The translations under genes were made by a program, and so were the position numbers. A stretch of DNA of 64,000 bases from contig CAYRUR010000002.1 in NCBI GenBank assembly GCA_964427615.1, positions 17,847 to 81,846 of the forward strand. The letters are read 5' to 3'. The notes beneath the pieces were generated by a model. It was not told the origin of the DNA and made no database searches. It worked only from the letters and a program-made list of their open reading frames with translations. This DNA comes from an uncultured Gammaproteobacteria bacterium (GTDB lineage: Bacteria > Patescibacteriota > Microgenomatia > Levybacterales > GWA1-39-11). Each line of letters begins with the position of its first letter. The stretch's first letter is position 1. Shown one piece after another: positions 1 to 64,000 of this stretch.

Positions 1-37
1 ATTTTATTTTAAAAAACTTTAAGAAAGGAGGGGAAAT

Positions 38-202
38 ATGGCTACAGCAAACGGTAGAGAAATCTACAGAATAGGCAACAAAGCAGCGGGAAACCGTGAA
101 GTTGCGATAGTGGAAGACGGTGAGGAACATGATTTTCCAGCAGAAGCAGAAACAACTTACGCTGACATCAACACTCGTTTTCCATATGAACTAGAGGTCT
201 AG
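38..202 (+). CDS. small hypothetical protein (54 aa), not in the ORF track; strong SD aaggagggg 7 nt upstream of the ATG
   Basis: ORF read by hand: MATANGREIYRIGNKAAGNREVAIVEDGEEHDFPAEAETTYADINTRFPYELEV. Consensus-like RBS. Lies in the phage late region. Confidence 0.3.
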   Translation: MATANGREIYRIGNKAAGNREVAIVEDGEEHDFPAEAETTYADINTRFPYELEV

Positions 203-284
203 CTATCTATACGAATAAGGAACGCTCAATGAGGAGAACTAAGTGATGGTGCACCTAGTTCTCCTCTAAACCATGTAGAACATT

Positions 285-968
285 ATGGCAAAAAAACAGA
301 GTCAAATTATCAACACCCTAGGTGATGTTTTTCAGTTTATGAAACCGTATGCAGGAGGATCAATTCCAGATGCTGAGTATGCTAACTGGAAGAGATGGGT
401 GCAACTAGGACAACAGGATGCAGTCAATAGAGGGTTTTGGCGTAGGCTTCTTATACCTGTATCTTTTCAAATTACTGCAGGAGATGAGGATGCTTTATTG
501 CCTGATAATTTTCACAAAATAAATGGACTCTACGCACTAGATGTTAATGGTGTGGACTGGAATCAACCAAATAACAGTGATGGACAGACATTATATGTGT
601 TTATGGATCCAGAAACTGCCAAATGGAAAGTAAAGTTTAAAGGCTTTACGCCTCAAACTAGTGTTACCGCTACACTTTGGTATTTCTATAACCCACCAAC
701 TCCAATTGATGAGATAGATCCTATTCATCTTGATGGTGAAATGATAGGGTTTTACGCACTCAAAGAATACTTTAGAAAAGCAAGGCAACCCGGTTCACTT
801 GATGATGCTCGAATTGAATATGAAAACAGAAGAGAAGAGCTGTTGAGTCTAGAAGTAATCCCCTCTCCTCAAGAGCTTCTTTCTTGGGGTAGTTATTCCT
901 CATACACAAACACTAACCCTACAGAAAGGCAGTATTACAGAGGTAGATATGGAAGAAGGAGAAGATAA
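285..968 (+). CDS. phage structural protein, possible T7 gp11-like tail tubular protein A (gatekeeper/adaptor)
   Basis: 227 aa. 'NRGFW...LLPD' recalls T7 gp11 'SRGWTF...LLPD'. Sits immediately upstream of a gp12-like gene. Homology recalled from memory, not computed. Confidence 0.35.
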   Translation: MAKKQSQIINTLGDVFQFMKPYAGGSIPDAEYANWKRWVQLGQQDAVNRGFWRRLLIPVSFQITAGDEDALLPDNFHKINGLYALDVNGVDWNQPNNSDGQTLYVFMDPETAKWKVKFKGFTPQTSVTATLWYFYNPPTPIDEIDPIHLDGEMIGFYALKEYFRKARQPGSLDDARIEYENRREELLSLEVIPSPQELLSWGSYSSYTNTNPTERQYYRGRYGRRRR

Positions 969-1007
969 ATATGCAGGATTCAGAGCAGAAAAGTAAAAGA
1001 AGGGTAG

Positions 1008-2954
1008 GTGACTTTTGTGGCTAGAAAATATCCTACACGCAGAAAAGATCCTCCTCTTAAAATTACAGGCACACGAGGCTTTTCAAGAGGATGGAATACG
1101 CTTACTCATCCATCTACTATTAGGAATGACGAGTTAGCAGAAGCACAAAACGTACTGTACTCACAAAATGGTGTTCTTTCCAAAAGGCCGGGTTCAATCA
1201 ACATCGGCTCTGCAAGAGGAGCCTCAACTATTATTAATGCCTTATCAGGTGTTTATAGCATTGGTAATCCTGCAACAAACTATCTTTTAAGAATTTCCGA
1301 TGATGGAATACTACAAAAGTATAGCTTTGATTCTGATACATGGATTGATATTGCAGGAAGCCCAACCTTTTCCAATGTTGAAAGCACCATCTTACAAGCC
1401 TATGGGCACGCCTATATCCTCAACAAGAGTGATGCAATGGTGAAGTGGGACGGTTCATCCTTCTTTACTTTTACAGCTCTTGCCAATCCTACAACAGCCC
1501 CCACTCTTGCAAAAACAGGAAGCGCAACAGGAAATCGTTCATATTATTACCGCTATGTATGGTACAACGATGTGGGCAATACTATATATAGTGATTCGGC
1601 TCATTTGGACAATCTGCCTGATGAACTGGATGCTTCCACCTATGTCACACTTACGCTTCCCGCAGCTCCTGCAGGAGCAAAAAAGGTAGGTATATTTAGA
1701 GGTAGATTAGATACTGAAGAAGTATTTTATGATGAGATTCCGGCTACCCAAACAACATATACCGATAAAGGAACAGGAGAAGAAGATCCTCTCTATGGTA
1801 TTCCTACCTCTAACACTACCGGAGGATTTCACTTCAAGTTCGCAGATGTTTATAGAAATACTCTTATTGGAATTACTACAGAAATGGGAGATCACACCCT
1901 TGTATTTTCTGCAGGAGGAGATAAGTTTGACTCTTTTGGAAGAGCAGATGGCGGTGGATACTACTCATGGAGAAGGGATGATGGAGACCCTATTACTGCA
2001 GTACATTCTTTTCAGGAAAAACTATATGTTTTCAAGCATAGAAAGATAGGTGCGTTTGCTTTTGATGAAAATGGTGGAGCAGTAACTGATATTAATCTAG
2101 CAGTTGGAGCAGTCTCCCACAGGTCTGTTCATGCTGCAGGAAATGACTTACGCTTCTGGTCAAGAGATGGAGCCATGAGCCTTGGAAATGAACCTAACTT
2201 CGCTAACATCATCCGCACTCGCATACTATCTGCAAGGGCTGATAAGTTAGTCCAATCCTTAACTGCTGCAGAGTTTGAAAAGATTTCAGGTGTGTACTAC
2301 AAGAATTTATCCTTATGGGGAATTCCTACAGGTGGAGCAGATAAAGGTATTACCTCAACCATTATTTATGATGAACGGTATGTTGCTTGGAGTGAGTGGT
2401 TAGGACTAACTCCTAATATATGGTGCATCTACGTGAATGAAGACAACGAAGAAAAACTATATTACGGAGATGCGCAAAGTGGGCATGTAGTTGAGTGTTG
2501 GAGTGGTACACATGATAGGGGACAACCAATAGTGTGGCGTGTAGCAACAAAACAGTTTGATATGGATAAACCCTTTCAATACAAAACGTTCTCTACTGCT
2601 TATTTCATATTTGGAAACGTTGCAGGAACAGAAACTCGTATTACCTTAGTAGAAGATGGTGTTAGGTCACAAGTCCCTCTTGCTTTATATGCAGATCAAG
2701 GAAATCAAGGTTTTGGAGTAGATCAATGGGGAACAATGGAGTTTGGAGATACTTCAGGAGAATTTACAGGAGAAACATCAGGATTGTTAGTAAGATATCT
2801 CGATCTTGGAAACATAGATAGGTTATCTATGCAAGCTGTATTCCAGAATGCCGGGCTATCAGACAACATAGAACTTATGGGTGTGTACTTTGCCTATTCT
2901 GAAAGTTCTGCTCCTCTTCCGGGCTCTTATCAGCTGAAGAGAGTTGCTAATTAA
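1008..2954 (+). CDS. phage structural protein, possible T7 gp12-like tail tubular protein B (nozzle); GTG start
   Basis: 648 aa. N-terminal 'GFSRGWNTL...GVLSKRPG' resembles T7 gp12 'GSRQVNGWSSETEGLQKRPP'. GTG start directly after an in-frame stop, with a 'gaaggg' SD. Confidence 0.4.
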   Translation: MTFVARKYPTRRKDPPLKITGTRGFSRGWNTLTHPSTIRNDELAEAQNVLYSQNGVLSKRPGSINIGSARGASTIINALSGVYSIGNPATNYLLRISDDGILQKYSFDSDTWIDIAGSPTFSNVESTILQAYGHAYILNKSDAMVKWDGSSFFTFTALANPTTAPTLAKTGSATGNRSYYYRYVWYNDVGNTIYSDSAHLDNLPDELDASTYVTLTLPAAPAGAKKVGIFRGRLDTEEVFYDEIPATQTTYTDKGTGEEDPLYGIPTSNTTGGFHFKFADVYRNTLIGITTEMGDHTLVFSAGGDKFDSFGRADGGGYYSWRRDDGDPITAVHSFQEKLYVFKHRKIGAFAFDENGGAVTDINLAVGAVSHRSVHAAGNDLRFWSRDGAMSLGNEPNFANIIRTRILSARADKLVQSLTAAEFEKISGVYYKNLSLWGIPTGGADKGITSTIIYDERYVAWSEWLGLTPNIWCIYVNEDNEEKLYYGDAQSGHVVECWSGTHDRGQPIVWRVATKQFDMDKPFQYKTFSTAYFIFGNVAGTETRITLVEDGVRSQVPLALYADQGNQGFGVDQWGTMEFGDTSGEFTGETSGLLVRYLDLGNIDRLSMQAVFQNAGLSDNIELMGVYFAYSESSAPLPGSYQLKRVAN

Positions 2955-3623
2955 TTACCTGTTAAGACACTCTTTGTAAGCCTTTATGTGGATGTTAGTT
3001 GCTTCTGCCAGGCACTTTCTGTACTCCTCCGAGTCGTATCTAAACTCACTACTTATTACGGCACACTTATAGTTCTTTGAAGATGCAGCATTTTCTGCTT
3101 CTACCTTACATTGATTTGATTTGAGTATTATTGCGTCCTCTGTCTCAGGCAATTCTATGTTTGGTTCTGTTTTAGGAATAGGCACTCCCTCATACTTTAC
3201 TGTGGGAATAACTATCAAATCTCTTACACTTCTACGTGATCCTTGTATGAGTTTTTGTGCATACTCACACTCACTGTTACTGTGAGTTTTGTATATTTCT
3301 CCATCAATGATGCATTCAACATATGGATTTCGCTGGGTTGATGTTGGAACAGATTGTCTATTATTTAATGTTTCTTCAGGTTGAGTAGTAGAAAGATTTG
3401 TCTTTCTAGGAGCAGGGGTAAGCTCTTGGTATTTGTTTTGAGAGTCTGCTTTACTCCGATTCTCTTCAGAGTGAGTACCATTAACCGGAACCCCCGTAAT
3501 GTTTGACTTTGTTTTGTTAGGAATGTATGAGCCCACATATACAGCTAAAACAAGAAGCGCTGCAAGAGAAAGGAAGATAAGTTTGTTAGGTATTTTTATA
3601 TTCATTATTTTAGCAAGCCACAT
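2955..3623 (-). CDS. membrane-anchored Ser/Thr-rich protein with Cys-containing C-terminal domain
   Basis: 222 aa. N-terminal hydrophobic anchor (LIFLSLAALLVLAVYVG), low-complexity S/T/N/P linker, C-terminal domain with several Cys. Opposite strand to the flanking phage structural genes. Confidence 0.5.
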   Translation of the reverse strand: MWLAKIMNIKIPNKLIFLSLAALLVLAVYVGSYIPNKTKSNITGVPVNGTHSEENRSKADSQNKYQELTPAPRKTNLSTTQPEETLNNRQSVPTSTQRNPYVECIIDGEIYKTHSNSECEYAQKLIQGSRRSVRDLIVIPTVKYEGVPIPKTEPNIELPETEDAIILKSNQCKVEAENAASSKNYKCAVISSEFRYDSEEYRKCLAEATNIHIKAYKECLNR

Positions 3624-3677
3624 ATTTTAAATAGCGAGGTAGTCTAAGAATAGAGAAGCCATATTGCACATTAAAAG

Positions 3678-4352
3678 TTATTTAAAGAGTCCTCTAATCC
3701 AAGAGAGTACGCTTCTGACAACCATAAAAAGGGTAACAACCCCAATGTAGAGGAAGAAAATTACAACAATAATAAGTGAACCTGTTTCAAACAGAGTATC
3801 AGTTGTTGATTTCGTTGAGGTTAGAGTTAACTCTGGTGTAGGGGTTGGTGTAGGACTAGGTGGATACCATTGAGGAACTGTAATAGTCCAGTAGGCAACA
3901 GTTGACCATCTTCCACCAATCGTCTTTTTGACATTAACATACCATGTGCCCGGAGCAACATTCTCAAAGTAAAGGGGGTTACTAGTGAAATCTGTAAGTG
4001 GTCCAGGATCACATCCTGCACATTTACTGATTACAGCACTGTATGCAGTAAAGTTAGGATCTTTGACATCAAAAATAATATTGAAGGTTGATCCATCGTC
4101 ATTTGGAGATGGGTAGAACGATGCTTTGATGGTAGATGGATAAGTTGGAGGAGGAGGTACATAATAAGTATCTTCTTCATAAAAATACCCTCCTCCGCAT
4201 TTAGCAGATAAAGGGGTTCCATCACAACAAGAGGATCCACATACACCACCATGCCAAGAACAACAACCAGAACGGGCAGAAACAGAGGATGGAAGCATTG
4301 AAAAAATTATTAAGAAAGAAAAGAAGATTAATAATATTTTCAAAGTTTTCAT
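3678..4352 (-). CDS. secreted Cys-rich / Pro-rich protein with C-terminal TM anchor
   Basis: 224 aa. Signal peptide (MKTLKILLIFFSFLIIFSMLPSSVSA). Cys cluster CCSWHGGVCGSSCCDGTPLSAKCGGG. PPPPTYP and PSPTPTPTPE linkers. C-terminal hydrophobic helix. Confidence 0.55.
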   Translation of the reverse strand: MKTLKILLIFFSFLIIFSMLPSSVSARSGCCSWHGGVCGSSCCDGTPLSAKCGGGYFYEEDTYYVPPPPTYPSTIKASFYPSPNDDGSTFNIIFDVKDPNFTAYSAVISKCAGCDPGPLTDFTSNPLYFENVAPGTWYVNVKKTIGGRWSTVAYWTITVPQWYPPSPTPTPTPELTLTSTKSTTDTLFETGSLIIVVIFFLYIGVVTLFMVVRSVLSWIRGLFK

Positions 4353-4365
4353 TTAGATTTGTACA

Positions 4366-4839
4366 TTAAAAGTTGGAGAATATTTGCACAGCAACATCAT
4401 CTTTTGTTGCAATACAAGAATATTTGTATGGTTTTTCTAAAGCTTTTCTGTGAGAGGGTGAATTAAGCCATGATTCAAGAGCTTTATCGTTTTCATACGC
4501 ACGAAAAATCATATTTTCAGATAGAACATAAGGATAACTGTAATATTTATCACGAAATCCCTGATGGTTATCTTCGCCATCATCAACCCTATCTTGTGCA
4601 ATAACACAAAGTCTCTCATCTTTTATATATGGTTGAAAGCCTTGCGATACCCGCCATTCATTGACGAGTGCCGTAAGTTTTTCAGCAGAAAGATGAATAA
4701 CTACCTGTGTTGGAGTTGGGACAGTAGGTGTGCCATAAGAAGTGGGCATTACTGAAGGAAAAACAACAGTCAACATGGTAGCAATTCCTAGTAATAGGAA
4801 GGAAAAAATAAAAAACAATACCGCTATCTTCTTTTTCAT
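4366..4839 (-). CDS. CAP/SCP (PR-1/YkwD-like) domain protein with N-terminal signal/TM
   Basis: 157 aa. N-terminal TM. Motifs ...NHQGF...SWLNSPSHRKALEKPYKYSCIA... resemble the CAP-domain HxxN and S..H signatures. First gene of the minus-strand trio. Confidence 0.5.
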   Translation of the reverse strand: MKKKIAVLFFIFSFLLLGIATMLTVVFPSVMPTSYGTPTVPTPTQVVIHLSAEKLTALVNEWRVSQGFQPYIKDERLCVIAQDRVDDGEDNHQGFRDKYYSYPYVLSENMIFRAYENDKALESWLNSPSHRKALEKPYKYSCIATKDDVAVQIFSNF

Positions 4840-4856
4840 AAGCTTATAGTAAAAAG

Positions 4857-4886
4857 ATTATAGCAAAAAAGTAAAGGAAAGTAAAC
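4857..4886 (-). promoter_or_regulatory. sigma70-like promoter (minus strand: GTTTAC-18-TATAAT) driving the 4839<-2955 three-gene cassette; shares the divergent region with the 4888 gene
   Basis: Plus-strand 'gtaaac' (4881-4886) and 'attata' (4857-4862) give a minus-strand -35/-10 pair. The start codon lies about 18 nt downstream. Confidence 0.35.
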
Positions 4887-4887
4887 T

Positions 4888-6135
4888 ATGGCATTAATAC
4901 CAAGAATACAAGATCAATTTAACTGGTGGGATCCTCGTAAATATGAGTTTGGGCTTTCAGAGAAGTTGTCTGATGTCTTTGGTCAAGGAAGAACTGGTCA
5001 GGGAGGGTCTAACATGTTTGGCGATCAGTCAAAAACCACCTTAGTACCTGCCGGTATTTCTGCCAGTGGTCAAACAAAATTTGCTCCAATGGGACAATCT
5101 GGAGCTTATGGAAACACTCTTTATAATGCGAATAATAGACCTAATTACACCGCTTATAATGACACCTCTCCAGGTGGCAACACTAATACTTCTACAACCA
5201 ACCAAAACACCAACAGCACAGACGGAAACACAGGTTTTGTAGACTTGGCTGCTATGGAACGTGCTTCCAGACTAAATGCAATCCGCAACAACCTTAACTT
5301 CATAAAAGATCAGGTACAAAGAAGCATTGGTGAAGCAAGAGGAGTAAGAGATGAAGTAGTGGGCAACATTGGAAAAACCTACTCCAACCTCATAAAAGCA
5401 GCTGAAGGCAAAAGAGATACTTCTCTTGAAAATTTAGGACAAGAGGAAATAGACACTCAAAATACATACGGTAGAGCAAAAGGAAATGCAAGGAGAGCAA
5501 CACAAAGTGCATTACTTAAAAATAGATTAATGGCACGTGCTCTTAACCGTCTTGATTCTTCGTTTTATGAGGACAGACAGCATGAAACTAATTTAGAAGG
5601 AGCAAGAGCACAGTCCCAACTAGGAGACGAAGAAGCAGGAAAGCTTGCAGGAATAGGTACACGGAAAACTGAGGTAAAGAACTGGTTTGAACAACAATCA
5701 GCAAATATTGAACAAGAACGGGCACAACTCGAATCTGAAGCAGAGAGAGATTATCAAAGACAGGTTAATGCTGCACTTGATACTGAACGTGGTTTCTCTC
5801 TTGACTCAGTTGAACAAGCAGAGGAAGCAGAAAGAACTTTTGCTTCAAGACTGAATCAAATTAGAGAATATATTCAAGGCAAAGCATCACGTATCGCTGA
5901 AATTGCAGCTAGTGCAGGTAACTACGATCAATCCATTTCATCCTTTGAAGCTGTAAACCCCGCTCTAGCAAGAATTTTATCTAATATGCAAGGACTTAAT
6001 ATGGCTCAAAAAGTTATTGAAGGACTACCCACTTTTACTAATGTAACTGATTCTGGGCAAGACATAGGCTTTATGCGTGAAAGTAAGAGAGACGACTATG
6101 AAGAAAGGTTAAGAAGGTTTGGACTATTAGCATAG
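4888..6135 (+). CDS. phage virion protein (coiled-coil rich; possible internal virion/core protein)
   Basis: 415 aa. N/T/G-rich N-terminus then a long charged coiled-coil region. Sits between the gp12-like gene and the giant protein, as T7 gp13-15 do. Confidence 0.5.
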   Translation: MALIPRIQDQFNWWDPRKYEFGLSEKLSDVFGQGRTGQGGSNMFGDQSKTTLVPAGISASGQTKFAPMGQSGAYGNTLYNANNRPNYTAYNDTSPGGNTNTSTTNQNTNSTDGNTGFVDLAAMERASRLNAIRNNLNFIKDQVQRSIGEARGVRDEVVGNIGKTYSNLIKAAEGKRDTSLENLGQEEIDTQNTYGRAKGNARRATQSALLKNRLMARALNRLDSSFYEDRQHETNLEGARAQSQLGDEEAGKLAGIGTRKTEVKNWFEQQSANIEQERAQLESEAERDYQRQVNAALDTERGFSLDSVEQAEEAERTFASRLNQIREYIQGKASRIAEIAASAGNYDQSISSFEAVNPALARILSNMQGLNMAQKVIEGLPTFTNVTDSGQDIGFMRESKRDDYEERLRRFGLLA

Positions 6136-6147
6136 GAATTATGAAGT

Positions 6148-9100
6148 ATGGGTTTTTTAAACGATATCCTCAAGACTCTCAAGCGTAACACCCTTGATAA
6201 AACTGACCTTGACGAAAAGGCAGGAAGTTTCATATCCCAAAACGTAACTAGGCCGACAGTAAGAGGGTTGTCCGATATTAAGAACTTTATCAAAAGCCCT
6301 CAATCCATTGATTTACCTGAAGTTCCAGACTTTGCAAAGAGAGTAGGGGAGATAAATACGCCTTTTGGTAACTTCCAACCTCTTCCTTTTGTTCGTGATG
6401 TTGTTAATGAGCCTTTTAGTTTTGCTGCTAACACTGCATCTGACTTAGTACAAGCAGGAGTTAGGCTTGCCAAACAAAAACCCTACACACAATATCAAAA
6501 CCTCAAAAGTCCTGCTTCAAAGTTTGGATATAACATAGGGGCTCTTGCAAACCCTAGATTAAAAGAGCAGTTAGGTATTAAAAATAACCCTCAAGAAGTA
6601 ATAGCAAACGTTGCAGAAACAGTCATGGGTCCTCTATCAGTGTATGGGGGAGGAAAAATTTTTAGTACAGGAAAACAAGCACTGAAGCAATCAGGAGCAA
6701 AATCTCTGCGAAAAATACTAAAAAAAGAAGCGAAGATCAACGCCAAAATAGGTGGTTTTTATGGCTCTATGAGTGGGTTGGCAGAGGGACGAAATGATGA
6801 GTTGGGAGATCAACTTGTTAAAGGTGCAAGAGGTGGAGTAACTGGCATTATTGGAGGTGGAGCATTAGGAACCGCAATCCCCCTTGCAGGAGCAGGCACA
6901 AGACGTGCGTTAAACAGTCATAACAAAATGATGCGTGAGGAATCTCTTGAGCAATTTGCAAGAAACTTACCCAAATATTTAGAAACCCCTAAGCTGGATC
7001 CAGTTATTGCTAAATATAAGCGAGCATTGCAAGTTGATAAGCGTACAGCAAAAGAAATAAAGGAGGCAATATACCAAACATTTTCAGGGTACTTGGATAA
7101 AGGAGCTGATATACTAGACCGCTCAACAAAGGAATTTCTACCCCAATTTGATAACCTAGATCCAAGATCAAAAGCACATATTTGGGCTTATATCTTAGAC
7201 AGAAAGCAGAATCTAGGGAAAGTACCACCTCACCCACTTATTCAGGATTTGGATAACGCAATATTTAAAGTAGCAGGATTCGATGTTAGACAAAGTGGAA
7301 CTTTCGCAGGGCCAAAAGCTGCAGAATGGGCATTGAGAAAAACAGGAAAATTCACAAATCTTATGGACAAAAAACCACGTTTTGAGATTGATGATAGGAA
7401 ATCAAAGGTAGATTTGGGTGAAATATATACAAATGGATTTTACTCTGCAAGCTTAAATAAAGTACTCAAACACCCTGAATTGTTTAAACAATATCCAGAA
7501 CTTAAGGACATAAAAGTTAAGTTAGAGCCTCTAGATCTAGGAACAAATGGGTTTTATGATCCAAAAACAAATTCCATAACTATTAATGAGTTAGCAGTAG
7601 AAAGCGTTGACCCAAAACAGTTACTGCTTCATGAGGTTCAACATGTAATTCAAGGAATTGAGGGTTTTGCAAGAGGTGCAAGTGTTGGTATGGATGAAAA
7701 GGAGATTATAAGGAAATTCAGGCCAATGGTAGAGAATCTACCTGCATTCAGAGATTTAAAAACAGAGGTAGAAAAAAATGATTTCATTATCAATTTTGCA
7801 AGAAGTCAAACTAGATCTAACGACTTAAGAGAACTTGCTTATGATGCGTATAGGAAAAGTTCAGGAGAAATAGAATCTCGTTCTGTTGAGAACCGCATGG
7901 GTATGACACCTGAACAAAGAGCAACTACACTTCCTTACTCAGATCAAGGCATACCACTTAAAGACACCATTACACGACTTGATGACGGTTCTGTACAAGA
8001 AGATATCCCTCAAAACATACGAGAAATAGGAGGGAAAATAAAAGACTTTATTACTAGAAACTTCAGTAACAGGGAAAATACAAAACTTGAGTTATTTGAA
8101 GCACAGCCCAAAACAGTAGCTTTTATTCAAGAAAAGCTAGGTATTGATGTATCTAAATTTAAGCATACGATTGATAGTTTTGATGTTAGACATGCAACAA
8201 ATCGTCACTCAGCATTTAACAAAGGAAATCTTCAAAAAGGAGAAGTCCCTTTAACAATAGAAGACTTTGAAAATGTACCTCTTATACTTTCAAACCCTGA
8301 TAACATTAGACTTTCTTCAAAACCAACCAAACAGGGGAATTTTGCAATCATCTATCAAAAGAGAATTGGAAACGAAGTTTACTACGTGGAGGAAATACGA
8401 AACTCTTCAAGAACACTTGCATTAAAAACGATGTATAAACAAAAACCTTCCTCTGTAAGTTATAGTCTTGAAGACCCTAACTTTGTACGTCCGTCTGAAA
8501 AGACCCCGACTTCGGAAGGTAATGAAGGTATTATACCACAGGTTAGCAAGACTTCACAACCTATTAGTAACTTGGGGAATTTGTCCAGGCAACAGCTATT
8601 AAAAGTACAACCAAGAACAGTACGATTACAAGAACGATTGAACCCAAATAATCTTTCAAGTTCCAATCAGGTCCTTCCTGAAGTTCCCAGTAGTGTTTCA
8701 TTAAATGATAGTATACCACAGCTACCAGCACCTATGAATAGAATCGCTCTGCCAGGAGGGTTTGTCGCTAGAACTCCAGGAGAAGCAAAGCGTTTATTTA
8801 AAAAGACAGGACAAGCTCCTGAGTTAGATTTTTCTTTAAGAAATAGTAAAAAACCAATAGAAATAAAAGGGGAAGCTCAGTTCTATAATGCAGAACCAAA
8901 TTCAGCGAAACTTAAGATAAGATCACAAAAAGCAAAAGAGAATCAGTTTAAAACAGAGTTTGATGAATGGCAAGATCACTTATTTGATACCACAGGAGCT
9001 AGAACAGTAAAAGGAGCTATAGATGATGTGGCAAAGCTTATGGGAGAAGCAACAGAAGCAGGACAACGTAGAAGTTTTGAGAATACAAGCACAGGAAAAA

Positions 9101-11859
9101 TAATCAGTAACAAAGCAGGGCAGAAACTGCAAAAAGGATTTCTAGAAAGAGCTAAGAATTGGAAAGACAAACCAAAAGTTTTTTACGTAAGAGAACGTTT
9201 TGACAGAAACCTTGAAGATATAGCAGGAGAAGATGCGCCTATGCTTATCGAGAGGTATTTTAAACCAGTGCAAAAAGCAGAAGCTAACAGGCAAAGGTGG
9301 TTGAATCAAGAACGTACAGCAATCAAGAAACTTGACATCAAACCCGGTAGTGCAGAATCAAGAGTACTACAACTATATGGTGAAAGAAAGATGAGTCTTG
9401 ACAGACTTAAAAAAGAACTTCCTAATACTTGGCAAAAGGTAGTTGAGGCGGAAAAAATATTTAGAACAAAATATGACCAATACCTTGTTGATATCAATAA
9501 GGTGCTTGTGCGAAATGGATACGATCCCATTCCTAAAAGAAAAGACTACTTTATTCACTTTCATGATCTGAGCAATGTTTTAGAGCGGTTTGGTATTCCT
9601 GTACGAGACAACACCATTCCCACTGATATTTCAGGACTTACCGCAGACTTTAAACCAGGAAAAAACTTTTTCACCAGTGCACTCCCCAGAGAAGGAGACT
9701 TAACTGATTTTGACGCTGTTAAAGGTATGGACCGTTATCTTGAAGGAGCAAGCAAGCAGATTTTCCACACTGATAATATTCAGAATTTGAGATTATTTGA
9801 AAAGGGCTTAAGAGAACGATTTGCAGGCACAACTCACCTTTCTAATTTTGTTGCTGATCTAGGAGAATACATCAATAATTTAGCAGGCAAGAAATCAATG
9901 CTTGATAGAAGTGCTGAAGGATTAGTAGGTAGAAATGTCTATGCAGGAGCACAGCGAATTAGAAAACAGGTAGGAGCAAACATGGTGGGAGCTAATATAT
10001 CTTCTGCTTTAACAAATTCCATTCCTCTTACCCAATCTCTTGCTACAACTAGCAAACCAGCTTTTGTCAAAGGCATGTTAGGAGCTGTTATTTCTCCTTT
10101 AAAAAATGACGGATTTGCTCAAAAGTCAGACTTCTTAACAAGACGTTTTGGTTCAGATCCACTTTTTGTGAGAAATTGGGATAAGGTTGCAAATAAGGGT
10201 GCTTGGATTTTTAAAGTTGTTGATAGATTTGTCTCTGAAACCATTACTAGGGCAAAGTATCATGAAGGACTTTCAAAAGGCTTGTCTCCAGAACAAGCAC
10301 TTAAAAGAGCAGATGATTACGCATCACGCTTAATAGGGGATAGGTCTCTTGGTTCACAACCAACCTTATTTGACTCAAAAACAGCTGGATTTCTTACTCA
10401 ATTTCAACTTGAAGTTAACAACCAAGTATCAGTACTTATGAAGGATATCCCTCGCATGAATGAGGGAAACAAAGTAGCCATAGCTTCTGCATTAGGACAA
10501 GTGGCACTCTATTCCTATCTTTATAACAACCTCTATGAAAGCTTTTTTGGCAGAAGACCTGCTTTTGATCCATTAGGAGTAGGTATACAGGCATATGAGG
10601 ACTATACCAACCCCGATATGAAGGAAGGGCAGGCTACCAAAAACACTGCAATAAACATTGCAAGCCAACTTCCCTTTACCTCTGTTCTCACAGGAGGTAG
10701 ATTGCCTACTAATGCAGCTCTTCCCGATGTTTCTGCTCTTGTAAAAGGAGAGACAAGCGTAGGTAAAGAGTTGCTAAAGCCGGTAACCTACATATTTCCT
10801 CCCACAGGCGGAGGGCAGATTAAGAAAACAATCGAAGGAATTGGTGCATTTGCACAAGGTGGAAGTGTCAGCAAATCAGGGAGAGTGCGTTATCCTATTG
10901 AGCAAACGCCTGGTAATTTTCTAAGAACTGCCATTGGTGGGCAATACGCTTTACCACAAGCAAGAGAATACTTTAGAGAAGGAAGAACTCCTTTAGGTGA
11001 AGCTCAATCTGAAGCATTCCTAAATACACCTATAGATCAAAAGCAAGCTTTTTACGATACGATTATGCAGCAAAGAGCAGATAAAAGAGAGGATGACAGA
11101 ATAAATGATGCAATTAAATCTAATGGAGATGTATCACAGACAGGAGATATAATACGCTGGCTGGATGAAGAAGGAAGTGTTCAAACAGTAGATCTCTCAG
11201 AAAAAGCCATCTCTACCACCAAAAAAGGAATTGACGCCTATGATAAAGATAGTAGTAATAGCCCTGCTGCTAAAGCACGTAAAATCTTTTCTGCACCAGA
11301 GGATCAAGTATCCTCAGAACAAAAAGAGGCAATCTATAAAAAGTTTGGGTTCACAGCAGAAGATGTGCGCTACGACTATATCTCTCAAGATAAATTCTCC
11401 AACGATGAAAGAACTGCATATATTGTTGATAAAGATCTTAGCCATGATGAGCTTGTTGAGCGCATCTTAACAGGTAGACGGGAAAGTATCTCAGGTAAGA
11501 TGTTTGTGAGGGATGGAGTAATTGATAATTTGCGAGATTTAGGACTACTTAGCTACGGTGAGGCAAAACAACTAAAAGCAATTAAACTAGATAAAGATGG
11601 AAAAGCAAAAACAGGTTCAGGAAGAAAAGGATCAAATAAACAACTAAAAGCTATATTAAAATCAAAACAACAGGATGCAAAAGAATTGTCAGAACTTTTT
11701 GGATCACTTACTAAAAGCTCAGAAGGTAAAGCGAGAAGATCAAAAGCAGTAAATTTGGCGAGTGTACTTAATACAAAAAATAGTAATACTTCCTCTAAAA
11801 AACGCATAGAAGACGTATTGCGCCAAAAGCGTAAAATCGCTCCTATCAACTCAATATAG
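6148..11859 (+). CDS. giant phage internal virion/ejection protein (1903 aa) with HExxH zinc-metallopeptidase-like motif
   Basis: Uninterrupted 5.7-kb ORF. HEVQH motif encoded around 7630-7644. Lys-rich C-terminus. Position equivalent to T7 gp16 or a tape-measure protein. Confidence 0.7.
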   Translation: MGFLNDILKTLKRNTLDKTDLDEKAGSFISQNVTRPTVRGLSDIKNFIKSPQSIDLPEVPDFAKRVGEINTPFGNFQPLPFVRDVVNEPFSFAANTASDLVQAGVRLAKQKPYTQYQNLKSPASKFGYNIGALANPRLKEQLGIKNNPQEVIANVAETVMGPLSVYGGGKIFSTGKQALKQSGAKSLRKILKKEAKINAKIGGFYGSMSGLAEGRNDELGDQLVKGARGGVTGIIGGGALGTAIPLAGAGTRRALNSHNKMMREESLEQFARNLPKYLETPKLDPVIAKYKRALQVDKRTAKEIKEAIYQTFSGYLDKGADILDRSTKEFLPQFDNLDPRSKAHIWAYILDRKQNLGKVPPHPLIQDLDNAIFKVAGFDVRQSGTFAGPKAAEWALRKTGKFTNLMDKKPRFEIDDRKSKVDLGEIYTNGFYSASLNKVLKHPELFKQYPELKDIKVKLEPLDLGTNGFYDPKTNSITINELAVESVDPKQLLLHEVQHVIQGIEGFARGASVGMDEKEIIRKFRPMVENLPAFRDLKTEVEKNDFIINFARSQTRSNDLRELAYDAYRKSSGEIESRSVENRMGMTPEQRATTLPYSDQGIPLKDTITRLDDGSVQEDIPQNIREIGGKIKDFITRNFSNRENTKLELFEAQPKTVAFIQEKLGIDVSKFKHTIDSFDVRHATNRHSAFNKGNLQKGEVPLTIEDFENVPLILSNPDNIRLSSKPTKQGNFAIIYQKRIGNEVYYVEEIRNSSRTLALKTMYKQKPSSVSYSLEDPNFVRPSEKTPTSEGNEGIIPQVSKTSQPISNLGNLSRQQLLKVQPRTVRLQERLNPNNLSSSNQVLPEVPSSVSLNDSIPQLPAPMNRIALPGGFVARTPGEAKRLFKKTGQAPELDFSLRNSKKPIEIKGEAQFYNAEPNSAKLKIRSQKAKENQFKTEFDEWQDHLFDTTGARTVKGAIDDVAKLMGEATEAGQRRSFENTSTGKIISNKAGQKLQKGFLERAKNWKDKPKVFYVRERFDRNLEDIAGEDAPMLIERYFKPVQKAEANRQRWLNQERTAIKKLDIKPGSAESRVLQLYGERKMSLDRLKKELPNTWQKVVEAEKIFRTKYDQYLVDINKVLVRNGYDPIPKRKDYFIHFHDLSNVLERFGIPVRDNTIPTDISGLTADFKPGKNFFTSALPREGDLTDFDAVKGMDRYLEGASKQIFHTDNIQNLRLFEKGLRERFAGTTHLSNFVADLGEYINNLAGKKSMLDRSAEGLVGRNVYAGAQRIRKQVGANMVGANISSALTNSIPLTQSLATTSKPAFVKGMLGAVISPLKNDGFAQKSDFLTRRFGSDPLFVRNWDKVANKGAWIFKVVDRFVSETITRAKYHEGLSKGLSPEQALKRADDYASRLIGDRSLGSQPTLFDSKTAGFLTQFQLEVNNQVSVLMKDIPRMNEGNKVAIASALGQVALYSYLYNNLYESFFGRRPAFDPLGVGIQAYEDYTNPDMKEGQATKNTAINIASQLPFTSVLTGGRLPTNAALPDVSALVKGETSVGKELLKPVTYIFPPTGGGQIKKTIEGIGAFAQGGSVSKSGRVRYPIEQTPGNFLRTAIGGQYALPQAREYFREGRTPLGEAQSEAFLNTPIDQKQAFYDTIMQQRADKREDDRINDAIKSNGDVSQTGDIIRWLDEEGSVQTVDLSEKAISTTKKGIDAYDKDSSNSPAAKARKIFSAPEDQVSSEQKEAIYKKFGFTAEDVRYDYISQDKFSNDERTAYIVDKDLSHDELVERILTGRRESISGKMFVRDGVIDNLRDLGLLSYGEAKQLKAIKLDKDGKAKTGSGRKGSNKQLKAILKSKQQDAKELSELFGSLTKSSEGKARRSKAVNLASVLNTKNSNTSSKKRIEDVLRQKRKIAPINSI

Positions 11860-11902
11860 CCACAAAAAAGGCCACACACGTTAGCTTAAGAATAGAGGGA
11901 CT

Positions 11903-12817
11903 ATGATCTATCTTGCTAACGATAAATACAACGATGCTCTAACTTCCGGTTATACTGTGGGTCAATCAACCCTTTATATCTCAACTCCTCCTGATAACGT
12001 ACCAACTATTATTGTTGCAGCAAAAGGAACAGATAACGAGACCGTTTTCGCAGTAACCGGTAAAACAGTTAACTCACTTACTGGTGTTACAAGGCTTCGT
12101 GGTGCAAATGTAGACTTAGACGCTCAAACTCCTATTACCTGTCTTAATAATCAAGAGTTTGTAAATCAGTATGCAAATGCTGTATCCAGTGCTCAGTCCC
12201 TATCTGACATTATATTCGCAGTAGATGGAGGCTCTACTGACGACTACGCAATATCTGTTGATCCTGCTCCTTCTGCATATGTTGAAGGTAATCTTTTCTT
12301 ATTCAAAGCAAACACTGCAAACACTGGAGCTTGCACTTTAAATGTAAATGGACTTGGTGCAAAAGCATTAAAAATCAATAAAGATCAGGATCCTCCTAGT
12401 GGATATATCAAGGCAGGTTCAATTGTTGTTGTTGTGTACAACGGAACAAACTTTGAGATTGTGAGCGTAGCAACTTCTCCTGGTGTAACAAATGCTGAGA
12501 TAACAGCAATAGATGGCCCAACAGTAACCTTTGATCTTAATGCAACTAATAAGCATAAGGTTGTCTTAGGTGGTAATAGAATCCTAGCACTCTCAGGAGG
12601 GTATTTGGATCAATACTTCACTATTAAGCTAGTTCAGGACGCAACAGGAGGTAGAACACCCACTTGGTTCTCGGGAATTACATGGGCGGGCGGTTCTGCT
12701 CCCAGCCTTACTACAACTGCTAATAAAGCAGATAGATTCGGATTCATTGTTACAAGTGTTGATGCAAGCGGAGTACCAAACGCATTTGAAGGACATGTGA
12801 TTGGGCAGGATATATAA
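11903..12817 (+). CDS. phage tail fibre / receptor-binding-like protein
   Basis: 304 aa, beta-rich, G/T/N/A-rich. Downstream of the internal virion proteins. 'agaggga' SD. Confidence 0.45.
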   Translation: MIYLANDKYNDALTSGYTVGQSTLYISTPPDNVPTIIVAAKGTDNETVFAVTGKTVNSLTGVTRLRGANVDLDAQTPITCLNNQEFVNQYANAVSSAQSLSDIIFAVDGGSTDDYAISVDPAPSAYVEGNLFLFKANTANTGACTLNVNGLGAKALKINKDQDPPSGYIKAGSIVVVVYNGTNFEIVSVATSPGVTNAEITAIDGPTVTFDLNATNKHKVVLGGNRILALSGGYLDQYFTIKLVQDATGGRTPTWFSGITWAGGSAPSLTTTANKADRFGFIVTSVDASGVPNAFEGHVIGQDI

Positions 12818-12819
12818 CT

Positions 12820-13977
12820 ATGGCACAACTTCAATTCAGGTCTGACGACACAATTGAATGGAAAGAAGGATTTGGAAACGGTAAAGACGGAGATTTGGTT
12901 ATTTCTACCAATAGTACTTTTTCTGCTGCTAATGCTGGTTGTGTTGGCGCCTTGGGCACCAAAACTTTGACGCTTGATGCTATCTCAACTTTTGCCAATG
13001 GAGACTTAATCCTAATTCATCAGTCACGAGGTGTAGGCGCTGGCAGCTGGCAGTTAAACAAAATTCTATCAGGAGCAGGCACCACTACTCTTACCTTAGC
13101 CCATGACCTAACCAACACCTACACTGACTCAGGGGACTCTCAAGCTCAAGTCTTACAACTCAAACAGTACCGCTCAGTGACAGTTAATACAGGAGTTACC
13201 TGGACAGTCCCTGCCTGGGATCAAAATAAGGGTGGTATTATCGCCTTTTTATGTAAAGGGACTACAACTATCAATGGCACGATTGATGGGGCCGCAGGTA
13301 CCTCTCAAGGACAGGTTAAAGGAGGATATCAAGGAGGTAAAGGACTTAGTGCTCAAAATGCCTGGTCTGGAGAAGGAACAGCGGGCGCAGCCAAGGTTAC
13401 TGATGGCTTTAGTAACGGGAGTGGAGGAGAAGGTGGACATGATTATCAAAACAACGCTGGAGCTGGAGGAGGAAATGGAACTGCTGGTCAAAGTGTTACA
13501 GGTAGAGCTGGTGGTTCAGTTTCAGGCAATACTGAGTTAACGCTTATTACTTTTGGTGGTGGTGGTGGAGGTTCTGGGTATGATGGTGGAGTTGGAGGAA
13601 ACGGTATTTGGGGAGGTGGCGGAGGTGCTCTTGGTATTATCATCTCCAAAGACTTTACCTGTGCTTCTGCTAACTCAATTACCTTTAATGGCTCTAATGG
13701 GTTTGCTGAATTTCAATCAGCAGGTGGAGCAGGAGCAGGGGGCTCACTCTTGCTTAAAGGAGAAACTATTAATGTTGGTTCAGGAAAGATCGTGGCTGTA
13801 GGCGGGAGTGGAGTGAGTGGAAGCTTAAAAACCAGTGGTAATGGAGGCACAGGCCGTATCCACGCTGACTACAGCAAGTCCATATTAGGCACTACTAGTC
13901 CTACGATTGACAGCAGGCTAGACCCAACGATTAAAGAAATGACATCTGGAGGATCATTTTTATTGAATTTTATATAA
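12820..13977 (+). CDS. glycine-rich phage tail fibre-like protein (beta-helix / Gly-repeat)
   Basis: 385 aa with GGxGG runs (GGGGGSGYDGGVGGNGIWGGGGGALG). Typical of phage fibre or depolymerase stalks. Confidence 0.45.
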   Translation: MAQLQFRSDDTIEWKEGFGNGKDGDLVISTNSTFSAANAGCVGALGTKTLTLDAISTFANGDLILIHQSRGVGAGSWQLNKILSGAGTTTLTLAHDLTNTYTDSGDSQAQVLQLKQYRSVTVNTGVTWTVPAWDQNKGGIIAFLCKGTTTINGTIDGAAGTSQGQVKGGYQGGKGLSAQNAWSGEGTAGAAKVTDGFSNGSGGEGGHDYQNNAGAGGGNGTAGQSVTGRAGGSVSGNTELTLITFGGGGGGSGYDGGVGGNGIWGGGGGALGIIISKDFTCASANSITFNGSNGFAEFQSAGGAGAGGSLLLKGETINVGSGKIVAVGGSGVSGSLKTSGNGGTGRIHADYSKSILGTTSPTIDSRLDPTIKEMTSGGSFLLNFI

Positions 13978-13979
13978 CT

Positions 13980-14237
13980 ATGGCAAAAATTGAACTTGAA
14001 CTATTAGAAAAACTCTTTGACGCAAAACTTGCGCCTATTGCTGAAGATGTTAAGAACATTAAACAAGCAATTAACGGTAATGGCAAACCGGGACTTAAAC
14101 AGAGAGTAATGACACTTGAGGATCAACACCAAGGTATCACAAAGAAGTTTGCTATTGCTACAGGCGTGCTTAGTCTCACTCTTATGACAGTTTTTGAAAT
14201 AGGAAGAAAGTTCTTAGAGAAAAAAATAGGATTATGA
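13980..14237 (+). CDS. small protein with C-terminal TM helix; holin/lysis-associated candidate
   Basis: 85 aa. Hydrophobic segment ATGVLSLTLMTVF. Sits immediately upstream of the amidase gene, overlapping it by ATGA. Confidence 0.35.
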   Translation: MAKIELELLEKLFDAKLAPIAEDVKNIKQAINGNGKPGLKQRVMTLEDQHQGITKKFAIATGVLSLTLMTVFEIGRKFLEKKIGL

Positions 14238-15391
14238 AAAAAGTTTGTATTGCAGTAGGACATTGGAATATAGAAGGTATAACCTCACAAGGTCTTAGAA
14301 AGTGGAGAAGGGTAGATGCGCTTAAAAAATCTACTGGTGCAAGTGGGGAGCGGAATTATCACTGGGATAAAGTTATGCCTCTATTGAGAGATAAGCTTAT
14401 CAAAGCAGGAATTCAAGTACATATTACTGATGCTATATACAGTAATGACATATACAAACAAGACTACGACTTATTAATTGCACTCCATTATGATGGTGGA
14501 GGGACTGAAAATAGGTGCATGATTTCCTCTCCCTTAAGAGGCGTAAATCCTCCTTACCTATATAAAGAAGCCCATGACAAAGCGGATGAATTCTGTCGAA
14601 TTTGGAAAGAGATTTACCCTGCCATGACAGGAGCCATTAATAGAGATAATCGCATTACTGCTGGCATGACAGAGCATTATTTATGGGATTACGTGAAAGA
14701 AGGTACTCCCGCAGTTCTTATTGAACACTTTAACCATACCTCCGCAAAAGGACAAGAACTTAAGAATAATCCAGGGTTAGTAGCAGAAGCAGATTTTCAA
14801 GCAATAGTTAAATTTTTAGGTATTCAAGTAGAAAGCCCTAAACCTCAACAAGAACCAACAATGACTATCTCAGTAGTTGAGCGTGATTGGTTAGTGAGTC
14901 GTGCAACAACCGCCAAAGAAGTTGCCCAGTACCTAGAGATAGACAACCCAGACCATGCCCCCTTTGACACCTATAAAAAAGTAATTGCAGGTATCAAAAG
15001 TACTGCTACAGCAATCCAAACGCAACTTACGGATACTCTCGAAAAACTTGCTGAAGCAACTCAGGAAATAGCCAATAGAAAAGAACAGGTTAGCAGGTTA
15101 GAAAACCTAGTGACAGAGAAGCAAAAATACTATTTAGCCCAGATTGATAGTCTAAATAAGAACTTCAAAAACACCCCAGAACTGATGAGGGTAGCAGAGG
15201 GCAGGATAGCAGCACTGGAAGGGCAGTTAGATCAAGCACAAAAAGACAAAGGGAAGGCATTAAATCAGGTAGCAATACTACAAGCAAGCCTTGATGCATG
15301 TCAAAAGGCGAATACTCAAAAACTTGATACAAATACTCTCATTGTGGAGCTTATTAAAAGGGTTATTCCATTGGTTAAAAAAGGACTATGA
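14234..15391 (+). CDS. putative endolysin: N-acetylmuramoyl-L-alanine amidase (Amidase_3-like) with long C-terminal coiled coil
   Basis: CIAVGHWN, LIALHYDGG and VLIEHFNHTS resemble the Amidase_3 Zn-ligand blocks. C-terminal ~180 aa is heptad-rich. Confidence 0.5.
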   Translation: MKKVCIAVGHWNIEGITSQGLRKWRRVDALKKSTGASGERNYHWDKVMPLLRDKLIKAGIQVHITDAIYSNDIYKQDYDLLIALHYDGGGTENRCMISSPLRGVNPPYLYKEAHDKADEFCRIWKEIYPAMTGAINRDNRITAGMTEHYLWDYVKEGTPAVLIEHFNHTSAKGQELKNNPGLVAEADFQAIVKFLGIQVESPKPQQEPTMTISVVERDWLVSRATTAKEVAQYLEIDNPDHAPFDTYKKVIAGIKSTATAIQTQLTDTLEKLAEATQEIANRKEQVSRLENLVTEKQKYYLAQIDSLNKNFKNTPELMRVAEGRIAALEGQLDQAQKDKGKALNQVAILQASLDACQKANTQKLDTNTLIVELIKRVIPLVKKGL

Positions 15392-15651
15392 ATATTGTCA
15401 GATCAATCAATAACAAAAAATACAGGGCTGTTAGAGCTGAGAAGCAAGGGGAGGATGTAGCTGTCTATTATAGACTGGTCTACTTCACAGGTGAAGTAAG
15501 AAAAATGCTTGGCATACCATACCACGTACTACTTGCAGCAATACGCAATCTAAACATTAAGCGAGCTGGTAGGGATTATCTATTAACTCAAGACGACATT
15601 AAAAAAATTAAAAAAGTGATTGGAGGTGATAAGCATGAGATTACCAACTAG
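15388..15651 (+). CDS. small phage protein, possible HTH DNA-binding (Xis/terminase-small-like)
   Basis: 87 aa. 'MLGIPYHVLLAAIRNLNIKRAGRDYLLTQDDIKKI' looks like a helix-turn-helix. ATGA overlap with the upstream gene. Confidence 0.35.
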   Translation: MNIVRSINNKKYRAVRAEKQGEDVAVYYRLVYFTGEVRKMLGIPYHVLLAAIRNLNIKRAGRDYLLTQDDIKKIKKVIGGDKHEITN

Positions 15652-15883
15652 AGATAGCGCAGCAGGAAAAGGAATTGCAACAGCATTACAAGCCCTGTGT
15701 GGCTTTATATTTGGCTTGGTGTTAGTTGTATGGAACGTGCCAGGAGTACCACAAGCAGTCTTTGGGTACGTACAGAATAACGTAATTGCATTAATTATGT
15801 TTTTCGGAGTTCCAATGGCAATAGCATCAGGAGTTGTAGGTTTTGTTATGAACCTTATTAGAGAAGAAGTTAAAAACTACTAA
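15635..15883 (+). CDS. small membrane protein (2 predicted TM; holin/spanin-like candidate)
   Basis: ORF-track 15620..15883. The internal ATG at 15635 is preceded by a ggaggtga SD. Two hydrophobic helices. Confidence 0.4.
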   Translation: MRLPTRDSAAGKGIATALQALCGFIFGLVLVVWNVPGVPQAVFGYVQNNVIALIMFFGVPMAIASGVVGFVMNLIREEVKNY

Positions 15884-15897
15884 AACATAAACTAATT

Positions 15898-16251
15898 ATG
15901 GTTGAGAAAAAATACGACTTCACAAACGAAGACGATAGAGCATTGTATCAGTATGCTAAAGGTAATGCGTGGGAACACAATACTCGAAACCTTGAGATAG
16001 CTCAACAAGTTATTAACCCTTCAAGCGAGTCTTTTATTGTCAGGGACTACGACAATTACGGTAATGAAATAGACCTCAAGATAGATAATCAATTTCTCTT
16101 TGGAATGCACCTTATAAAACAAATCCTCATTAAAGAAATCGCTGAATCAGGCGGAGAAGGTGAAGCATACGCTCAAGAACTGCAAGATAAACATTTTGTT
16201 GAAATGATGGAGGGCAGGGATTACCCACTCCCCATACCAGTACATAAATAG
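15898..16251 (+). CDS. hypothetical phage protein
   Basis: 117 aa, acidic, no recognisable motif. Confidence 0.4.
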   Translation: MVEKKYDFTNEDDRALYQYAKGNAWEHNTRNLEIAQQVINPSSESFIVRDYDNYGNEIDLKIDNQFLFGMHLIKQILIKEIAESGGEGEAYAQELQDKHFVEMMEGRDYPLPIPVHK

Positions 16252-16262
16252 AAGGAGGCAGT

Positions 16263-16655
16263 ATGGTAAGACGCAAAGAACACTTTCCCCGACACGTAAG
16301 ACGGGAAATGCGTCAGGAACAAGACTATGCCTGTGCTATTTGTGGCACTTCTTGTCGAGGACATAAATTCAATGAACCACCCCTAGAAGCTCATCACATC
16401 ATCCCTGTTAGTAAAGGTGGAACTCACGAAAAACATAATTGTGTAGGGTTATGTAACGAGAATTCATGCCATGAAACAGCTGATTATGTAGCGATTAAAG
16501 AAGGAAAATTCTTTGATGAAGTAGTAATGACTGAGGGAGTTGAATATTATTTAAATCATCCGATGAGAGAGGTATTTATGGATAGAAGGAGACGGAGAGA
16601 GTTAGTTAGGATGAACGAAATTAGGGATGAGTTGTATTCGATGGTGGCGGATTAG
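16263..16655 (+). CDS. HNH endonuclease
   Basis: CAICG...HHIIPVSKGGTHEKHNCVGLCNENSCH is the HNH/Cys-box motif. gaaggagg SD. Such genes typically sit at a phage genome end near packaging genes. Confidence 0.75.
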   Translation: MVRRKEHFPRHVRREMRQEQDYACAICGTSCRGHKFNEPPLEAHHIIPVSKGGTHEKHNCVGLCNENSCHETADYVAIKEGKFFDEVVMTEGVEYYLNHPMREVFMDRRRRRELVRMNEIRDELYSMVAD

Positions 16656-16719
16656 TAGTAATTCAAGATGCTACTAAGATATCAGTAGCATTAATAGTAG
16701 TAATTATAGGCAGTTTGCG

Positions 16720-16737
16720 AGTGACATTGATGTCACT
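16720..16737. repeat. perfect palindrome AGTGACAT-TG-ATGTCACT, flanked by 11-bp direct repeats TAGTAGTAATT (16656-16666 and 16696-16706)
   Basis: Read directly. Lies just after the HNH stop at the edge of the phage module. Confidence 0.6.
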
Positions 16738-16894
16738 ACCAAATAAGACCCTAGAGTAAAATAAACCTTTCAAAAATCAGGTTCAAATACACAGCTATAA
16801 ATAACTCTCCCTATACCCTTTTCTAAGGCAGTAATTGATAGAGTAGTCCTACTCAAACTAAATAAGCTTTTCACACGCCTTTTAGCCTCAGAAT

Positions 16895-16924
16895 TTGACA
16901 TATTATGATCTGGTTATATATAAT
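16895..16924 (+). promoter_or_regulatory. near-consensus sigma70 promoter TTGACA-18-TATAAT
   Basis: TTGACA at 16895-16900, TATAAT at 16919-16924. Followed by the aaaggaggtga SD and a small ORF. Confidence 0.5.
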
Positions 16925-16951
16925 CCCGCCCTTGAAAGGAGGTGATGTAAA

Positions 16952-17098
16952 GTGTTCATGACGTTATTTAAAATTCAAAGGTATTGCATAGGTCGTGAAA
17001 AGTCAGCATCCACAAACCAACAAAAAGCCGTTTGGAGCCTAAGTGGGGGAATTTCAAGGTCATTGTTTTATGTTTATTTAGCAATTTTTAAATATTAA
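16952..17098 (+). CDS. small ORF (~48 aa, GTG start; alternative ATG at 16958) downstream of a strong promoter and SD
   Basis: VFMTLFKIQRYCIGREKSASTNQQKAVWSLSGGISRSLFYVYLAIFKY. Not in the ORF track (<60 aa). The expression signals are unusually strong for a 'non-coding' region. Confidence 0.25.
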   Translation: MFMTLFKIQRYCIGREKSASTNQQKAVWSLSGGISRSLFYVYLAIFKY

Positions 17099-17902
17099 AA
17101 CAATAAGGAAAATAAACCTGCCCATATTTTCCCTCTTGACATTTGCACGCTTATGTCGTAAAAGTATTATTGTGCGACATATTATATTGTACTATCCTAC
17201 TGGGTAAGAGTAGTATTTTTTAATGCAACATATTCGTTTCATTCTTATTACAAATACACATTATTTGTGGTACCGAGAGGTATAATTTTGCTCCTATCTT
17301 ATACCTCTCTCAAGGGTCTTTTCGTAAGGCCCAAATGATACAAAAAAAGTAAGAAAATTAAGGCAGATAGCACTCCATAAGGTAATATGTTAAATATAAT
17401 TTACATCACTCGTTTGGAGCATAAAATCAGTGTTTTTTGAATATTTAGCTTCAAATTTTAGTAGAATAGTACCTTTTGTAAAGAGGTAGATGAGGCTAAA
17501 ATGTAAAAGCTTGTTCGATTTTTTTTCGTATTACACTCGGCAAAGAGAAAGAGATAAAAATATCACATGCAGCTACATACTGACAAGGGCGTGAAAACTC
17601 GCCTCTTTGTACCTGTGAAAAGTGAAGTTTTCCACATTATTAAAATTATAGGTCTATTTTATTTATTATAGGTCTATATTTTGATAGTATCAAACTATAT
17701 CATCTTACTCCCCTCTCCTACTCATTTCTCCCCTCTATTCTGCTCGTTTTCTAAGTACAAATCAGGTACAAAATTATTTTCAAAAAATCCTTTATTTGAA
17801 AATAAAAAAGATACACCTTCCAAATGCTTAAAGATAGCTAGAATTAGCCCTCAACATCCATATCCACTCTCTACCCCAAAATCTAGGTTCAAATAGGTTC
17901 AA

Positions 17903-18300
17903 AAAATGAGTATTAAGTATTAAGAAGTAAGTATAGAAAGAAATTCAAAACGCAAAAGTAAAAAGTCAAAAGTTTTGAAATAAACTTCCACCTTATAAAA
18001 TTTGTCATTCCAGACTTGATCTGGAATCCATGTCTTCATTCTCTGGATCCTGGATCAAGTCCAGGATGACATATTTATGTTTGTTTTAATAACTGTTCTA
18101 AACCCCAACCGCTAAACACTTGTTTTCTATGCTCTATTTTCTGTTTACTGCTTTCTGACTTCTTTTCATTCTTAAATCTTGAATCATAAATCCTAAATCT
18201 TATTTTCTGTTCTCTGTTTACTGTTTACTGTTTTCTTTTCCTAATTCTTAATTCATAATTCTTAATTCGTTTCTCTAATCCCTAATCTCTAAACACTCCT
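17903..18300. repeat. composite intergenic word-repeat element, long copy (gagtattaagtatta / aaaacgcaaaag / ttctgtt-ctctgtttactg / cttaaatc / cttaattcataattc / ctctaatccctaatc modules), including the hairpin element 18004-18070
   Basis: Homologous module by module to 40908-41068, 44921-45100 and 49385-49635. Confidence 0.6.
18004..18070. repeat. MITE-like double-hairpin element GTCATTCCAGA...TCCAGGATGAC
   Basis: Imperfect terminal inverted repeats (gtcattccaga / tccaggatgac). Two perfect 7-bp stems: TTCCAGA-cttga-TCTGGAA and TCCTGGA-tcaag-TCCAGGA. Confidence 0.55.
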
Positions 18301-18313
18301 TTACTTCCCACCG

Positions 18314-19111
18314 TCATATTCCCCACTTAGAAAACGCGATGAGGATAAAAACTGCCAAAAACCCTACCCACAAATATTCCCAAAGAATACCTTTGAAAAG
18401 ATGTTTTTCTACCCATGCATGAGACAAACCCAAGTAAGTGTAAAAAATACCAATCAAAAAAATAGAATAAATAGATGCATCTACTGGCCAAACAATAAGC
18501 GCAAATGATAACTGAGTTATCATCAGAGAAATAAGTAAAGAAAGTATGGCAATTTCTTTCATCCGTTCCCTTTCCAAAGCATATGCCCACAAAGACTGAA
18601 ATGTGAGTAAAAATACAATTACAGAAAGCACTAGTGGGGGTACAAACGGCGCAAAACGCAGTGAAAATACGATATTTATCAAGAAAAATAAAACAAGCAA
18701 CGTAATAACAAAAGACACAATACGTGCGCTTCGCAACAAATTAATAGTTCTTATAGCAGAGATTGCAAAGATATTCTGTGCTAAAAATAACGAGTAAAGC
18801 CCAAATGCATACACAAAAGTACTTAATAGCATCGTAACTACTCGTGAAGGAATAAGCAGATAGAAAAATGAAAAAGAAAGAGAATACAAAAATGGCAGAA
18901 TGTAAATAGGAATCGCAAACACTGCCTGCGTATCTTTTTTCACAATCAAAAAAAAGAACCCTACCGTCAACAAGGAAAGAACAAGTCCAAGTGCTAAGTG
19001 AATAGCACCACTAAAAAACCCTGAGGTGAAAAAAAATGCTGAAAGAAAAAAGACACAGGCAACAAATTTTTGTCTTTTATTAAAATTAACAGGTATTTTT
19101 GGAACACGCAT
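18314..19111 (-). CDS. polytopic integral membrane protein (unknown function)
   Basis: 265 aa, about 8 hydrophobic helices. ATG start confirmed. Confidence 0.55.
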   Translation of the reverse strand: MRVPKIPVNFNKRQKFVACVFFLSAFFFTSGFFSGAIHLALGLVLSLLTVGFFFLIVKKDTQAVFAIPIYILPFLYSLSFSFFYLLIPSRVVTMLLSTFVYAFGLYSLFLAQNIFAISAIRTINLLRSARIVSFVITLLVLFFLINIVFSLRFAPFVPPLVLSVIVFLLTFQSLWAYALERERMKEIAILSLLISLMITQLSFALIVWPVDASIYSIFLIGIFYTYLGLSHAWVEKHLFKGILWEYLWVGFLAVFILIAFSKWGI

Positions 19112-19331
19112 ACAATTACAAACTCATTATGGGTCAGATTGTTTAAAAAACAGATACTAACAATCACTAATTATAGTCTATCACTTCCCTCATTTCCACT
19201 TTCACTGCTTTGGTTTAGGATTAGATTATTGTTTATTGATTATTAGCGGGTTAACGAGTTGGAAGACGAAGAGTTTGTAAACCTCGATCAAATGTAGTGC
19301 TTAGAATTTATACTATGACTATAGGATATTT

Positions 19332-20069
19332 CTATTGCTGCACGAAATCTGCATTACTGTAGACACTTTGTACATCATCATGCTCTTCTAGTTTTTCTAA
19401 AAGATTCATCACTCTATTCTGCACTTGCGTATCAGAAACCTCAATAGTTGTATTTGGCTTGTATACAATTTCCGCATTTTCTATTACCAAACCTGCACTT
19501 TCAATTCCTTTCTTAACTGCCTGAAAATCAGTTACAGAAGTACTGATAACCACACTTTCACCCTCTTCTTCTACATCCTCCGCTCCTAACTCCAATGCTA
19601 TATTTAGTATTTCATCCATTGACTTCCCATTTTTTTGTACCACCAGTTCTCCCATGTGTGAAAAAAGATAAGCAACAGATCCGGGATTACCAAATGATCC
19701 TCCATTTTTATCAAATATATTTTTTACTTCAGCTACCGTTCTTTGGTTTTTATCTGTTACAGCTTCGACAATAATTGCTACTCCTCCAGGAGCAAATCCT
19801 TCATACACAACTTCCTCAAGTACTATTCCATCTCCTGCGCCTGCTCCTTTGGCAATTGCTCTGTCAATATTATCTTTGGGCATATTAGCAGCCTTTGCCT
19901 TATCAACTGCAAGTCTTAATTTAAAATTTGACTCAGGGTCAGTAATACCTCCACCCTGCTTCACTGCAATAGTGATTGCATTGGATAACTTACTAAAAGC
20001 CTGACCCCTTTTTTGGTCAGCTGCACCCTTTTGTCTTTTAATTGTTGACCACTTACTGTGTCCACTCAT
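19332..20069 (-). CDS. yebC: YebC/PmpR family DNA-binding transcriptional regulator
   Basis: MSGHSKWSTIKRQKGAADQKRG... is the canonical YebC N-terminus. 245 aa. Confidence 0.9.
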   Translation of the reverse strand: MSGHSKWSTIKRQKGAADQKRGQAFSKLSNAITIAVKQGGGITDPESNFKLRLAVDKAKAANMPKDNIDRAIAKGAGAGDGIVLEEVVYEGFAPGGVAIIVEAVTDKNQRTVAEVKNIFDKNGGSFGNPGSVAYLFSHMGELVVQKNGKSMDEILNIALELGAEDVEEEGESVVISTSVTDFQAVKKGIESAGLVIENAEIVYKPNTTIEVSDTQVQNRVMNLLEKLEEHDDVQSVYSNADFVQQ

Positions 20070-20138
20070 AGCCTCTCATTATACAGCAGTTACCTTGACT
20101 TTTTCAATAAAACTGGTTAAAATAGCATATCTCACACA

Positions 20139-20765
20139 ATGGCACCTCTCAAAGATTTAGCTATAAAACACGCATTACAAAACAACTGGCAAGAAGCAAT
20201 AGAAGCAAATCAACAGTTGCTTGAAGAAAACCCTTCTGATATTGACACCTTAAATAGATTAGCCTTTGCTTACTTAAAATCAAACCACATTGAAGAAGCA
20301 AAAGAATGCTACAGTAAAGTACTGCAACTGGATGCAACTAACCCTATTGCTCTCAAAAACTTAAAAAAAATCGACACAATTGCTCTAAATGGTAACCCAG
20401 TTCATTCAAATGGAAAAGCTGCTCTTTCTTTGGAAAATTTATTTATAGAAGAAGCAGGAAAAACAAAAGTTATTGAGTTAAAAAACATTACTGATAAAAA
20501 GACACTCTCCAATATTCAACCAGGAGATAGCGTAAAACTGGTTATCAAAAGATCTAAAATATTTGTCCAAACCCCAGACGCTACTTATATTGGAATGCTT
20601 CCTGATCAGATGGGAGCTCGACTTATTTCACTTATCCAAGGAGGAAATGAATATCAAGCATATATAAAAGGACTTAGTGAAAAATCAGTAACTATCTTTG
20701 TGAAGGAAATAAAACGATCAAAAAAGTTTAAAGACTTTGCCTCTTTTAGCACGGTAAATGTCTAA
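20139..20765 (+). CDS. tetratricopeptide-repeat protein
   Basis: TPR-like helices (LNRLAFAYLKSNHIEEAKECYSKVLQLDATNPIALKNL). Confidence 0.55.
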   Translation: MAPLKDLAIKHALQNNWQEAIEANQQLLEENPSDIDTLNRLAFAYLKSNHIEEAKECYSKVLQLDATNPIALKNLKKIDTIALNGNPVHSNGKAALSLENLFIEEAGKTKVIELKNITDKKTLSNIQPGDSVKLVIKRSKIFVQTPDATYIGMLPDQMGARLISLIQGGNEYQAYIKGLSEKSVTIFVKEIKRSKKFKDFASFSTVNV

Positions 20766-20769
20766 ATTT

Positions 20770-20925
20770 ACTTCTTTTTTGATACACGAAATAGTATTCT
20801 CTCTTTGTGCAACTCTTTTTTCGCCTCTTCTACTTGCCTACCAATACCCTTCTCTTTCCGTAAAGATACAAGACTCCAAAGGAAAGAAATAAGAAGAAGA
20901 GTCAAAGTAACAATCCAAAAATCCA
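20770..20925 (-). CDS. small TM protein (~51 aa), not in the ORF track
   Basis: Minus-strand ORF MDFWIVTLTLLLISFLWSLVSLRKEKGIGRQVEEAKKELHKERILFRVSKKK read by hand. Coordinates approximate. Confidence 0.2.
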
Positions 20926-20957
20926 TTGCTTGTATTATACCATAAATTTACTACAGG

Positions 20958-21785
20958 CTATTTAAGGAGCTCTTCATGTAAATAAACACTTACATCTGCT
21001 GCTGCAGGTGAAGGACTATAAACAACCGGAATATTTAAAATACGTCCTAGACTGCGGATAGTTTCATTCTCAGGAATCCTTGCAACAATCTGCGATTTAT
21101 CCTTTTTTTCACCGTTTTTGACAAATATGATATTATAACCACCATTTTTAAGCATATGAGAGACATCACCTGCAAATCCATTTACAGAAGTCAGATTTAC
21201 TACCTCCACACTTGTCCCTTCATTAATGATCTCAATACTACGGAATAACTCATTTACTGCATCAATGACGGTTTGATTTCCACTTTGTGTACGAGAGAGC
21301 TCCTGATATACGACTGTTTTTTCTTCAACTTCATCAATAGAACGAGCTAAAAAGAACAATTTGGCAAGATCAAAATTGTTTAAATGTACTCTTGCGTTAT
21401 CAGAAGTAAATAATAGACCAAAGAAAGAACTATAAGAAAAAAAGTCTTTTTTAATATCAGTTGTACTATTAGCTTTTTGCAGTTTGATACTTGCATCCAA
21501 AGGTATTCCTAACGCAATACTTTTTTGTAACAAAGACTTACCATCAAAATCGCCAGGAATGCTCTCAACCTTCAAAACTGCAATTTTTTTACGTTCTTTA
21601 TCTACTTTTATAACAGTAGTTTTATCCGCCTCTACAAGAAAAGTATAGAAAGATGAAGTAAAACTTCTATTTTGAAAAGAAAAAAAAGCCTTACCGCTTA
21701 AAGAAATCAATAAAGCAATGCTTAACAGAAAAAGAAACACCTTTATATATCTCAAATTTGCATGAGTGTTTTTTTTATGAACCAT
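20958..21785 (-). CDS. membrane-anchored protein, possible LytR_C-like C-terminal domain
   Basis: 275 aa. N-terminal TM. C-terminal 'VEVVNLTSVNGFAGDVSHMLKNGGYNII' resembles the LytR C-terminal domain. Weak support. Confidence 0.4.
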   Translation of the reverse strand: MVHKKNTHANLRYIKVFLFLLSIALLISLSGKAFFSFQNRSFTSSFYTFLVEADKTTVIKVDKERKKIAVLKVESIPGDFDGKSLLQKSIALGIPLDASIKLQKANSTTDIKKDFFSYSSFFGLLFTSDNARVHLNNFDLAKLFFLARSIDEVEEKTVVYQELSRTQSGNQTVIDAVNELFRSIEIINEGTSVEVVNLTSVNGFAGDVSHMLKNGGYNIIFVKNGEKKDKSQIVARIPENETIRSLGRILNIPVVYSPSPAAADVSVYLHEELLK

Positions 21786-21805
21786 AGTGTATACAAAATA
21801 AAATT

Positions 21806-22022
21806 AAATTCTAAGCACGAAATTCTAAATTTTAAAAGTTATCGTCATCGCGAAGAAAAGCTTGTTCCCGTGGCGATCTCTTTTTGCAAGGGGATTGCTT
21901 CGTCCGTTTTACTTACTCGCAATGACGGATACCATTCTCTTCTTGCTTTATAAACTTTACAAACTTTCTACTACCTCCAACTCGTTAACTCTTTAACTAG
22001 CAACCCATTAACTAACTTGTCC
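21806..22022. repeat. composite intergenic repeat (aattctaaa words + GTCAT hairpin element + aactcgttaactctttaactagcaaccc module)
   Basis: Same architecture as 49385-49635 and 33200-33383. Confidence 0.55.
21842..21928. repeat. MITE-like element TCGTCATCGCGAAG...GGGGATTGCTTCG...CTCGCAATGACG (87 nt)
   Basis: Terminal inverted repeats cgtcatcgcgaag / ctcgcaatgacg. Second copy at 49426-49504 shares all four conserved blocks. Confidence 0.55.
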
Positions 22023-23696
22023 CTAGCTAAACGCTGCTGCCCCTTTTTGCTTCAAAAGCCGGATTTTATCAAGATTATCTTCTTCTATAATATGAGCCAC
22101 GTGCACACCTCCTGAAAAATGAGGAATAACTACATAATCAGCTCCATGTTTGTACAGCATTTTTTCATCATCTCCATTTTGAGCAAACACAATAACTTTT
22201 GCTTTTTTATTCATCTTATGAATGGAATCAAGCAAAATAAGATTATCCTTTACATCAGGAACTGTCGAGATAATCACTTTAGCAGTATGCAAATGTGCTT
22301 TTTCTTGAATCTCATGATCCGCAATATCACCAAATAATGATAATCCATTTTTCTCTTGTATTTTTTTCACGATATCCGGATTGAAATCAACTACTACAAA
22401 GGTGTGACTACTCTGCTCTAGTGCATGTAAAATACTCATCCCAGTTCTATTGGCGCCAATTAACACTACATGATCTTTCAATTCACCCAATTCCATATGG
22501 TGCTCTACTCCCTTCTTTCTTTCCATAAAGGAAAGATAGCGATGCATTTTTTTATAAATATCATTTCCATGTAAAATAAAGTAAGTAGAGAAAACAAAAG
22601 TAACAACGCCAACAAAAGTAATAGTCGAAACAACCTCTGCAGGAATATGTCCTAAATTATGTCCCATGAAAGCAAGAATAAAACTAAACTCAGAAATTTG
22701 ACCCAAAATTAGTCCGGTAAAAAAGGACGTTCTCTTACGATACCCCATCAGTCCTAAAATAGAAATGACTACAAGAGGGCCTCCTATAAGCACAAAAAAT
22801 GACAGAATAGTTGCTGGAATGACAATAGAAAGCATATCAGCAAAAACCATGTTCATTCCCAGTGATACAAAAAACAACGTGATGAAAAAGTCTCGCAGTG
22901 GTCTCACACGTGCACTGATTTGGAAATGCTCTGTGGAATTAGCTAGTGCAAGACCCGCTAGAAACCCTCCGATTTCAATTGAAAATCCAATCAATGGGGA
23001 ACTCACCAACGCCGCCACACCAAAAGCCCATGCAATGCTAAATAGAAATAACAGTTCTGAAGAACTTGAAACATAACTAATAATTTTAGGAAGTACATAC
23101 TTACTCAAATAAATAACAATTCCAAAAAGTGCAGCAACTTTTGCCAACACAAATGCAAAATCAAAAATAGTTAACCCAGATGAATTCTCAAATCCGGAAA
23201 GAATAACCAAAGTGAGAATAGCAACAAAATCCTGAATCAGTAAAATTCCAATTGCAATTTTTCCGTATAAGCTGTTGAGATCTCGTTTATCAGATAATAA
23301 TTTAACAATAATAATTGTACTGGAAAATGTTAATCCAATGGCAAGATATACTGAAGAAACGAGAGAAAAACCCAGAGCTAGAGAAAGCAAAAAACCTAAG
23401 AGTGCGGTAATAACTACTTGTCCTACTCCAGCAACGACCGCAACTTTACCTACTGATTTCAATTCCTGGAATCGCAACTCCAATCCTAAAGTAAATAACA
23501 AAAGTGTAATACCAAATTCTGATAACACCTGTAATACTTCCTGCCCATCACGAATTTGAAAAAGAGCTAAAGGTCCTACAATAATACCAGTGAGAAGGTA
23601 GGCAAGAATTGGTGGCTGTTTTAAAAAACGAAAGATAAGAGAAAAAACAACTGCAATACAAATTACACTGGTAATTTCAAAAAAAATAAATTCCAT
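22023..23696 (-). CDS. Kef-type monovalent cation:proton antiporter (CPA2) with C-terminal RCK/TrkA-N domain
   Basis: 557 aa. 12-13 TM helices followed by a soluble Rossmann-like domain (VVLIGANRTGMSILHAL). Confidence 0.8.
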   Translation of the reverse strand: MEFIFFEITSVICIAVVFSLIFRFLKQPPILAYLLTGIIVGPLALFQIRDGQEVLQVLSEFGITLLLFTLGLELRFQELKSVGKVAVVAGVGQVVITALLGFLLSLALGFSLVSSVYLAIGLTFSSTIIIVKLLSDKRDLNSLYGKIAIGILLIQDFVAILTLVILSGFENSSGLTIFDFAFVLAKVAALFGIVIYLSKYVLPKIISYVSSSSELLFLFSIAWAFGVAALVSSPLIGFSIEIGGFLAGLALANSTEHFQISARVRPLRDFFITLFFVSLGMNMVFADMLSIVIPATILSFFVLIGGPLVVISILGLMGYRKRTSFFTGLILGQISEFSFILAFMGHNLGHIPAEVVSTITFVGVVTFVFSTYFILHGNDIYKKMHRYLSFMERKKGVEHHMELGELKDHVVLIGANRTGMSILHALEQSSHTFVVVDFNPDIVKKIQEKNGLSLFGDIADHEIQEKAHLHTAKVIISTVPDVKDNLILLDSIHKMNKKAKVIVFAQNGDDEKMLYKHGADYVVIPHFSGGVHVAHIIEEDNLDKIRLLKQKGAAAFS

Positions 23697-23728
23697 TGTT
23701 TTAGTCTAGCATTTCACCGAGATACTAT

Positions 23729-24499
23729 TCAACGAGCAGGAGCATCCAGAGGCTCCAACTGCTCTAAAAATACTGATAATTCTTCAGGTAGGTCAGATAC
23801 AATAGATATCTCTTTTTTTGTCTCAGGATGCATAAAAGATATCTTATGAGCATGCAAAAAAAGTCTGGGTACATATTTTCTATCAAGCTTCATATTTTTC
23901 CTGCCTGCATACAAGGGATCAGCAAATAAGGGATGACCGATATGCAAAAAATGAACTCTAATTTGATGCGTTCTTCCTGTTTGAGGATACGCTTCTACTA
24001 GACTTACTATCTCCTCTTTCTTATTTGCTTTAAATAACCGATACTCTTTTACTTGATATCGAGTAAGTGATTCTCTTCCCTGAGGCAGTACCCCAAAACG
24101 CTTTCTATTCCAAGGAAGCCTACCTAATGGAACATTTATTTCACCAGTTGCAGGAACTATCTTACCATGTGTTAATGCTAGGTACGTTTTTTTTATTGTC
24201 CCTGCCTTAAACTGCGCCATTAAGTCCAGTAAAACAGAAGGCGTTTTGGCAATTAATAAAATACCTGATGTCTCTTTATCAATACGATGAGCAATACCTG
24301 AGCGAGACTGAAAAATCAGATCTTCCTCCGTCGTGTCTGACATATAATACCCTTCTCTCTGCTCTGCCCATTCTTGTACTGTAGTATGGTAACGCGCTGT
24401 GTCTGATTTGTTGACTATCATGCCTGCGGGTTTATCTATAACAAGAAGCGCATCATCTTCATATAAAATGGAGATTGGCAGAATCTGCTGGTTATTCAT
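23729..24499 (-). CDS. RluA-family pseudouridine synthase
   Basis: HRIDKETSGILLIAK is the catalytic Asp motif. 256 aa. Confidence 0.85.
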   Translation of the reverse strand: MNNQQILPISILYEDDALLVIDKPAGMIVNKSDTARYHTTVQEWAEQREGYYMSDTTEEDLIFQSRSGIAHRIDKETSGILLIAKTPSVLLDLMAQFKAGTIKKTYLALTHGKIVPATGEINVPLGRLPWNRKRFGVLPQGRESLTRYQVKEYRLFKANKKEEIVSLVEAYPQTGRTHQIRVHFLHIGHPLFADPLYAGRKNMKLDRKYVPRLFLHAHKISFMHPETKKEISIVSDLPEELSVFLEQLEPLDAPAR

Positions 24500-25179
24500 T
24501 TACGTCTCCTTTTAAACACGATTTGTTGGTTTATCAGCAAGAGGATTCCTGCAACAAAAAATAATCCCATACATAACAGCTGTGAGAAAGAAAAATGAAA
24601 GAAAAGATCAGCGCTTTGTGTAAAAAATAATAATGCTAAAGTGTGCAAACATACCAACATAACTACTAAAAGTGCCACACTTCCATCTCTAAGCGTGTAA
24701 TTGTTGTGAAATTTTATTAACAACGCAAATATTGCTACCAATAGTAAAAAAACTACTCCCTGTGCGTATCCATAGTAAGAAGGTAAAAGAACACTTACCG
24801 TACTTAAAAGAAAAAGAGGAAAAAGAGACAATCCATAGATATCATATACGCGTAACATTGTTTTTTTCTGATGAAAGAAAAAGTACAAAACTGCTGCCAT
24901 GCCCAATATAAAACCAAAAAAAGAAAGACCCGAAAACTTGAAAATATAAAAAAATTGTAATGGATGTATCCAATCAAACTGCAATGTGTCAAAAATAAAA
25001 AATAAGCGCGCCGGAATAAAAGAGATGGCAAAAGCAATAAAAGCAACATCAAATACTCGTGATAGCGAAATATTTTTTCTTAATAACACAAAATCATTTT
25101 TTGATAACACATACAAAACAAACAGTGAAATAACTGAGGCAACAAAAAAAGAAAGATAATAAATAATAGTTAAAGTCAT
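24496..25179 (-). CDS. integral membrane protein (unknown)
   Basis: 227 aa, about 6-7 TM. ATGA-type overlap with rluA. Confidence 0.5.
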   Translation of the reverse strand: MTLTIIYYLSFFVASVISLFVLYVLSKNDFVLLRKNISLSRVFDVAFIAFAISFIPARLFFIFDTLQFDWIHPLQFFYIFKFSGLSFFGFILGMAAVLYFFFHQKKTMLRVYDIYGLSLFPLFLLSTVSVLLPSYYGYAQGVVFLLLVAIFALLIKFHNNYTLRDGSVALLVVMLVCLHTLALLFFTQSADLFFHFSFSQLLCMGLFFVAGILLLINQQIVFKRRRK

Positions 25180-26552
25180 CTTTTAATTAGGTTCACTATT
25201 CTTCTAAAAATAGAGACATGATGAGCAAGTAATTGTACTCTGATAAGCCCTACTGTAGCAATAGATAAGCCAATACCCATCAACACACTTCCTACTCCAA
25301 AGATATCAGCAAGGCCTCCGGCAAGAATAACTGGAACCAAAGAAAACACACCCACCAAAGCAAAAAGCAATCCATATATTTTTGAGCGGAAATTTTCCGG
25401 TGCCATTTCCTGAATTATTGCCTGACTCGGCACAAATACCATAGCATTTCCTACTCCCGCAAAAAAAGAAATAACCAGTGCTAGACTTAGTACGTCTACT
25501 TCTAACCGTGCTGGCAAAAGTGTATTCAAAGTACCAATTACCTCACTATGCGCAATGGAAGTAATGAAAGGAAACAAAAGAAGCACAAAGCCTGACAAAA
25601 ATAACCCGTAATTCATCAAGTTATCTTTACTTTTAACACTGTTCACTCCTCCAATCAACAACGCTGAAAACATAAGTCCGAATGCTGCCGGTGCAAATAC
25701 GAGCAACGAAACATCTTCTGTGGGAACCTGCAAAATACCTTTGGCATATCCAGGAATAACTGTTGCCAACACCAAAATAATAACTTGTGAAAAAATAAGT
25801 AAAAAGAATGCTCCTCGCAATTTTCCACTTTTTCTTAAAATTGCGTAACTATCTAAAAATTCTCTTCTTACTGCATTTTTTAAATCTTTTAACAAATGTT
25901 TTAGCGAAAGCCCTCCTGTCTTTGTTTTTTCCGGAGGGATAGAAAAAGCAGAGACTGAGGCAATAAGAAACAAAATAGAAAGCAGGATAAATACATGGGT
26001 CCTTCCCAAAAGCGTCAAAGCGGGTCCTGCAAGGACATACGCTATTAAGATAGACCCAAACAAATTAAGTCCAAAAATAGAGTTAGCAGCTATCAGTTGT
26101 TTTCTACCTACCAGATGAGGAATCAAAGGCGGTTCTGCAGGCACATAAAATTGAGTAATAATGGCAATTGCCAGAGCTACCAAATACATTACAAATACAG
26201 ACTGAATATTAAAAAATAGAACTACCAGAGCAAGTGCACGCAATATGTTTCCAAACACCAATATTTTAGGTTTACTGATATGATCTGCCACAATACCTCC
26301 AATAAAAGAAAAAATAATTTGAGGAATCAAAAAAATAAGAATCAACATAGATACCGCAAAATTAGAAGAAGTCAGATAAAACACCAAAAAAATTAAAATG
26401 ATGTTCATCATATTAAAGGCAATTTGAGAAAAAATAACAGAAAGAGAGAAATAAAAATAAGGAGGATATGATAACACTTTTAAGATGTGAAAATTTTCAA
26501 ACGCACGAGATATTTGTTTTGCCTTCTTTGATAAGAGGTTTTTTCTATTCAT
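25176..26552 (-). CDS. MFS transporter
   Basis: 458 aa, 12 predicted TM, MFS-like loop motifs. Confidence 0.7.
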   Translation of the reverse strand: MNRKNLLSKKAKQISRAFENFHILKVLSYPPYFYFSLSVIFSQIAFNMMNIILIFLVFYLTSSNFAVSMLILIFLIPQIIFSFIGGIVADHISKPKILVFGNILRALALVVLFFNIQSVFVMYLVALAIAIITQFYVPAEPPLIPHLVGRKQLIAANSIFGLNLFGSILIAYVLAGPALTLLGRTHVFILLSILFLIASVSAFSIPPEKTKTGGLSLKHLLKDLKNAVRREFLDSYAILRKSGKLRGAFFLLIFSQVIILVLATVIPGYAKGILQVPTEDVSLLVFAPAAFGLMFSALLIGGVNSVKSKDNLMNYGLFLSGFVLLLFPFITSIAHSEVIGTLNTLLPARLEVDVLSLALVISFFAGVGNAMVFVPSQAIIQEMAPENFRSKIYGLLFALVGVFSLVPVILAGGLADIFGVGSVLMGIGLSIATVGLIRVQLLAHHVSIFRRIVNLIKR

Positions 26553-26563
26553 ACATGAGGCTT

Positions 26564-27118
26564 TTATGCTCTTTTGGTATAACTTCCGTCCCGAGTATCA
26601 ACTACAACCTTATCATCTACTTCAATAAAAAGAGGAACTCTTACCTTCATGCCATTTTCCAGCACTGCGTCTTTATACACATTACTAGCTGAATCCCCTC
26701 TCACTCCCGGTGCAGTATCTACAATTTTCATGGTTACTTTTGGAGGAAGCATCAGACCCAAAGGTTCTTCCTGATAAAATTGTACGGTAGCCGTATCTCC
26801 TTCTACAAGAAATTCATGGCCTGGTAATAGCGAAATTTCCACTTGAATTTGTTCGTACGTTTCAGGATCCATAAAGTAAGCATTCTCATCATCTTTATAC
26901 AAAAACTGAAGCTCTCTTTTCTGGACATGTATGTTCTGCACTTGTGCTCCACTTATATATCCTCTCTCAACAATAGAGCCACTTCTGATATTGCGCACCT
27001 TTACTTTAATATTGGCAGAACCCCTTCCCATTTTAATGTGCTCATAAGATAGCACTTGGTAGATGTGTCCGTCCTCCTCGTAAGCAGTCCCTGCTCGTAG
27101 CTCTGTAACAGAAATCAT
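26564..27118 (-). CDS. efp: translation elongation factor P
   Basis: 184 aa. KVKVRNIRSGSIVERGY... and the KOW/OB architecture are typical of EF-P. Confidence 0.9.
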   Translation of the reverse strand: MISVTELRAGTAYEEDGHIYQVLSYEHIKMGRGSANIKVKVRNIRSGSIVERGYISGAQVQNIHVQKRELQFLYKDDENAYFMDPETYEQIQVEISLLPGHEFLVEGDTATVQFYQEEPLGLMLPPKVTMKIVDTAPGVRGDSASNVYKDAVLENGMKVRVPLFIEVDDKVVVDTRDGSYTKRA

Positions 27119-28629
27119 TTTTTATTTCCTCCTTTAAGTAATTGTATTAATAATTCAACTCCATAGCCAGTCCCACCTTTTGGACCCAGCTCATACTCAC
27201 TCTCTGCAAAAGCAGGTCCTGCAATATCTAAATGCACCCATGGCACATTATCTACAAATTCTTGTAGGAAAAGTGCTGCTGTGATAGATCCTCCCCAGGG
27301 ACTAGAAGACAAATTAGCAATATCAGCTACCTCACTTTTATTAAGTTTTCTATACTCCTCTACCAATGGCATTTCCCACATTTTATCTCCTGAACGACTA
27401 GCAGCCTCTAACACTTCTTTCTTCAATTTTTCATTGTTACTATATAAAGCAGCATAGTCAGTACCAAGTGCTACCATACATGCACCAGTGAGTGTTGCAA
27501 GATCAATAATTTCTGTTGCTCCTTTCTGTACTGCAAATGAAAGACTATCCGCCATTGTAACTCTTCCTTCCGCATCTGTATTTAATACCTCAATTGTTTT
27601 TCCATTGAGTGCTTTTAAGACATCTCCAGGTACATAGGCACTGCCTGATACCAAATTTGGCGTTGCTGCTATCAGTCCTATCACCTCAAAATCTGGCTCA
27701 ATAGTTGCGATAACAGAAAATACGCCTAAGACTGCTGCAGCTCCTGACATATCTGATTTCATAGTAGTCATATATTTTTCAGGCTTTATAGATACTCCAC
27801 CCGTATCAAATGTTATGCCTTTTCCTACCAAAGCTAATTTTCTTTTTGATGTCGTTTTTTTAGGTAAGTAATGAAGATAAATAAATTTGGGAGGAGTATC
27901 TGCAGCACGTGCCACACCCAAAAATGCATTCATTCCCATTTTTTCTGCCTCTTTACGATCATAGATTTCACATGTTATTTGAGTACTGCTTCTGGCTATA
28001 TCTTGGGCAATATTAGCAAGCATCGTAGGAGTTGCAACTGCTGCCTGTTCATTGACTAAATCACGAGCCAGTTTTACTGCGTTATAGGTCAATTGAGGTA
28101 AAGAAATTGCTTCTTCAAGCTCTTTTTTTATCTGTCCTTCATGTGAGAAAATGAGCGTGGAAAGCATACGGCCGTTTTTTTCATTTTTTTTGTACTGACC
28201 AAAAGTATAGGTTCCGTATAAAAATCCTTCTGCTATCATCCTCAACTGCTCTTCCACCGATAAAGACGATTCAGATTTACCCAAGACAGATACAGCCACT
28301 GAATCATTTCCTTCACGAATCTTTTTTGCTACTCCAGCTGCAATTTTTCTTAACCGAGGGGACGTTAACTCTTCTTCTTCTCCCAATCCTACTATGAGAA
28401 TTTTACTACCTACCACAGCAGAAGATGAAGGATAATACGTAATTATTTCTCCTTCTTTTGCTTCAAATTTCTCGAGTTCTATTACTTTACTCAACGACCC
28501 ATCCAGCAGTGCGTCAATTTCATCAAAAGTCTTACTTGTTTTATATCCTTTTTTTGTTTTAAATAAAAAGAGGAGTAAATTATCAGCTGAGATGTTTGAT
28601 AATGGACGTTTTACGGTTTCGATATGCAT
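27115..28629 (-). CDS. pepA: leucyl aminopeptidase (M17)
   Basis: NTDAEGR signature (VLNTDAEGRVTMADSL) and LVGKGITFDTGG. Confidence 0.85.
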   Translation of the reverse strand: MHIETVKRPLSNISADNLLLFLFKTKKGYKTSKTFDEIDALLDGSLSKVIELEKFEAKEGEIITYYPSSSAVVGSKILIVGLGEEEELTSPRLRKIAAGVAKKIREGNDSVAVSVLGKSESSLSVEEQLRMIAEGFLYGTYTFGQYKKNEKNGRMLSTLIFSHEGQIKKELEEAISLPQLTYNAVKLARDLVNEQAAVATPTMLANIAQDIARSSTQITCEIYDRKEAEKMGMNAFLGVARAADTPPKFIYLHYLPKKTTSKRKLALVGKGITFDTGGVSIKPEKYMTTMKSDMSGAAAVLGVFSVIATIEPDFEVIGLIAATPNLVSGSAYVPGDVLKALNGKTIEVLNTDAEGRVTMADSLSFAVQKGATEIIDLATLTGACMVALGTDYAALYSNNEKLKKEVLEAASRSGDKMWEMPLVEEYRKLNKSEVADIANLSSSPWGGSITAALFLQEFVDNVPWVHLDIAGPAFAESEYELGPKGGTGYGVELLIQLLKGGNKK

Positions 28630-28702
28630 AACTTCTATAATTCTAGCATTTAGAGGCGAAAAATCAACCCGCAGCTCACAACAATTTTAACATACCTGCA
28701 AG

Positions 28703-28733
28703 TTTACACAGAACAGGGAGCATATGATATAAT
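28703..28733 (+). promoter_or_regulatory. candidate promoter for tRNA-Leu (TTTACA-19-TATAAT)
   Basis: TATAAT at about 28728-28733, roughly 16 nt upstream of the tRNA 5' end. Confidence 0.3.
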
Positions 28734-28749
28734 TGTAACGGCCTGTTTT

Positions 28750-28835
28750 GCCGAGGTGGTGGAATGGTAGACACGCGGGTCTCAAAAACCCGTGAGCGTA
28801 ACCCGCTCATGAGGGTTCGAGTCCCTCTCTCGGCA
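28750..28835 (+). tRNA. tRNA-Leu (anticodon CAA), type II with long variable arm; no encoded CCA
   Basis: Cloverleaf folded by hand: acceptor GCCGAGG/TCTCGGC; anticodon stem CGGGT/ACCCG; loop CTCAAAA; variable hairpin gagcg/cgctc; T-arm GAGGG-TTCGAGT-CCCTC. Confidence 0.85.
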
Positions 28836-28963
28836 CATTTCAACTAGATTACAAAGTAAATACCGCGCGAATAAAGAGTTGACTGTTTGCGTTCAAGCTT
28901 AAACCAGAAATTAAACACAAGTTAATCACATCCCTCTTTGTAGGATATACTATTAAGACTATT

Positions 28964-29557
28964 ATGAATTTATTTAAAAAAGGAATTACAAAACTAAGAA
29001 AATGGATTCAGGCACTTCCCGATAGAAAACAATATATTGATTTTATAGCGGGTATTTTGGGTATTCCTGCTCTTATTATGGTTTTATTATTGAATTACAA
29101 TAATCTACAGGGAAGTAAAAAAACAGAAGATAAAACAACACAGCCCCCAGCCCCTATTATTATTGAAAAAACAGTAACCCCTGAAAAAGAATCAGAAAAC
29201 AAAAATAACAGCACTACTGCACCCACTACTCAAGTCTGTAAAAAAGAAATTGGACCAATAGAAATTACCTATCCTGAGGAGAATGAAACAATATCTGAAA
29301 ATCCTGTTACCGTTATCATTGATTATGATAATGATACGTACTGTTCTGTTGTTTGGTCTTATCGCATCAATGGAGGATCTTGGTCAGAATACACGAATAG
29401 TTCCATTTCACTATTTGACATGCCTGCTGGAAAGAAAAAATTGGAACTCAGAGTACAAAGCACCGTATCACAAGACACAGAAAAGCTTGAAAGAAACTTT
29501 ACATATGAGAAAAAAGCAGATGAAAAAGCTGCTTCTGTCTCAGCGAATATGGACTAA
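28964..29557 (+). CDS. membrane-anchored hypothetical protein with extracytoplasmic domain
   Basis: 197 aa. N-terminal TM (FIAGILGIPALIMVLLL), then a T/P-rich linker. Confidence 0.5.
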   Translation: MNLFKKGITKLRKWIQALPDRKQYIDFIAGILGIPALIMVLLLNYNNLQGSKKTEDKTTQPPAPIIIEKTVTPEKESENKNNSTTAPTTQVCKKEIGPIEITYPEENETISENPVTVIIDYDNDTYCSVVWSYRINGGSWSEYTNSSISLFDMPAGKKKLELRVQSTVSQDTEKLERNFTYEKKADEKAASVSANMD

Positions 29558-29660
29558 ACAGCTCTTTATTTTCTAGGGACAAATCACCAATAACAAAACA
29601 AAAACCTCACATTCCTATCGGTGATACTACCCTCCTTTTGATCATTGCCAACAAACTTGT

Positions 29661-31358
29661 TTACACCTGAGATGCTTCAAGTACAGGGGAAGAAGGAGTT
29701 ACTATCTTTTTAGTACTTTTGTCCAGCCTAAAAAGTAAGAAACGATGGCCGGTCAACGTAAAAAGATATGGCTTGTCTTTGATACGAGGAAAGGCTACTT
29801 CTGAGGCCATTTCAACCGGTTTAATTCCTGCATACTCTGCTAAATCCAATTGAAAGTATTGTGGTTTGCGGGAAAGATTAAAAATACAAAGAATATCATC
29901 ATCTGGATGAGTCCTGACAAAAGCAAAAATACTTCTATTTTCAGGGTAAATCATCTTCATGCCACCCTTACCAAAGGCTTCTGTTTTTTTTCTGATTTTA
30001 ATAAGCGTTTTGATGTAATTAAGCAATGAATAAGGAAGTCTTTCTTGTGTCTTTACATTGACAGATTGATAGTGAAACATCGGATTTTCGATAATTGGCA
30101 AATATAACTGTTCTGGATCGACCATAGAAAATCCTGCATTTCTGTCAGGAGTCCATTGCATCGGCGTTCTTACTCCATTTCTATCTCCCAAGAAAATATT
30201 ATCCCCCATTCCTAGCTCATCTCCATAATAAATAACAGGACTACCTGGAAGCGTAAAGAGCAAGGCATACAGCATATCAAGCGTCAGACGGTCATTATCT
30301 ATCAATGGAGCCAGTCTTCTTCTAATACCAACATTGATCCTCATCTTAGGATGTTTTGCATACTCGTTGTACATAAAATCCCGTTCTTCATCAGATACCA
30401 TCTCAAGCGTTAATTCATCATGATTTCTTAAAAATTTAGCCCATTGAGCAGTCGGAGGAATACCAGCTGTTTGTTTTAAGATATCAACAATTGCTTTTCT
30501 ATCCTCTTTGCGCAACGCAAGAAAAATACGAGGCATGACAGGAAAGTTAAAAGCCATATGAAACTCGTCTCCATTACCAAAATAAGGAATTGCTTCAGTA
30601 GGCCATTGATTTGCCTCTGCTAAAAGAATAGTCCCTGGGTAATCCTCATCCATCATTTTGCGGATTTCCTTAAAATAGGCATGAGTTTCAGGCAGATTTT
30701 CACAGCTGGTCCCTTCTCTTTCAAATAAATAAGGCACAGCATCACAGCGAAATCCATCAAGGCCTAAATCCAGCCAAAAGCGCATCACCTTCTTCATTTC
30801 TTCCCGGACTTCCGGATTATCAAAATTTAAATCAGGCTGATGGCTGAAAAATCTATGCCAATAATATTGTTTGGCAACTGGATCCCACGTCCAGTTTGAT
30901 ACCTCTGTGTCAGTAAAAATAATACGCACGTCTTTGTATTTTTGATCATCATCTGACCATACAAACCAATCTCTTTTAGGACTATTTTGATCTTTTCTCG
31001 CTTCTTGAAACCATGGATGGTCACTGGAGACGTGGTTAAAAACCATATCAGCTATTACCCGAATACCCCGCTTATGAGCCTCATCTACAAATTCTTGAAA
31101 GTCTTCCAGAGTTCCATAATCCGGATTTACGTTATAATAATCTGCCACATCATATCCATCATCTTTTAAAGGAGAAGGATAAAATGGCAAGAGCCATACA
31201 CAATTGACACCGAGATTTTGGATGTAGTTAAGTTTGTGAGTCAATCCTTTAAAGTCCCCTATGCCATCTTCGTTGCTGTCATAAAATGACTTGACGTGCA
31301 CTTCGTAAAAAATGGCGTCTTTATACCACAGATGATTATTATTTTGTGCCTTGGCCAT
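29661..31358 (-). CDS. treS: GH13 alpha-amylase-family enzyme, trehalose synthase/maltose glucosyltransferase-like
   Basis: WYKDAIFYEVHV, GIGDFKGL and VIADMVFNHVS are GH13/TreS signatures. The ORF-track start at 31409 is a TTG; the ATG (MAKAQ...) at 31358 is preferred. Confidence 0.7.
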   Translation of the reverse strand: MAKAQNNNHLWYKDAIFYEVHVKSFYDSNEDGIGDFKGLTHKLNYIQNLGVNCVWLLPFYPSPLKDDGYDVADYYNVNPDYGTLEDFQEFVDEAHKRGIRVIADMVFNHVSSDHPWFQEARKDQNSPKRDWFVWSDDDQKYKDVRIIFTDTEVSNWTWDPVAKQYYWHRFFSHQPDLNFDNPEVREEMKKVMRFWLDLGLDGFRCDAVPYLFEREGTSCENLPETHAYFKEIRKMMDEDYPGTILLAEANQWPTEAIPYFGNGDEFHMAFNFPVMPRIFLALRKEDRKAIVDILKQTAGIPPTAQWAKFLRNHDELTLEMVSDEERDFMYNEYAKHPKMRINVGIRRRLAPLIDNDRLTLDMLYALLFTLPGSPVIYYGDELGMGDNIFLGDRNGVRTPMQWTPDRNAGFSMVDPEQLYLPIIENPMFHYQSVNVKTQERLPYSLLNYIKTLIKIRKKTEAFGKGGMKMIYPENRSIFAFVRTHPDDDILCIFNLSRKPQYFQLDLAEYAGIKPVEMASEVAFPRIKDKPYLFTLTGHRFLLFRLDKSTKKIVTPSSPVLEASQV

Positions 31359-31562
31359 AAATTTAGGTAGTCGTAAATACACAATAAAGAATATGGTTAT
31401 TGTACACAAAAAATTGTATTGTTTAAAGAGGATTTTTCTTTACAAATAAATACTGTACTGATAGAAAATAAGAGAATTTGTTTTCACTAAACATCGCTTT
31501 CAAATAATACCTTTATCATCTGAAGTCGTAGGAAATTTGATCATTTGCACAGCTGAATATGC

Positions 31563-32855
31563 CTAATCGCTAATGAAACCAAGAGCTCTTCCGTTCTGTT
31601 GTTCAACCCTACTAATGTGTCTTCCACTACTATCCATCAATTCTATAATATTATTCTCTCCATCTATAGGAGTATTATCCTTTACTCCTGTAGGACTTGA
31701 TTTAAGAACCATATAAAACTTTTCATTTGGAGATATAAAGATAGACCATATTTCTCTCTGCTTATTTATCTCATCTTGAGAAATTGGAATCTCCTTCTGC
31801 TTTATACCTGCTAGACTAACGTCAAGTCTATATAGCTTATGTGTTCTATCAAGCGTAGATAGCAAAATGCTATCGCTTTTAGGAAAAATCGTAGCTGTTC
31901 TTATTTGAGGAATACCAGTTATTATCATTTCTTTTTTTGTTTTAATATCATAATAGTATTTCTCATCACGTAAATCTCTGATAATCCCATTTCCCTTATA
32001 AAGCCAATAATATGCTGGCGAAAACTCTTTCTCTTTTGGTTTATAAACTTGCTCTTGTGAAGTGCCGTCAAGATTTGCAAAAAAAGCATTTTCTTTTGAA
32101 TGAAAGCATTCTCCTATACATCCTTCCCAATCAGCTATGGTAAAACCTAGCTTACTATTACTGAACCATCCTGCAATACGTGACTGAGATGGAAGATTTA
32201 TTTTTTGAGGCTTTTTATGAGCAATTGAAACTTTATATTTCTGCCCGAAATACCCATCCGAGAAAACAAAAGCGTCACTATCAGGAGACCAAAATAGATC
32301 TACAACTTGGTTAATATCATCTTTCTCATCAGCAAATACTAATGTATTTTGTGAACCATCAGTATTCACCAGCCATAACTCACTCTGATTTTTGTGTCCA
32401 TTCATTGGAAAACCTTTTCTACTCAAAACGTACACCATTTTTTTCCCATCTGGTGAAATTTTTACTTCAGAAAATCGAAAATCCATAGTAGTGGGAAGTG
32501 TAAGTATTTCCTTTTTGTCTTTAGTATTGAAATCGTAGCGATAAATGTGAGTAGTAAAATCATCCTGTTCATGACCAAATGCTCGTATACCTTTATGGAA
32601 TGAGTATAGAATAATGGGTAGCTGACTAACCTGCTTATTTGTGAATATGATATTTTCACTTTGGGATTTAGTGATTTTAGCAGTATCATGATTACCATTG
32701 ATCCAGAACATATACCCTCCTGCTCCAATTACCGTAATAATTAACAAAACAGCAAAAAAAGAAAACACTTTTCTCCATTTATGAGAGTTATTTAACTTGT
32801 CCTGTTCTGGTGAAATGAATTGAGGACTAGAAGACTGTTGATTTACCTGTTCCAT
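31563..32855 (-). CDS. membrane-anchored TolB-like beta-propeller (PD40 repeat) protein
   Basis: N-terminal TM. Repeated SPDGKK / WSPDSD motifs typical of TolB/PD40 blades. Confidence 0.55.
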   Translation of the reverse strand: MEQVNQQSSSPQFISPEQDKLNNSHKWRKVFSFFAVLLIITVIGAGGYMFWINGNHDTAKITKSQSENIIFTNKQVSQLPIILYSFHKGIRAFGHEQDDFTTHIYRYDFNTKDKKEILTLPTTMDFRFSEVKISPDGKKMVYVLSRKGFPMNGHKNQSELWLVNTDGSQNTLVFADEKDDINQVVDLFWSPDSDAFVFSDGYFGQKYKVSIAHKKPQKINLPSQSRIAGWFSNSKLGFTIADWEGCIGECFHSKENAFFANLDGTSQEQVYKPKEKEFSPAYYWLYKGNGIIRDLRDEKYYYDIKTKKEMIITGIPQIRTATIFPKSDSILLSTLDRTHKLYRLDVSLAGIKQKEIPISQDEINKQREIWSIFISPNEKFYMVLKSSPTGVKDNTPIDGENNIIELMDSSGRHISRVEQQNGRALGFISD

Positions 32856-33080
32856 AAGGATCTATCTATAGCTTCTCATTGTTAAAATTACTTGTCAAGT
32901 TTCAAACACAGCAACACTGTTTTATTTTATAAATAAATTGTGAACATTGGAAAAAGTTGAAAACAACTTGAAGAATATGTAAAAACGCCCACTTCTCTCA
33001 TTGAGCTCTGTTACTACAGTAGATTAATTTGCGCAAGAGTTGCTGTGCAATTTGTAGCCCGATATATCAGGGGTGAAAAG

Positions 33081-33151
33081 TGGACCTACCGGGAATTGAA
33101 CCCGGAACTTACCCATGCGAAGGGTACGGTATGCCGTTTACCTATAGGCCC
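33081..33151 (-). tRNA. tRNA-Ala (anticodon CGC)
   Basis: Reverse complement folds as GGGCCTA-TA-GGTA-AACGGCA-TACC-G-TACCC-TTCGCAT-GGGTA-AGTT-CCGGG-TTCAATT-CCCGG-TAGGTCC-A. The Ala-identity G3:U70 pair is present. Confidence 0.8.
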
Positions 33152-33199
33152 AGAATAACCCTTATTGTACTATGAAAAATGAAAATCGTATAGATGCCT

Positions 33200-33383
33200 G
33201 TGGAACGTTATTTCTCGACAAGCTCGAAATATAAAGATTTTATTTTTCGACCAAGCGAAGTGCGTGGAGAAAATTTATTATTTCAAAACTGAGGAAAACT
33301 AAACCCTAAGCACTAACCCCTAACCGCTCCTTCTTCTTTCCAACTCGTTAACTCTTTAACTCGCAACCCGTTAATTTATATAT
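33200..33383. repeat. composite intergenic repeat (cgaagtgcgt hairpin module + ctaagcactaacccctaacc words + aactcgttaactctttaactcgcaacccgttaa module)
   Basis: Module matches 21971-22022, 45060-45100 and, reverse-complemented, 19240-19262. Confidence 0.55.
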
Positions 33384-34721
33384 TTACTCCTCAAAAGCAG
33401 CTGCGTGGTTTTGGTCAATGTTGTAAAACCGGATTCTATCACCACGAAATAGCAGATCTCTTTCTCCCACTGCTCCATTTCTGTGCTTTGCTACTAAAAT
33501 GCTCACAATACGCTGAGGACTCATAGCCTCATCTTTTGAATACAAAAACATAACTACGTCAGCATCTTGTTCTATGGATCCTGACTCTCGCAAATCCGCA
33601 AGTTGTGGTCTTCTATCTCCTGTTCTATGCTCTATCGCACGAGAAAGCTGAGACAACGCAATCACCGGAACCCGTAACTCTCTTGCCAAATTTTTTAAAT
33701 TTTGAGAAACATACGTTACCTCCTGTACACGACTCTCCAATTTTTTTCCTGGATTTACCAATTGCAAATAGTCCACAACTAAAAGGCGTACTCCATGCTC
33801 TGAATGCAATCTTCTGGCTTTGGTGCGCATTTCAGAAATAGTAATACCAGGAGTATCATCAATATAAATAGGAGCTTCTGCTAACTCTCCCATTGCTTGA
33901 GACAGTTTTTCAAAATCCTCATCAGTTAAATTACCTGTTTTTAGCTTCCATGCATCAATATCTGCTTGACTTATGAGCAGACGATCCACCAATTCCTCTT
34001 TACTCATTTCAAGTGAAAAAATACCGACAGGAACTTTCGTGTTCACTGTAATATGCTGAGCACAATTCACGACAAATGCCGTTTTACCCTGACCAGGACG
34101 TGCAGCAAGAATAATCAAATTTGAATTCTGAAAACCTGACAACATGTTATCTAAATCTACAAACCCTGACTCCACTCCTCGTATACCTCCTTCTTTTTTA
34201 TGCAACTCATCCAACCTATCAAAACTTTCAGCCAGTGTTTCTTTAATATGTACAAACCCTTGTTTTGCATGATCCTGACTCACCCGAAAAATCGTTTGCT
34301 CTGCCCGATCCAATACTTCAGAGGAAGGTGCATCTTCCTGAAAAGCAAGATTGGTAGTCTCTGCTCCTAATTGGATCAGTACTCGTCTGATGTACTTCTC
34401 ACGAACAATTTCTGTATAGTGCTCTAGATTTGCTGCAGTAGGTACTGCATTTGCTAATGAAGTAAGATAGGAAGAACCTCCTACTTTTTGAAAGAGTTTT
34501 TTTGTTTTTAAAAGACTGGTAAGTGTAAGCGTATCAATGGGTTTTCGTTGCTCGTACAGATCAAGCATACACTCAAAAATACTAGCATTTGCTTCACTAT
34601 AGAAATATTCAGGCTTTACCTGTTGAGAAGCAGAACTGATTGCTTCTTTATCAATGAGGATTGCGCCAAGCACTGCAGCTTCCGCATCTTCATCATGTGG
34701 GGGAATTCGTGCTATTGCCAT
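33384..34721 (-). CDS. dnaB: replicative DNA helicase DnaB
   Basis: 445 aa. Walker A GQGKT(A) in 'ARPGQGKTAFV'. DnaB N- and C-terminal domain architecture. Confidence 0.9.
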   Translation of the reverse strand: MAIARIPPHDEDAEAAVLGAILIDKEAISSASQQVKPEYFYSEANASIFECMLDLYEQRKPIDTLTLTSLLKTKKLFQKVGGSSYLTSLANAVPTAANLEHYTEIVREKYIRRVLIQLGAETTNLAFQEDAPSSEVLDRAEQTIFRVSQDHAKQGFVHIKETLAESFDRLDELHKKEGGIRGVESGFVDLDNMLSGFQNSNLIILAARPGQGKTAFVVNCAQHITVNTKVPVGIFSLEMSKEELVDRLLISQADIDAWKLKTGNLTDEDFEKLSQAMGELAEAPIYIDDTPGITISEMRTKARRLHSEHGVRLLVVDYLQLVNPGKKLESRVQEVTYVSQNLKNLARELRVPVIALSQLSRAIEHRTGDRRPQLADLRESGSIEQDADVVMFLYSKDEAMSPQRIVSILVAKHRNGAVGERDLLFRGDRIRFYNIDQNHAAAFEE

Positions 34722-34724
34722 AGC

Positions 34725-35219
34725 TTATTTTGCAAGATAAATGGCAGATTCTTCGACTTCTTCTCTTTTTGAAATATTTACTTTTGGTAACTTTTTAACA
34801 GCATACCCTTCAGGAAAAAGACTACTTTCACCAAAAATAATAGGTGTTACCGCAGAGAAAAAAGAAAGTGTTGGTTCTTCAAGTGGTTCTACTGCATGGA
34901 TTAAAATTGCATCAAAATCCTCAATATCTTTGATTTGTTTTACTGCTGAGGATGGAAAGAGAAGTATTTTTTCATTATCTGCTATAAGCGTATATATAAC
35001 ACTATCACCTACGTTTTCTCCTTTAATACTCACTCCTTGCACCTCATACTCTCCTGCCCCATGGATTGCCAAAACATCCTTTTCGAGTAAACCTGAGTGT
35101 GCGGTACTAGAGGTAAACAACACAACTTCATTATCAGGATTTGCAGAAGGATCAACTAATAAAGTTGTTTTTTTTGTTTTTATCCGGATGCCGTCTCCGG
35201 TAAGTGAAATAACTTCCAT
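34725..35219 (-). CDS. hypothetical protein (operonic with dnaB)
   Basis: 164 aa, balanced composition. The fully antisense 175-aa ORF on the plus strand looks like low-complexity junk. Confidence 0.5.
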   Translation of the reverse strand: MEVISLTGDGIRIKTKKTTLLVDPSANPDNEVVLFTSSTAHSGLLEKDVLAIHGAGEYEVQGVSIKGENVGDSVIYTLIADNEKILLFPSSAVKQIKDIEDFDAILIHAVEPLEEPTLSFFSAVTPIIFGESSLFPEGYAVKKLPKVNISKREEVEESAIYLAK

Positions 35220-35295
35220 ACTTTATATTAAGAAATCAGAAAAAGAGGATAATCTCTTGTTTATTTAGCATTATCCTACCACATAATCGCTTTCC

Positions 35296-35324
35296 TTGAC
35301 AAGAGGATGTTTTTGAACTATCAT
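35296..35324 (+). promoter_or_regulatory. sigma70-like promoter TTGACA-17-TATCAT
   Basis: Read directly. About 24 nt upstream of the ATG at 35348. Confidence 0.5.
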
Positions 35325-35347
35325 ATGTGAGATATTCAGCTCAAAGT

Positions 35348-35779
35348 ATGAAAGAACGCATTATCATTGTTTTTATTGCTGTCACTCTTGGCATTCTTGT
35401 TACTACCGTCGGTTACCTCATTTATCAATCTACCAAAGTTATTCCTGACACAGCAGACACACCTAACAAAGGATCCCTTCTCCAATCACAAGAAACTGAA
35501 AACAAAGATGGTCATTACTTAAAAGTTAATGATCCAAAAAACGAAACAGTTGCCACTACCAGAACAATTCAAGTAAAAGGTGAAACAAATCCTGAAAATA
35601 CGATAGTAGTCTCCTCCAACCAAGAAGACGTAGCAGTTACTCCTACTGCTAACGGATCATTTTCCGTATCTGTTACTATAGATGCAGGGGCAAATAAAAT
35701 TATTACTCGCAGTATTGCACCAAATGGAGAAACTAAAACTGACGAAAGAATAGTAACATTCTCATCTGAAGATTTTTAA
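35348..35779 (+). CDS. secreted/membrane-anchored hypothetical protein
   Basis: ORF-track start 35327 is a GTG inside the -10 region. The ATG at 35348 (MKERIIIVFIAVTLGILV...) gives a signal anchor. Confidence 0.5.
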   Translation: MKERIIIVFIAVTLGILVTTVGYLIYQSTKVIPDTADTPNKGSLLQSQETENKDGHYLKVNDPKNETVATTRTIQVKGETNPENTIVVSSNQEDVAVTPTANGSFSVSVTIDAGANKIITRSIAPNGETKTDERIVTFSSEDF

Positions 35780-35780
35780 T

Positions 35781-36545
35781 ATGAAAAAAAGAATATTATT
35801 TTTAACACTTATAACAGCATTTGCATTATTTGCCCATCAAAGTGCTCTCTTAACCAGAGCAGCTACTCCTACTCCCGAAGAGACCAATTCAGAACTTGAA
35901 ACTATAGAAAAAATAAAAGATATGGTAGCAAGCCGAGTTGCAGAACTTGATCTGGTAGAGAAAAGAGGGTTCTTAGGAGAGGTAAGTGAAGCTTCTAATA
36001 CATCAGTAAAAATAAAAGACCTACAGGGAAAGATAAAAAACATAGACATTGATGAACTAACAGAATTTCAAGCTGCCAAATCAGAAGAATTCGGCATATC
36101 AGATATTAAAAAAGGAGACATCATCTCCTTTGTAGGACTTTATAACAAAGATACAGAACGGTTATTAGCCCGCTTTGTAAAAAAAGCTACTGCCATTCCT
36201 ACTTCTTTTGAAGGAGTTATCTTAGAAAAAGACACAGAGGAATACACCCTAACCGTGGTAAATGAAAAAGGAGAAAAAAGAACCGTTGATATTGAGAGCT
36301 CCACTGATACCTATGCCTACTCAAAAGGACAAGAGGAAGAAAAATCAGGGTTTTCAAAAATAGAAGTCGGAGAAAGAGTAATTGTTACTGGCTTTCCAAG
36401 CAAAGAAGACAGCAACAGACTTTCAGCATCCCGTATCTTGGTTTTGCTTGGCATACAACCTTCTGAAGCAATGAAAAAACATATGGGGAATATAGAACCA
36501 AAAACAGATACAGAAATTACTCCTACAACCACTGAGAAAGAATAG
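35781..36545 (+). CDS. secreted hypothetical protein
   Basis: 254 aa. Signal peptide MKKRILFLTLITAFALFAHQSA. Confidence 0.55.
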   Translation: MKKRILFLTLITAFALFAHQSALLTRAATPTPEETNSELETIEKIKDMVASRVAELDLVEKRGFLGEVSEASNTSVKIKDLQGKIKNIDIDELTEFQAAKSEEFGISDIKKGDIISFVGLYNKDTERLLARFVKKATAIPTSFEGVILEKDTEEYTLTVVNEKGEKRTVDIESSTDTYAYSKGQEEEKSGFSKIEVGERVIVTGFPSKEDSNRLSASRILVLLGIQPSEAMKKHMGNIEPKTDTEITPTTTEKE

Positions 36546-36571
36546 ATTATAGTCTCCTTAAAATAATGTCA

Positions 36572-36603
36572 TTCTGGCAAACGAAGTGCGTCCAGAATCT
36601 TTT
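36572..36603. terminator. rho-independent terminator-like hairpin TTCTGG-caaacgaagtgcgt-CCAGAA followed by TCTTTT, between convergent genes
   Basis: 6-bp stem plus T-run, 26 nt after the 36545 stop. Also part of the GTCAT/cgaagtgcgt repeat family. Confidence 0.45.
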
Positions 36604-36650
36604 ACTAATCTTTAACTACAGAAAAGCTTATTCTCTTCTAACCTAAGACT

Positions 36651-38048
36651 TTATACTCTTCTTACTACTTTTACTCCTTTTTTCGTATCTTTTAGAAGAT
36701 ATCCTCTTTTCTCCACATCAGCTCGCAATTTATCTGCTGCTGAGAACATTTTATTTTTTCTCATATGCTCGCGCTGCTCTACCATTTGTATGATATCTCC
36801 TGGAATATTCGTCAATTCATGAGATTTCTCTTCTATAGAAAGACCCAAGACCTCATCCATTTTATATATTGTTACCCGTTTTACTGCATCAGTTAATTTA
36901 GGAGAACGAATCATCTCCCACATGACTGATATTGCTTTTGGCATATTCAAGTCGTTACTTACTGCATCTTGAAATTCCCGCTCAAAATCAATATCAGGAT
37001 ATACTCCTTCTACTTCCTCATCCTCCAAACCAGCCACCGCCTCATATAATCTATCAAGTGCAGCTTGTGCTCCTGTCAAAGACTCCCAGGTAAAATTCAT
37101 TTGTGCTCTGTAATGCGTCTGGAATGTCAGGTAGCGATATGCCAAAGGACTATACTTTTTTTTCTTGAGTCCCTCAATCGTGTACATATTGCCCTTTGAT
37201 TTAGACATTTTTTCACCGTTAACCAGCAAGTGTTCATGATGCACCCAGTACTTCACAAATTCCTGTCCTGTAGCAGCTTCAGATTGGGCAATTTCATTGG
37301 TGTGATGTACTGCAATATGGTCTACTCCACCTGTATGAATATCCAAAGTCAAACCCAAATATTTCATAGACATAGCAGAACACTCAAGATGCCAACCAGG
37401 AAAACCTTCTCCCCAGGGAGAATTCCAACGCAGAATATGATCTTTAAATTTTCCAACAGTAAAAAACCACAGAACAAAATCCTGCGGATTTCTTTTATTT
37501 GCATCCACATAAACCTCTTCTCTGGCACCCACCACTTCCTTACTCAAATCCTGACCTGAGAGCTTGTTATAATCCGCAAATTTTGAGACATCAAAATAAA
37601 TCGCCTGAGGTGTTTTGTAAGCATATCCTTTCTCAAACAGTGCTTCAACCAATGCTATCTGGTCCTCAATATGCTCTGTTGCACGGGGTACTACGGTAGG
37701 TCTTTTGATATTTACTGCATCCAAAGATTTGAAAAAATCTTCTTCAAAAAAACGAGCCAACTCTAATACATCTTTACCAAATTTTTTAGCTCCTTTTTCT
37801 AATTTATCCTCACCTACATCAGCATCAGAAGTCAGATGTCCTACGTCCGTAATATTCATAACATGACGTACAGAAAATCCATTTATTTCAAGTGCTCTGC
37901 GTAAAATATCGTCATTGATGAATTTACGCACATGTCCTATGTGTGTGTAGTCATACACCGTGGGCCCACACGCATACATCCGCACATCATCTGCGTCCAT
38001 TGGAGTAAATTCCTGGATCGTTCGGGTTAAAGTGTTATAAAGCCTCAT
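36651..38048 (-). CDS. cysS: cysteine--tRNA ligase
   Basis: [13 protein letters not shown] (HIGH motif) and KMSKS ('EKMSKSKGN'). Confidence 0.9.
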
Positions 38049-38208
38049 ATGTGCTCCATTGTACCAAAATAAGGAGTAAGAAGTAAGTAGTAAGTATATT
38101 ACTCTAAACTTAAATGCTAAAATCAGAATCTTAATTCATCATCCTGCTATTACCAATTCCTTACACACTTATCACAAAAAGCATATAAATGAGTCTTATA
38201 GTCAAAAT

Positions 38209-38508
38209 ATGGTTTTAGCATTACTCATCATTCTTATTATCCTCTGGTTTTTTGGATTTATACCTTTTGCTCTTTTCCAAACACCTCTTTTTACCCTTAA
38301 TGGTAACACTATAACTCTCTACGAGTTACTTATATTTGGAGTCGTATTATGGCTTATTGGACTTCTCCCCAGTCCTTTACGAGAGATAGGAGCTGTTCTT
38401 TTACTTTTGTGGGTTCTATCTGTTCTAGGATTTTTAGCTATTGGAGGACTTTCTCAAATCCTTATTATTGCTATTATTTTAGGAGTAATTGTTTCCCTCT
38501 TTTCGTAG
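38209..38508 (+). CDS. small integral membrane protein
   Basis: 99 aa, three hydrophobic helices. Confidence 0.5.
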   Translation: MVLALLIILIILWFFGFIPFALFQTPLFTLNGNTITLYELLIFGVVLWLIGLLPSPLREIGAVLLLLWVLSVLGFLAIGGLSQILIIAIILGVIVSLFS

Positions 38509-38534
38509 TTTTTACTAGCAAGTAAGGACAGTTT

Positions 38535-39824
38535 TTATTTCTTCAATAATTCCTGAATAGCAGCATTGAGTTGATTATCATAGGTCATCTGAGCACTTTT
38601 TGAAGCATCAAATTTCACTTCCAAATCAGGTTTTAATCCCTCTTTATGCACCCACGTACCGTTTGGAGTTAACCACTTTGCAATAGAAATGTGTACACTA
38701 GCGCCATTCTCTACATCAACTGCTTGCTGAATCGTTCCTTTTCCAAAACTCTTTTCACCAAGAAGCGTTGCTCGTTCATGATCTCTCAATGCACCTGATA
38801 CAATTTCAGAAGCAGAAGCAGAACCACCATTTATCAGTACAATAAGCGGATAATCAAGCAAAAGACCTTCTCGTTCCACTGACATCTTCAGCACTTCTCC
38901 TTCACCATTCTCCTGCATTACCACCACATTTCCCTTCTTTAAGAATTCTGAGGCAATAAATACAGCATCAGTCATGTATCCCCCAGGATTGTTACGAAGA
39001 TCTAAGATAACTCCCTTAAAATCTTGTGAAGCTCTCATCTGAGGATAAAGTTTGTTAATATGAGTAATCCATTCATTATTTGTTCTATCACCAAATTGAG
39101 AAAGTCTTACATAAGCAACACTTCCCTGCCCCTCTCCTTTTTTCGCATCAGCACACTTTTCATCATTACAATTGATTTCCTTTATCCAAGAACGTACAGA
39201 ATCGATTTTGATAACATCTCGTTTTATTTTGATATCAACAGGAGCTTTAGCTTCTTTATGTAGAATTGATAAGGTTACGGTACTCCCTTTTGGACCTCTA
39301 ATGGTATCAACTGCTTTATCAAGAGTCCAACCAAAGGTCTCTTTCCCATCAACTTTCAAAATAAGATCCCCATTTTGAATGCCAGCAGCCTTTGCTGGAG
39401 ATCCATCAAGGGGAGCAATGATCATAATGCGATTTTCGGGTGACATACTCAGCTCAGCTCCTATCCCACTGAATTCACCTGCAAGTTGCGTTTTGAAATC
39501 TTTATTTTCTTTTGGAGGGAAAAAAGAAGTATATGGATCATCAAGGCTAGAAAGCATACCTTGAATAGCTCCATATAGCAATTTTTGAGAATCTATTTTG
39601 CTTTTATCATAATAATCTCTCTCGACTCTTGCCAAAACGTCATAAAAAAGACCCATATCAAGATTCTGACCTGGAGGAGGATTTTTTGACTGAACATCAA
39701 CAATAGGCTGATAATTTTTCCAGGCAAAAGCAATCTTGTTGGTACCAAAAAAGTATCCACCTAGGATAGCTATTGCAATGACAAGCAAAAGCTGGAAAAC
39801 ATTGAGAGAAAGTTTTTTCTTCAT
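38535..39824 (-). CDS. ctpA: S41 family C-terminal processing peptidase
   Basis: PDZ domain followed by the S41 catalytic region (LINGGSASASEIVSGAL). N-terminal TM. Confidence 0.8.
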   Translation of the reverse strand: MKKKLSLNVFQLLLVIAIAILGGYFFGTNKIAFAWKNYQPIVDVQSKNPPPGQNLDMGLFYDVLARVERDYYDKSKIDSQKLLYGAIQGMLSSLDDPYTSFFPPKENKDFKTQLAGEFSGIGAELSMSPENRIMIIAPLDGSPAKAAGIQNGDLILKVDGKETFGWTLDKAVDTIRGPKGSTVTLSILHKEAKAPVDIKIKRDVIKIDSVRSWIKEINCNDEKCADAKKGEGQGSVAYVRLSQFGDRTNNEWITHINKLYPQMRASQDFKGVILDLRNNPGGYMTDAVFIASEFLKKGNVVVMQENGEGEVLKMSVEREGLLLDYPLIVLINGGSASASEIVSGALRDHERATLLGEKSFGKGTIQQAVDVENGASVHISIAKWLTPNGTWVHKEGLKPDLEVKFDASKSAQMTYDNQLNAAIQELLKK

Positions 39825-40057
39825 TACTCAGGCTTTACAGTGTAGGGCAATAATGCCAGATAGCGAGCCCTTTTAATTGCGGTTGTCAGCTTTCTTTGAT
39901 TTTTTGCAGAAAGTCCTGTACGAGAACGAGGTAGTATTTTACCTCTTTCACTTACAAATTTTGTCAACAACTCATATTCCAGAAAATCTGGTTCTTTATC
40001 TTTGTAAATAGTATCTACTTTTTGTTCTTGTTTTGCTGTTCTTCGTGTTGTTCTCAT
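39824..40057 (-). CDS. rpsR: 30S ribosomal protein S18
   Basis: [42 protein letters not shown]. Confidence 0.9.
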
Positions 40058-40072
40058 AAGTATCTATTAAAA

Positions 40073-40555
40073 TTAAAATGGAATATCATCAAGACTTATA
40101 TCTTCTGACTCATCTGATTTTGCCATCTTTTCCTTTTTTTCTCTTTTTTCGCCTTCTTCTCTTGGAGATTCCTCTTCAGCAGTATCTTCTGCTACGTATT
40201 CACCATCATCTCCAGCCCCTTTCTTGCTATCTAAAATCAACATATCGTTGATAATAATCTCTGTTGTTGTCCTTTGTGCTCCATCCTGTCCAGTCCAATT
40301 TCGAGTAGAGATTCTTCCTTCAACATATACTTTTCTTCCTTTTGTTAACAGTTGTGAACATAGCTCAGCTAATTTATTCCAAGCTACAATTCTATGGAAT
40401 TCAGTATCTTCCTTCTTTTCTCCTGAATCCGTAGTCCATCCACGATTGGTAGCAATACCAAACGTACAAACCGCAGTACCCTGTGGTGTGTATCTTAACT
40501 CTGGATCACGTGTTAAATTACCAATTAACTCTACTCTATTTAAACTTCTTGCCAT
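40073..40555 (-). CDS. ssb: single-stranded DNA-binding protein
   Basis: OB-fold N-terminus. Acidic tail ending DDIPF. Confidence 0.9.
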   Translation of the reverse strand: MARSLNRVELIGNLTRDPELRYTPQGTAVCTFGIATNRGWTTDSGEKKEDTEFHRIVAWNKLAELCSQLLTKGRKVYVEGRISTRNWTGQDGAQRTTTEIIINDMLILDSKKGAGDDGEYVAEDTAEEESPREEGEKREKKEKMAKSDESEDISLDDIPF

Positions 40556-40556
40556 A

Positions 40557-40829
40557 TTAGTCTCTTATTAATAAATGTCTTAAGACAGATTCCTGTAACT
40601 GAACCTTCTTTTCTAGGTCATCTGCTACTTTCTCAGATGTAAAACTGTACAGTACATAATCTCCTTTTTTCTCTCGGTTAATTGGATAAGCAAGCTTTTT
40701 TTCACCGAGCTCTTTTATTTCACCCTTTTCTACTTCTCCAGCCCATTTCTGGACGTCATCCAAGAGTGTTTTCTTTTTTTCTTTTGACAATTCACTTTTT
40801 AAAAGTAATACCAATCTATAATTTCTCAT
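40557..40829 (-). CDS. rpsF: 30S ribosomal protein S6
   Basis: ORF-track start 40841 is a TTG. The ATG at 40829 gives MRNYRLVLLL..., a typical S6 N-terminus. Confidence 0.85.
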   Translation of the reverse strand: MRNYRLVLLLKSELSKEKKKTLLDDVQKWAGEVEKGEIKELGEKKLAYPINREKKGDYVLYSFTSEKVADDLEKKVQLQESVLRHLLIRD

Positions 40830-40907
40830 ATATAAATGCAAATTAGTTTCTCCTTATGATACAAAACAACACCTAAAAATACAAGAGCTAATTTGCAATG
40901 ACCAAAA

Positions 40908-41068
40908 GTGAGTATTAAGTATTACTGAAAACTTAAATCGCAAAACGAAAAGCGCAAAACTAAAACGTAAATCTAAAAATTATTCTAGCAACTATAAATT
41001 CTTAATTCCTGATTCATAATTCTTAATTCATTTCTCTAACCCGTTAACTAACTCTAATAACTAATCCC
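40908..41068. repeat. composite intergenic word-repeat element in the rpsF / htrA divergent region
   Basis: gagtattaagtatta...caaaacgaaaagcgcaaaac...cttaattcctgattcataattcttaattc...ctctaacccgttaactaactc. Confidence 0.55.
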
Positions 41069-41118
41069 TTCCTTATTGATTGACAGTGAAGCCAGAGAGG
41101 AATACAATAAAACTACAG

Positions 41119-42285
41119 ATGGCTATGAAAAGGATGATGATACTCTTAGTAGTACTTATCGGCATACTTGCCGTTATCCAATATGCGCCTCTTGTGTCAA
41201 ATATCTTCCAACAGAATGCTCCGCTTCCCCCTCTTTTTGAAGAACAGCAACCAAACAATACAGGTAATGTTGATGGGACACAGGGAGTCGTTGCAACAGT
41301 CAAAAAAGTAGGACCTGCAGTCGTTACCATTGGGGTAGAATCAAAACCGCAAACCACTACGCCCTTTGAAGATGATCCCTTTTCTTTCTTTTTTGGTCCG
41401 CCTATTCCACCACCCTCTGATACCACTCCCACTGAAGAATATATAGGGTCTGGTTTTATTATTCAAAAAGATGGGCTCATAGTTACTAATAAACACGTTG
41501 TCTCTGACCCTAATACCACCTATTTTATAGTTGATAATAAAGGCAATAAATTTAACATCAGCAAAATATACAGAGATCCTTTAAATGATATCGCCATGCT
41601 GAGCGTTGATAATGCGCCTCTTGGTGGTTTTCCCGTTGCACAATTAGGTGATTCTTCAAATCTGGAAGTCGGCCAATTTGTCATAGCTATCGGTACAGCC
41701 TTGGGAGAGTTCAGAAATACCGTAACCACAGGGGTTATTTCAGGTCTTGGCAGAGGTATTACGGCAGGCAGTCCTCTTGCTGGATTTGTAGAGAGACTTG
41801 ATAATGTTATCCAAACAGATGCGGCAATCAATCCGGGTAATTCAGGAGGACCACTCCTGAATGCATCAGGACAAGTTATTGGGGTAAATACCGCAGTAGC
41901 CAGTCAAGGAGAAAACATCGGATTTGCGATTCCTATTAATGCTATTAAAGAGTCTCTCAGAAATTTTAATGAAACTGGTCAATTTAATCGTGCATTTTTA
42001 GGGGTATCCTACTCTATGATCAACCCTCGTACAGCCCAACTCAATGATGTACCACAAGGTGCATTAGTACGAGAGGTTATTCCTGACTCTGCAGCTGCTA
42101 AAGCTGGTATCCAGGTAGGAGATATCATCACCAAAATGGAAGGTCAAGAACTCACAGATGAAGAAGGAGGTATCGCAGCTATTATTGCGAAGAAAAAAAT
42201 AGGAGACACCCTTTCTCTTACAGTATTTCGAGACAATAAATCTATAGAGCTTAAAGCTACTCTCGGACCAGCTCCAAATCAGTAA
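41119..42285 (+). CDS. htrA: HtrA/DegP-family trypsin-like serine protease with PDZ domain
   Basis: GNSGGPL (Ser motif), TNKHVV (His region), C-terminal PDZ. ORF-track start 41080 is a TTG; the ATG at 41119 (MAMKRMM...) gives a signal anchor. The start is uncertain. Confidence 0.75.
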   Translation: MAMKRMMILLVVLIGILAVIQYAPLVSNIFQQNAPLPPLFEEQQPNNTGNVDGTQGVVATVKKVGPAVVTIGVESKPQTTTPFEDDPFSFFFGPPIPPPSDTTPTEEYIGSGFIIQKDGLIVTNKHVVSDPNTTYFIVDNKGNKFNISKIYRDPLNDIAMLSVDNAPLGGFPVAQLGDSSNLEVGQFVIAIGTALGEFRNTVTTGVISGLGRGITAGSPLAGFVERLDNVIQTDAAINPGNSGGPLLNASGQVIGVNTAVASQGENIGFAIPINAIKESLRNFNETGQFNRAFLGVSYSMINPRTAQLNDVPQGALVREVIPDSAAAKAGIQVGDIITKMEGQELTDEEGGIAAIIAKKKIGDTLSLTVFRDNKSIELKATLGPAPNQ

Positions 42286-43501
42286 TAGCAGACGATACCG
42301 CTGTATGAGCTGCTAAATACATGGCCATATTCCATGACTGATTTGCGACACCCATAGGCGTTCCATGCTGTCCATGTAAATACTCGTTAAATTCCCAGCC
42401 AAACAGCTTGTTAGCTTCTGCAAGACGTATCAGTTCTTTTTGTGCTAATTCTTTATCAGATTGTGCAAGCCACATTACCCAAAATCCTCCAATAAATGGC
42501 CAAATACCTCCATTATGATACTGCCAAGGATAATTTTGCCTTCCTTTTGTCATATACTCTTTAAAATCCTGCTCTCCTGGATAAATAGGAGGATACATTG
42601 CCTTTACAGGATATGGTAAATTGGTACCCGAACGCAAAATAAAGTCGGTGATGAGTTTTGCTTGTCCTTTATCTGCTAATCCTACGAGACACGCTAAAAT
42701 ATTACCAAAGACCTCACACCGCATCTCAAAGTCTTTATGAGATACGTAACCAATGTAATATGGTAAATACACTGCCTTTGTGTTGATATACTCTATCCAT
42801 TGTTTTGCATGACGAGATGTCTGAGTGTAACTATTATCAGGAATGTAGGAAAAGTTACTACTGGTGCCTTTACGTATCCAAAAAAGCGTGTTAAAAGCAG
42901 TATGAATTTTCTGTAAAAGAGGTTCCAAATCATGACGTCTTTCTACCTCAATACGCAATTTTACGAGCCAATACCAGATAGCATTGGTATACAAAACGGT
43001 CCCTCTGCGAGGCATTTCATCTGCCCAATCAGCAGCTTCACCTTGTTCTAATAAATTATCATTATTAACGTCTTGATATGAAAGCCAAATAAATGCTTTT
43101 TCTAATTGTTCTTTATATTGGCTATAAAAATGTTCATCTTTTGTCTGGTCTACATATTGCAAAACCGCTATACTCCACCAGATGGTTCCATCAATAGAAC
43201 CGCTACTCCTCCACTGCACCTCTTTTTTTTCTGGTTTGTAGTCAAAAGGAATTTGCCCATTGGCAGCTTGTGCTTCTGCTAGTGTAGCAAGCGATGTTTT
43301 TAAGACCTGTATTAACTCCTCATTTTTTGATGCAAGTATCCCCAGAGAAGAGACACCAATATCACGGGTTACCAATGCATCGTAGTTTTTTTTTGTTCCT
43401 TCAGAGTTAGCAGAGGCTGCTATAAGTCCAAATTTGGTACTATTTTGCAGCAGTTTTTGTATTGCTTTTGCATAACACTCAGAAGTTATCTGTGGTTGCA
43501 T
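42257..43501 (-). CDS. (alpha/alpha)6-barrel glycoside hydrolase, glycogen-debranching (amylo-alpha-1,6-glucosidase, GDE_C)-like
   Basis: 414 aa. Overall similarity to the GDE C-terminal / GH15-like six-hairpin fold. Convergent 29-nt overlap with htrA. Confidence 0.45.
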   Translation of the reverse strand: MQPQITSECYAKAIQKLLQNSTKFGLIAASANSEGTKKNYDALVTRDIGVSSLGILASKNEELIQVLKTSLATLAEAQAANGQIPFDYKPEKKEVQWRSSGSIDGTIWWSIAVLQYVDQTKDEHFYSQYKEQLEKAFIWLSYQDVNNDNLLEQGEAADWADEMPRRGTVLYTNAIWYWLVKLRIEVERRHDLEPLLQKIHTAFNTLFWIRKGTSSNFSYIPDNSYTQTSRHAKQWIEYINTKAVYLPYYIGYVSHKDFEMRCEVFGNILACLVGLADKGQAKLITDFILRSGTNLPYPVKAMYPPIYPGEQDFKEYMTKGRQNYPWQYHNGGIWPFIGGFWVMWLAQSDKELAQKELIRLAEANKLFGWEFNEYLHGQHGTPMGVANQSWNMAMYLAAHTAVSSAITDLELVRE

Positions 43502-43625
43502 ATCTTTTATCTATACTAACAAAAAAGCTTCTGTATGGTAAGTAGCAATTATCTTTCTTTTTTTCTCGACAATTACCGTATTATAAGATTGCTCTTTTAC
43601 TTTTTTTTACATATAATAGCCTTAC

Positions 43626-44918
43626 ATGCACCAACCGGTTATTGAGTCGTTGTATCCTTTAACCTTTAGAAAAAAAGATGCTTCATTATTAGGAGAACAT
43701 ATACGACTGCGCCATAGTGTAGAACTGGTAGGAGTAAAACGAGTAGGTATCAGCAATTTCTTACGCTTTTTCCTGTATCATCCACAAATAGTAAAAATAT
43801 ACATAGGACAAAAAAATCATCTCTTTATTCCCGTAGACCTTAACGACTTAATAGAAAGAGAAATCGTACCTTTCTGGACACTTACGTTTAAAAGAATGGT
43901 TGATGTGGTAGAAAAATCTACTCTAGACCCTACTATAAAACAAGCTATTTCTTCCCGATTTTTAGCAAGTATTCAAGCCCAAGATCATTTTTTAACTATG
44001 GAAAACATCCGAAGCTCTTTGATAGAGATGGTAAACGCGGGATTTTTCCCTACGCTGTTTTTACTACGATTTGACAGAATACAAGAAGCAGTTACCCCGG
44101 AGTTTTTTGATAATTTACAAGGACTACTTGATGCCACAGGACAAAATATGTCATATGTATTTACCAGTTTTCGCCCACTTGACCAAATTGCTCCTGTTGT
44201 TTTTCCTAGAAAATCACTTTCAGGCTTTTCTCACATTATGTATCTCACGTCTGCTTCAAAAAAAGATATGCAAATTATTTTAGAAACATTACAAAAACGA
44301 TATAGTCTTAATCTTTCTCCTAAAACAGAAACCACAATGCTTGATCTTGCCGGAGGACACGTTCAGTATTTGCATTTTTTCCTAGTTGTTTTACATGAAT
44401 TGGGAAAAGATATTAAAAGTACTGAAGAACTTATATCCATGTTAGAACAAGATGAACGCATTACTTTACAATCAGAAGAAATTTGGGAAAGTCTGTATAA
44501 AGAAGAACAAGCAGTACTCACAAAAGTCCTGAACAAGAAAGCAATCACCCAAAAGGAAAAAGAAGAAGCCATGTATTTATGGAACACAGGCATTCTTACG
44601 AGTGATAACGAATTTTCCAGCCCACTTTTCAGATCTTATGTACAAAAAAGAACTGACTTTGTTGAGGAGGAGACTATTGAATTTTCTAAAAAAGAATATC
44701 TACTTTTCAATCTTTTGAAAGAACATATTAATTCTGTGTGTGATAGAGACACGATCATCGCCAGAGTGTGGCAGGAATATGAAGAAACAGATGTCTCAGA
44801 TTGGACGATTGATAGACTCATAGCACGCCTGAGAAATAAACTAAAACAACAAAAAAGCCCCTACTCTATTATCACGATTAGAACAAGAGGATATAAATTG
44901 GTGAGATCTGCGGAATGA
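43626..44918 (+). CDS. transcriptional regulator with C-terminal OmpR/PhoB-type winged helix and N-terminal ATPase-like domain
   Basis: C-terminal 'ICDRDTIIARVWQ...TIDRLIARLRNKL...IRTRGYKL' is a trans_reg_C wHTH. No receiver domain. N-terminal ~300 aa is P-loop-like but degenerate. Confidence 0.55.
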   Translation: MHQPVIESLYPLTFRKKDASLLGEHIRLRHSVELVGVKRVGISNFLRFFLYHPQIVKIYIGQKNHLFIPVDLNDLIEREIVPFWTLTFKRMVDVVEKSTLDPTIKQAISSRFLASIQAQDHFLTMENIRSSLIEMVNAGFFPTLFLLRFDRIQEAVTPEFFDNLQGLLDATGQNMSYVFTSFRPLDQIAPVVFPRKSLSGFSHIMYLTSASKKDMQIILETLQKRYSLNLSPKTETTMLDLAGGHVQYLHFFLVVLHELGKDIKSTEELISMLEQDERITLQSEEIWESLYKEEQAVLTKVLNKKAITQKEKEEAMYLWNTGILTSDNEFSSPLFRSYVQKRTDFVEEETIEFSKKEYLLFNLLKEHINSVCDRDTIIARVWQEYEETDVSDWTIDRLIARLRNKLKQQKSPYSIITIRTRGYKLVRSAE

Positions 44919-44920
44919 TA

Positions 44921-45100
44921 GTAAGAATTATGAATTAAGAAGCAAGAGTTAAGTGTTTACTTAAAATGCTAAGCACTAAATCCTAAATTCTAAATTTTTG
45001 CTTTCTGTTCTCTGCTTTCCATACTTAATACTTACTACTTAATACTTTATACTAATCTCAAACTCGTTAACTCTTCAACTCGCAACCCGTTAACCAATTT
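44921..45100. repeat. composite intergenic word-repeat element
   Basis: taagaattatgaattaagaagcaag...ctaaatcctaaattctaaat...ttctgttctctgctttcc...aactcgttaactcttcaactcgcaacccgttaacc. Confidence 0.55.
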
Positions 45101-45145
45101 CCCTCCTCTTGCATCTTCTCAGTAAATCTTGCATACTAAAACCAT

Positions 45146-45547
45146 ATGGCAGATGGTCAGGGAATTGTTGGCAATATTGCCGGAAAAGTCGCTGAAACAG
45201 GTAAAGGAATTGCTACTGGTATAAAAAGCGAATTAGAAGAAAGCATAAAAACTACCACTACTCAAATCAGTGGTTCTCAGCCCAATGACCAACAAATGGC
45301 ACAAGCTAAAGCCCAAGAAGAAGCAAAAAAACAGCAAAGATTGAATGCTATCCGTTCTCAACTCCATCAGGAAGCGCTCATGATGGGAGTGTCAGCCCCT
45401 ACTCCTCAAGAAACACCACAAGAAGAAGAGAAATCATCACCAGGACTTTCTGAATTAGGCTCGCTTAGATCAGGAGGTCCTAAAAGAAATGTACTCCTAG
45501 AACAAACCCAAACCAGACGTGAAACAGGACGCAATTTCAAAGGATAA
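45146..45547 (+). CDS. hypothetical protein (Q/E/K-rich)
   Basis: 133 aa, low complexity, ATG start. Confidence 0.45.
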   Translation: MADGQGIVGNIAGKVAETGKGIATGIKSELEESIKTTTTQISGSQPNDQQMAQAKAQEEAKKQQRLNAIRSQLHQEALMMGVSAPTPQETPQEEEKSSPGLSELGSLRSGGPKRNVLLEQTQTRRETGRNFKG

Positions 45548-45626
45548 AGCCATACTCCATTTCCAAAATCCCACTATAAGCTCTCTGCTTGTGAAAATAG
45601 TGCAAAGATAGTATGATTATCCTATT

Positions 45627-46850
45627 ATGAAAACAAAAATTGAGCCAAGACTCTTAAAGGGATTCAGAGATTTTTTGCCTGAAAAAGCTCGTAAAAGACA
45701 GTATGTTATTAATACAGTAAGACAAGTATTTGAGTTTTATGGTTTTGAGCCGCTTGAGACCCCAACACTTGAGTATGAAGAAATCCTGGCAGGGAAGTAC
45801 GGTGAAGAAGGAGAAAAACTCATGTACCGCTTTCAAGATTCCGGAGACAGACGAGTTGCAATGCGTTATGACCAAACAGTGCCTTTGGCTCGTGTTGCTG
45901 CTCAATACAGAGAAACGCTTCCTCTCCCTTTCAAAAGATACCAAATCCAAAACGTTTTTAGAGCCGAAAATCCCCAAAAAGGACGCTTTCGGGAATTTCT
46001 ACAATGCGACATTGACATCGTAGGTATTAACTCTGCTCTTTCTGATGCAGAAATTTTGGCCACTGTTGCAGATACATACAGCGCGCTTGGATTTACTCAA
46101 TTCACAATTCTATTAAATGACAGAACAATTTTTGAAGGAATCCCTCCCGTAGCCATTACCATCATTGATAAATTGAAAAAAATAGGTGAAGACGCAGTCA
46201 AAACACAACTCAAAGAAAAAGGTCTTGATCCCGATCTCCTTGATACCATAAAACAAGCAAAACCCACCTCCCGAATTCAAGAAATAATGCGTATCCTTGC
46301 CAAACGAGGTATTGATAACAATCAAGTACGCTTTGAACCTACTCTTGCACGAGGACTTGATTACTACACGGGGGTTATTTTTGAGATAGAAATTGCAGGA
46401 TATACCGCCGGATCAGTTGGAGGAGGCGGAAGATATAATGAATTGCTTGGAATGTTCATGAACACTTCTTTGCCTGCTGTTGGTTTTGCCGTCGGCTTTG
46501 ACAGAACAGTAGAAGCCATGGAACAATTAGACCTTTTTCCAAAAGATCTTACTACTTCTCAAGTATTAGTTACTATATTTGACAAAACACTCACCGAAAA
46601 ATCACTGGAAATAGCCTACTTTTTGCGTTCTAGTGGTATCAATGCAGAAGTATATCTGGATGAAAATGCAAAAATGGAAAAACAACTCAAATACGCCAAT
46701 AAAAAAAATATTCCCTATGTAGTGATTATTGGACCAGACGAAGCAAATAAAAATGAGGCAACCATCAAAAACCTTACCACAGGACAACAAAAAACAATAC
46801 CTGAGGAGCAATTACTGGATGAAATAAGAACTGTTGGCGGAAAGGATTAA
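45627..46850 (+). CDS. hisS: histidine--tRNA ligase (class II)
   Basis: Class II motifs 1/2 (FRDFLP..., MYRF...RYDQT, FREFLQCDID) and a C-terminal anticodon-binding domain. Confidence 0.8.
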   Translation: MKTKIEPRLLKGFRDFLPEKARKRQYVINTVRQVFEFYGFEPLETPTLEYEEILAGKYGEEGEKLMYRFQDSGDRRVAMRYDQTVPLARVAAQYRETLPLPFKRYQIQNVFRAENPQKGRFREFLQCDIDIVGINSALSDAEILATVADTYSALGFTQFTILLNDRTIFEGIPPVAITIIDKLKKIGEDAVKTQLKEKGLDPDLLDTIKQAKPTSRIQEIMRILAKRGIDNNQVRFEPTLARGLDYYTGVIFEIEIAGYTAGSVGGGGRYNELLGMFMNTSLPAVGFAVGFDRTVEAMEQLDLFPKDLTTSQVLVTIFDKTLTEKSLEIAYFLRSSGINAEVYLDENAKMEKQLKYANKKNIPYVVIIGPDEANKNEATIKNLTTGQQKTIPEEQLLDEIRTVGGKD

Positions 46851-46875
46851 ATATAATTAAAAGCCTAATAGTAGG

Positions 46876-47343
46876 TTATTTTCCTCTAAAACGAGTTTGC
46901 AAATAACTTGATCCTGCCTCTACCACCTTCATCCTCCATGTATATGATTCATCTGAAAGAAACCTCCAATCGTAGTCTTCAAGTATCTCAAAAAAATCTT
47001 CTATATCTTCCTCCTCGCGTCCTTGAACACGGAAAAATGCTTCAAGCTGCAGCATCTCTCCCATGGAAATGGCCTCATCAGAAATCCCTAACTCATCTTT
47101 AAAGTAAGCCCTCATCCATTCAAATAACGCTGGATCTTCTACACTTATCAATCCTATCTCTCCAAATGCTGTGAGAATATCTTCTAATGGTTTATCCTCA
47201 GAAATCTTAAGATCTTCCAGCGTAATTCCTCGCACTTCGAGTGCTCTCGTAAGAGGAAAAGGGAAAATTCCTCTTTCATCATCTTCTGAGGTTTCTGTTT
47301 CGTCAAAAAATGACTCATCTATATAACGTGTGCCTTCTACCAT
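46876..47343 (-). CDS. acidic hypothetical protein
   Basis: 155 aa, Asp/Glu-rich. Confidence 0.45.
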   Translation of the reverse strand: MVEGTRYIDESFFDETETSEDDERGIFPFPLTRALEVRGITLEDLKISEDKPLEDILTAFGEIGLISVEDPALFEWMRAYFKDELGISDEAISMGEMLQLEAFFRVQGREEEDIEDFFEILEDYDWRFLSDESYTWRMKVVEAGSSYLQTRFRGK

Positions 47344-47366
47344 TTTTTACCTTTCCTTCCTACATA

Positions 47367-47395
47367 TTGTAATAAGAAGCATTTTCGAGTATAAT
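47367..47395 (+). promoter_or_regulatory. sigma70-like promoter TTGTAA-17-TATAAT placing the TSS at or next to the rpmE ATG (leaderless)
   Basis: The -10 element ends 8 nt before the ATG at 47404. No SD. Confidence 0.45.
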
Positions 47396-47403
47396 TGTAC
47401 CAT

Positions 47404-47694
47404 ATGAAAGCAGGAATACATCCAAAATACAATACAGAAGCGCAAGTTGTTTGCTCTTGTGGCAATATGTTTACTGTGGGTTCCACCCAAGATACTATTC
47501 ATGTTGAGCTTTGCGACAGGTGCCATCCTTTTTATACAGGTCAACAAAAATTTGTAGACACTGCTTCACGTATTGAGAAATTCCAAAAGAAAGCACAAGC
47601 TGCTCGCCCAATCGTGAAGAAAAAAGAAGAAAAAACAACAGAGCCTTCAAAACCTCTGACCCTCCGCGAGATGCTGCAAGGTCTTAAAAAATAA
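47404..47694 (+). CDS. rpmE: 50S ribosomal protein L31
   Basis: MKAGIHPKY...C..C...C..CHPFYTG is the L31 zinc-ribbon signature. ORF-track start 47395 is a TTG. Confidence 0.85.
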
Positions 47695-47732
47695 CCGTAT
47701 CTCCCTATACATCACCTAAAGAGGGGCTTTCT

Positions 47733-48659
47733 ATGGAAAATAATCCTATTGCGCTACAGATAAAAGAAATTGATGAAAAAATACAAGAGGCACAACTCCT
47801 GTTACAAGACCCAGAGCTTGCTACCCTTGCTCAGGAAGAGCTGGCGAGTCTAAAAATACAAAAAGAAGGACTAGAAAAAGCGCTATCAGAATACAATACT
47901 TCATATGATCAAGGAGGTAAAAGCTCAGCAGGAGCTACCCTAGACCGAAAAAATGCTATTATTGAAGTAAAAGGTGCTGCCGGAGGAGATGAAGCAAAAA
48001 TTTGGGCAAAAGAATTACTGCGCATGTACACTCGCTATGCTGAAATTCACCATTTAAGATGCGAGATGTTAGATGAAAATACAATCAAAGTAATCGGAAA
48101 AGACGCCTTTAAAACATTTAAATACGAAGCTGGAGTACATCGGGTACAGCGTGTTCCGGACACTGAAAAACGCGGGAGAGTGCACACCTCCACCGCCATT
48201 GTATCTATTTTGCCAGAACTGGAAGACATAGATCTACATATCAGAAGTGAAGATATAGAATTTGAAGCATTCCGTGCAGGAGGACACGGAGGCCAAAACG
48301 TCAATAAAGTATCAACCGCAGTCAGACTCAAACATATTCCCACCGGTCTTGTCGTAACCTGTCAAAATGAGCGTTCTCAAAATCAAAATAGAGAGCTTGC
48401 TATGCAAGTCTTACGTGCTAAATTATGGGAGATGGAAATTGAAAAAAGAAATGAGATGGTCTCAGAGCTCAAGTCAACACAGGTAGGAAAAGGGATGCGC
48501 TCAGAAAAAATCAGAACATATAATTTCCCCCAAAGTAGAATAACAGATCATCGTATCAATACTTCTTATCACAATTTAGAAGAAGTTCTGGCTGGAAGTA
48601 TGGATAAAATGATTGAAGATTTACAAACGCACGAAAAAGAACAAGAAGAGAATGCCTAA
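47733..48659 (+). CDS. prfA: peptide chain release factor, RF1-like (N-terminally short, 308 aa)
   Basis: GGQ motif ([16 protein letters not shown]). Codon-recognition tripeptide region '[17 protein letters not shown]' aligns to the RF1 PxT motif, not the RF2 SPF motif. Confidence 0.7.
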
Positions 48660-49315
48660 CGCACCTCTACTTTTACTGCTCCCACATTCTGACAACTAGT
48701 AAGCTGTTTCCATTCACCATCATATTTTGCTTTTTCATCAAATAATTCTTTCAAAGGATTGCCACTTTTTTTCTGATACATATATAAACTGCCATCCCAC
48801 ATACACATTACATCTCCAGGCCGAAATTGTCCATATACTCCTTGTAATTGATAAGAAGCAGCAACCACATATCCTGATTCAGAGGGCATATAGTAAAAAT
48901 CTTTAGTAGATGATCCTTTATATACTGCTCTTATAGCCCCTGTATACTCTCCTTTTCCTTCAATAATGTCAGCAACTGACAAAGACGTTATCGGATATTC
49001 TTTCGTGTAATAAACGGTGTACCAATTAGAATTAGGTACCTCCAAATGTACCGAAAGACCTTGACCTTTCTGGATAACAGAAGATTGTAACGTGACATTA
49101 ACAGTAGGAGGATTTGAGAAATCAACAACTTCCTGAGATGCTCGAGAGACTTGTTGATTTTGGTTACTGACTAAAAATAACGTAACAGGCAAAGACAACA
49201 GCATCAGCAGTGTTGTAGCATAAAAAAATGTCGTACCCGCACTCCCTTTCTGATTTTTAAAATAACTACTTCTATCTTCTAAAATAGATGTACAATTTTT
49301 GATAAAGCCAATCAT
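48656..49315 (-). CDS. membrane-anchored hypothetical protein
   Basis: 219 aa. N-terminal TM ([22 protein letters not shown]). Confidence 0.5.
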
Positions 49316-49384
49316 TATAAGGACGTCTCTGCTTTAATCAAATCACTTCCACTTTAAAAAGTCAAGAAAGATGAGATCCTTGAA

Positions 49385-49635
49385 TAGTAAATTCTAAACT
49401 CTAAATTCGAAATTCTAAAGAATATTGTCATCGCGAAGGAACTTTAATTCCTGTGACGATCTCTTTATTATCAGGGGATTGCTTCGCTTACACTCGCAAT
49501 GACGTTTTTGTTTACTGCCCTCTGCTTTCTGTTCTCTGCTTACTGTCTTCTTATTCCTGAATCTTAAATCATAAATCATGAATCATATTCATAATTCGTA
49601 ATTCTTACTTCTTAATTCTAATTCTTAAACGCTCT
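49385..49635. repeat. composite intergenic word-repeat element containing the hairpin element 49426-49504
   Basis: attctaaactctaaattcgaaattctaaag + GTCAT element + tttactgccctctgctttctgttctctgcttactg + cttaaatcataaatcatgaatc + cataattcgtaattcttacttcttaattctaattc. Confidence 0.6.
49426..49504. repeat. MITE-like element TGTCATCGCGAAG...GGGGATTGCTTCG...CTCGCAATGACG (second copy)
   Basis: Conserved blocks shared with 21842-21928 (terminal inverted repeats, gtgacgatctcttt, aggggattgcttcg). Confidence 0.55.
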
Positions 49636-49638
49636 ACG

Positions 49639-50565
49639 CTATTCACTAAGTGTTTCCTTAATAACTTCAATAATTTGAGTAAGAGAAAGTTTGGTAGGCA
49701 CAGAGGTAGGATTTTTAGAACTACCGTTCAGAAGCATTTTCTTTGATACGTGCAAAAACCAAGAAGCATCAGGATCCATTTTTCTTATTGCTTTGTACGC
49801 AGGTGTCAGGTCAATATCTGCTACTTTTCCCGCCTTGTCCTCATATTTTTTTCGAGGTTCAGGACGTGCTTTAATACGCACAAACCCCAAACGAGGGTCT
49901 TTGCGTACTACCAAAACATACCCTTTTAGTTGTGCCAATTTGAGAAGTGCATCCTGTACTGATTCTACTCCCACTGCCTTTCCATAAGGCGTATCAAAGG
50001 GAATTGCTTTCTCCTCTAACTCCTGTTCTGCAAAAACTCTTCCCTCAAAAACAAGGAGTACTTTGTCCAAGGCAGACATCACAAATTCTACACACCCCAA
50101 ATCGTCTTGTGGATTCTCCATTTTATATCCATCTATAATACTCTCAAATTGGAAATCATAGCGATAAGAAAATGAATCAGGAAAGTATACATCCTGAAAA
50201 TGGTCAGTATCTATCACCAAATCAACAATACGCTGTAATGCTTTATACCGTGTCTCCTGTTCCTTAAAGTTTTCATGTTGTTCTGCAACATAATCAAGTG
50301 TTCGTTTGGCAGCACACACTTCTCTATCACTGGTCTGATGATGATCCAAAGGTCCCATACCGGTATCTACCGTAATAATTTTTTTATCTCCTATTTCTTG
50401 AATTACCTGGTCTATCCCTTCCTCAGTTCCTAACATCCTTCCCCCTGCAGGGACAAATTCAATAATTGCATCTTGCCAATCTGGAAGAAATCGCTTTATG
50501 AGCCAAACAGAAGTAATTGCATCTAAATCAGGAGCACTGTGAGCAACGATGATTTTCATAAGCAT
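49639..50565 (-). CDS. DHH-family phosphoesterase (NrnA-like nanoRNase / pAp phosphatase)
   Basis: AHSAPDLDAITS and DHHQ motifs. DHH plus DHHA1-like architecture. Confidence 0.75.
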   Translation of the reverse strand: MLMKIIVAHSAPDLDAITSVWLIKRFLPDWQDAIIEFVPAGGRMLGTEEGIDQVIQEIGDKKIITVDTGMGPLDHHQTSDREVCAAKRTLDYVAEQHENFKEQETRYKALQRIVDLVIDTDHFQDVYFPDSFSYRYDFQFESIIDGYKMENPQDDLGCVEFVMSALDKVLLVFEGRVFAEQELEEKAIPFDTPYGKAVGVESVQDALLKLAQLKGYVLVVRKDPRLGFVRIKARPEPRKKYEDKAGKVADIDLTPAYKAIRKMDPDASWFLHVSKKMLLNGSSKNPTSVPTKLSLTQIIEVIKETLSE

Positions 50566-50624
50566 TAGTATACCATACTTTCCTCACCTCACCTTATCCT
50601 TGACTTTCTAAAATAATTTAACCT

Positions 50625-51044
50625 ATGATTAAAGAAGATATGGATGGAAAGCGCAACCTAAAACCAGAACTCAAAGAGATTTATGACAGGGTCATGAACA
50701 CAAAAGTAAAGCCTGGTACTCCAAAAGAAAATCCTCCCACTTCCTCCCCTGAAAAAGTGACAGCAACAGAAAATACAACTCCTACTACCCCACCACTAGC
50801 AACACAATCAGCTCCCACACCAACTGAAAGCCAACCACCCGTACAAAAAGACGCTGCTCCTGCTGATAAACATCTTCCTGCTGACAAACCATTCACCTAC
50901 TCCAGCAAAGACGCAAAAGATGGTAAAAAGACTACTACTATTTTAGGTATCAATAAAAGCCTTTTTATCGGACTTACCATTATTTTTATTATTGCCTGGA
51001 TTCTTGGATGGGGAGTCTTCTTTGGCGTTATTCCTCTTTTATAA
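50625..51044 (+). CDS. Pro/Thr-rich protein with C-terminal TM anchor
   Basis: 139 aa, low-complexity PT-rich. C-terminal hydrophobic helix. Confidence 0.45.
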   Translation: MIKEDMDGKRNLKPELKEIYDRVMNTKVKPGTPKENPPTSSPEKVTATENTTPTTPPLATQSAPTPTESQPPVQKDAAPADKHLPADKPFTYSSKDAKDGKKTTTILGINKSLFIGLTIIFIIAWILGWGVFFGVIPLL

Positions 51045-51068
51045 GGTATTTTCAGCTCAAACACGCAC

Positions 51069-52511
51069 CTAATAGGCTTGTGCAAAAAGCCATCTGTGTT
51101 TTGCTTCTTTCCTGCAATACACGCAAGCTCCTTTTTCCTCTTTTGCATTGAGAGGTAAACACCGAGTAGTTGCCTTCGTCTCTTCCTTTATCTTTTTTTC
51201 ACACACTGGGTCTTCACACCAGAATGCTAGTAAAAATCCTCTGGTTGTACTCATCACTTCTTTAAATTCTTCATATGAATTAATAACTCGAGTATTTTCC
51301 TCTGTAAACTTTTTTGACTTTTCAAATAAGTTTCTTTGGATTTTTCCAAGTGTATCAGCAACAAAAGTGGCAAGGTTTTCTAATGCGACGCTCTCTTTTT
51401 CTGATGTGTCGCGACGGTACACTGTTACTGATTTGTTTTCCATCTCCCTTGCACCCAACTCTATGCGTATTGGTACTCCTTTTAAATCCCATTCGTTAAA
51501 TTTGTACCCTGGAGAGTGTCTATCATCGTTATCTATCAACACTGCATCTTTCTCTAATCCAAGGCTTTCCTTAACTTTATGTGCATATGAAGCAATTTCC
51601 TCACCCTGATCTCCTTTTGCAATTGGGACAATAACAACTTTATACTCTGCCATATGGGGCGGAATTACTAACCCTTTATCATCACCATGCACCATAATAA
51701 GTGCTCCTAAAGATCTGGTTGAAAGTCCCCAGGAAGTTTGCCAACCGTACTGAGTATCTCCTTTTTCATCTTGAAATGTTACCCCAAAAGCTTTAGCAAA
51801 ATTCTGACCCAAGTCATGTGAAGTACAGCCTTGTAAAGCTTTTCCATCTGGCATCAGCATTTCATACGTATAAGTCACATCAGCACCTGCAAATTTTTCA
51901 GACTCAGATTTTCTTCCCGCAATACCATAAATTGCATATTCTTTCTGATACAAATCAATATATGCCTGTAGTGCCTCATCCACCGTTTTTTGTGCATCCG
52001 CGTGTGTTGCATGCACTGTATGTCCTTCCTGCCACAAAAACTCAGTATTACGCAAAAATGGATAAGGACGCAGCTCCCATCTGACTACATTTGCCCATTG
52101 ATTTATTTTCATAGGCAAATCCCTGTAAGAAGAAATCCAGCGTGCAAATGCATCATTGATAATGGTTTCAGAAGTTGGTCTTACCACAAGCGGCTCTGTT
52201 AACTCTTCTCCTCCACCCACTGTTACCACTGCTAGCTCAGGAGAAAACCCTTCTACATGATTTTTTTCTTTTGCTAAAAAACTTTCAGGAATAAAAAGAG
52301 GAAAGTACACATTGGAAGCGCCAATATCATGCTTTATCTTCTCATTAAGATACTGTTGTGCTTTCTCCCACAAAGCGTACCCATAAGGACGGAAAATAAT
52401 AGTTCCTCGTACTGGCCCATAATCTGCCAGCTCTGCTTTTAATACAACATCAATATACCACTCTGAAATGTTGTCTGATTTTTTACTAATGGCTTTTACA
52501 TCTTTTCCCAT
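51069..52511 (-). CDS. proS: proline--tRNA ligase (archaeal/eukaryotic-type ProRS)
   Basis: 480 aa. Class II core with a C-terminal Zn-binding domain and no INS editing domain. Confidence 0.85.
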   Translation of the reverse strand: MGKDVKAISKKSDNISEWYIDVVLKAELADYGPVRGTIIFRPYGYALWEKAQQYLNEKIKHDIGASNVYFPLFIPESFLAKEKNHVEGFSPELAVVTVGGGEELTEPLVVRPTSETIINDAFARWISSYRDLPMKINQWANVVRWELRPYPFLRNTEFLWQEGHTVHATHADAQKTVDEALQAYIDLYQKEYAIYGIAGRKSESEKFAGADVTYTYEMLMPDGKALQGCTSHDLGQNFAKAFGVTFQDEKGDTQYGWQTSWGLSTRSLGALIMVHGDDKGLVIPPHMAEYKVVIVPIAKGDQGEEIASYAHKVKESLGLEKDAVLIDNDDRHSPGYKFNEWDLKGVPIRIELGAREMENKSVTVYRRDTSEKESVALENLATFVADTLGKIQRNLFEKSKKFTEENTRVINSYEEFKEVMSTTRGFLLAFWCEDPVCEKKIKEETKATTRCLPLNAKEEKGACVYCRKEAKHRWLFAQAY

Positions 52512-52562
52512 ATGGCAAAATTATAACCAAAGACTACCTGACAAGCAACAAACAAAGAGGTG

Positions 52563-53480
52563 TTAGATACTTTCAGCATTCCATTCTCGAATGGCTGATG
52601 CAATTCTAGGAGCAAGCGTTATCACTTTCAGCTTTTCAAATTGTTTTTCCTTTGGTACTGCAATTGCATCAGTAACAAATACTGCATCAACAGCTGATGC
52701 TTGTAATATCTTTGAAGCATCAGCAGCCAAAAGAGGATGGGTTGCCATGACATATACCTTTTCAGCACCTTGTACTCGCAATGCGTCTACTGCCTGTACT
52801 ACCGTCTTCCCAGTAGAAATAATATCATCAACAATAAAACAAATTGGTCTAACCGTACCTTTTACTTCTGCAACTTGTATCTCTCCTGTCTCATAGTCTC
52901 TGTCTTTATTCACAATAACTTGTTCTACTCCACCCAACTCCCCAGATAACAAATCAAGTCTTCTAATCCCACCCATATCAGGAGACACAATGGATACTTT
53001 TTCCAAATCAGGCTCTATTTCTTTTATTTTGGCAGCAAAAAGAGGAACTGCGGTATCTGCTTTTACCGGAATAGAGAAAAGCTCTGGAATTTTAATAGAA
53101 TGAGGATCTACTATCCAAATCCTTGAAAGCCCTACTCCTTCAATAGTCTTGATAATTACCTCCAAAGGCACTGCCTCGCCAGAACGAAAGATATGATCAG
53201 CTCGCATATACCCCATGTAAGGTACAATTCCCGTAACAGAACGTGCGCCTTTATTGATAAAAGCATTGATAAGAAAAGCAAATTCTAAAATATTTTCCTC
53301 AACAGGATCAGCAAGTGATTTTATAAGGTAAATATCCTCACCTAATACTTCTTCCAAAACTCTGACTCGTTTTTCTTTATCAGGAAAAATATGAATTTCA
53401 GGATAAAACAGGGGAACACTTAGTGCACGAGCCACCTTTTCTGATAACTCTTTATGGTGTAAATCGCCATATAACTTCAT
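52563..53480 (-). CDS. prs: ribose-phosphate pyrophosphokinase
   Basis: PRPP-binding motif (FIVDDIISTGKTV). 305 aa. Confidence 0.85.
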   Translation of the reverse strand: MKLYGDLHHKELSEKVARALSVPLFYPEIHIFPDKEKRVRVLEEVLGEDIYLIKSLADPVEENILEFAFLINAFINKGARSVTGIVPYMGYMRADHIFRSGEAVPLEVIIKTIEGVGLSRIWIVDPHSIKIPELFSIPVKADTAVPLFAAKIKEIEPDLEKVSIVSPDMGGIRRLDLLSGELGGVEQVIVNKDRDYETGEIQVAEVKGTVRPICFIVDDIISTGKTVVQAVDALRVQGAEKVYVMATHPLLAADASKILQASAVDAVFVTDAIAVPKEKQFEKLKVITLAPRIASAIREWNAESI

Positions 53481-53559
53481 AGGCTACAAGCGTCTAGCGC
53501 ATACATCCTCAAGCGTTTTAATAAAAGGATTACTAGACGCTTTTCCAACTAAAAAACGC

Positions 53560-53841
53560 TTATTTTCCTCCGAGAAGTCCTTGTAGTCCTCCTCCCATTT
53601 CCTGCATCTTTTGTGCAGATTTTTTCTGAGCTTTTTCAATTGCGTCATTAACTGCATCTCTGATGTCCATAGCCTCTTCATCATTGATTTTAAGACTCTT
53701 TACCTTCATGTCTCCGCTCATCACAATCTTTACTCTTCCCTGCTCGCTGGTTACTTCAATTTTAGCAAGCTCTTTCTGGACTTTCATTGCCTCATCTCGC
53801 AATTTTTTGAGATCGCTAACGCCTTTTAATGGATTAAACAT
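53560..53841 (-). CDS. ybaB: YbaB/EbfC nucleoid-associated protein
   Basis: 93 aa. Characteristic YbaB sequence, downstream of dnaX. Confidence 0.85.
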   Translation of the reverse strand: MFNPLKGVSDLKKLRDEAMKVQKELAKIEVTSEQGRVKIVMSGDMKVKSLKINDEEAMDIRDAVNDAIEKAQKKSAQKMQEMGGGLQGLLGGK

Positions 53842-54029
53842 ATAAAAATCACCTCCTTACCTTGAATAACCCCATTATAACAACATTTTGTATTATTTGT
53901 CGAAGGGTGAGATGAGAGATGGTGAACGGGTTGGAAAAAAAGTTTATAAAGTAATTAGGAAAAAATAAACAGATATTTAGAATTTAACTTGCCAATAAAA
54001 TCTTAAAACTTTTAATTTTTGAGTTGTAC

Positions 54030-54185
54030 TTCGATACACTCAGCATCCTGAGCTTGTCGAATGGATACTTTTGCATTTTGCCTTTTGACTCCGATGGAAT
54101 CGAGAGTCATCCTCGATATTATCGGGATTGAGTTTTAACTTTCTTTCCATACTTGATTCTTACTTCTTAATACTTAATACTAACT
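54030..54185. repeat. composite intergenic repeat (small hairpins + reverse-oriented aagtattaagtattaagaagtaag module)
   Basis: ctcagcatcctgag and cgagagtcatcctcg hairpins. Ends 'ccatacttgattcttacttcttaatacttaatac'. Confidence 0.45.
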
Positions 54186-55595
54186 CCCTACTTTCACCTG
54201 CAATGTAACACTTTTGCCAATAATTGCTGAGGCGCATTTCTCAATAACTTTACGTGCCTTTTCTTCTGAAAGTTTGTCCCCATGAAATTTATAGGCTGTA
54301 GAAACAGTCAAAGCACTATCTCCCACTTCCACCAGACTACATCCTCGCAAAATTCCAGCAATAGAATGATTTTCTTGTTTTACACTATCTATGAGCTTTC
54401 CAAAAAGCTCTGCATTTCCTACTGAAACGGTCACCTGCTGTTTTTTAGGAGAAGCAGAAATAGTTGCTTGTGTTTTTTGCTCTGGCACTTCTTGTTTTAC
54501 TTCTTGCTTGATAGATACCTCTTCTTCTCCAAAACTCCATTTTATAATTGCTAGCTCAAGTGGCAGTTGAGGAATAACAGAAAACTTTATATCTTTATAT
54601 GCTTGATTAAATAATGTCAGCAGCTGCTCAAGTGATGAGGCTGAAAATGAAAGATCAGATGCCTTTTTTTCAAGACCTGCTTTTGCCATTAATAGCTCCC
54701 GCAAGCTTTCCACTACTCTTTCATTTACAATTTTAAAATCCACTCCCATACCTGAAAGCTCCTGGATAATTTCCAGTCCTTTCTTCCCATCTTTGCTGGC
54801 CAGAGCAATAATAAGCTCTTTTACCTGCGTATCAATACTCTCTGCTTTGTAAAGGGATTCAACAGTCTCAAGTGTTATCTTTTTACTCTCACCTGCTGCA
54901 AGTGCAAGTTCTTCCAAAACTTTCATCCCATCTCGAAATGAACCTTCTGCTAACACATATATTTTTTCAAGCACTGCATCCTCTATTTGCAGACCCTCTC
55001 CTTTTGCTGCTCGCATCACAGAACGGATAATTTCTTCTTTGGTAGGCTGTTCAAATGCAATGTGAAAGGTTCTGGAAATAATAGTTGGCAACACTTTCCA
55101 AACTTCTGTAGTACAAAGAATAAATACAACGTGGCTAGGTGGTTCCTCAAGTGTCTTGAGGAGTGCATTAAATGCCTCATTCGTAAGCATGTGGACCTCA
55201 TCAATGATATATACTTTTTTAGATAAAGATGAAGGAGCAAATTTTACCCGTTCTCGCAGTCCGCGTATTTCATCCACTCCTCTATTTGAAGCCGCATCAA
55301 TTTCTAATACATCAACATTTGATCCATTGGTAATAGAAATACATGCCTGACAAGTATTACAAGGTTCTATTGCCCCATTGTCTACTTGTTTTTTTCCACC
55401 TTCTGACTTTTTTTCGCAATTGATTGCTTTTGCTAAAATGCGTGCTGCAGATGTTTTTCCAAGTCCTCTGGAACCAGTAAAAAGAAACGCATGAGGAATT
55501 TCACCGCTTTTAAGAATTGCTAAAAGACGCTCTCGTACAGTAGTAAGATCTAAATCAGAGATTGTTTGAGATCGGTATTTTCTATAGAAAACCAT
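54180..55595 (-). CDS. dnaX: DNA polymerase III subunit gamma/tau
   Basis: GSRGLGKTSAARILAK Walker A. Zn module CNTCQAC. SRC motif. Confidence 0.9.
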   Translation of the reverse strand: MVFYRKYRSQTISDLDLTTVRERLLAILKSGEIPHAFLFTGSRGLGKTSAARILAKAINCEKKSEGGKKQVDNGAIEPCNTCQACISITNGSNVDVLEIDAASNRGVDEIRGLRERVKFAPSSLSKKVYIIDEVHMLTNEAFNALLKTLEEPPSHVVFILCTTEVWKVLPTIISRTFHIAFEQPTKEEIIRSVMRAAKGEGLQIEDAVLEKIYVLAEGSFRDGMKVLEELALAAGESKKITLETVESLYKAESIDTQVKELIIALASKDGKKGLEIIQELSGMGVDFKIVNERVVESLRELLMAKAGLEKKASDLSFSASSLEQLLTLFNQAYKDIKFSVIPQLPLELAIIKWSFGEEEVSIKQEVKQEVPEQKTQATISASPKKQQVTVSVGNAELFGKLIDSVKQENHSIAGILRGCSLVEVGDSALTVSTAYKFHGDKLSEEKARKVIEKCASAIIGKSVTLQVKVGS

Positions 55596-55642
55596 AAAAA
55601 TAAAATACTAAATCCTAATACCTAAATTCTAAATTATTTTAA

Positions 55643-56011
55643 TTAAGAATCAAGTTTTTTAATTATTGTTGCAAAAATTCTCATAAGTTCATTAGCTTCC
55701 TGAATCAGTCTTTCTTTTTCTGTTTTTAAGTCATCAGAAACAACTAACAATTTCAGCCAATATATAGTCTCTTTTGCTTCTTTTTTACATATCCTCACCC
55801 TGTGAATAAGATCTTTCCTACTTATTGCGTCGTTAGCCTCTATATAATTTGCTCCTATTGAACCTGAAGAACGCATAAGTTGCTGCATATCACTTACCAG
55901 CAATGAAGAAGTTTTAATTTTTCTAAGAAAGGATCTTATGGATTGAGCAAACAAAAAAGTTCTATCTTCTAAATCATAGTTATTATCAGTCTTTTTTTGC
56001 ATTAATTCCAA
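55643..56011 (-). CDS. four-helix-bundle protein (23S rRNA intervening-sequence protein family), free-standing
   Basis: 122 aa. Matches the TIGR02436-like four-helix-bundle family (…GANYIEAND…KETIYWLKLL). Confidence 0.6.
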   Translation of the reverse strand: MELMQKKTDNNYDLEDRTFLFAQSIRSFLRKIKTSSLLVSDMQQLMRSSGSIGANYIEANDAISRKDLIHRVRICKKEAKETIYWLKLLVVSDDLKTEKERLIQEANELMRIFATIIKKLDS

Positions 56012-56045
56012 CTTTAGAATTTAGTGTTTAGAATTTAGAATTTTC

Positions 56046-56435
56046 CTAATCATGATGATGGCCTAACAGGTGCATGAGTCCGTGCTCAACTAATTCAGCG
56101 ACTCTATCATCTATCAGCATTTCCATTTCTGCTGCTTCATGCACCACAAAAGGATAGGAAATTACTACATCTCCTAAAATAAGCGTATCTTTTGGCAGAA
56201 CAGCTGCTTCTCCTTCAATTTGAGAAAAAGAAAGAACATTCGTAGTCTTATCAAGGTTGCGGTACTGCCTATTGAGTTGTCTCATCTTACGATCTCCAAC
56301 AACAGCAATAGAAACCTCAACAGGTCCTACCATACCGTTTTTCTTCAAAACTTCTTCTACTGTCTTCTTGATGCGCTTACGATCTACTTTGTATCTGCTT
56401 TCGACGAAAATGGGGACAGAAATAGTATTATCCAT
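56046..56435 (-). CDS. ybeY: rRNA maturation RNase YbeY
   Basis: HGLMHLLGHHHD is the YbeY H3xH5xH metal motif. Confidence 0.9.
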   Translation of the reverse strand: MDNTISVPIFVESRYKVDRKRIKKTVEEVLKKNGMVGPVEVSIAVVGDRKMRQLNRQYRNLDKTTNVLSFSQIEGEAAVLPKDTLILGDVVISYPFVVHEAAEMEMLIDDRVAELVEHGLMHLLGHHHD

Positions 56436-56613
56436 GGTATTGCTTTGCCATTTTTCTTGCGAGTTCTTTCTTGAATTTTTTAGCCAGTGATGGCTTAAGG
56501 TAAAATTCTCTCTTTTTCATTTCATGAATAATCCCCTCGCTCATAACTTTGCGAGAAAATTTTCGAATCAAAGCATCTTGTGAATCACCTGGTTGTTTTT
56601 TAACAAAAACCAT
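56428..56613 (-). CDS. rpsU: 30S ribosomal protein S21
   Basis: The internal ATG gives MVFVKKQPGDSQDALIRKFSRKV...REFYLKPS..., which is S21-like. The ORF-track N-terminal extension (to 56703) is hydrophobic junk. Confidence 0.7.
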   Translation of the reverse strand: MVFVKKQPGDSQDALIRKFSRKVMSEGIIHEMKKREFYLKPSLAKKFKKELARKMAKQYHG

Positions 56614-56709
56614 AAAAAAGCACCCCCTTTCATACCTCCTTTTAAAAAAGAAGTTATATACTGTACCAATTATATTACAAAAGAGGAGAAAAAGAAAATC
56701 CAAAAATAC

Positions 56710-57870
56710 TTATTTCCCCTTATTTATACTCTGGATCAATTCAATAATTTCTGTATGATCTTTTTCAAGATTATGTTCTATTATTCGTTTTCCTAATCGC
56801 TCTGCACCCCACAAACGTATCACTCCTCCCTTTTGAGGGTCTATAATCTGCTCAACACAACGAGCAACTAAGTACTTGAATTCATGAGCCGAATTTCCAG
56901 GTGAAAAGATTTGATTTCCCCATCTCTCAAACTGAGCCTCTGTCACTTCTATTTCAAATCCCAATTTTCTGGCTCGTCTTTTATTCAGTGCATGAGATTT
57001 ATACAATAACGCGTTAGAGAACGTGATGTAATCAAGAGGACCAATACCAGGCAGATGAATACCTCTAGGGAAATTGTAATAATAATCAATACCGCACAGA
57101 AGCTTTCTCTTTTTGTCTTCTTTTTTCAGTTTTTGAAATATTTTAGAAATCTGGGTAATATTACGGGTCTCAGCGGAATTTAAAAGAATAGAAGTTTCTG
57201 GGAAAAAGTGATATATGCGCTTTATAATTTCTAAAAGATACGCTTCACTCATGCGCCATTTTTGAGAACCAAAAGGAAAAAAGGGCTCATTTTCAGGCTG
57301 TAAAATCACAAAAGAAGAAAGTTCTTTTTTAGAGTACATTGCTGTTAAAGCAGACAACAAGCTACCTAAATACTCATATGCCTTTTGAGCAATGTAATCT
57401 TCTGGCATAATAACAGCTCCCTTTGCTGGTAATGGAGTATTTTCTAACACAATCTGTGGAATATGTTCTTCCGGCCATCCAAATGTTTTGATAGGACCTA
57501 CATTCAGGCAAATTCTTACCTTATTTTTTATGCAGTAATCCAAAAATGGCTTGTAATAGGAGAGATCCGCATTTCCTTTTTTATCAACTGCTCTATTCCA
57601 CCGGATACCAAGACGAATATCTGTTATCAATAATTGCTTAACTAAAATATCCAGGATTTGCAGAGCTTCATGAGGTGTTTTTAAATACCTTTTATTTTCT
57701 CTTTCATACATCTGCTCTACCAATTCTGGAGAAAAAGACGTACCAATCCGCACTTTTTCTAGCTTTTTTTTATAAAATGCCACATAAGCATCTTGTGATA
57801 AGTCTGCTCTTTTATGTGTTCTGTATTGTCTGGGAATATTAAAAAACCAATCACTGAGTAAATCAAACAT
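56710..57870 (-). CDS. clan GH-A (GH5-like) glycoside hydrolase
   Basis: LQPENEP acid/base NEP motif in a TIM-barrel-sized protein (386 aa). Confidence 0.45.
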   Translation of the reverse strand: MFDLLSDWFFNIPRQYRTHKRADLSQDAYVAFYKKKLEKVRIGTSFSPELVEQMYERENKRYLKTPHEALQILDILVKQLLITDIRLGIRWNRAVDKKGNADLSYYKPFLDYCIKNKVRICLNVGPIKTFGWPEEHIPQIVLENTPLPAKGAVIMPEDYIAQKAYEYLGSLLSALTAMYSKKELSSFVILQPENEPFFPFGSQKWRMSEAYLLEIIKRIYHFFPETSILLNSAETRNITQISKIFQKLKKEDKKRKLLCGIDYYYNFPRGIHLPGIGPLDYITFSNALLYKSHALNKRRARKLGFEIEVTEAQFERWGNQIFSPGNSAHEFKYLVARCVEQIIDPQKGGVIRLWGAERLGKRIIEHNLEKDHTEIIELIQSINKGK

Positions 57871-57905
57871 AGATCCTCCTTTATGGAGGATAAGTATAGC
57901 AGATA

Positions 57906-58235
57906 CTAAATTTGGGGACGACTTGCAGGTCCTATGAGATGAAAATGCAGATGATCCACAATTTGTGCGCCACCACCATTTACCTCAATTTTATAGCCTC
58001 TTGTATCTAAATTATTTTCTTTGATAAGCATTTGTATTGCATTTTTAATAGCAATTAACACATCATTGTCTTCTTCTTGCAACTTATAAAACTCAGGAAT
58101 ATGCTTTTTAGGGATAATTAAAAGGTGAACTGGAGCAACAGGATGAATATCTTTGAAAGCAATTACCTTTTCATCTTCATATTGGATAGAAGCAGGAATT
58201 TCTCTGTTGATAATTTTACAAAAAATACAGTCCAT
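57906..58235 (-). CDS. HIT-family (histidine triad) hydrolase
   Basis: HxHxHxx motif VDHLHFHLIG. 109 aa. Confidence 0.85.
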   Translation of the reverse strand: MDCIFCKIINREIPASIQYEDEKVIAFKDIHPVAPVHLLIIPKKHIPEFYKLQEEDNDVLIAIKNAIQMLIKENNLDTRGYKIEVNGGGAQIVDHLHFHLIGPASRPQI

Positions 58236-58285
58236 TTCTTAAATTAGTCTAACCAAAATTGACTTTTTATGCAAGAATTCTCTTA

Positions 58286-58314
58286 TTTCAAAATTAACAA
58301 TCTTATAGTATAAT
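58286..58314 (+). promoter_or_regulatory. promoter TTTCAA-17-TATAAT, 6 nt upstream of the ATG (leaderless transcript)
   Basis: TATAAT at 58309-58314. ATG at 58321. No SD. Confidence 0.4.
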
Positions 58315-58320
58315 GCTGCT

Positions 58321-59274
58321 ATGTCGAGAATAGAAAATCCATACACACGAGGTGTAAGCGGATTTGAGATTTCAAGCTCAGGTCATTTATTTGACCCAGA
58401 ACAACTATTTGGCATTGTTAATCAGCTAAATATTAACACTCCTGAAGATAAGCAGCTAAAAATTGAACTCTATGCAACGCATCGGCTGCCTGGAATGGCA
58501 TATATTGAGGATATAAGAAAACGTGCTGGAATAGGACTTCCTATTCCTCCTCAGGTTGATGCTTCCTATGTAAAAGGAATGCAGGAGCAATATCCTCTTG
58601 CAAATGTATCACGAATACATGCACCTTTTACCTATAATACACAAGAGACTTTACAAAAACCCTTTGCTGAGAAAGGAATGGCAAAAGCAAGGAGTGTGCT
58701 ATACGCAGTCATTTTTGGGTCTGCAAAAAATATGCATGCGGTCGATGTAGCTCATGATCTTTCAACACCAGAACACCCAGTAGACCTTAATGCCCATGTT
58801 AATATCATCGAAGGATTTGCAAGGGACAACAGACTTGACGAACTGAGAAATCCTCATGCTCTCTTACTTGTAGAAAATGAAACGGAAAAGTCAGTTAATA
58901 ATGGTATTTCGACTCTAGACCCTCGCTATGTAGTTGAACAGGTAATCCTTCCCCATAATCTTGATGGACTTGTACATGGATATGACCATGACGCCAGTAA
59001 GTTTGCAGAACAGATGACAGACCCTCTTATCCAAAAGCACTTAAAATCTATTCACTTCGCAGATAAGGGACATAAAATGATGAATATTGATGACCCTAGA
59101 ATTGAACAGTTTATGAAAATACTTGCCAATATTCCTTTTGCCAAACCAGTAACTGTAACTTTTGATCTAAATCCTTTAGAAGTGGGCAAATTAACACCAA
59201 GAGCACAATTTGATTACATAAAAAGAGTAACTGAGAAAATGAGAAGGATACAAGAAGAAGAACAGGTTAGATAA
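58321..59274 (+). CDS. hypothetical protein, possibly xylose-isomerase-like TIM-barrel (sugar phosphate isomerase/epimerase / AP-endonuclease 2 fold)
   Basis: 317 aa. 'IHAPF' and 'LLVENE' blocks are reminiscent of that fold. Weak support. Confidence 0.3.
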   Translation: MSRIENPYTRGVSGFEISSSGHLFDPEQLFGIVNQLNINTPEDKQLKIELYATHRLPGMAYIEDIRKRAGIGLPIPPQVDASYVKGMQEQYPLANVSRIHAPFTYNTQETLQKPFAEKGMAKARSVLYAVIFGSAKNMHAVDVAHDLSTPEHPVDLNAHVNIIEGFARDNRLDELRNPHALLLVENETEKSVNNGISTLDPRYVVEQVILPHNLDGLVHGYDHDASKFAEQMTDPLIQKHLKSIHFADKGHKMMNIDDPRIEQFMKILANIPFAKPVTVTFDLNPLEVGKLTPRAQFDYIKRVTEKMRRIQEEEQVR

Positions 59275-60375
59275 TTATGCACCTATCTTAAATTCTATAA
59301 CGTCTCCATCCTGCACGATATATTCTTTTCCTTCCAGTCTTGCTTTGCCTAATTCACGAGCTTTTTTGCGACTCCCTGTCTCTATGTAGTCTGCAAATGA
59401 GATAACTTCTGCTTTAATAAATTTTTTAATAAAATCAGTGTGAATTGCTCCTGCTGCATTTTGTGCATTGATTCCTTTTTGAATAGTCCAGGCTTTTACT
59501 TCTTTCTCTCCTGCTGTCAAAAAGGAAATAAGTCCTAGTGTCTCATATGCCTTTGCAATCAGCCTTTCCAAGCCTGATTGCTGAAGTCCCAAATCATCTA
59601 AATACATAGCCTGCTCATCTGGGGTAAGAGCAGAAAGCTCTGCTTCTATTTTGGCACTTACTACTACAAATTTTTCTTTATCTACCCCTAGCCACTCTGC
59701 ATACTGATGTGTTAAATGCTCTATTCTGTCAGGAGTATAGTCAGCTTCTGTAACATTTAATACAATAATTTGTGGTTTTGAGGTGAGTAAAAATAGTTCT
59801 TTTACTCTTTCTCGTTCTTCATCTGTGAGGTCTATTTGGTATGCTGGTGTGCCTCTATTGAGTCCTGTATTTAATTTTTCTACTGCACTTGCCAGGACTT
59901 TATCAGTACGAAATGTTTTTTCATTTATCTTGCCAATTGTCTGCAGATCTGCCAGGATGAGTTCTGTAAGGATAGTCTCGTAGTCACTTCTTGGGTCTAC
60001 TGCACCTTCTTTGATAATATCAGGATCCATGAAGTCGCGCACAACATGGGCAATAACACTTACTTCTCTGATGTGGGATAAAAATTTATTTCCTAACCCT
60101 GCACCCTCTGCTGCACCTTTTACCAGTCCAGCAATATCCACAAATTCGACAGTTGCGTATTTAATAGGTGGTAATGCATTCATGCCCTCCTCTACCTTCG
60201 TAAGCTCTGCCAATTTTTCCAAGCGTACATCAGGAACAGGAACCACACCAACATTTGGCTCAATGGTTGCAAAAGGATAATTAGCAGCCAAAGCTGCTTG
60301 TTTTTTAAGAAGTGCGTTAAAAAGTGTGGATTTACCAACATTTGGTAATCCCACAATTCCTACAGATAAGTTCAT
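59275..60375 (-). CDS. ychF: ribosome-binding ATPase YchF
   Basis: GIVGLPNVGKSTLFNAL G1 motif. C-terminal TGS domain. 366 aa. Confidence 0.9.
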   Translation of the reverse strand: MNLSVGIVGLPNVGKSTLFNALLKKQAALAANYPFATIEPNVGVVPVPDVRLEKLAELTKVEEGMNALPPIKYATVEFVDIAGLVKGAAEGAGLGNKFLSHIREVSVIAHVVRDFMDPDIIKEGAVDPRSDYETILTELILADLQTIGKINEKTFRTDKVLASAVEKLNTGLNRGTPAYQIDLTDEERERVKELFLLTSKPQIIVLNVTEADYTPDRIEHLTHQYAEWLGVDKEKFVVVSAKIEAELSALTPDEQAMYLDDLGLQQSGLERLIAKAYETLGLISFLTAGEKEVKAWTIQKGINAQNAAGAIHTDFIKKFIKAEVISFADYIETGSRKKARELGKARLEGKEYIVQDGDVIEFKIGA

Positions 60376-60485
60376 AAAGGAGATTATACCAAGAAATAGT
60401 AATTTATGGAAAAAGAAAAGGCATCAACATAAATTGCCTGAGAGGTGGAAAAATAGAGAAAGATCACCTTTGTTATAATCAAGGA

Positions 60486-61076
60486 ATGATAAAGGCAATT
60501 ATTTTTGATGCAGACGGTGTTTTAATCAACGGAGAAATGTTTAGTGTCCCCCTGGCAAGAGATTACGGAATCTCAACCGATAAGACGCTGCCATTTTTTA
60601 CAGGAGTTTTTAAAGAATGTTTGATCGGTAACGCTGACCTTAAAGAAGCAATACAGCCATTTTTGAAAGAATGGGGTTGGGATAAATCGGTGGATGAATT
60701 CTTGGCTTATTGGTTTAAATCTGAACATAATGTTGACGAAAAATTAGTAATGTTTATACAAAAATTGAGAGAAAAAGGAATTAAATGTTATGTAGCCACA
60801 AACCAAGAAAAATACAGAGTACAGTACATGCTTAATGAGATGGGTTTTTCAAGATCATTTGATAAAGTCTATTCATCCGCTCATTTAGGTCATAAAAAAC
60901 CAAGTGTAGAATTCTATTCGAAAGTGTTTGCAGATTTAAATCTTACTGACAAAAAAGAGGTTTTATTTTGGGATAATACAGGTAAAAATGTAGAATCAGC
61001 AAAAGACTTTGGTATCAATGCTGAACTTTATACTTCCTTTGAAGATTTCGAAAAAAAGATTCAAGATTATCTCTAA
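60486..61076 (+). CDS. HAD-family hydrolase
   Basis: IIFDADGVL DxDGV motif I at the N-terminus. 196 aa. Confidence 0.75.
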   Translation: MIKAIIFDADGVLINGEMFSVPLARDYGISTDKTLPFFTGVFKECLIGNADLKEAIQPFLKEWGWDKSVDEFLAYWFKSEHNVDEKLVMFIQKLREKGIKCYVATNQEKYRVQYMLNEMGFSRSFDKVYSSAHLGHKKPSVEFYSKVFADLNLTDKKEVLFWDNTGKNVESAKDFGINAELYTSFEDFEKKIQDYL

Positions 61077-61123
61077 CTCTACTTAATATACTTTCTGAAA
61101 TATATACTATTTCTACGATAAAT

Positions 61124-61828
61124 TTATACTTTAAATTCCTTAGATAATTCTCTTATTCCATCTATAATTAAGCTACAGATAGAGACAGCATCAACATCTG
61201 TGTCCTCTATACAATAAAGCGTCGTAATATCTATTTGTGGATCTAGTCGAGGATCAAGACTTCCACTTATCTTTCCATTCACTATACTAAAATTCTGGTC
61301 TGGTATTCCGTTTATAGTCGTATTGTTTAAGTTTAACTCCTGGCTGACTATGTGAATACTTCCTCCTCCCAAAATAACATTGCTTATTTTTCTTTTCTTT
61401 TGAGGAATTAACCTTCTATGACCTAAATTAGATAATTCTCTCATTGTTTTTATCCATTCTTTACCTGAGTGATACGGTTGATATTTTTCAACTATTGAGA
61501 ACAAATCTGGATAATTTGTTTCTGGATCTTTTAACCCAAACCTTGAGAAATCTGCAACTAATTCGTCTCGTATCTCCCTTACAGGAAACATTACTTGTCG
61601 CTCGAATTTCTTAACCTCATCACTAGATAAATTTGGCACAATCTTCTTATTCCAATACCCAAATAGTATATTGTCTACTAACCGATTTGCCCTTGTAAGT
61701 ATATCTTGAGTGATGTTACGCACTTTTCCAGATACCTCAACACTATCTACCTCTTGTGTACAAAGGTTTTCTAATTCAGTTACCCTTTCAGATAAGTACT
61801 CTATTTGTTCCTTAATATCACTATTCAT
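61124..61828 (-). CDS. hypothetical protein (unknown function)
   Basis: ORF-track start 61858 is a TTG. The ATG at 61828 (MNSDIKEQIEYL...) is preferred. No recognisable domain. Confidence 0.45.
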   Translation of the reverse strand: MNSDIKEQIEYLSERVTELENLCTQEVDSVEVSGKVRNITQDILTRANRLVDNILFGYWNKKIVPNLSSDEVKKFERQVMFPVREIRDELVADFSRFGLKDPETNYPDLFSIVEKYQPYHSGKEWIKTMRELSNLGHRRLIPQKKRKISNVILGGGSIHIVSQELNLNNTTINGIPDQNFSIVNGKISGSLDPRLDPQIDITTLYCIEDTDVDAVSICSLIIDGIRELSKEFKV

Positions 61829-62093
61829 AACTTCTTTAAGTATACTGCATGAACCCAAACTACATAGCTAAGATCACATATAGCACTCTCTAAATAATGA
61901 GTCAATGAAAAGATTATAACAACAAATGGTAATTTATGGGAAAAAGAAATAATGTCAACCTAAATCACTTGGGAAACTAGACATTTCTCCATTTCCCCTC
62001 TTCGAGAGGCTACAGCATCCAAATTTGTGCACTTCAGAGATTATCAATTAGAAGATAAATGAAACTTCAAGAAATATCTGGCTGATTTAAAAC

Positions 62094-63371
62094 TTAAGAT
62101 GAATCCTCCCCCGATTTCTTAATTACTTCCGGCGGTAACATCATCCAACTACCTCTTTTTGCAGGAACTCTTCTAGTCATAGTCATACTGTCGACCGTAT
62201 CAGAGGGTGGTAATAAACCAATCAGAGGTTTCTGCTCATTTTGTTTCCTTTTCAATTCTTCAATTAACCCCTTATCATACTTTTTTTGTCTGCCCCAGCT
62301 TTGTCTGTGTGCTTTAGCGCTTTTGCGCCAAGAGGGTTTAAGGTGCTTATCGTAGAGCTTGCTAACAAGAGTATCCTGGTCATCGGGTGGATAAACAGCA
62401 AATTCCATTAAACCCCTTTCTTTTATCTTTTCTGGCAACTTTGTATAATATTGATTCAGTCTCTTTAAGTCTTCCTTTAAATCTATCCCTATAATAAAAC
62501 TCTGTTCATTTCCTACAAATAGTGGTACTGTCCGTGAGTGGAGTTTATCCGAAGATACAAAAACAGAACAAAATGGCAGATAGTATAAGTAAGAAATATC
62601 TATTTTATTCGAAGGGCGTTCTTTGGCAATCAGACTTTTATGTGCACACAAGTAAAAGAATAAATCTACTTTTAGAACATGAGCGGCATAGGGAGCAAAT
62701 TCCTCAAACGGCATAGGTCTTGTGCTATACCACCTTTTCAAAATAGGTCTTCTTACTTTCTCAGGAACATCAAGTATATTCAGGGCTAGGTGGATCAACT
62801 GGTTATACTTTCCTTTCACAAAACTATCCGCAAATCTTTTAACGTCCGCTAAGTTAGCAAGGCTTGTCTCTGAAGGAACAACACTTCTTGCCTGATCAAT
62901 CAGCGAGTCGAAATTCAGCTCGGTTAGAGATTTTCTCCAATCCTTAGCTACTTTCCGTTCTATTTCTAAAAATTCATACCTTTTCCACCTTTCAAGGGCA
63001 GCTGCTTCTGGAAACTGCTTGAAATCAACACTTATTTTACCCTCGGAAGTTACATTGTATTGACCCCCTCTTACTATTGGACGATGATGAGTAGACATTT
63101 CAACTTTTTCCCCCAGCAAATCATCTATAACCAGCGTTAAGTGAAATATGTTAGGCACAGAGTGCATAATTGGAGTTTTGTTGGCTAGTTCTCCCACAAT
63201 CTCCTCTGACGTACGAGGTACTTTCCCTTTTTTTCTTGCCTTTTCTAAATCTGCCAAAGTCTCAACATAAAAAATTGGCGTTATACTTGCCCAGAAGAAA
63301 TTATCAAACCAAACAGCCTCGTCTAATGTCAGACTCTCTAGGAATGATTTATCAAAAATAGTTGATAACAT
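62094..63371 (-). CDS. hypothetical protein (425 aa, unknown function)
   Basis: ATG start. Basic C-terminus. No recognisable motif by eye. Confidence 0.5.
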   Translation of the reverse strand: MLSTIFDKSFLESLTLDEAVWFDNFFWASITPIFYVETLADLEKARKKGKVPRTSEEIVGELANKTPIMHSVPNIFHLTLVIDDLLGEKVEMSTHHRPIVRGGQYNVTSEGKISVDFKQFPEAAALERWKRYEFLEIERKVAKDWRKSLTELNFDSLIDQARSVVPSETSLANLADVKRFADSFVKGKYNQLIHLALNILDVPEKVRRPILKRWYSTRPMPFEEFAPYAAHVLKVDLFFYLCAHKSLIAKERPSNKIDISYLYYLPFCSVFVSSDKLHSRTVPLFVGNEQSFIIGIDLKEDLKRLNQYYTKLPEKIKERGLMEFAVYPPDDQDTLVSKLYDKHLKPSWRKSAKAHRQSWGRQKKYDKGLIEELKRKQNEQKPLIGLLPPSDTVDSMTMTRRVPAKRGSWMMLPPEVIKKSGEDSS

Positions 63372-63518
63372 AATTACAATTTACTCTTATAAAAACTGCC
63401 CTATCTTAAAGGCAGTAGAACTAGTTAATAACAAAACTAATAACAATCCTCTCTAAGTCTCAATTTTATATGCATTAGCACTAGGTCAGCGCGAGTTTTT
63501 GTCCATTTTTAGACAAAT

Positions 63519-63866
63519 TCATTTAATTGTGTAATTACTAAGATTATTTGCCACTAAGATAGCATTCAACTGACCTTTATAGTCACTGTCATGGATAGTT
63601 GAATAAATTTCCTTGTTTTTGCCTATCCAATTCTTATAAGTAGCTTCAATTCTTGGTATACGAATACTTGCAAGCCCAGTTACGCTGTTTGCTTTTTTAA
63701 GAGCTTCTTCCAAATGTGAGAGAGCCTTTTCTACTTCAAGGTTGCCAATTTTCTTAATCGATGGTATTCCGTCTAAAGAAACATTAAATAAACCATCAGC
63801 ACGATTTTCTTGAATCATTTTTTGAGAATACTCAAACCTATCACCATTAAGTGTTCTATACAACAC
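63519..63866 (-). CDS. hypothetical protein (GTG start in the ORF track; possible ATG at about 63818)
   Basis: 115 aa, no motif recognised. Confidence 0.4.
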   Translation of the reverse strand: MLYRTLNGDRFEYSQKMIQENRADGLFNVSLDGIPSIKKIGNLEVEKALSHLEEALKKANSVTGLASIRIPRIEATYKNWIGKNKEIYSTIHDSDYKGQLNAILVANNLSNYTIK

Positions 63867-64000
63867 CTTGACGTTGATATCCTGTTTCCTCTTCGTAAAT
63901 AAATTGCTAGGGAAATTTAAACCCTTAAGAAGTAGGAGCTTGGTAAATTGTCTGTTGATATTGTTGACAGTATCGTTTATTTGAATACTTTCAACGATAA

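Follow-up and report, generated by a model that had tools for sequence, protein, structure and literature searches.

A short-tailed phage probably integrated at a candidate dif-like site in a Levybacteria-like chromosome

The window, a stretch of 64,000 nucleotides that was analysed as a whole, begins with phage late genes and continues as bacterial chromosome. What kind of phage is this, and is it truly joined to the chromosome beside it? We consider it likely that positions 1 to about 17147 belong to a podophage at least 34.1 kb long, of which they form the right-hand half, and that this phage has integrated into the chromosome of a Levybacteria-like bacterium (Microgenomates, CPR). The phage is ordinary in kind; the interest sits in its attachment site, a 28-bp element that is conserved across the bacterial group and looks like that group's undescribed chromosome-resolution (dif) site. 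The features are as follows.

1..202, plus: end of the head module, with the post-capsid intergenic tail and a 54-aa ORF (38-202) whose position is conserved in the upstream Logan contig
285..968, plus: head-to-tail adaptor, 227 aa (Pfam SU10_adaptor PF24175), functional equivalent of T7 gp11
1008..2954, plus: tail nozzle, 648 aa, T7 gp12-type beta-propeller fold (AlphaFold2 model and Foldseek)
2955..4839, minus: three-gene cassette of secreted or membrane proteins of 222 aa, 224 aa and 157 aa, the last with a CAP domain (hydrophobic N-termini, Pfam CAP)
4888..6135, plus: 415-aa coiled-coil virion protein, role not assigned by homology, kept in close relatives
6148..11859, plus: 1903-aa polyvalent-type protein (HExxH zincin-like peptidase, PBECR3, conserved C-terminus)
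11903..12817, plus: tail fibre or tail protein, 304 aa (PHROG matches to families of both kinds, E 2e-12 to 1e-3)
12820..13977, plus: Gly-rich second fibre or receptor-binding protein, 385 aa (conserved termini, weak PHROG match only)
13980..14237, plus: holin candidate, 85 aa, one C-terminal transmembrane segment (by position and topology only), ATGA overlap with the amidase gene
14234..15391, plus: endolysin, 385 aa, divergent Amidase_3-type domain and coiled-coil C-terminus (homologue profiles)
15388..16251, plus: three small ORFs of 87 aa, 87 aa (15620-15883, two transmembrane segments) and 117 aa, without recognisable family
16263..16655, plus: HNH endonuclease, 130 aa, last phage gene (PF01844, E=7.8e-7)
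16656..17147, no strand: phage right arm without an ORF of 50 aa or more (hairpin, promoter, 48-aa ORF)
17153..17180, no strand: 28-bp core of the proposed attR, candidate dif-like (Xer) site (11-6-11 layout)
17181..18313, no strand: host intergenic region from the core to the DUF5656 gene, spaced as in relatives
18314..20069, minus: host flanking genes for a DUF5656 membrane protein and YebC/TACO1 (profile match, synteny)

All ORFs of the original prediction, which had read the phage part as a T7-type tail and internal-core module, are present where it had placed them; the nozzle ORF is 648 aa long with a GTG start and 645 aa according to some gene callers. The standard code, also proposed there, holds because TGA serves as a terminator (two of 15 phage ORFs and seven of 42 host ORFs), and start and stop codons overlap as ATGA at 14234-14237 and 15388-15391. 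Absent from that account were the three minus-strand ORFs that break the plus-strand run (2955-4839), two further ORFs (15388-15651 and 15898-16251) and a stretch of 1.66 kb (16656-18313) without an ORF of 80 aa or more. The gene block is not a product of chance, since the 648-aa protein has 127 homologues (the best 120 at 35-100% identity, many on contigs of 40-51 kb) and 53 relatives in IMG/VR with the same adaptor-nozzle-fibre neighbourhood.

The first two of these proteins connect the head to the short tail. The 227-aa protein itself falls slightly below the 27-bit cutoff of SU10_adaptor (24.6 bits, E=4e-5); 17 of 20 orthologues match the family, the best at E=1.9e-10, which upholds the gp11-like assignment, and in relatives the nozzle gene always follows it immediately. 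The nozzle model (pLDDT 83.3, pTM 0.79) gave top 29 Foldseek matches in the PDB that are all podophage nozzle or tail-tube proteins (E 3e-18 to 7e-9). They include those of Pa223, A4, SU10 (7z4b), T7 gp12 (7boy, 9jyz), GP4 (8jov), P22, Sf6 and crAss001, so that the supposed kinship with gp12 is seen in the fold, and a nozzle profile reached 8jov_A at E=3.2e-4; phmmer searches matched no PDB chain. The nozzle fold and the gene order are thus of T7 type as predicted, but the closest curated families of portal, capsid and adaptor are SU10-type, and the phage does not belong to the T7 family.

The element is indeed larger than the window, as had been suspected. Independent Logan contigs lengthen it by 17 kb upstream, from which the minimum of 34.1 kb is derived, and supply a split terminase, an SU10-type portal and a capsid gene (SU10_MCP), whose end is some 350 nt short of the adaptor gene; contig L001 (9717-20684) matches window positions 1-10968 at 100% identity. 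Capsid, portal and terminase therefore lie upstream as anticipated, but no integrase was seen: the visible 34 kb contain no integrase, repressor or second core copy, the left end (attL) lying beyond the contigs reached. This counts against a prophage, as do the location of most nozzle relatives on phage-size contigs and the lack of a nozzle relative among 185,579 GTDB species genomes searched with a single peptide pattern. Genomes of the phage clade measure 40-51 kb, and one is circular (circular relatives are about 48 kb). A temperate lifestyle is favoured by the minus-strand cassette and by a tyrosine integrase at the contig end of the closest long relative; that the closest relative apparently uses another attachment site, by eye a tRNA 3' fragment, speaks against our reading.

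The cassette probably consists of moron or lysogenic-conversion genes. All three proteins have a hydrophobic N-terminal segment, the 157-aa protein exceeds the cutoff for CAP PF00188 (25.1 against 21.1 bits), and the cassette is absent from the 53 relatives save for a CAP-like gene in one (L047). Beyond it, the 415-aa protein has homologues near nozzle and fibres in contigs L005-L011, and otherwise only weak matches of coiled-coil type; its position suggests an internal or ejection protein. The 1903-aa protein contains an HExxH peptidase at about aa 438-518 (motif HEVQH) and a PBECR3 RNase-like domain (aa 660-768, E=1e-18), matches DUF6782 (E=1.2e-3) and phrog_13543 (E=1.4e-14) and shares its C-terminal 800 or so residues (aa 1033-1816) with the distant relatives L035, L046 and L057. 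Packaging has been predicted for the polyvalent class (PMC5512222), and position and domain type lead us to predict that this protein, too, is packaged and ejected. For both proteins the internal-core role proposed earlier is a candidate one, by position and domain type only; no homology of either to T7 gp14-16 was found, a point against our reading.

The tail-fibre assignment was borne out for the 304-aa protein, which matches tail and tail-fibre families of PHROG at E about 1e-12. Its N-terminal 90 or so residues are conserved and duplicated in relatives, in many of which they recur beside the nozzle, a pattern consistent with a virion-attachment domain. In the Gly-rich protein both termini are conserved beside fibre genes in eight distinct relative contigs; in both samples the Logan contigs are interrupted at about 12860-12890, within the 5' end of its gene, which fits strain-level variation. 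The product of 14234-15391 has no direct Pfam match. Nevertheless, the prediction of an amidase was sound: 14 of 36 homologues match Amidase_3 PF01520, and the homologue profile finds Amidase_3-type enzymes in the PDB (7agm at 1.7e-7, 4rn7, 8c2o, 1jwq). The N-acetylmuramoyl-L-alanine amidase-type domain spans aa 1 to about 200, with H10, H85 and E164 invariant; the protein has 129 homologues. The three small ORFs that follow have no homologues in the fetched relatives, and the protein with two transmembrane segments is a candidate second holin, antiholin or spanin-like protein. The HNH protein was correctly called (29.6 bits against a PF01844 cutoff of 21.4 bits, and matches to 30 PHROG HNH families) and is probably a terminase accessory; the split terminase lies at the opposite visible end of the element. 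Beyond the HNH gene are a hairpin and, at 16895-16924, a perfect sigma-70-type promoter; a 48-aa ORF with a strong Shine-Dalgarno sequence occupies 16952-17098. This right-arm DNA, to the left of the core, resembles neither the host relatives nor the phage relatives.

From 18.3 to 64 kb the window is housekeeping chromosome (DnaB, CysRS, ProRS, DnaX, PepA), and its synteny and best matches, to Levyibacteriota and related CPR metagenome-assembled genomes, bear out the supposed CPR host. The gene order TPR-YebC-DUF5656-core is common to six CPR genomes and as many as 120 contigs from metagenomes, with 0.24-1.7 kb between core and DUF5656 in all relatives that have the DUF5656 gene. The phage ends at about 17147, adjoining the core. 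Contig L002 (sample SRR7082976) runs unbroken from the HNH gene across the core as far as 17539, covering 890 nt of phage and 359 nt of host DNA, and L004 (SRR7082966) is continuous from 17148 to 19803, taking in DUF5656 and reaching YebC; each shows 100% identity to the window. The earlier suggestion that the phage may not be integrated at all is contradicted by this joining of phage and host DNA in independently assembled contigs. Against our reading, SRR7082966 contigs stop and start at 17172 and 17148, the assembly graph branching exactly at the core, and the right part of the phage is fragmented at identical points in both samples, from which we conclude that several configurations coexist.

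On the minus strand the core reads ATGTCGCACAA-TAATAC-TTTTACGACAT, two imperfectly inverted 11-bp arms around 6 bp. It occurs at the same locus in 126 of 126 relatives fetched, near-perfect over 24-28 bp with conservation limited to about 30 bp, and once per contig, including contigs of 0.5-1.2 Mb. An Xer-like recombinase (73-100% identity among the best 120 homologues, an absolute figure and not one relative to YebC) lies 0.27-9.5 kb from the core on the same strand in relatives, and left-arm copies at the xer start number 22 against one in shuffles; no xer was found in this genome. The cargo between core and xer differs from contig to contig, and in L191 the core directly adjoins a different phage-like element, with MazG, exonuclease, PLD and HNH genes, which is oriented as the phage is here. 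Up to the core, GC skew runs at +0.08 to +0.12, and past +4 kb it is negative; of the 42 host genes in the window, 31 are oriented toward the core. The six GTDB loci by themselves show no skew switch, a point against our reading. In XerS and XerH systems, too, dif lies next to the recombinase gene (PMC5357621). The element is single-copy, it is linked to xer although the cargo in between varies, and a switch in GC skew lies nearby, so it is probably a dif-like site that is used as an integration hotspot.

These observations suggest a course of events in which the phage would enter by tyrosine-recombinase site-specific recombination at the 28-bp 11-6-11 site, most likely the host's dif-like Xer target, and come to lie between this target and xer; the recombinase would more likely be an integrase that the phage encodes at its unseen left end than host Xer. 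The secreted-protein cassette would be expressed from the prophage. In the particle, the portal-adaptor-nozzle stack would form the short tail and the 304-aa and Gly-rich 385-aa proteins its fibres, while the 415-aa protein and the polyvalent protein may be packaged and then ejected with the DNA. The HNH endonuclease may help terminase at the genome end, and the 85-aa transmembrane protein and the amidase would bring about cell lysis.

The branching at the core and the fixed breaks in both samples, together with the lack of a visible integrase and of GTDB prophage relatives (by the single peptide pattern), could also mean that assembly fused the genome of a free phage, lytic or episomal, to a host contig by way of a short sequence common to both, with no integration. 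L002 crosses the core in the second sample, however, the NCBI assembly is 100% identical to the two Logan assemblies, and the junction falls exactly where other genomes have inserted cargo; moreover, the shared sequence is only about 33 bp, so large-k assemblers would not be misled, and such a chimera is highly improbable. There is a slim chance, though a slightly better one, that the genes are a defective prophage remnant or a domesticated tail or particle cluster. A 100-aa ORF separates the two ORFs into which the large terminase is split, the left end lies outside the visible sequence, and no replication or lysogeny genes are visible. Yet the closest relative, on a phage-size contig, also has a two-ORF terminase, overlapping and with no ORF between, the structural and lysis ORFs are all intact and tightly packed, relatives form the circular genomes noted above, and the branching assembly graph suggests several active variants side by side.

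Even if the phage is integrated, the 28-bp element could be a promoter, operator or other regulatory site, or a favoured attB of local integrases, in which case its adjacency to the phage would say nothing of Xer. It agrees with E. coli dif at only 14 of 28 positions. The skew switch is several kb wide and confounded by gene orientation, the left-arm copies at the beginning of xer coincide in part with its start codon (ATG TCG CAC AAT, MSHN), and some Microgenomates have atypical GC skew (PMC7143001). On the other hand, near-perfect conservation ends within about 30 bp, whereas proteins encoded nearby share just 50-60% identity, the 11-6-11 layout is exact, each contig has one copy, and linkage to a very conserved Xer is the hallmark given for XerS/difSL and XerH/difH; we regard the non-dif explanation as doubtful, although it deserves weight. 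With a dif-like site, the phage might lack an integrase of its own and rely on the host's single Xer. CTXphi, VGJphi and TLCphi integrate in Vibrio in this manner, through host Xer at dif. No tyrosine recombinase is seen in the window or the visible 34 kb, the phage adjoins a dif-architecture site linked to xer, cargo of up to 9.5 kb between core and xer lacks a second recombinase elsewhere (for example L267, L166 and L238), and an intact core is regenerated on the DUF5656 side in all loci. But the left end, the usual place of an integrase, is out of sight, the closest long relative carries its own, some core elements (L172, L214, L179) have a second Xer-like gene, and fetched parts of phage relatives contain no dif-like sequence; the known elements that exploit Xer (IMEXs) are filamentous or small. 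Integration driven by host Xer is thus unlikely.

Among known phages, Escherichia phage SU10 (Kuravirus) is similar in its portal, capsid and adaptor (SU10_portal, SU10_MCP, SU10_adaptor) and in its nozzle chains (7z4b and 7z47), but sequence identity is negligible, the present genome is about half as large and its host is a CPR bacterium; tblastn with portal and nozzle against 50,697 GenBank phage records gave four remote partial matches only. T7 shares the order adaptor, nozzle, large proteins, fibre, and gp12 the nozzle fold (7boy, 9jyz, 6r21, E 1e-14 to 3e-12). In contrast to T7, no homologues of gp14, gp15 and gp16 were found here, nor a single-subunit RNA polymerase in the fetched parts, three reverse-strand genes follow the nozzle gene, and the giant protein bears HExxH and PBECR3 domains that gp16 lacks. 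The phage polyvalent proteins (Iyer et al. 2017, PMC5512222) are, like this one, very large late products that combine zincin-like HExxH and PBECR RNase-like domains among virion genes; here only two domains can be recognised, some 1100 residues, the conserved C-terminal 800 among them, find no match, and packaging is predicted. The Roizmanbacteria phages and prophage (Chen et al. 2019, PMC6509639), found by metagenomics with free and integrated forms coexisting, are likewise temperate, some are of podovirus type, and their hosts are CPR bacteria of the Microgenomates group; that prophage, as described, is about 27 kb long with an integrase and a tape-measure-type tail, and the present host is instead Levybacteria-like.

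The site itself resembles those of XerS/difSL (streptococci, lactococci) and XerH/difH (Helicobacter, Campylobacter) in being a short, imperfect palindrome, its two arms about 11 bp each, in genetic linkage with a single tyrosine recombinase gene and at the terminus (PMC5357621). Its sequence is unrelated to theirs, variable cargo of 0.27-9.5 kb separates it from xer where those sites are immediately adjacent, and its central region is 6 bp as against 11 bp in difSL. Although the present element, at 34 kb or more, is a tailed dsDNA phage with one junction visible, it shares with the IMEX elements (CTXphi, VGJphi, TLCphi and the gonococcal island) the arrangement of mobile DNA beside a dif-type site that is intact on one side.

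We consider it likely that the left part of the window is a podophage prophage in a Levybacteria-like CPR host. The host region (18.3-64 kb) encodes DnaB, CysRS, ProRS, DnaX, leucyl aminopeptidase, TreS, YebC and DUF5656; its YebC is 52-62% identical to proteins of CPR metagenome-assembled genomes (classified as Levyibacteriota, Saccharimonadales or simply 'bacterium'), and the gene order around YebC is conserved in those genomes. The GC content is 0.394 over positions 1-16655 and 0.366 over the host part. Host DNA is seen to be contiguous with the phage at a defined junction, on the right side. Two Logan contig loci that are 100% identical to the window cover this junction: L002 (SRR7082976) spans 16263-17539 and L004 (SRR7082966) spans 17148-19803. 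Because L002 runs through the junction unbroken, a false join via a short repeat is unlikely. SRR7082966 has contigs that end at 17172 and others that start at 17148, which means that a second configuration coexists in that sample. The original prediction had left room for an element that was not integrated at all, which the contiguity of phage and host DNA in the Logan contigs contradicts; it had also allowed for an element larger than the window, and that proved to be so.

Within locus L001, a 29,866-bp Logan contig from SRR7082966 matches window 1-10968 at 100% identity, and a second locus from this contig places its end at about window 12894. Logan sequence from this sample reaches 16,971 bp upstream of the window, so the visible phage measures at least 34.1 kb. 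The search upstream for capsid, portal, terminase and integrase genes recovered the first three, and no integrase gene was found within the visible 34 kb. The portal is encoded on the same 164,193-bp NCBI contig as the window. A comparison of the Logan contig's left end with the phage's right end revealed no direct repeat. The series of plus-strand ORFs in the original prediction is borne out as given there, and its use of TGA as a stop with ATGA overlaps is seen at 14234-14237 and 15388-15391; TGA ends 2 of the 15 ORFs of the phage and 7 of the 42 ORFs of the host. That series had passed over a minus-strand cassette, two small ORFs and the ORF-poor stretch beyond the HNH gene, which are included here.

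Features of the phage and its right junction (window coordinates)
Upstream of the window: SU10_MCP capsid, probable scaffold and SU10_portal portal genes
Upstream of the window: three glycosyltransferase genes and a gene for a sigma-70 region-4-like protein
Upstream of the window: split large terminase gene, with one ATPase-like and one nuclease-like ORF
285-968, plus strand: adaptor gene
1008-2954, plus strand: predicted nozzle gene
2955-4839, minus strand: three-gene cassette
6148-11859, plus strand: giant protein gene
14234-15391, plus strand: putative endolysin gene
15388-15651 and 15898-16251, plus strand: two small ORFs
16263-16655, plus strand: HNH gene
16656-18313: 1.66-kb stretch without an ORF of at least 80 aa, 3' of the HNH gene
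17153-17180: 28-bp element, proposed attR core

The head and tail genes identify the phage as a podophage. The adaptor protein scores 24.6 bits against Pfam SU10_adaptor (PF24175), just below the 27-bit cutoff; we collected 37 orthologs, each encoded directly upstream of a nozzle gene in related contigs, and PF24175 was matched by 17 of the 20 proteins tested, namely the window protein and 19 of these orthologs (best E=1.9e-10). Direct phmmer-type sequence searches of the PDB returned nothing for the adaptor, nozzle, endolysin or giant protein, so profiles and a fold search were needed. The nozzle protein of the window has no Pfam match; it has 127 homologs, whose profile matches the hexameric GP4 tail protein (8jov_A) at E=3.2e-4. 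An AlphaFold2 model built from 49 sequences (pLDDT 83.3, pTM 0.79) was compared with the PDB by Foldseek, and the best 29 matches are all podophage nozzle or tail-tube proteins (E=3e-18 to 7e-9, TM-scores of about 0.5-0.7 for nearly all), including those of Pa223, cyanophage A4, SU10, T7 gp12, Kp7/Kp9, GP4, P22, Sf6 and crAss001; unrelated beta-propellers rank below every one of them. From its modelled fold, the product is predicted to be a gp12-type beta-propeller nozzle. The assignment of these two genes as gp11 and gp12 homologs in the original prediction thus holds at the level of family and fold.

The portal (655 aa) and major capsid (384 aa) proteins match SU10_portal and SU10_MCP with E at most 1e-5, PF23899 is present in all portal homologs, and a portal and capsid of SU10-like type are encoded on one contig. 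The two terminase ORFs match PHROG terminase at 5e-5 and 1.9e-13. A 304-aa fibre protein matches PHROG tail and tail-fibre families, and many relatives encode its first ~90 residues again next to the nozzle gene; both termini of a Gly-rich 385-aa protein are conserved across 8 distinct relative contigs. No tape-measure, tail-tube or sheath gene was found in the visible 34 kb, and the only tape-measure match (E=0.05) is a coiled-coil artefact in the endolysin C-terminus. The T7 family (Autographiviridae) differs in possessing a single-subunit RNA polymerase and gp14-gp16, none of which was matched in the window or in L060, a Logan locus of this phage; the left part of the phage, beyond the visible 34 kb, could hold an RNA polymerase gene. 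Of the T7-type tail and internal-core module proposed originally, the tail stands and the internal core is putative: no homology to T7 gp14-16 was found for the candidate internal proteins, so 'internal core' remains a reading of gene position.

The terminase ORFs lie at L060:1268-3129 (window about -15700 to -13840) with a 100-aa ORF between them, and the closest long relative, L279 (IMGVR_UViG_3300048589_000210), also has two terminase ORFs, at L279:4031-5627, that overlap with none between; such an arrangement could reflect a split that has been conserved, programmed frameshifting or the insertion of an element. A GT2 glycosyltransferase gene is found directly upstream of the portal gene in 46 of the 53 related loci (L277-L329), here at L060:8462-9115, and the head region of this phage has three glycosyltransferase genes in all. 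L279 also contains an apparent DNA methyltransferase and a possible endonuclease (L279:1451-3395), between an HNH-AP2 gene and the small terminase gene, a pair whose sequences are compatible with a possible restriction-modification-like system.

The relatives occur on contigs of 40-51 kb, one of them circular (48,151 bp). When the portal and nozzle were compared with 50,697 GenBank phage records only four remote, partial hits emerged; a search of GTDB species genomes with one peptide pattern found no relatives, and neither did a terminase-based search of IMG/VR. In L279 the nozzle is 62% identical to that of the window, and a classical tyrosine integrase is encoded at the contig end. This integrase gene adjoins what reads by eye as a tRNA 3' fragment, which was called by neither ARAGORN nor Rfam. 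The Logan contigs of two samples break at nearly the same points, ~12.87, 15.69 and 16.26 kb (exact sites ~12860-12890, 15692 and 16263), and the breaks at 17148-17172 and at 17539 were each seen in one sample only; this pattern suggests that phage variants coexist and swap their fibre, lysis and HNH modules.

The remaining phage genes would equip it for lysis, delivery of proteins and, perhaps, lysogeny. The endolysin has no direct Pfam, PHROG or PDB match, and an exhaustive HMMER search with residues 1-220 gave 129 homologs. Amidase_3 enzymes are defined here by a Zn-binding His/Glu/His set with a catalytic Glu and by profile likeness to PF01520: 36 aligned homologs all have H10, H85 and E164, 14 of the 36 match PF01520, and against the PDB the homolog profile finds 7agm (1.7e-7), then 4rn7, AmiA 8c2o, CwlV 1jwq and LytH, all of them solved N-acetylmuramoyl-L-alanine amidases. 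The protein can be classed from these similarities as a divergent Amidase_3 endolysin, in keeping with the amidase call made originally; the HNH call is likewise upheld, by PF01844 at 29.6 bits against a 21.4-bit cutoff. An 85-aa protein with one hydrophobic segment and an 87-aa protein with two are holin candidates by virtue of these segments and their position. Look-up of the 48-aa and 117-aa ORFs found no record.

The giant protein has a PBECR3 domain at aa 660-768 (E=1e-18), an HExxH region (HEVQH) with a weak DUF6782 match (E=1.2e-3), and a match to phrog_13543 (1.4e-14); its residues 1033-1816 are conserved in distant relatives. We regard as polyvalent any large polypeptide encoded among virion genes that carries at least two conflict-type domains, and with both domains found among virion genes the giant protein has, as judged from its domain matches, a polyvalent architecture. 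Iyer et al. predicted that polyvalent proteins are packaged and injected (PMC5512222), and by analogy we predict that virions carry the giant protein and deliver it to the host. The minus-strand cassette, which sits between the nozzle gene and the 415-aa gene, encodes three secreted or membrane proteins that are absent from the relatives; all have a hydrophobic segment at the N-terminus, and a CAP domain is present in one. It looks like a set of morons or lysogenic-conversion genes, which fits a temperate lifestyle.

The right junction lies in the ORF-poor stretch. Positions 16656-17152 match no host or phage relative, and for this reason we set the prophage boundary at about 17147/17148 and take 17153-17180 to be the attR core. 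On the phage side, 16895-17098 contains a perfect TTGACA-18-TATAAT promoter followed by AGGAGGTGA and a 48-aa ORF that has a strong Shine-Dalgarno sequence, encodes a basic, hydrophobic protein and ends 54 nt before the core; candidate roles for the product are control of recombination directionality, modulation of Xer and that of a small toxin. An ncRNA or tRNA-fragment reading of the junction was rejected: ARAGORN called no tRNA nearby, and Rfam searches at E up to 10 of the window gap and two relatives gave only chance-level matches. On the host side a long imperfect hairpin, GTCATTCCAGACTTGATCTGGAATCC...GGATCAAGTCCAGGATGAC, occupies 18001-18070, where all Rfam matches are sub-threshold (WsnRNA46, E=8.5e-4), and a T-rich low-complexity repeat tract (18100-18300) lies just before the DUF5656 gene.

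Comparison of the gap with six syntenic CPR genomes left one island of near-identity, 17153-17180, which follows the DUF5656 gene in all six. Its minus strand reads ATGTCGCACAA-TAATAC-TTTTACGACAT: 6 bp are flanked by 11-bp arms that are imperfect inverted copies of each other and agree at 9 of 11 positions (10 of 11 in L066, a CPR locus with the core). Conservation falls to background within about 30 bp, and Rfam found nothing on the element; these two observations argue for a protein-binding DNA site, as which we predict the core, and the alternative of an RNA gene was dropped in view of the narrow conservation. Scanning metagenomes with a 24-base pattern showed that at least 120 stretches carry the core. 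It lies 0.24-1.7 kb past the DUF5656 gene in the 91 loci that reach this gene, the other 29 being too short upstream to show it. In 61 contigs a gene for an Xer-like recombinase (Pfam Phage_integrase and SAM_1), called xer here, lies 0.27-9.5 kb past the core on the same strand. The DNA between core and xer varies from none to a trehalase gene, an RND-type transporter island or a second Xer-like gene. In L191 (Ga0070741_10047756; oriented copy, 210-5286) genes for a MazG-like protein, a DNA-repair exonuclease, a PLD-like protein, an HNH protein and a 323-aa protein point at the core, as does the phage of the window. This phage-like element directly adjoins the core on which its genes converge. 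In L172 (2830-5049) and L214 (1505-3739, both oriented), the DNA between the core and the resident xer encodes proteins of 739-744 aa that begin with an Xer-like domain and may serve as recombinases for elements that have integrated there.

The position and linkage of the element make it probable that it is an Xer-type (dif-like) site, a prediction from sequence features. Each of the 80 contigs listed, some of them 0.5-1.2 Mb long, has a single match. Complete or near-complete relatives with the core include Ga0209514_10000016 (720,911 bp), Ga0209515_10000002 (724,535 bp), ERZ761596.1 NODE-1 (1,172,001 bp) and CAZNAA010000001.1 (772,860 bp). The aggregate GC skew reverses its sign within about 4 kb of the core: pooled over ~100 loci it is +0.08 to +0.12 before the core, +0.04 to +0.06 over the next 4 kb and negative from there on. 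This switch is visible only when about 100 loci are pooled and was not seen in the six GTDB loci alone; in the window the skew changes sign at about 17-18 kb, and 31 of 42 host genes point toward the core. Extra copies of the left arm number 22 against 1 in shuffled sequences and lie mostly at the xer start, an indirect hint that this recombinase acts on the core; right-arm copies are not enriched (5 against 7 in shuffles). The best 120 homologs of the xer of L242, one of the loci nearest to the host by DUF5656 identity, are 73-100% identical to it and YebC is 44-62% identical across GTDB genomes, a set that differs from that of the xer comparison; the figures suggest unusually strong constraint on xer. 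Neither a second full core copy nor a half-site in the phage was found beyond chance. A core 17-mer occurs in 15 IMG/VR stretches, 10 of them within conserved sequence common to unrelated contigs and none in a relative; one is a near-full core in a giant-virus bin, probably a misbinned CPR contig.

Neither the window nor the visible 34 kb of the phage encodes a tyrosine recombinase, and much of the cargo at the core in other genomes is also without a recombinase of its own, which keeps alive an IMEX-like reading in which host Xer does the work. In the fullest form of this reading the 28-bp element would be an undescribed dif of Levybacteria-like CPR served by a single conserved Xer, and mobile DNA, including a podophage of >34 kb, would be captured at the core by host Xer itself. 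The xer gene is absent from the window, none of the best 120 homologs listed lies on its 164,193-bp contig, and we presume that the xer of this host lies beyond the phage. Against capture by the host stands the integrase of the closest relative; since the left end of our phage is also out of view, a phage integrase encoded there is the more likely agent. That host Xer integrated the phage is accordingly doubtful in our estimation, and the full scheme of capture at a dif site is improbable. Were it correct, this would be the first tailed dsDNA phage to act as an IMEX, and the core-to-xer interval would be an Xer-driven cargo locus.

The attachment site is the part most worth following up. It is conserved across >120 CPR contigs, with site-to-xer cargo that differs between contigs, and is a candidate for the dif/Xer module of Levybacteria-like CPR and at the same time a hotspot for cargo. 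If it is a dif site, it defines how these minimal genomes resolve chromosome dimers, offers a practical terminus marker for closing CPR genomes and is the chief site at which this lineage takes in horizontally acquired DNA. Few phages of CPR/Patescibacteria have been described so far. A 2019 paper (PMC6509639) presented podovirus-type phages and a prophage from Microgenomates-group CPR bacteria, and further Patescibacteria prophages followed (PMC12455944), so the phage described here is a further member of a known group. What sets it apart is mainly that it ties a large, uncultivated podophage clade (127 nozzle homologs, 53 IMG/VR loci) physically to a host, by integration rather than by CRISPR or k-mer prediction. 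The literature searched contained no description of a dif/Xer-type site in CPR. A short 11-x-11 site linked to a single recombinase is the hallmark of the XerS/difSL and XerH/difH systems (PMC5357621), and the core described here resembles them in being a short 11-6-11 site linked to an Xer-type recombinase.

Follow-up and report, generated by a model that had tools for sequence, protein, structure and literature searches.

Morons of temperate phages, such as bor and lom of lambda and gtrABC and sieA of P22, encode envelope proteins, lie between conserved late genes, have host-type promoters of their own and are absent from or replaced in close relatives. The known exclusion proteins Sie2009 (Lactococcus), Ltp (S. 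thermophilus TP-J34), T5 Llp and P22 SieA are small, prophage-expressed, membrane-tethered and outward-facing. The first three, of ~140-220 aa, combine an N-terminal anchor or signal with an outward globular domain; they are encoded in prophages, and their transcription is separate from that of the late genes. Bacterial CAP/SCP proteins, among them Borrelia BB0689 (4d53), S. aureus SAV1118 (4h0a), a B. anthracis protein (4ifa) and the Bacillus YkwD family, are extracytoplasmic and share an alpha-beta-alpha fold, a cavity lined by His, Glu and His, and a WLNSPSH motif. Dis2 of Legionella pneumophila (Lpg0823), a subunit of the outer-membrane cap in Dot/Icm, a type IV secretion system (T4SS; 7MUC), carries two copies of a module that comes directly after the signal peptide and has abundant disulfide-forming Cys (PMC8486379); the T4SS does not require Dis2 (PMC12716638).

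The locus described here shares features with each of these systems. It lies in a window of 64,000 nucleotides (the whole stretch of DNA that was analysed), within the plus-strand structural genes of an SU10-like prophage, where the ORF scan recovered three minus-strand ORFs exactly where the original prediction had placed them: P1 (2955-3623, 222 aa), P2 (3678-4352, 224 aa) and CAP (4366-4839, 157 aa). The genes are tightly packed, as had been proposed, with spacers of 54 nt between P1 and P2 and 13 nt between P2 and CAP, and the ORF scan found no plus-strand ORF longer than 54 aa beneath them. On the left, the stop codon of P1 abuts, with 0 intergenic bases, that of a convergent plus-strand nozzle-like structural gene (1008..2954, 648 aa); the succession of an SU10_adaptor gene and a nozzle homologue was found in 88 loci. 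On the right, 48 nt separate the CAP start from a divergent plus-strand gene encoding 415 aa, which together with the gene for a giant protein of 1903 aa occupies 4888..11859. The giant protein contains a PBECR3 nuclease and a DUF6782 peptidase-like domain, and the two genes presumably form an ejection or internal-protein operon, so that the cassette sits between the nozzle gene and this presumed operon.

The third protein is a true CAP/SCP protein, in agreement with the initial assignment. Pfam PF00188 matches its residues 57-134 above threshold (E=3.5e-5, 25.1 bits, gathering cut-off 21.1) and is a precomputed assignment on four of its homologues, the AlphaFold model (pLDDT 91.3) is an alpha-beta-alpha sandwich for which Foldseek ranks 4h0a, 4ifa and 4d53 first (E=3e-7 to 1e-5) and PR-1 and GAPR-1 next, and a PDB profile search retrieved BB0689 at E=4.9e-4. 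The protein scored 26.2 bits with the NCBIfam model TIGR02909 (spore_YkwD), far under the cut-off of 171, and in PHROGs the CAP cassette has only a marginal match, to an SCP 'sporulation protein' family (E=0.022). Across the family (n=26), C78, C142, H92, E108, N109 and H130 are invariant in the 25-26 aligned members; in an alignment with BB0689, H92, E108 and H130 fall on its HxxF, E and SPSH motifs, which places three residues of the cavity tetrad (two His, two Glu). The fold, the His/Glu/His cavity residues, the WLNSPSH motif and a predicted extracytoplasmic location are shared with bacterial CAP/SCP proteins. The window protein differs from them in being phage-borne and in its minimal build, a single CAP domain (residues ~50-157) behind a signal anchor (2-26) and a Pro/Thr stalk (~28-47), and it shares only 19-23% identity with the bacterial structures that have been solved. 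It begins with MKKK and a hydrophobic segment of 23 residues, and an N-terminal hydrophobic segment is a conserved trait of the family; strongly hydrophobic and seemingly uncleaved, the N-terminus argues for a protein that is tethered rather than released. CAP proteins of phages had been called rarely described, and database searches fit this: tblastn with CAP and P2 gave 0 matches in 50,697 deposited phage records, and BFVD holds only a few SCP-domain entries. A scan of a genome collection found a single CAP copy, truncated and without obvious synteny, on a contig labelled Gammaproteobacteria.

P2 had been described as a Cys-cluster and Pro-linker protein with a C-terminal anchor, and all of these elements are present. 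A signal peptide with a predicted cleavage site between VSA and RS, after residue 26 (29 homologues all have Ala at -1), is followed by a Dis2-lobe-like module (~29-52), an fn3-like beta-sandwich (~62-165), a PSPTPTPTPE stalk and, by hydropathy, a C-terminal transmembrane segment at 191-215. The sandwich is modelled with pLDDT 94-98 and the Cys module with low confidence (pLDDT ~50); the fn3 fold matches to residues 62-165 are weak and mutually consistent. The P2 family comprises 61 matches, 28 of them near full length, and its profile aligns with both lobes of Legionella Dis2 (7MUC chain AN, E=3.8e-15) in two stretches, one per lobe. The family module follows the pattern GCCSxxGG...C...DG..S..C, of which the window protein has a shortened variant with 6 Cys and without the central CDxSxGR insert. 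As in Dis2, the Cys-rich module directly follows the signal peptide; unlike Dis2, P2 has one copy rather than two, fused to the fn3-like domain and a membrane anchor, and neither the window nor the related loci examined contain T4SS genes. The Dis2 disulfide module, called species-specific in the literature, is seen here as a widespread N-terminal module of secreted proteins. In ~90 phage loci, P2-type or Dis2-module proteins were found only three times, in the window, L010 and L097, each time directly downstream of CAP; two of the three have the Dis2 motif and the L010 protein has an alternative His/Cys motif. L008, an integrative element unrelated to the phage, also couples a P2 homologue with a Peptidase_S26-CAP fusion.

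In P1, a signal anchor (residues 15-33) leads into ~70 aa of polar stalk, and the C-terminal ectodomain contains three C-x14-C pairs (C104/C119, C172/C187 and C204/C219). Of its earlier description as a TM-anchored, S/T-rich protein, the anchor holds, but Ser and Thr together make up only 15% of the residues, so that S/T-rich is an overstatement. No homologue was found by a word-indexed search of 5.8 billion clustered proteins or by a full HMMER scan of 1.84 billion representatives, and there was no significant match in Pfam, PHROG, NCBIfam, PADLOC or the PDB. One further match is weak and limited to the TM region, and the PDB matches to Hsp70 lids, at E=0.04 or worse, are not significant. P1 is accordingly an ORFan; it is probably a real gene, in view of how long the ORF is for AT-rich DNA and of the absence of any alternative ORF.

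Hydropathy and family conservation, on which the export and anchor calls are based, give a secretion or anchor signal in each of the three proteins, conserved in the CAP and P2 families, consistent with the claim that all three are exported; all three also have predicted Cys-containing ectodomains. The CAP fold and the domains of P2 would suit display on the cell surface. In public annotation, the genes for CAP and P2 begin at an internal Met and so lack the signal sequences, so that automated surveys would miss the surface nature of both proteins.

A promoter of the cassette's own had been placed at about 4857-4886, and a promoter-like site is present at 4885-4857 on the minus strand, with a -35 box TTTACT (4885-4880), a 17-nt spacer and an extended -10 box TGcTATAAT (4865-4857); the pattern scan scored it 10/12 plus the extended TG. 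A second -10-like box, TACTAT (4851-4846), lies 6 nt 5' of the CAP ATG. Such promoter-like sites are no more frequent in the region than in shuffled sequence (34 observed, 46.7 expected), and a lone match is therefore not above chance. The significance of the motif comes instead from comparison with relatives: TGnTATAAT precedes 9 of 12 CAP genes by no more than 30 nt (in the window and in L001, L004, L009, L010, L011, L039, L073 and L097) versus 11 of 1137 other phage genes (1%). In the relatives it usually lies 6-8 nt 5' of the CAP start codon, compared with 17 nt in the window. A -10 box abutting the ATG is likewise found at several cellular genes of the window and at the genes that occupy the same position in L013, L026 and L041. 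Shine-Dalgarno-like motifs precede 8 of 10 plus-strand phage genes and none of the three cassette genes. Several host genes share this position of the -10 box against the start codon, which suggests that the cassette is transcribed by the host polymerase into leaderless or short-leader mRNA.

The slot between the nozzle gene and the presumed ejection operon is empty or differently filled in close relatives, and the cassette is therefore not a conserved structural block. A wider sample of IMG/VR loci retrieved by the nozzle gene (n=56) mostly has no divergent gene in the slot; CAP occupies it in ~4 of 56 and small divergent membrane proteins in ~4 more. Roughly 90% of these nozzle-retrieved relatives lack CAP, as do three of the four closest. 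In L014 and L015 (nozzle 62% identical), the slot is a 251-bp gap with a two-TM ORF of 68-73 aa, in L013 (69%) it is filled by a DUF5658 membrane protein, and in L097 (70%) it contains CAP together with a tRNA and a Dis2-module protein other than P2. The identity of CAP does not follow that of the nozzle (Spearman -0.02, 45 pairs): the window and L097 share 47% in CAP and 70% in the nozzle, the window and L001 52% in CAP and 20% in the nozzle. As judged from these comparisons, CAP is a recurrent occupant of the slot across a wide clade and not a one-off insertion; its recurrence in distant relatives could alternatively reflect a conserved infection-cycle function that is often lost.

Measured against classical morons, the cassette is alike in lying between conserved late genes of a temperate phage, in being absent or replaced in close relatives, in the host-type promoter motif of its own and in encoding predicted envelope proteins. 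It departs from them in other respects. The pattern scan found no minus-strand terminator-like hairpin 3' of P1, the sole minus-strand terminator-like match in the cassette (3743-3730) lying inside P2; without a terminator after P1, the cassette transcript would continue antisense into the nozzle gene. Composition is not distinct from the flanks either, with GC 0.36-0.39 and GC3 0.25-0.31 in the cassette genes and GC 0.38-0.41 and GC3 0.26-0.28 in the flanking genes, and thus leaves no trace of recent acquisition relative to the neighbouring phage genes. Further differences are that the slot is common to a whole clade and refilled by the same CAP family, that the predicted transcripts are seemingly leaderless or nearly so, and that none of the proteins is homologous to a characterised moron product. 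With secretion or anchor signals on all three proteins, a promoter motif conserved among CAP genes and a variable slot in close relatives, the original prediction of a moron is supported.

That the phage lineage is temperate is supported by the tyrosine integrase in L097 and by the window itself, which joins the phage to cellular genes starting at ~18.3 kb. The host is probably a small-genome bacterium of Patescibacteria type, judging by DUF5656 and by the names that certain P2 relatives bear. Phages of Patescibacteria-like bacteria have been seen almost exclusively in metagenomes, with their lysogeny cargo still uncharacterised; the locus represents a comparatively validated accessory slot with a recognisable host-type promoter motif, supplies concrete candidate genes for exclusion or conversion and places the CAP/SCP domain in a mobile, repeatedly exchanged phage context.

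The cassette is very probably an independently transcribed operon of accessory surface proteins. With moderate confidence, we read the region as a hypervariable moron, or accessory, locus carried by a temperate SU10-like podophage, with exclusion as its most likely role; the assignment to phage exclusion specifically is tentative and falls somewhat short of an even chance. We infer co-transcription, membrane topology, expression in lysogens and exclusion function along the following lines. From the extended -10 host-type promoter (4885-4857), transcription would proceed through CAP, P2 and P1, antiparallel to and independent of the late structural operons, and yield an mRNA with a short leader or none. 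The proteins would be inserted by the Sec pathway and remain tethered to the cytoplasmic membrane with stalked, disulfide-bearing ectodomains facing outward, CAP by its uncleaved N-terminus, P1 by its N-terminal anchor and P2 by its C-terminus, which would put the Dis2-like knot and the fn3-like domain at the tip. CAP and the Dis2-module protein may work as a pair, and the three proteins would alter the lysogen surface so as to keep related phages from adsorbing or from ejecting their genomes (superinfection exclusion or receptor masking). The likeness to Sie2009, Ltp and T5 Llp is in architecture only: there is no sequence or family match, three proteins are present here, and one has a CAP fold, which to our knowledge has never been linked to superinfection exclusion. 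Searches of PHROGs and PADLOC likewise revealed no resemblance of CAP, P2 or P1 to known Sie or defence families.

A lysogenic conversion that serves the lifestyle of the host, with the proteins serving as adhesins or modulating contact between cells, for instance when an episymbiont attaches to its partner, is unlikely but draws on several observations. In eukaryotes, CAP proteins frequently take part in interactions between cells or between host and parasite. P2 is built like an adhesin, with its disulfide module at the distal end, followed by the fn3-like domain, the stalk and the anchor, and P2 homologues are also the cargo of non-phage integrative elements (L007, L008 and L094) in similar genomes, where the genes beside P2 show no similarity to each other, to P1 or to CAP. 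Moreover, the Dis2 module forms protein-protein contacts in the Legionella T4SS cap (PMC8486379; PMC12716638). Against this, both the identity and the lifestyle of the host are only inferred, and the slot of relatives also holds tiny polytopic proteins (the DUF5658 protein and the two-TM 68-aa ORF) that cannot be adhesins.

We consider it distinctly unlikely that the cassette acts in the lytic cycle, with early expression from the host-type promoter preparing the envelope, saving progeny from loss to debris (as T5 Llp does) or aiding egress, in which case CAP would be a semi-conserved gene of the infection cycle and not prophage cargo. Such a role would fit the position of CAP, which in 10 of 12 CAP-bearing loci, despite genome rearrangements, lies immediately upstream of and divergent from an operon of a ~350-430-aa gene and a giant gene; the promoter is as compatible with early as with lysogenic expression. 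However, the rarity of CAP among nozzle-retrieved and closest relatives and its uncoupling from nozzle similarity argue against it, as do the Amidase_2 gene elsewhere in L097 and two candidate lysis genes in the window, small plus-strand TM ORFs at 13980-14237 and 15620-15883. The separate Amidase_2 gene and the late-strand TM ORFs also make a lysis cassette unlikely, and we know of no muralytic activity of the CAP fold.

There is a further reading, a long shot, in which CAP and a Dis2-module membrane protein constitute an unrecognised two-component surface system, borne by mobile elements of ultra-small bacteria under leaderless host-type promoters, that either excludes phages at ejection or reprogrammes episymbiont attachment. 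Exclusion at the ejection step would explain why CAP stays linked to the ejection-protein operon, and the system would provide the first defined function for a bacterial CAP domain and for the Legionella Dis2 fold.

It is improbable that the proteins are secreted or displayed effectors, with CAP as a metal-dependent enzyme or lipid binder acting on the host's own or a partner's envelope and P2 and P1 as accessory or targeting factors. The invariance of H92, E108, H130, C78 and C142 in 25 family members and the alignment of the cavity residues with BB0689 would suit such a role, and in L008, an integrative element unrelated to the phage, the P2 homologue adjoins a Peptidase_S26-CAP fusion; yet we know of no established biochemical role or enzymatic activity for bacterial CAP domains, and the hydrophobic, uncleaved-looking N-terminus favours tethering. 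Finally, although the genes lie within the structural module between the nozzle and ejection-protein genes, it is highly improbable that they encode virion structural or assembly proteins merely written on the opposite strand, given the Sec-type signals or membrane anchors on all three, their absence from close relatives that share the same structural genes, their own predicted promoter without the Shine-Dalgarno motifs of late genes and the lack of any PHROG structural family match.

Two observations concern other parts of the window. The 385-aa protein encoded at 14234-15391 resembles, by eye and at its N-terminus, an Amidase_3 endolysin, an assignment that Pfam and PDB searches do not support. 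Rfam returned no match above threshold for the 1.65 kb at 16.66-18.31 kb, which contain no ORF.

The window opens inside a phage, in which genes for an SU10-type adaptor (285-968; Pfam SU10_adaptor) and a 648-aa nozzle-like protein (1008-2954) precede those for a 415-aa protein (4888-6135), a giant protein of 1903 aa (6148-11859) with a PBECR3 nuclease and a DUF6782 peptidase-like domain, tail-fibre-like proteins and an HNH endonuclease (16263-16655), all on the plus strand. A second, independent assembly of the same phage reaches further left, where it encodes a major capsid protein of SU10 type and a portal. From ~18.3 kb the phage genes are joined to cellular ones (DUF5656, YebC, DnaB, CysRS, an aminopeptidase and tRNAs), so that the phage appears to be integrated in a cellular genome. 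Three minus-strand ORFs, CAP (4366-4839), P2 (3678-4352) and P1 (2955-3623), lie between the nozzle and 415-aa genes exactly where the original prediction placed them, with spacers of 54 nt and 13 nt and with the P1 stop abutting the nozzle-gene stop at zero gap. Public gene predictions begin CAP (136 aa, P0001) and P2 (206 aa, P0027) at internal methionines, dropping the CAP signal anchor and the P2 signal peptide; conservation of the full-length N-termini among homologs shows that the longer predicted forms are the right ones. A 16-mer, TTG[C/T]ACATTAAAAGTT (repeat family D16), occurs at the 3' ends of P2 (3664-3679) and CAP (4359-4374), straddling or just following the stop codons, and may reflect chance or a shared intercistronic signal.

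The proposed CAP domain was recovered by Pfam (25.1 bits, threshold 21.1). In each of the 26 clustered proteins of the family, a variable Pro/Thr-rich linker joins an N-terminal hydrophobic segment to the conserved domain, with C78, C142, H92, E108, N109 and H130 invariant. Among PDB structures, the confident AlphaFold model (pLDDT 91.3) was closest to bacterial SCP/CAP proteins (4h0a, 4ifa and Borrelia BB0689), with plant PR-1 and GAPR-1 next; a profile search likewise retrieved BB0689, with which the WLNSPSH motif is shared. CAP does not fall in the spore YkwD subfamily, had no match among 50,697 deposited phage records, and BFVD holds only a few SCP entries. Among species-representative genomes the CAP family was matched only once, by a truncated copy that lies at the beginning of a contig labelled uncultured Gammaproteobacteria (L093, 947-1231) and has no obvious synteny to these phages.

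In the P2 family (61 matches), the aligned sequences open with a signal peptide whose Ala at -1 is invariant (VSA|RS); next come a Cys-rich module and a conserved ~100-aa domain, and a PTPTPT stalk then leads to a C-terminal hydrophobic anchor. Longer relatives have, in addition, another TM segment and an Excalibur domain. The structural model contains a confident beta-sandwich (pLDDT 94-98), with consistent but weak matches to fn3 domains, and a poorly modelled Cys module that has no Pfam counterpart. The family profile matched both lobes of the Legionella Dot/Icm T4SS protein Dis2 (Lpg0823; PDB 7MUC chain AN) with E = 3.8e-15, and the GCCSWHGG module, at residues ~29-52, is homologous to both. 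Dis2 consists of two similar lobes pinned by five disulfides, without structural relative or known function (PMC8486379), is dispensable for T4SS function (PMC12716638) and has been called species-specific in the literature. Many secreted proteins are headed by a Dis2-like module, with SNase, TIG, fn3, Excalibur or MopE as partner domains, and some P2 homologs carry a His-rich HSGRTDSSGGH...YHYHNGG motif in its place. P1 has a predicted signal anchor and a polar stalk, together with three cysteine pairs of C-x14-C spacing, and is an ORFan, with no homologs in two very large protein searches.

Relatives were gathered through CAP and, independently of it, through the nozzle protein (80 IMG/VR loci). 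In the latter set, searching with profiles placed CAP within 10 kb at no more than 6 loci, and P2 at none. In the four closest relatives (nozzle 62-70% identical) the adaptor, nozzle, 415-aa homolog and giant genes follow one another as in the window, with differing content in the slot after the nozzle gene: a 251-bp gap with a minus-strand two-TM ORF of 68-73 aa in L014 and L015, a divergently encoded DUF5658 membrane protein alongside two additional genes on the plus strand in L013, and, in L097, CAP, a tRNA-Asp and a 173-aa protein with a signal peptide, a Dis2 module and two C-terminal TM segments. The tRNA-Asp (11428-11502) lies on the CAP strand within the variable slot; a small DUF5658 membrane protein is encoded in the slot upstream of the 415-aa homolog in both L013 (5834-6133) and L026 (10512-10790). 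The order of the structural genes changes in more distant relatives. Even so, in 10 of 12 CAP loci CAP is directly upstream of, and divergent from, an operon of a 350-430-aa gene and a giant gene, the exceptions being L027 (same strand) and L090 (elsewhere). Most loci lack a divergent gene in the slot. CAP and nozzle identities are uncorrelated (Spearman -0.02, 45 pairs): the window CAP is 52% identical to that of L001, with nozzles only 20% identical, and 47% identical to that of L097, with nozzles 70% identical. Because its identity does not track that of the nozzle, CAP behaves, on these comparisons, like exchangeable cargo and not like a core structural gene; a structural role of the cassette proteins is unlikely. 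L097 also bears a tyrosine integrase and a separate Amidase_2 gene, indicating that the lineage is temperate and that lysis in L097 is provided for elsewhere, and a lysis role of the cassette is likewise unlikely.

Across all phage loci fetched, P2-type N-terminal motifs (Dis2-type GCCSxHGG, or the alternative HPGNTASD type of L010) were confined to the gene that immediately follows CAP, namely the window P2, the L010 P2 homolog and the L097 173-aa protein. Beyond phages, three small integrated elements with large serine recombinases carry P2 homologs as cargo (L007, 10001-10927; L008, 10001-12652; L094, 10001-10642). In L008 an acidic lipoprotein gene comes next after the homolog, and a membrane Peptidase_S26-CAP fusion is encoded two genes downstream of it; the other P2 neighbours across the three elements are unrelated to one another.

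The promoter proposed upstream of the cassette is present (TTTACT, 17 nt, TGcTATAAT; 4885-4857, minus strand); not significant alone, it becomes so by comparison with relatives. In L001, L004, L009, L010, L011, L039 and L097, TGnTATAAT precedes the CAP start codon by 6-8 nt; in L073 it directly adjoins the called start. The frequency of the motif in these loci is 3.8e-5 per nucleotide, and just 11 of 1137 other phage genes carry it in the 30 nt before their start. Other slot genes share this layout as far as their promoters are recognisable: perfect TTGACA-17-TATAAT, 6 nt and ATG in L013, TGnTATAAT 6-7 nt before the start codon in L026 and L041, and only a weaker extended -10-like TGTTATCAT, ~5 nt before ATG, in L014. 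The L026 DUF5658 gene, like that of L013, has a consensus promoter ending 6 nt before ATG. A -10 box so near ATG implies, from standard promoter geometry, a leaderless mRNA. For the window CAP, a strong -10 at 17 nt and a weaker TACTAT at 6 nt upstream argue for a short or absent leader. Several cellular genes of the window show the same -10 layout, for example 59275-60375, 51069-52511 and 19332-20069 (minus strand) and 60486-61076 and 58321-59274 (plus strand). In many such genes, also including 27115-28629 and 36651-38048 (minus) and 43626-44918 and 50625-51044 (plus), a -10 box (TAnAAT, several with upstream TG) ends 6-10 nt before ATG and a Shine-Dalgarno is absent, from which leaderless mRNAs seem common in the host. 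SD-like motifs precede 8 of 10 plus-strand phage genes and none of the cassette genes, whose signals are thus host-style, unlike those of late genes.

The cassette is best read as an accessory operon, transcribed independently, whose three products would be tethered to the lysogen membrane with stalked, disulfide-containing ectodomains facing outward. As its purpose we favour exclusion or receptor masking against related phages, since the architecture agrees with that of known exclusion proteins, tiny polytopic membrane proteins take the slot in some relatives, the signals are host-type, and CAP keeps its linkage to the presumed ejection-protein operon. Possible alternatives to exclusion or masking are adhesion or symbiosis-related conversion, an early role in the lytic cycle and an effector function of CAP. 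The cassette joins the morons encoding envelope proteins, a known kind; new are the CAP domain as phage-borne cargo, its repeated association with a P2-type or Dis2-module protein, a promoter signature of leaderless type at the slot, and the extension of the Dis2 fold beyond Legionellales.

In the giant protein, the DUF6782 metallopeptidase-like region spans residues 438-518 and the PBECR3 toxin-type nuclease domain 660-768; its relatives, 1000 to 2669 aa long, are similar in patches only. The 1.65 kb that separate the HNH gene from the first cellular gene (16660-18310) have no sizeable ORF, only sub-threshold Rfam matches and no identified att site, and may be the prophage end; they contain a perfect TTGACA-18-TATAAT (16895-16924, plus strand) and a hairpin of ~100 nt (17983-18090). 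The N-terminus of a 385-aa protein (14234-15391) resembled an Amidase_3-type lysin by eye, an assignment for which Pfam and PDB searches returned nothing. Its gene is flanked by small plus-strand TM ORFs (13980-14237, 85 aa; 15620-15883, 87 aa) that could be holin-like.

Follow-up and report, generated by a model that had tools for sequence, protein, structure and literature searches.

In the 64-kb stretch of DNA analyzed here (the window), 12 or more of the intergenic spacers from 17.9 to 56 kb were found to hold short tandem arrays with a strict 7-nt period, accompanied by one 8-nt family. On balance, we favor the reading that these patches are non-coding, satellite-like heptamer SSRs of the STRR/LSSR type, made by slippage and spread by duplicative dispersal into permissive spacers. 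Such repeats have already been described, though not explained, from cyanobacteria and a small number of other bacteria; no report of heptamer repeats in the candidate-phyla-radiation (Levybacteria-like) group was found in the literature.

A lag-match scan (threshold at least 15 of 21 matches) detected 16 period-7 segments comprising 790 bases, compared to about one in first-order Markov shuffles, and other periods stayed near chance level with the exception of 14 (2 x 7). Independently, period-7, 8, and 14 arrays were reported by TRF in the same spacers. The arrays make up ~3% of 38 kb, and the non-coding DNA (~11%) contains 16 of the 17; none was found at 1-17.9 kb or 56.1-64 kb of the window. 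Counted with up to 3 mismatches against dinucleotide shuffles, the words named in an earlier sequence-only reading (modules a to g) occurred 3-8 times each, with 0-0.04 expected: module c eight times (0.04 expected), f seven times, and a and the g 33-mer three times each (0 expected in all three cases). The ungapped 20-mer of module d gave one match at 3 mismatches, and an identical 19-mer was found by BLAST at 44999 and 49523. The words do lie at the coordinates that this reading had given for at least ten intergenic regions, and its view that they are no compositional coincidence is supported by the counts above. Its unit of 6-9 bp has to be replaced by 7 nt (8 nt for the AACTCGTT family), and its term genome-wide was overstated, as the counts cover the 64-kb window. 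It did not mention the strict heptamer period. Two patches were identical in Logan assemblies from two other, independent sequencing runs, so these two are not an assembly artefact.

All arrays are described on the + strand. The first patch starts with arrays a (AAGTATT type) and b (AAAAGTN type) at 17901..17981, which are purine-rich and C-poor and share homology with 40904-40973 and, in reverse complement, with 54128-54179. A palindromic hairpin element with inverted arms (h1, TGTCATTCCAGAC...CCAGGATGACA, 18003..18071; DNA fold -17.4 kcal/mol, z = -4.9) separates them from contiguous arrays d-e-d-f-g (18121..18300), which are G-poor (G 11, C 39 of 180 bases) and lie directly 3' of the stop codon of the gene at 18314-19111 (-). 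The d-e block of this patch recurs at 49508-49589 (BLAST, 78% over 85 bp) and its f-g block at 40999-41042 (BLAST, 89% over 44 bp). An extra reversed patch of g- and octamer-type words (GGTTTAGGATTAG...GGGTTAACGAGTTGGAAG, 19212..19262) was missing from the earlier list.

Array c (CTAAATT type, 21806..21841) adjoins the start of the gene at 20958-21785 (-) and is followed by h2 (21844..21926), a MITE-like element with the terminal inverted repeats GTCATCGCGA...TCGCAATGAC; together they match 49388-49504 with 77% over 124 bp (BLAST) or 83% (MAFFT). The octamer array g/H (AACTCGTT AACTCTTT AACTAGCA ACCCATTA, 21979..22011), 11 nt from the stop codon of the gene at 22023-23696 (-), shows 2 mismatches to the g 33-mer (0 expected by chance). 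The spacer from dnaB to tRNA-Ala is filled by heptamer array g (CTAACCC type) and then octamer array H (33294..33374). A weakly folding segment containing a hairpin (h5, 33211..33269, z = -1.8) shares the motif CGAAGTGCGT with h4 (GTCATTCTGG...CCAGAATC, 36568..36599, z = -2.6), a small palindromic hairpin in a convergent spacer, after which the word repeats are vestigial. Upstream of cysS (-), array a (AAGTAGT/AAGAAGT) precedes short b-like and f-like words (38064..38140).

Between the divergent S6 operon and htrA, the spacer holds purine-rich arrays a + b (40909..40973) and G-poor arrays f + g (40985..41068; G 3, C 21 of 84 bases). A reversed array f (GAATTATGAATTAAG, 44918..44959) precedes arrays c-d-a(reversed)-H (44964..45093), whose reversed a module matches arrays of another Patescibacteria genome, SMAG_U6018, with 94% identity over 35 bp. 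Further along, h3 (49427..49503), a MITE-like element homologous to h2, lies between array c (TAAATTC type, 49378..49427) and arrays d-e-f (49513..49630), which end 8 nt before the stop codon of the gene at 49639-50565 (-). A reversed b array (TTTTGCATTTTGCCTTTTGAC) lies among three small palindromic hairpins (54030..54126, z = -3.8); next comes a reversed array a (ATACTTA type, 54146..54195), which overlaps the stop codon of the gene for DNA polymerase III tau/gamma. Finally, array c fills an entire 47-bp spacer (55595..55638), and its reverse (TTTAGAA type) a 34-bp spacer (56004..56048). In the earlier list, 36565-36640, 33200-33290, and 54030-54140 are mainly palindromic hairpin elements and not word arrays. 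The small palindromic MITE-like elements among the arrays had not been described in the earlier reading.

Colinear homology extended across modules (BLAST; 124 bp at 77%, 85 bp at 78%, and 57 bp at 84%), and some gaps between homologous copies were exactly 7 nt long, including one between h2 and h3. As far as these alignments can tell, the patches are homologous mosaics copied between loci. The claim of one ordered set of words was likewise overstated: the module order does recur (a-b; c-hairpin-d; d-e-f-g; ...-g next to a gene end), but as a mosaic with no single fixed order. The c-d junction at ~44996, devoid of the 77-bp palindromic element, looks like an empty site. One empty and one filled site for h2/h3 would also fit a scheme in which each patch is a true non-autonomous MITE-like element, with heptamer arrays (a, f) as imperfect terminal inverted repeats and a transposase elsewhere in the genome. 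Arrays a and f, ~6/7 complementary per unit, are inverted in four of five co-occurrences (17909/18238, 38070/38128, 40909/40997, 44922/45021), both ends are common to elements 1 and 2, and a 225-bp composite of SMAG_U6018 with array ends and sharp boundaries is dispersed. Nevertheless, we consider this scheme distinctly improbable: no target-site duplications were visible, internal content and length (70 to 360 bp) vary, the module order is shuffled among copies, many arrays are solitary, and no transposase or other mobilising gene is present in the window.

Most of the modules proved to be variants of a single genome-specific heptamer, AAGAATT/AATTCTT; the common heptamer behind modules a, c, e, and f had escaped the earlier reading. 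With rotation and strand allowed, 11 of 19 array consensus units were within one mismatch of AAGAATT, and the mean pairwise distance between units was 2.15 compared to 2.54 +/- 0.06 for composition-matched units. In other genomes just 11-15% of the units were within this distance, a share equal to that under the null. The genome holds at least three word families unrelated to each other. The arrays are strongly strand-asymmetric, using nearly three letters, and in four composite patches a purine-rich half precedes a pyrimidine-rich half on both strands, an order that hints at an organised element.

A master heptamer common to most arrays of the genome could also be the unit read by a protein. 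The omega repressor/centromere protein of plasmid pSM19035, a ribbon-helix-helix protein, binds 7-bp heptads that follow one another in direct or inverted orientation; MetJ, of the same fold, binds tandem 8-bp metboxes. By analogy, the contiguous 7-bp (and 8-bp) units found here, direct and inverted, might be binding arrays read at one heptad per dimer, as nucleoid-organising, centromere-like, or global operator sites; their independence from gene orientation is as expected of a role at the DNA level outside transcription. The earlier reading had likewise suggested sites for a nucleoid or partition protein. We regard this as unlikely. In the omega and MetJ systems a known protein binds a small number of conserved sites, located on a plasmid or within one regulon, whereas the arrays here are many, degenerate, and chromosomal, and the analysis turned up no candidate protein. 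Even within Levybacteria the master word is not conserved, which speaks against a conserved binding motif though it is compatible with a co-evolving protein. Corresponding spacers in relatives lack arrays, conservation in a related-species pair (Falkowbacteria) was no better than that of other intergenic DNA, and the coexistence of at least three unrelated word families likewise counts against a common binder.

The arrays follow no positional rule. Copies face either way and lie at 5', 3', as well as divergent positions, as the sequence-only reading had it. Among 128 intergenic arrays there was no preference for spacer type or sense strand, and the arrays did not prefer gene starts or gene ends. 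In 32 further loci from CPR-like genomes, arrays were present in tandem (53%), divergent (35%), and convergent (54%) spacers alike, without sense bias (42 vs 34); the arrays are independent of gene orientation. Consensus promoters and terminators were as frequent as in shuffles, in agreement with the earlier view that the patches are not simply either. Curved DNA, suggested as well, did not hold up: AA/TT in the patches showed no 10.5-bp phasing and was usually below shuffles, and with a 7-bp period bends cannot add in phase.

These data also bear on a function in transcription or RNA punctuation. The patches would then serve as promoters, UP-like elements, terminators, or insulators, or else as unstructured leaders and trailers to which S1, cold-shock-domain, or CsrA-type proteins bind, a role that has been proposed for TAACTGA repeats in Beggiatoaceae. 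(TTTAGAA)n by itself yields TTTAGA-N17-TAGAAT, and such sites lie in c arrays just 5' of three genes; however, c arrays point the right way for the downstream gene in three cases and the wrong way in two to three. Unstructured RNA is predicted from the three-letter composition, the relative L003 carries short inverted word arrays between S6, SSB, and S18, and translational regulation by heptamer repeats has been proposed (MacGregor 2015, PMC4679880). Against this, the patches showed no consistent or robust folding (z = +1.1 for 40900-41079), inverted array pairs showed no G-U over A-C (wobble) asymmetry, and the flanking genes are unrelated housekeeping genes. Together with the shuffle-level signal counts and the lack of preference for spacer type or sense strand, this renders punctuation quite unlikely.

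Comparison with relatives revealed that the patches are missing from the corresponding spacers of syntenic genomes: the dnaB to tRNA-Ala spacer measures 232 bp here vs 4 bp in L002 and 54 bp in L003, and two further spacers measure 237 vs 6 and 105 vs 7. The patches thus appear to be lineage-specific insertions. Arrays of like kind do occur in other Levybacteria and many other Patescibacteria, mostly with words of their own. The 225-bp composite of SMAG_U6018, on two contigs with 96% identity and sharp ends, shows dispersal in a related genome. In two Falkowbacteria species of another genus (90% identity), several indels measured 7, 14, 21, or 28 nt, and arrays were 87% conserved compared to 91% for coding and 90% for other intergenic DNA. 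With the exact 7-nt gaps and the closely related word variants, these indels make replication slippage the sole origin proposed in the earlier reading with evidence behind it. Changes of 7 nt would also alter promoter spacing, as in contingency loci that switch neighboring genes on and off by unit number (phase variation). Such a role is highly implausible, as the neighbors are essential housekeeping genes (dnaB, cysS, hisS, proS, ribosomal proteins, DNA polymerase III tau/gamma), many arrays lie 3' of stop codons, and no length variation was seen across three assemblies.

In the satellite-like reading favored here, arrays would grow, shrink, and diversify by slipped-strand mispairing, one unit per step, within three slipping families: the master heptamer, a second A-rich heptamer, and the octamer (GTTAACNN type). 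Blocks of neighboring arrays would then be copied into other spacers by a duplicative route, be it that patches recombine or undergo gene conversion with each other or that some other mobilisation is at work, and small palindromic MITE-like elements would insert among them. Patches may settle in the permissive stretch from one gene's stop codon to the next gene's promoter and persist without need of a sequence-specific cellular function. Streamlined genomes of ~1 Mb are expected to purge useless DNA, and the arrays' share of the sequence argues against this reading. Furthermore, slippage gives no reason for a unit of 7 or for composite blocks moving between loci, the nearly three-letter strand asymmetry is unaccounted for, and the purine-before-pyrimidine order of the four composite patches also counts against the reading.

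Mosaic intergenic repeats are known from the BIMEs/REP of E. coli and the pneumococcal BOX, with modules of 30-60-bp palindromic or unique units and, for REP, associated transposases and binding of IHF, gyrase, or Pol I. The patches resemble them as chromosome-dispersed intergenic combinations of few short modules, variable in copy number and orientation, but consist of 7-nt tandem arrays. STRR1-3 were reportedly described by Mazel et al. in 1990 in heterocystous cyanobacteria. Related heptanucleotide SSRs are GGGGAYT in Nostoc and GGGAATC in Xanthomonas (Rehm et al. 2015, PMC4692102), next to the 'long SSRs' of Mrazek et al. 2007, as summarised in PMC4679880. The cyanobacterial and Xanthomonas STRR share the 7-nt unit, short imperfect arrays of commonly ~4 units, many intergenic loci per genome in direct and inverted orientation, lengths and sequences that differ widely between relatives, and the absence of any established function. 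In contrast, the words here are AT-rich and different (no published unit occurs in tandem), the genome is tiny, streamlined, and of another phylum, and several word variants are strung together in mosaics, which turn up repeatedly as blocks.

Intergenic heptamer arrays are likewise formed by the TAACTGA direct repeats found in marine Beggiatoaceae as well as in some Cyanobacteria and Bacteroidetes (MacGregor 2015, PMC4679880); some genomes have mixed 'assemblages of heptamer repeats', the spacers of close relatives are shorter and repeat-free, and the phylogenetic distribution is patchy. The BOGUAY genome has one dominant word in sense orientation just 5' of start codons, unlike the many variants without positional or orientation rule here; tandem TAACTGA never occurs in the window. 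The minisatellite-containing MITE of Porphyromonas gingivalis (PMC4596501) is similarly small, non-coding, and dispersed, with inverted ends and internal tandem repeats, but whole patches here show no defined terminal inverted repeats plus target-site duplication, and they repeat a 7-nt unit, not a minisatellite.

The window's first 17.9 kb, free of arrays, are prophage-like, with a boundary at ~17.9 kb that the earlier reading did not mention. The embedded hairpins alone, palindromes of 30-85 bp ending in GTCAT...ATGAC, resemble palindromic dispersed elements of the Wolbachia/Rickettsia type (Rfam WsnRNA46). The match of h1 to that family is weak (E = 8e-4, 30.9 bits), and membership is not claimed because the score is below the gathering cut-off of 65.3. 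The half-element GGGGATTGCTTCG...CTCGCAATGAC was found in 41 viral contigs.

What the repeated words share is strict periodicity at 7 nt. In the window, a lag-match scan revealed 16 period-7 segments (790 bases) compared to approximately one in first-order Markov shuffles; the other periods from 3 to 13 were near chance, and 14 is a harmonic of 7. TRF independently reported arrays of period 7, 8, and 14, comprising 2–9 copies, in the same spacers. Module f was found seven times, module c eight times, module a three times, and the 33-nt module g three times (≤3 mismatches), compared to 0–0.04 occurrences in dinucleotide shuffles. The tandem repeats are thus longer than expected by chance. Their unit length is not divisible by three, and they are mainly non-coding, with 16 of the 17 arrays located between genes, in non-coding DNA that makes up only ~11% of the chromosome part. 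Two patches, as we call these intergenic repeat stretches, were recovered without a single base difference in Logan assemblies of two further runs, which excludes an assembly artefact.

The words described in the sequence-only reading were found where it had placed them, and the feature is real. The units are short and quasi-tandem as proposed, but their size is 7 nt (8 nt for the AACTCGTT family) and not 6–9 bp. Likewise, module order recurs between patches, but as a mosaic rather than as one fixed ordered set. Three of the regions assigned to the family (36565–36640, 33200–33290, and 54030–54140) consist mainly of palindromic hairpins rather than word arrays; the words were present in the others, and an additional reversed patch was located at 19212–19262. 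The claim that nearly every long intergenic region is occupied was reduced to ~8 of 11 spacers of at least 200 bp between 17.9 and 64 kb, according to our own count on the intergenic sequences. No comparable arrays were seen in 1–17.9 kb or past 56.1 kb of the window.

Eleven of the 19 TRF consensus units differ by at most one mismatch from AAGAATT (any rotation, either strand), and the mean pairwise distance of the consensus units was 2.15, compared to 2.54 ± 0.06 for shuffled-letter units. A single heptamer therefore underlies modules a (AAGTATT), c (TAGAATT), e (AAGATTT), and f (AAGAATT/ATGAATT), which are its variants. The first half of module g is more distantly related to it, the second half belongs to an octamer family built on GTTAAC, and a second heptamer family, rich in A, comprises modules b and d (AAAAGTN, CAGAAAA). 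Avoidance of the HpaI site GTTAAC, or its use as a decoy, was rejected (16 sites observed vs. 12–21 expected). The arrays are nearly three-letter and strand-asymmetric, with 3 G vs. 21 C at 40985–41068 and 1 C vs. 9 G at 44918–44959. Four composite patches (17903–18300, 38064–38140, 40909–41068, and 44918–45093) are ordered with the purine-rich half first and the pyrimidine-rich half second.

Colinear homology between patches crosses module boundaries. The block of module c plus hairpin at 21805–21927 matches 49388–49504 with 77% identity over 124 bp by BLAST (83% in a MAFFT alignment), the d–e block at 18120–18204 matches 49508–49589 with 78%, and the f–g block at 18238–18281 matches 40999–41042 with 89%, while the succession a-GGAAAG-b was found in three places. 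Some gaps between homologous copies are exactly 7 nt long.

On balance, we favor, with moderate confidence, the reading of the patches as satellite-like heptamer simple-sequence DNA, which accounts for neither the unit size of 7, the three-letter asymmetry, nor the order of purine-rich before pyrimidine-rich halves. Slipped-strand mispairing would gain and lose units and amplify variant units locally, blocks of arrays would reach other spacers as copies, through recombination or gene conversion among patches or through some mobilisation, and small palindromic elements would insert among the arrays. The patches, presumably neutral, would build up where insertion is tolerated.

Comparison of the same loci in relatives revealed much shorter spacers. 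The dnaB to tRNA-Ala spacer comprises 232 bp in the window, compared to 4 bp and 54 bp in the syntenic relatives L002 and L003, respectively; the LytR_C/Na-H exchanger spacer 237 bp compared to 6 bp; and the cysS convergent spacer 105 bp compared to 7 bp. Hence, the patches are lineage-specific insertions, and they were placed after the upstream stop codon and before retained promoter-proximal DNA. Six syntenic loci, fetched via DnaB homologues without repeats as a criterion, showed 0.09–0.59 period-7 arrays per kb; the density was 0.35 in the chromosome part of the window and 0 in its prophage-like part. In the DnaB-homologue locus L094 of the same clade, a different word, (ACTGACC/ACTGACA)n, directly follows dnaB at 11336–11510 and contains a stretch of N where the assembly broke within it. 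In L003, inverted AACTCTT/AAGAGTT-type words form small hairpins at 3902–3980 (between S6 and SSB) and 4506–4577 (between SSB and S18).

Small palindromic hairpin elements are embedded among the arrays: h1 (18003–18071, fold z = −4.9), h2 (21844–21926), h3 (49427–49503), the palindrome h4 (36568–36599), and h6 (54030–54126, fold z = −3.8). Elements h2 and h3 have the inverted ends GTCATCGCGA...TCGCAATGAC and are present or absent at homologous sites, as MITEs are. The junction of modules c and d is filled at 49427–49503, whereas at ~44996 it lacks h3 and resembles the unoccupied target of a MITE-like insertion. Neither h2 nor h3 showed a target-site duplication. For whole patches, the idea of bona fide MITEs with arrays as their ends appears quite improbable. 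In four of five cases, arrays of modules a and f form inverted pairs (~6/7 complementary per unit), and many arrays are solitary; the patch boundaries lack visible target-site duplications, and the patches measure 70–360 bp and differ in their internal modules. REP/BIME repeats are imperfect palindromes associated with the REP-associated tyrosine transposase (RAYT), and no transposase was found in the window. BIMEs and BOX elements share the modular mosaic, but the modules in the window are microsatellite arrays instead.

The five embedded palindromes have GTCAT...ATGAC-type ends. A half-element, GGGGATTGCTTCG-N(3–25)-CTCGCAATGAC, was found in 41 IMG/VR viral contigs, some of them with multiple copies, and comparable palindromes, GTCATTCC...GGATGAC, in the loci L021 and L048 from other genomes. 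They look like a very promiscuous family of small elements.

A role as transcription or RNA punctuation is rather unlikely. For 17895–18313, long-range pairing of modules a and f was predicted on both strands (z = −3.0 and −3.2), mostly from the embedded h1; the fold z was −2.8 for 44915–45145 and +1.1 for 40900–41079. Structured RNA or hairpins as a general property were rejected, as folding was not robust across patches. RNA-level selection in inverted array pairs was rejected as well: G-T mismatches were about as frequent as A-C mismatches in 83 hairpins, and transversion mismatches were commoner. Across the whole window, only two tRNAs reached the Rfam gathering threshold. Permissive Rfam scans of two patches (16600–18320 and 49300–49650) gave sub-threshold matches only, and h1 matched WsnRNA46 below the gathering score.

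The patches follow stop codons, precede start codons, and occupy divergent spacers, in agreement with the proposal that they occur in either orientation and at 5', 3', or divergent positions. That they are not simply promoters or terminators was likewise borne out, as the counts of consensus promoters and terminators equalled those of shuffles. The promoter-like TTTAGA-N17-TAGAAT arises from (TTTAGAA)n because 23 = 3 × 7 + 2; it has no consistent orientation and, by our own reading of the coordinates, points the right way for the downstream gene only about half the time. Such sigma-70-like sites, derived from (TTTAGAA)n with or without adjacent sequence, lie at 21808–21836 and 49391–49419 (both − strand) and 56013–56041 (+ strand), and the variant TTGATT-N16-TAGAAT at 55626–55653 (− strand); three of the four face the start of the neighbouring gene, and the fourth is antisense. 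In 32 CPR-like loci, the share of spacers with arrays was 53% for tandem, 35% for divergent, and 54% for convergent ones, and the sense orientation was purine-rich in 42 and pyrimidine-rich in 34 cases; no positional rule was apparent. It is highly improbable that the patches are phase-variation loci.

Intrinsic curvature requires phased A-tracts with an AA/TT periodicity of ~10–11 bp. The AA/TT power at 10.5 bp was at or below that of shuffles in all eight patches analyzed, and the suggestion of curved-DNA elements was abandoned. At 7 bp, the power was raised in most of the eight. The arrays might be sites for a heptad-reading DNA-binding protein, for which the omega protein of pSM19035 and the MetJ metboxes are precedents, but we consider this unlikely. 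CRISPR arrays consist of 23–50-bp direct repeats with unique spacers of similar length. This identity was rejected, since the units in the window have 7–8 nt, are contiguous, and lack spacers, and the only Rfam match relevant to it was at chance level (E = 7).

Intergenic heptamer repeats in heterocystous cyanobacteria (STRR) have been a curiosity without explanation since 1990; the units of STRR1–3 are CCCCAGT, TTGGTCA, and CAACAGT. The window resembles STRR in having heptanucleotide tandems at many intergenic loci, but none of the three units occurs there in tandem, and the nearest DnaB homologues with an organism name are from Patescibacteria and not from heterocystous cyanobacteria. Heptamer repeats of Nostoc and Xanthomonas show inverted pairs and variation between relatives (PMC4692102), and those of Beggiatoaceae, Microcystis, and some Bacteroidetes occur in mixed assemblages, with short repeat-free spacers in relatives (PMC4679880). 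Unlike in the TAACTGA system (MacGregor, 2015; PMC4679880), where sense repeats lie a few nucleotides upstream of starts, TAACTGA was present in the window in 12 single and no tandem copies, and the arrays, which run in either orientation, are found at stops and starts as well as within divergent spacers. Tandems of GGGAATC and GGGGATT were also absent from the window, and the repeats therefore fail the sequence-specific definitions. The generic definition of a heptamer repeat (7-nt units, tandem, intergenic, many loci) does apply. So does the definition of LSSRs (Mrazek, 2007, as described in PMC4679880), here of their 5–11-nt class: tandems of 1–11-nt units beyond chance for the composition, non-triplet units being mainly non-coding. 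PMC4679880 also cites heptamers as the commonest long SSRs together with the idea of polymerase slippage. Our incomplete coverage of the literature yielded no report of such repeats in Patescibacteria, which is not evidence that there is none.

The octamer word AACTCGTTAACTCTTNAAC, searched once across 185,579 species genomes, gave 46 loci, mostly from Patescibacteria or similar MAGs (Falkowbacteria, Roizmanbacteria, Jacksonbacteria, Peribacteria, and others); the genome from which the window comes was not among them, and a metagenome scan likewise yielded other organisms only. A few belong to other phyla; in Scytonema, the word adjoins a (CATTGGG)n array. Many of the 8-kb loci carry 5–15 further period-7 or period-8 arrays, often as inverted pairs. 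Phage-borne spread was rejected, as the word was absent from IMG/VR and the prophage-like region is without arrays. AAGAATT-like units occur elsewhere at null frequency, so the master heptamer is genome-specific. An exception is the reversed module a, which is homologous to a sequence of another Patescibacteria genome, SMAG_U6018 (94% over 35 bp, with shared order of unit variants). This genome holds a 225-bp array composite with sharp ends on two contigs (96% identity). A universal cross-phylum vocabulary of words was rejected: shared 14-mers reached ~2× the column-permuted null (p ~0.01), and two genomes drive the excess. Part of the difference between two Falkowbacteria species (90% identity) consists of indels 7, 14, 21, and 28 nt long; with 87% identity, the arrays of the two are no better conserved than coding (91%) or other intergenic DNA (90%).

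Organised elements throughout Patescibacteria, either composite mobile elements with ends of 7-nt-site arrays or binding arrays for a co-evolving heptad-reading protein, would fit what plain slippage leaves unexplained, namely a master word for each genome, the strong strand asymmetry, and the leading purine-rich half of composite patches. We nevertheless assign this reading a small probability. In its binding-array form, a rapidly co-evolving protein of the ribbon-helix-helix or OB-fold type could structure or segregate the nucleoid of such minimal cells.

A near-invariant inverted octamer pair, GTTAACGAGTTAACGTGTTAACGGGTT – short AT-rich loop – AACTCGTTAACTCTTTAACCCGTTAAC, is intergenic in the loci L009, L011, L016, L022, L098, L099, and L101 (several MAGs and metagenome contigs), with the same mismatches in every copy; the window holds only lone copies of the right arm. 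The yebC locus of L024, from a MAG labelled "uncultured Gammaproteobacteria", has ~81% DNA identity to that of L010, labelled Patescibacteria, and its YebC-region proteins match those of the window at a level similar to L010 and L050, a second MAG with the Patescibacteria label. The Gammaproteobacteria label of several matched MAGs may be wrong.

Repeats of this kind are already known, and unexplained, in cyanobacteria, Xanthomonas, Beggiatoaceae, and some Bacteroidetes; the host group, with its ultra-small, streamlined CPR genomes, is new. The arrays swell spacers of otherwise 4–50 bp to 200–400 bp and offer a simple genomic background for asking where 7-nt units come from, whether they are parasitic, neutral, or used, and which gene content accompanies them. 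Short-read assemblies of such genomes are probably fragmented by the patches; the retrieved Logan contigs of this organism, which are identical to the window, all measure 2.6–6.8 kb. In addition, the patches can seed spurious ORFs.

The repeat-bearing part encodes housekeeping functions (dnaB, cysS, hisS, proS, prfA-like, S6-SSB-S18, L31, DNA polymerase III tau/gamma, EF-P, and yebC). An identical DnaB is encoded on a 164-kb NCBI contig. The closest non-identical DnaB homologues have ≤79% identity, the named ones including Candidatus Levybacteria, Parcubacteria, and Patescibacteria, and the gene order matches that of other contigs carrying the closest homologues. Positions 1–16655 (~16.7 kb) encode phage-like proteins (SU10-adaptor-like, a 1903-aa protein with a PBECR3 nuclease domain, tail-protein-like, and an HNH endonuclease) and look phage-derived, with a boundary at ~16.7–17.9 kb; GC skew is positive in this block and turns negative at ~18 kb. 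It contains no heptamer arrays despite spacers of 256, 506, and 1245 bp. The adjoining ~1.2 kb (16656–17900) contain no ORF of at least 100 aa and no Rfam match above threshold. Between this ORF-poor end and the first patch, a perfect 10-bp direct repeat, TAGGTTCAAA, occurs twice at 17884–17903 and may be the remnant of an attachment site. A hydrophobic 99-aa ORF lies between ctpB and cysS at 38209–38508 (+), and in L003 a 103-aa gene, co-stranded with its neighbours, occupies that position.
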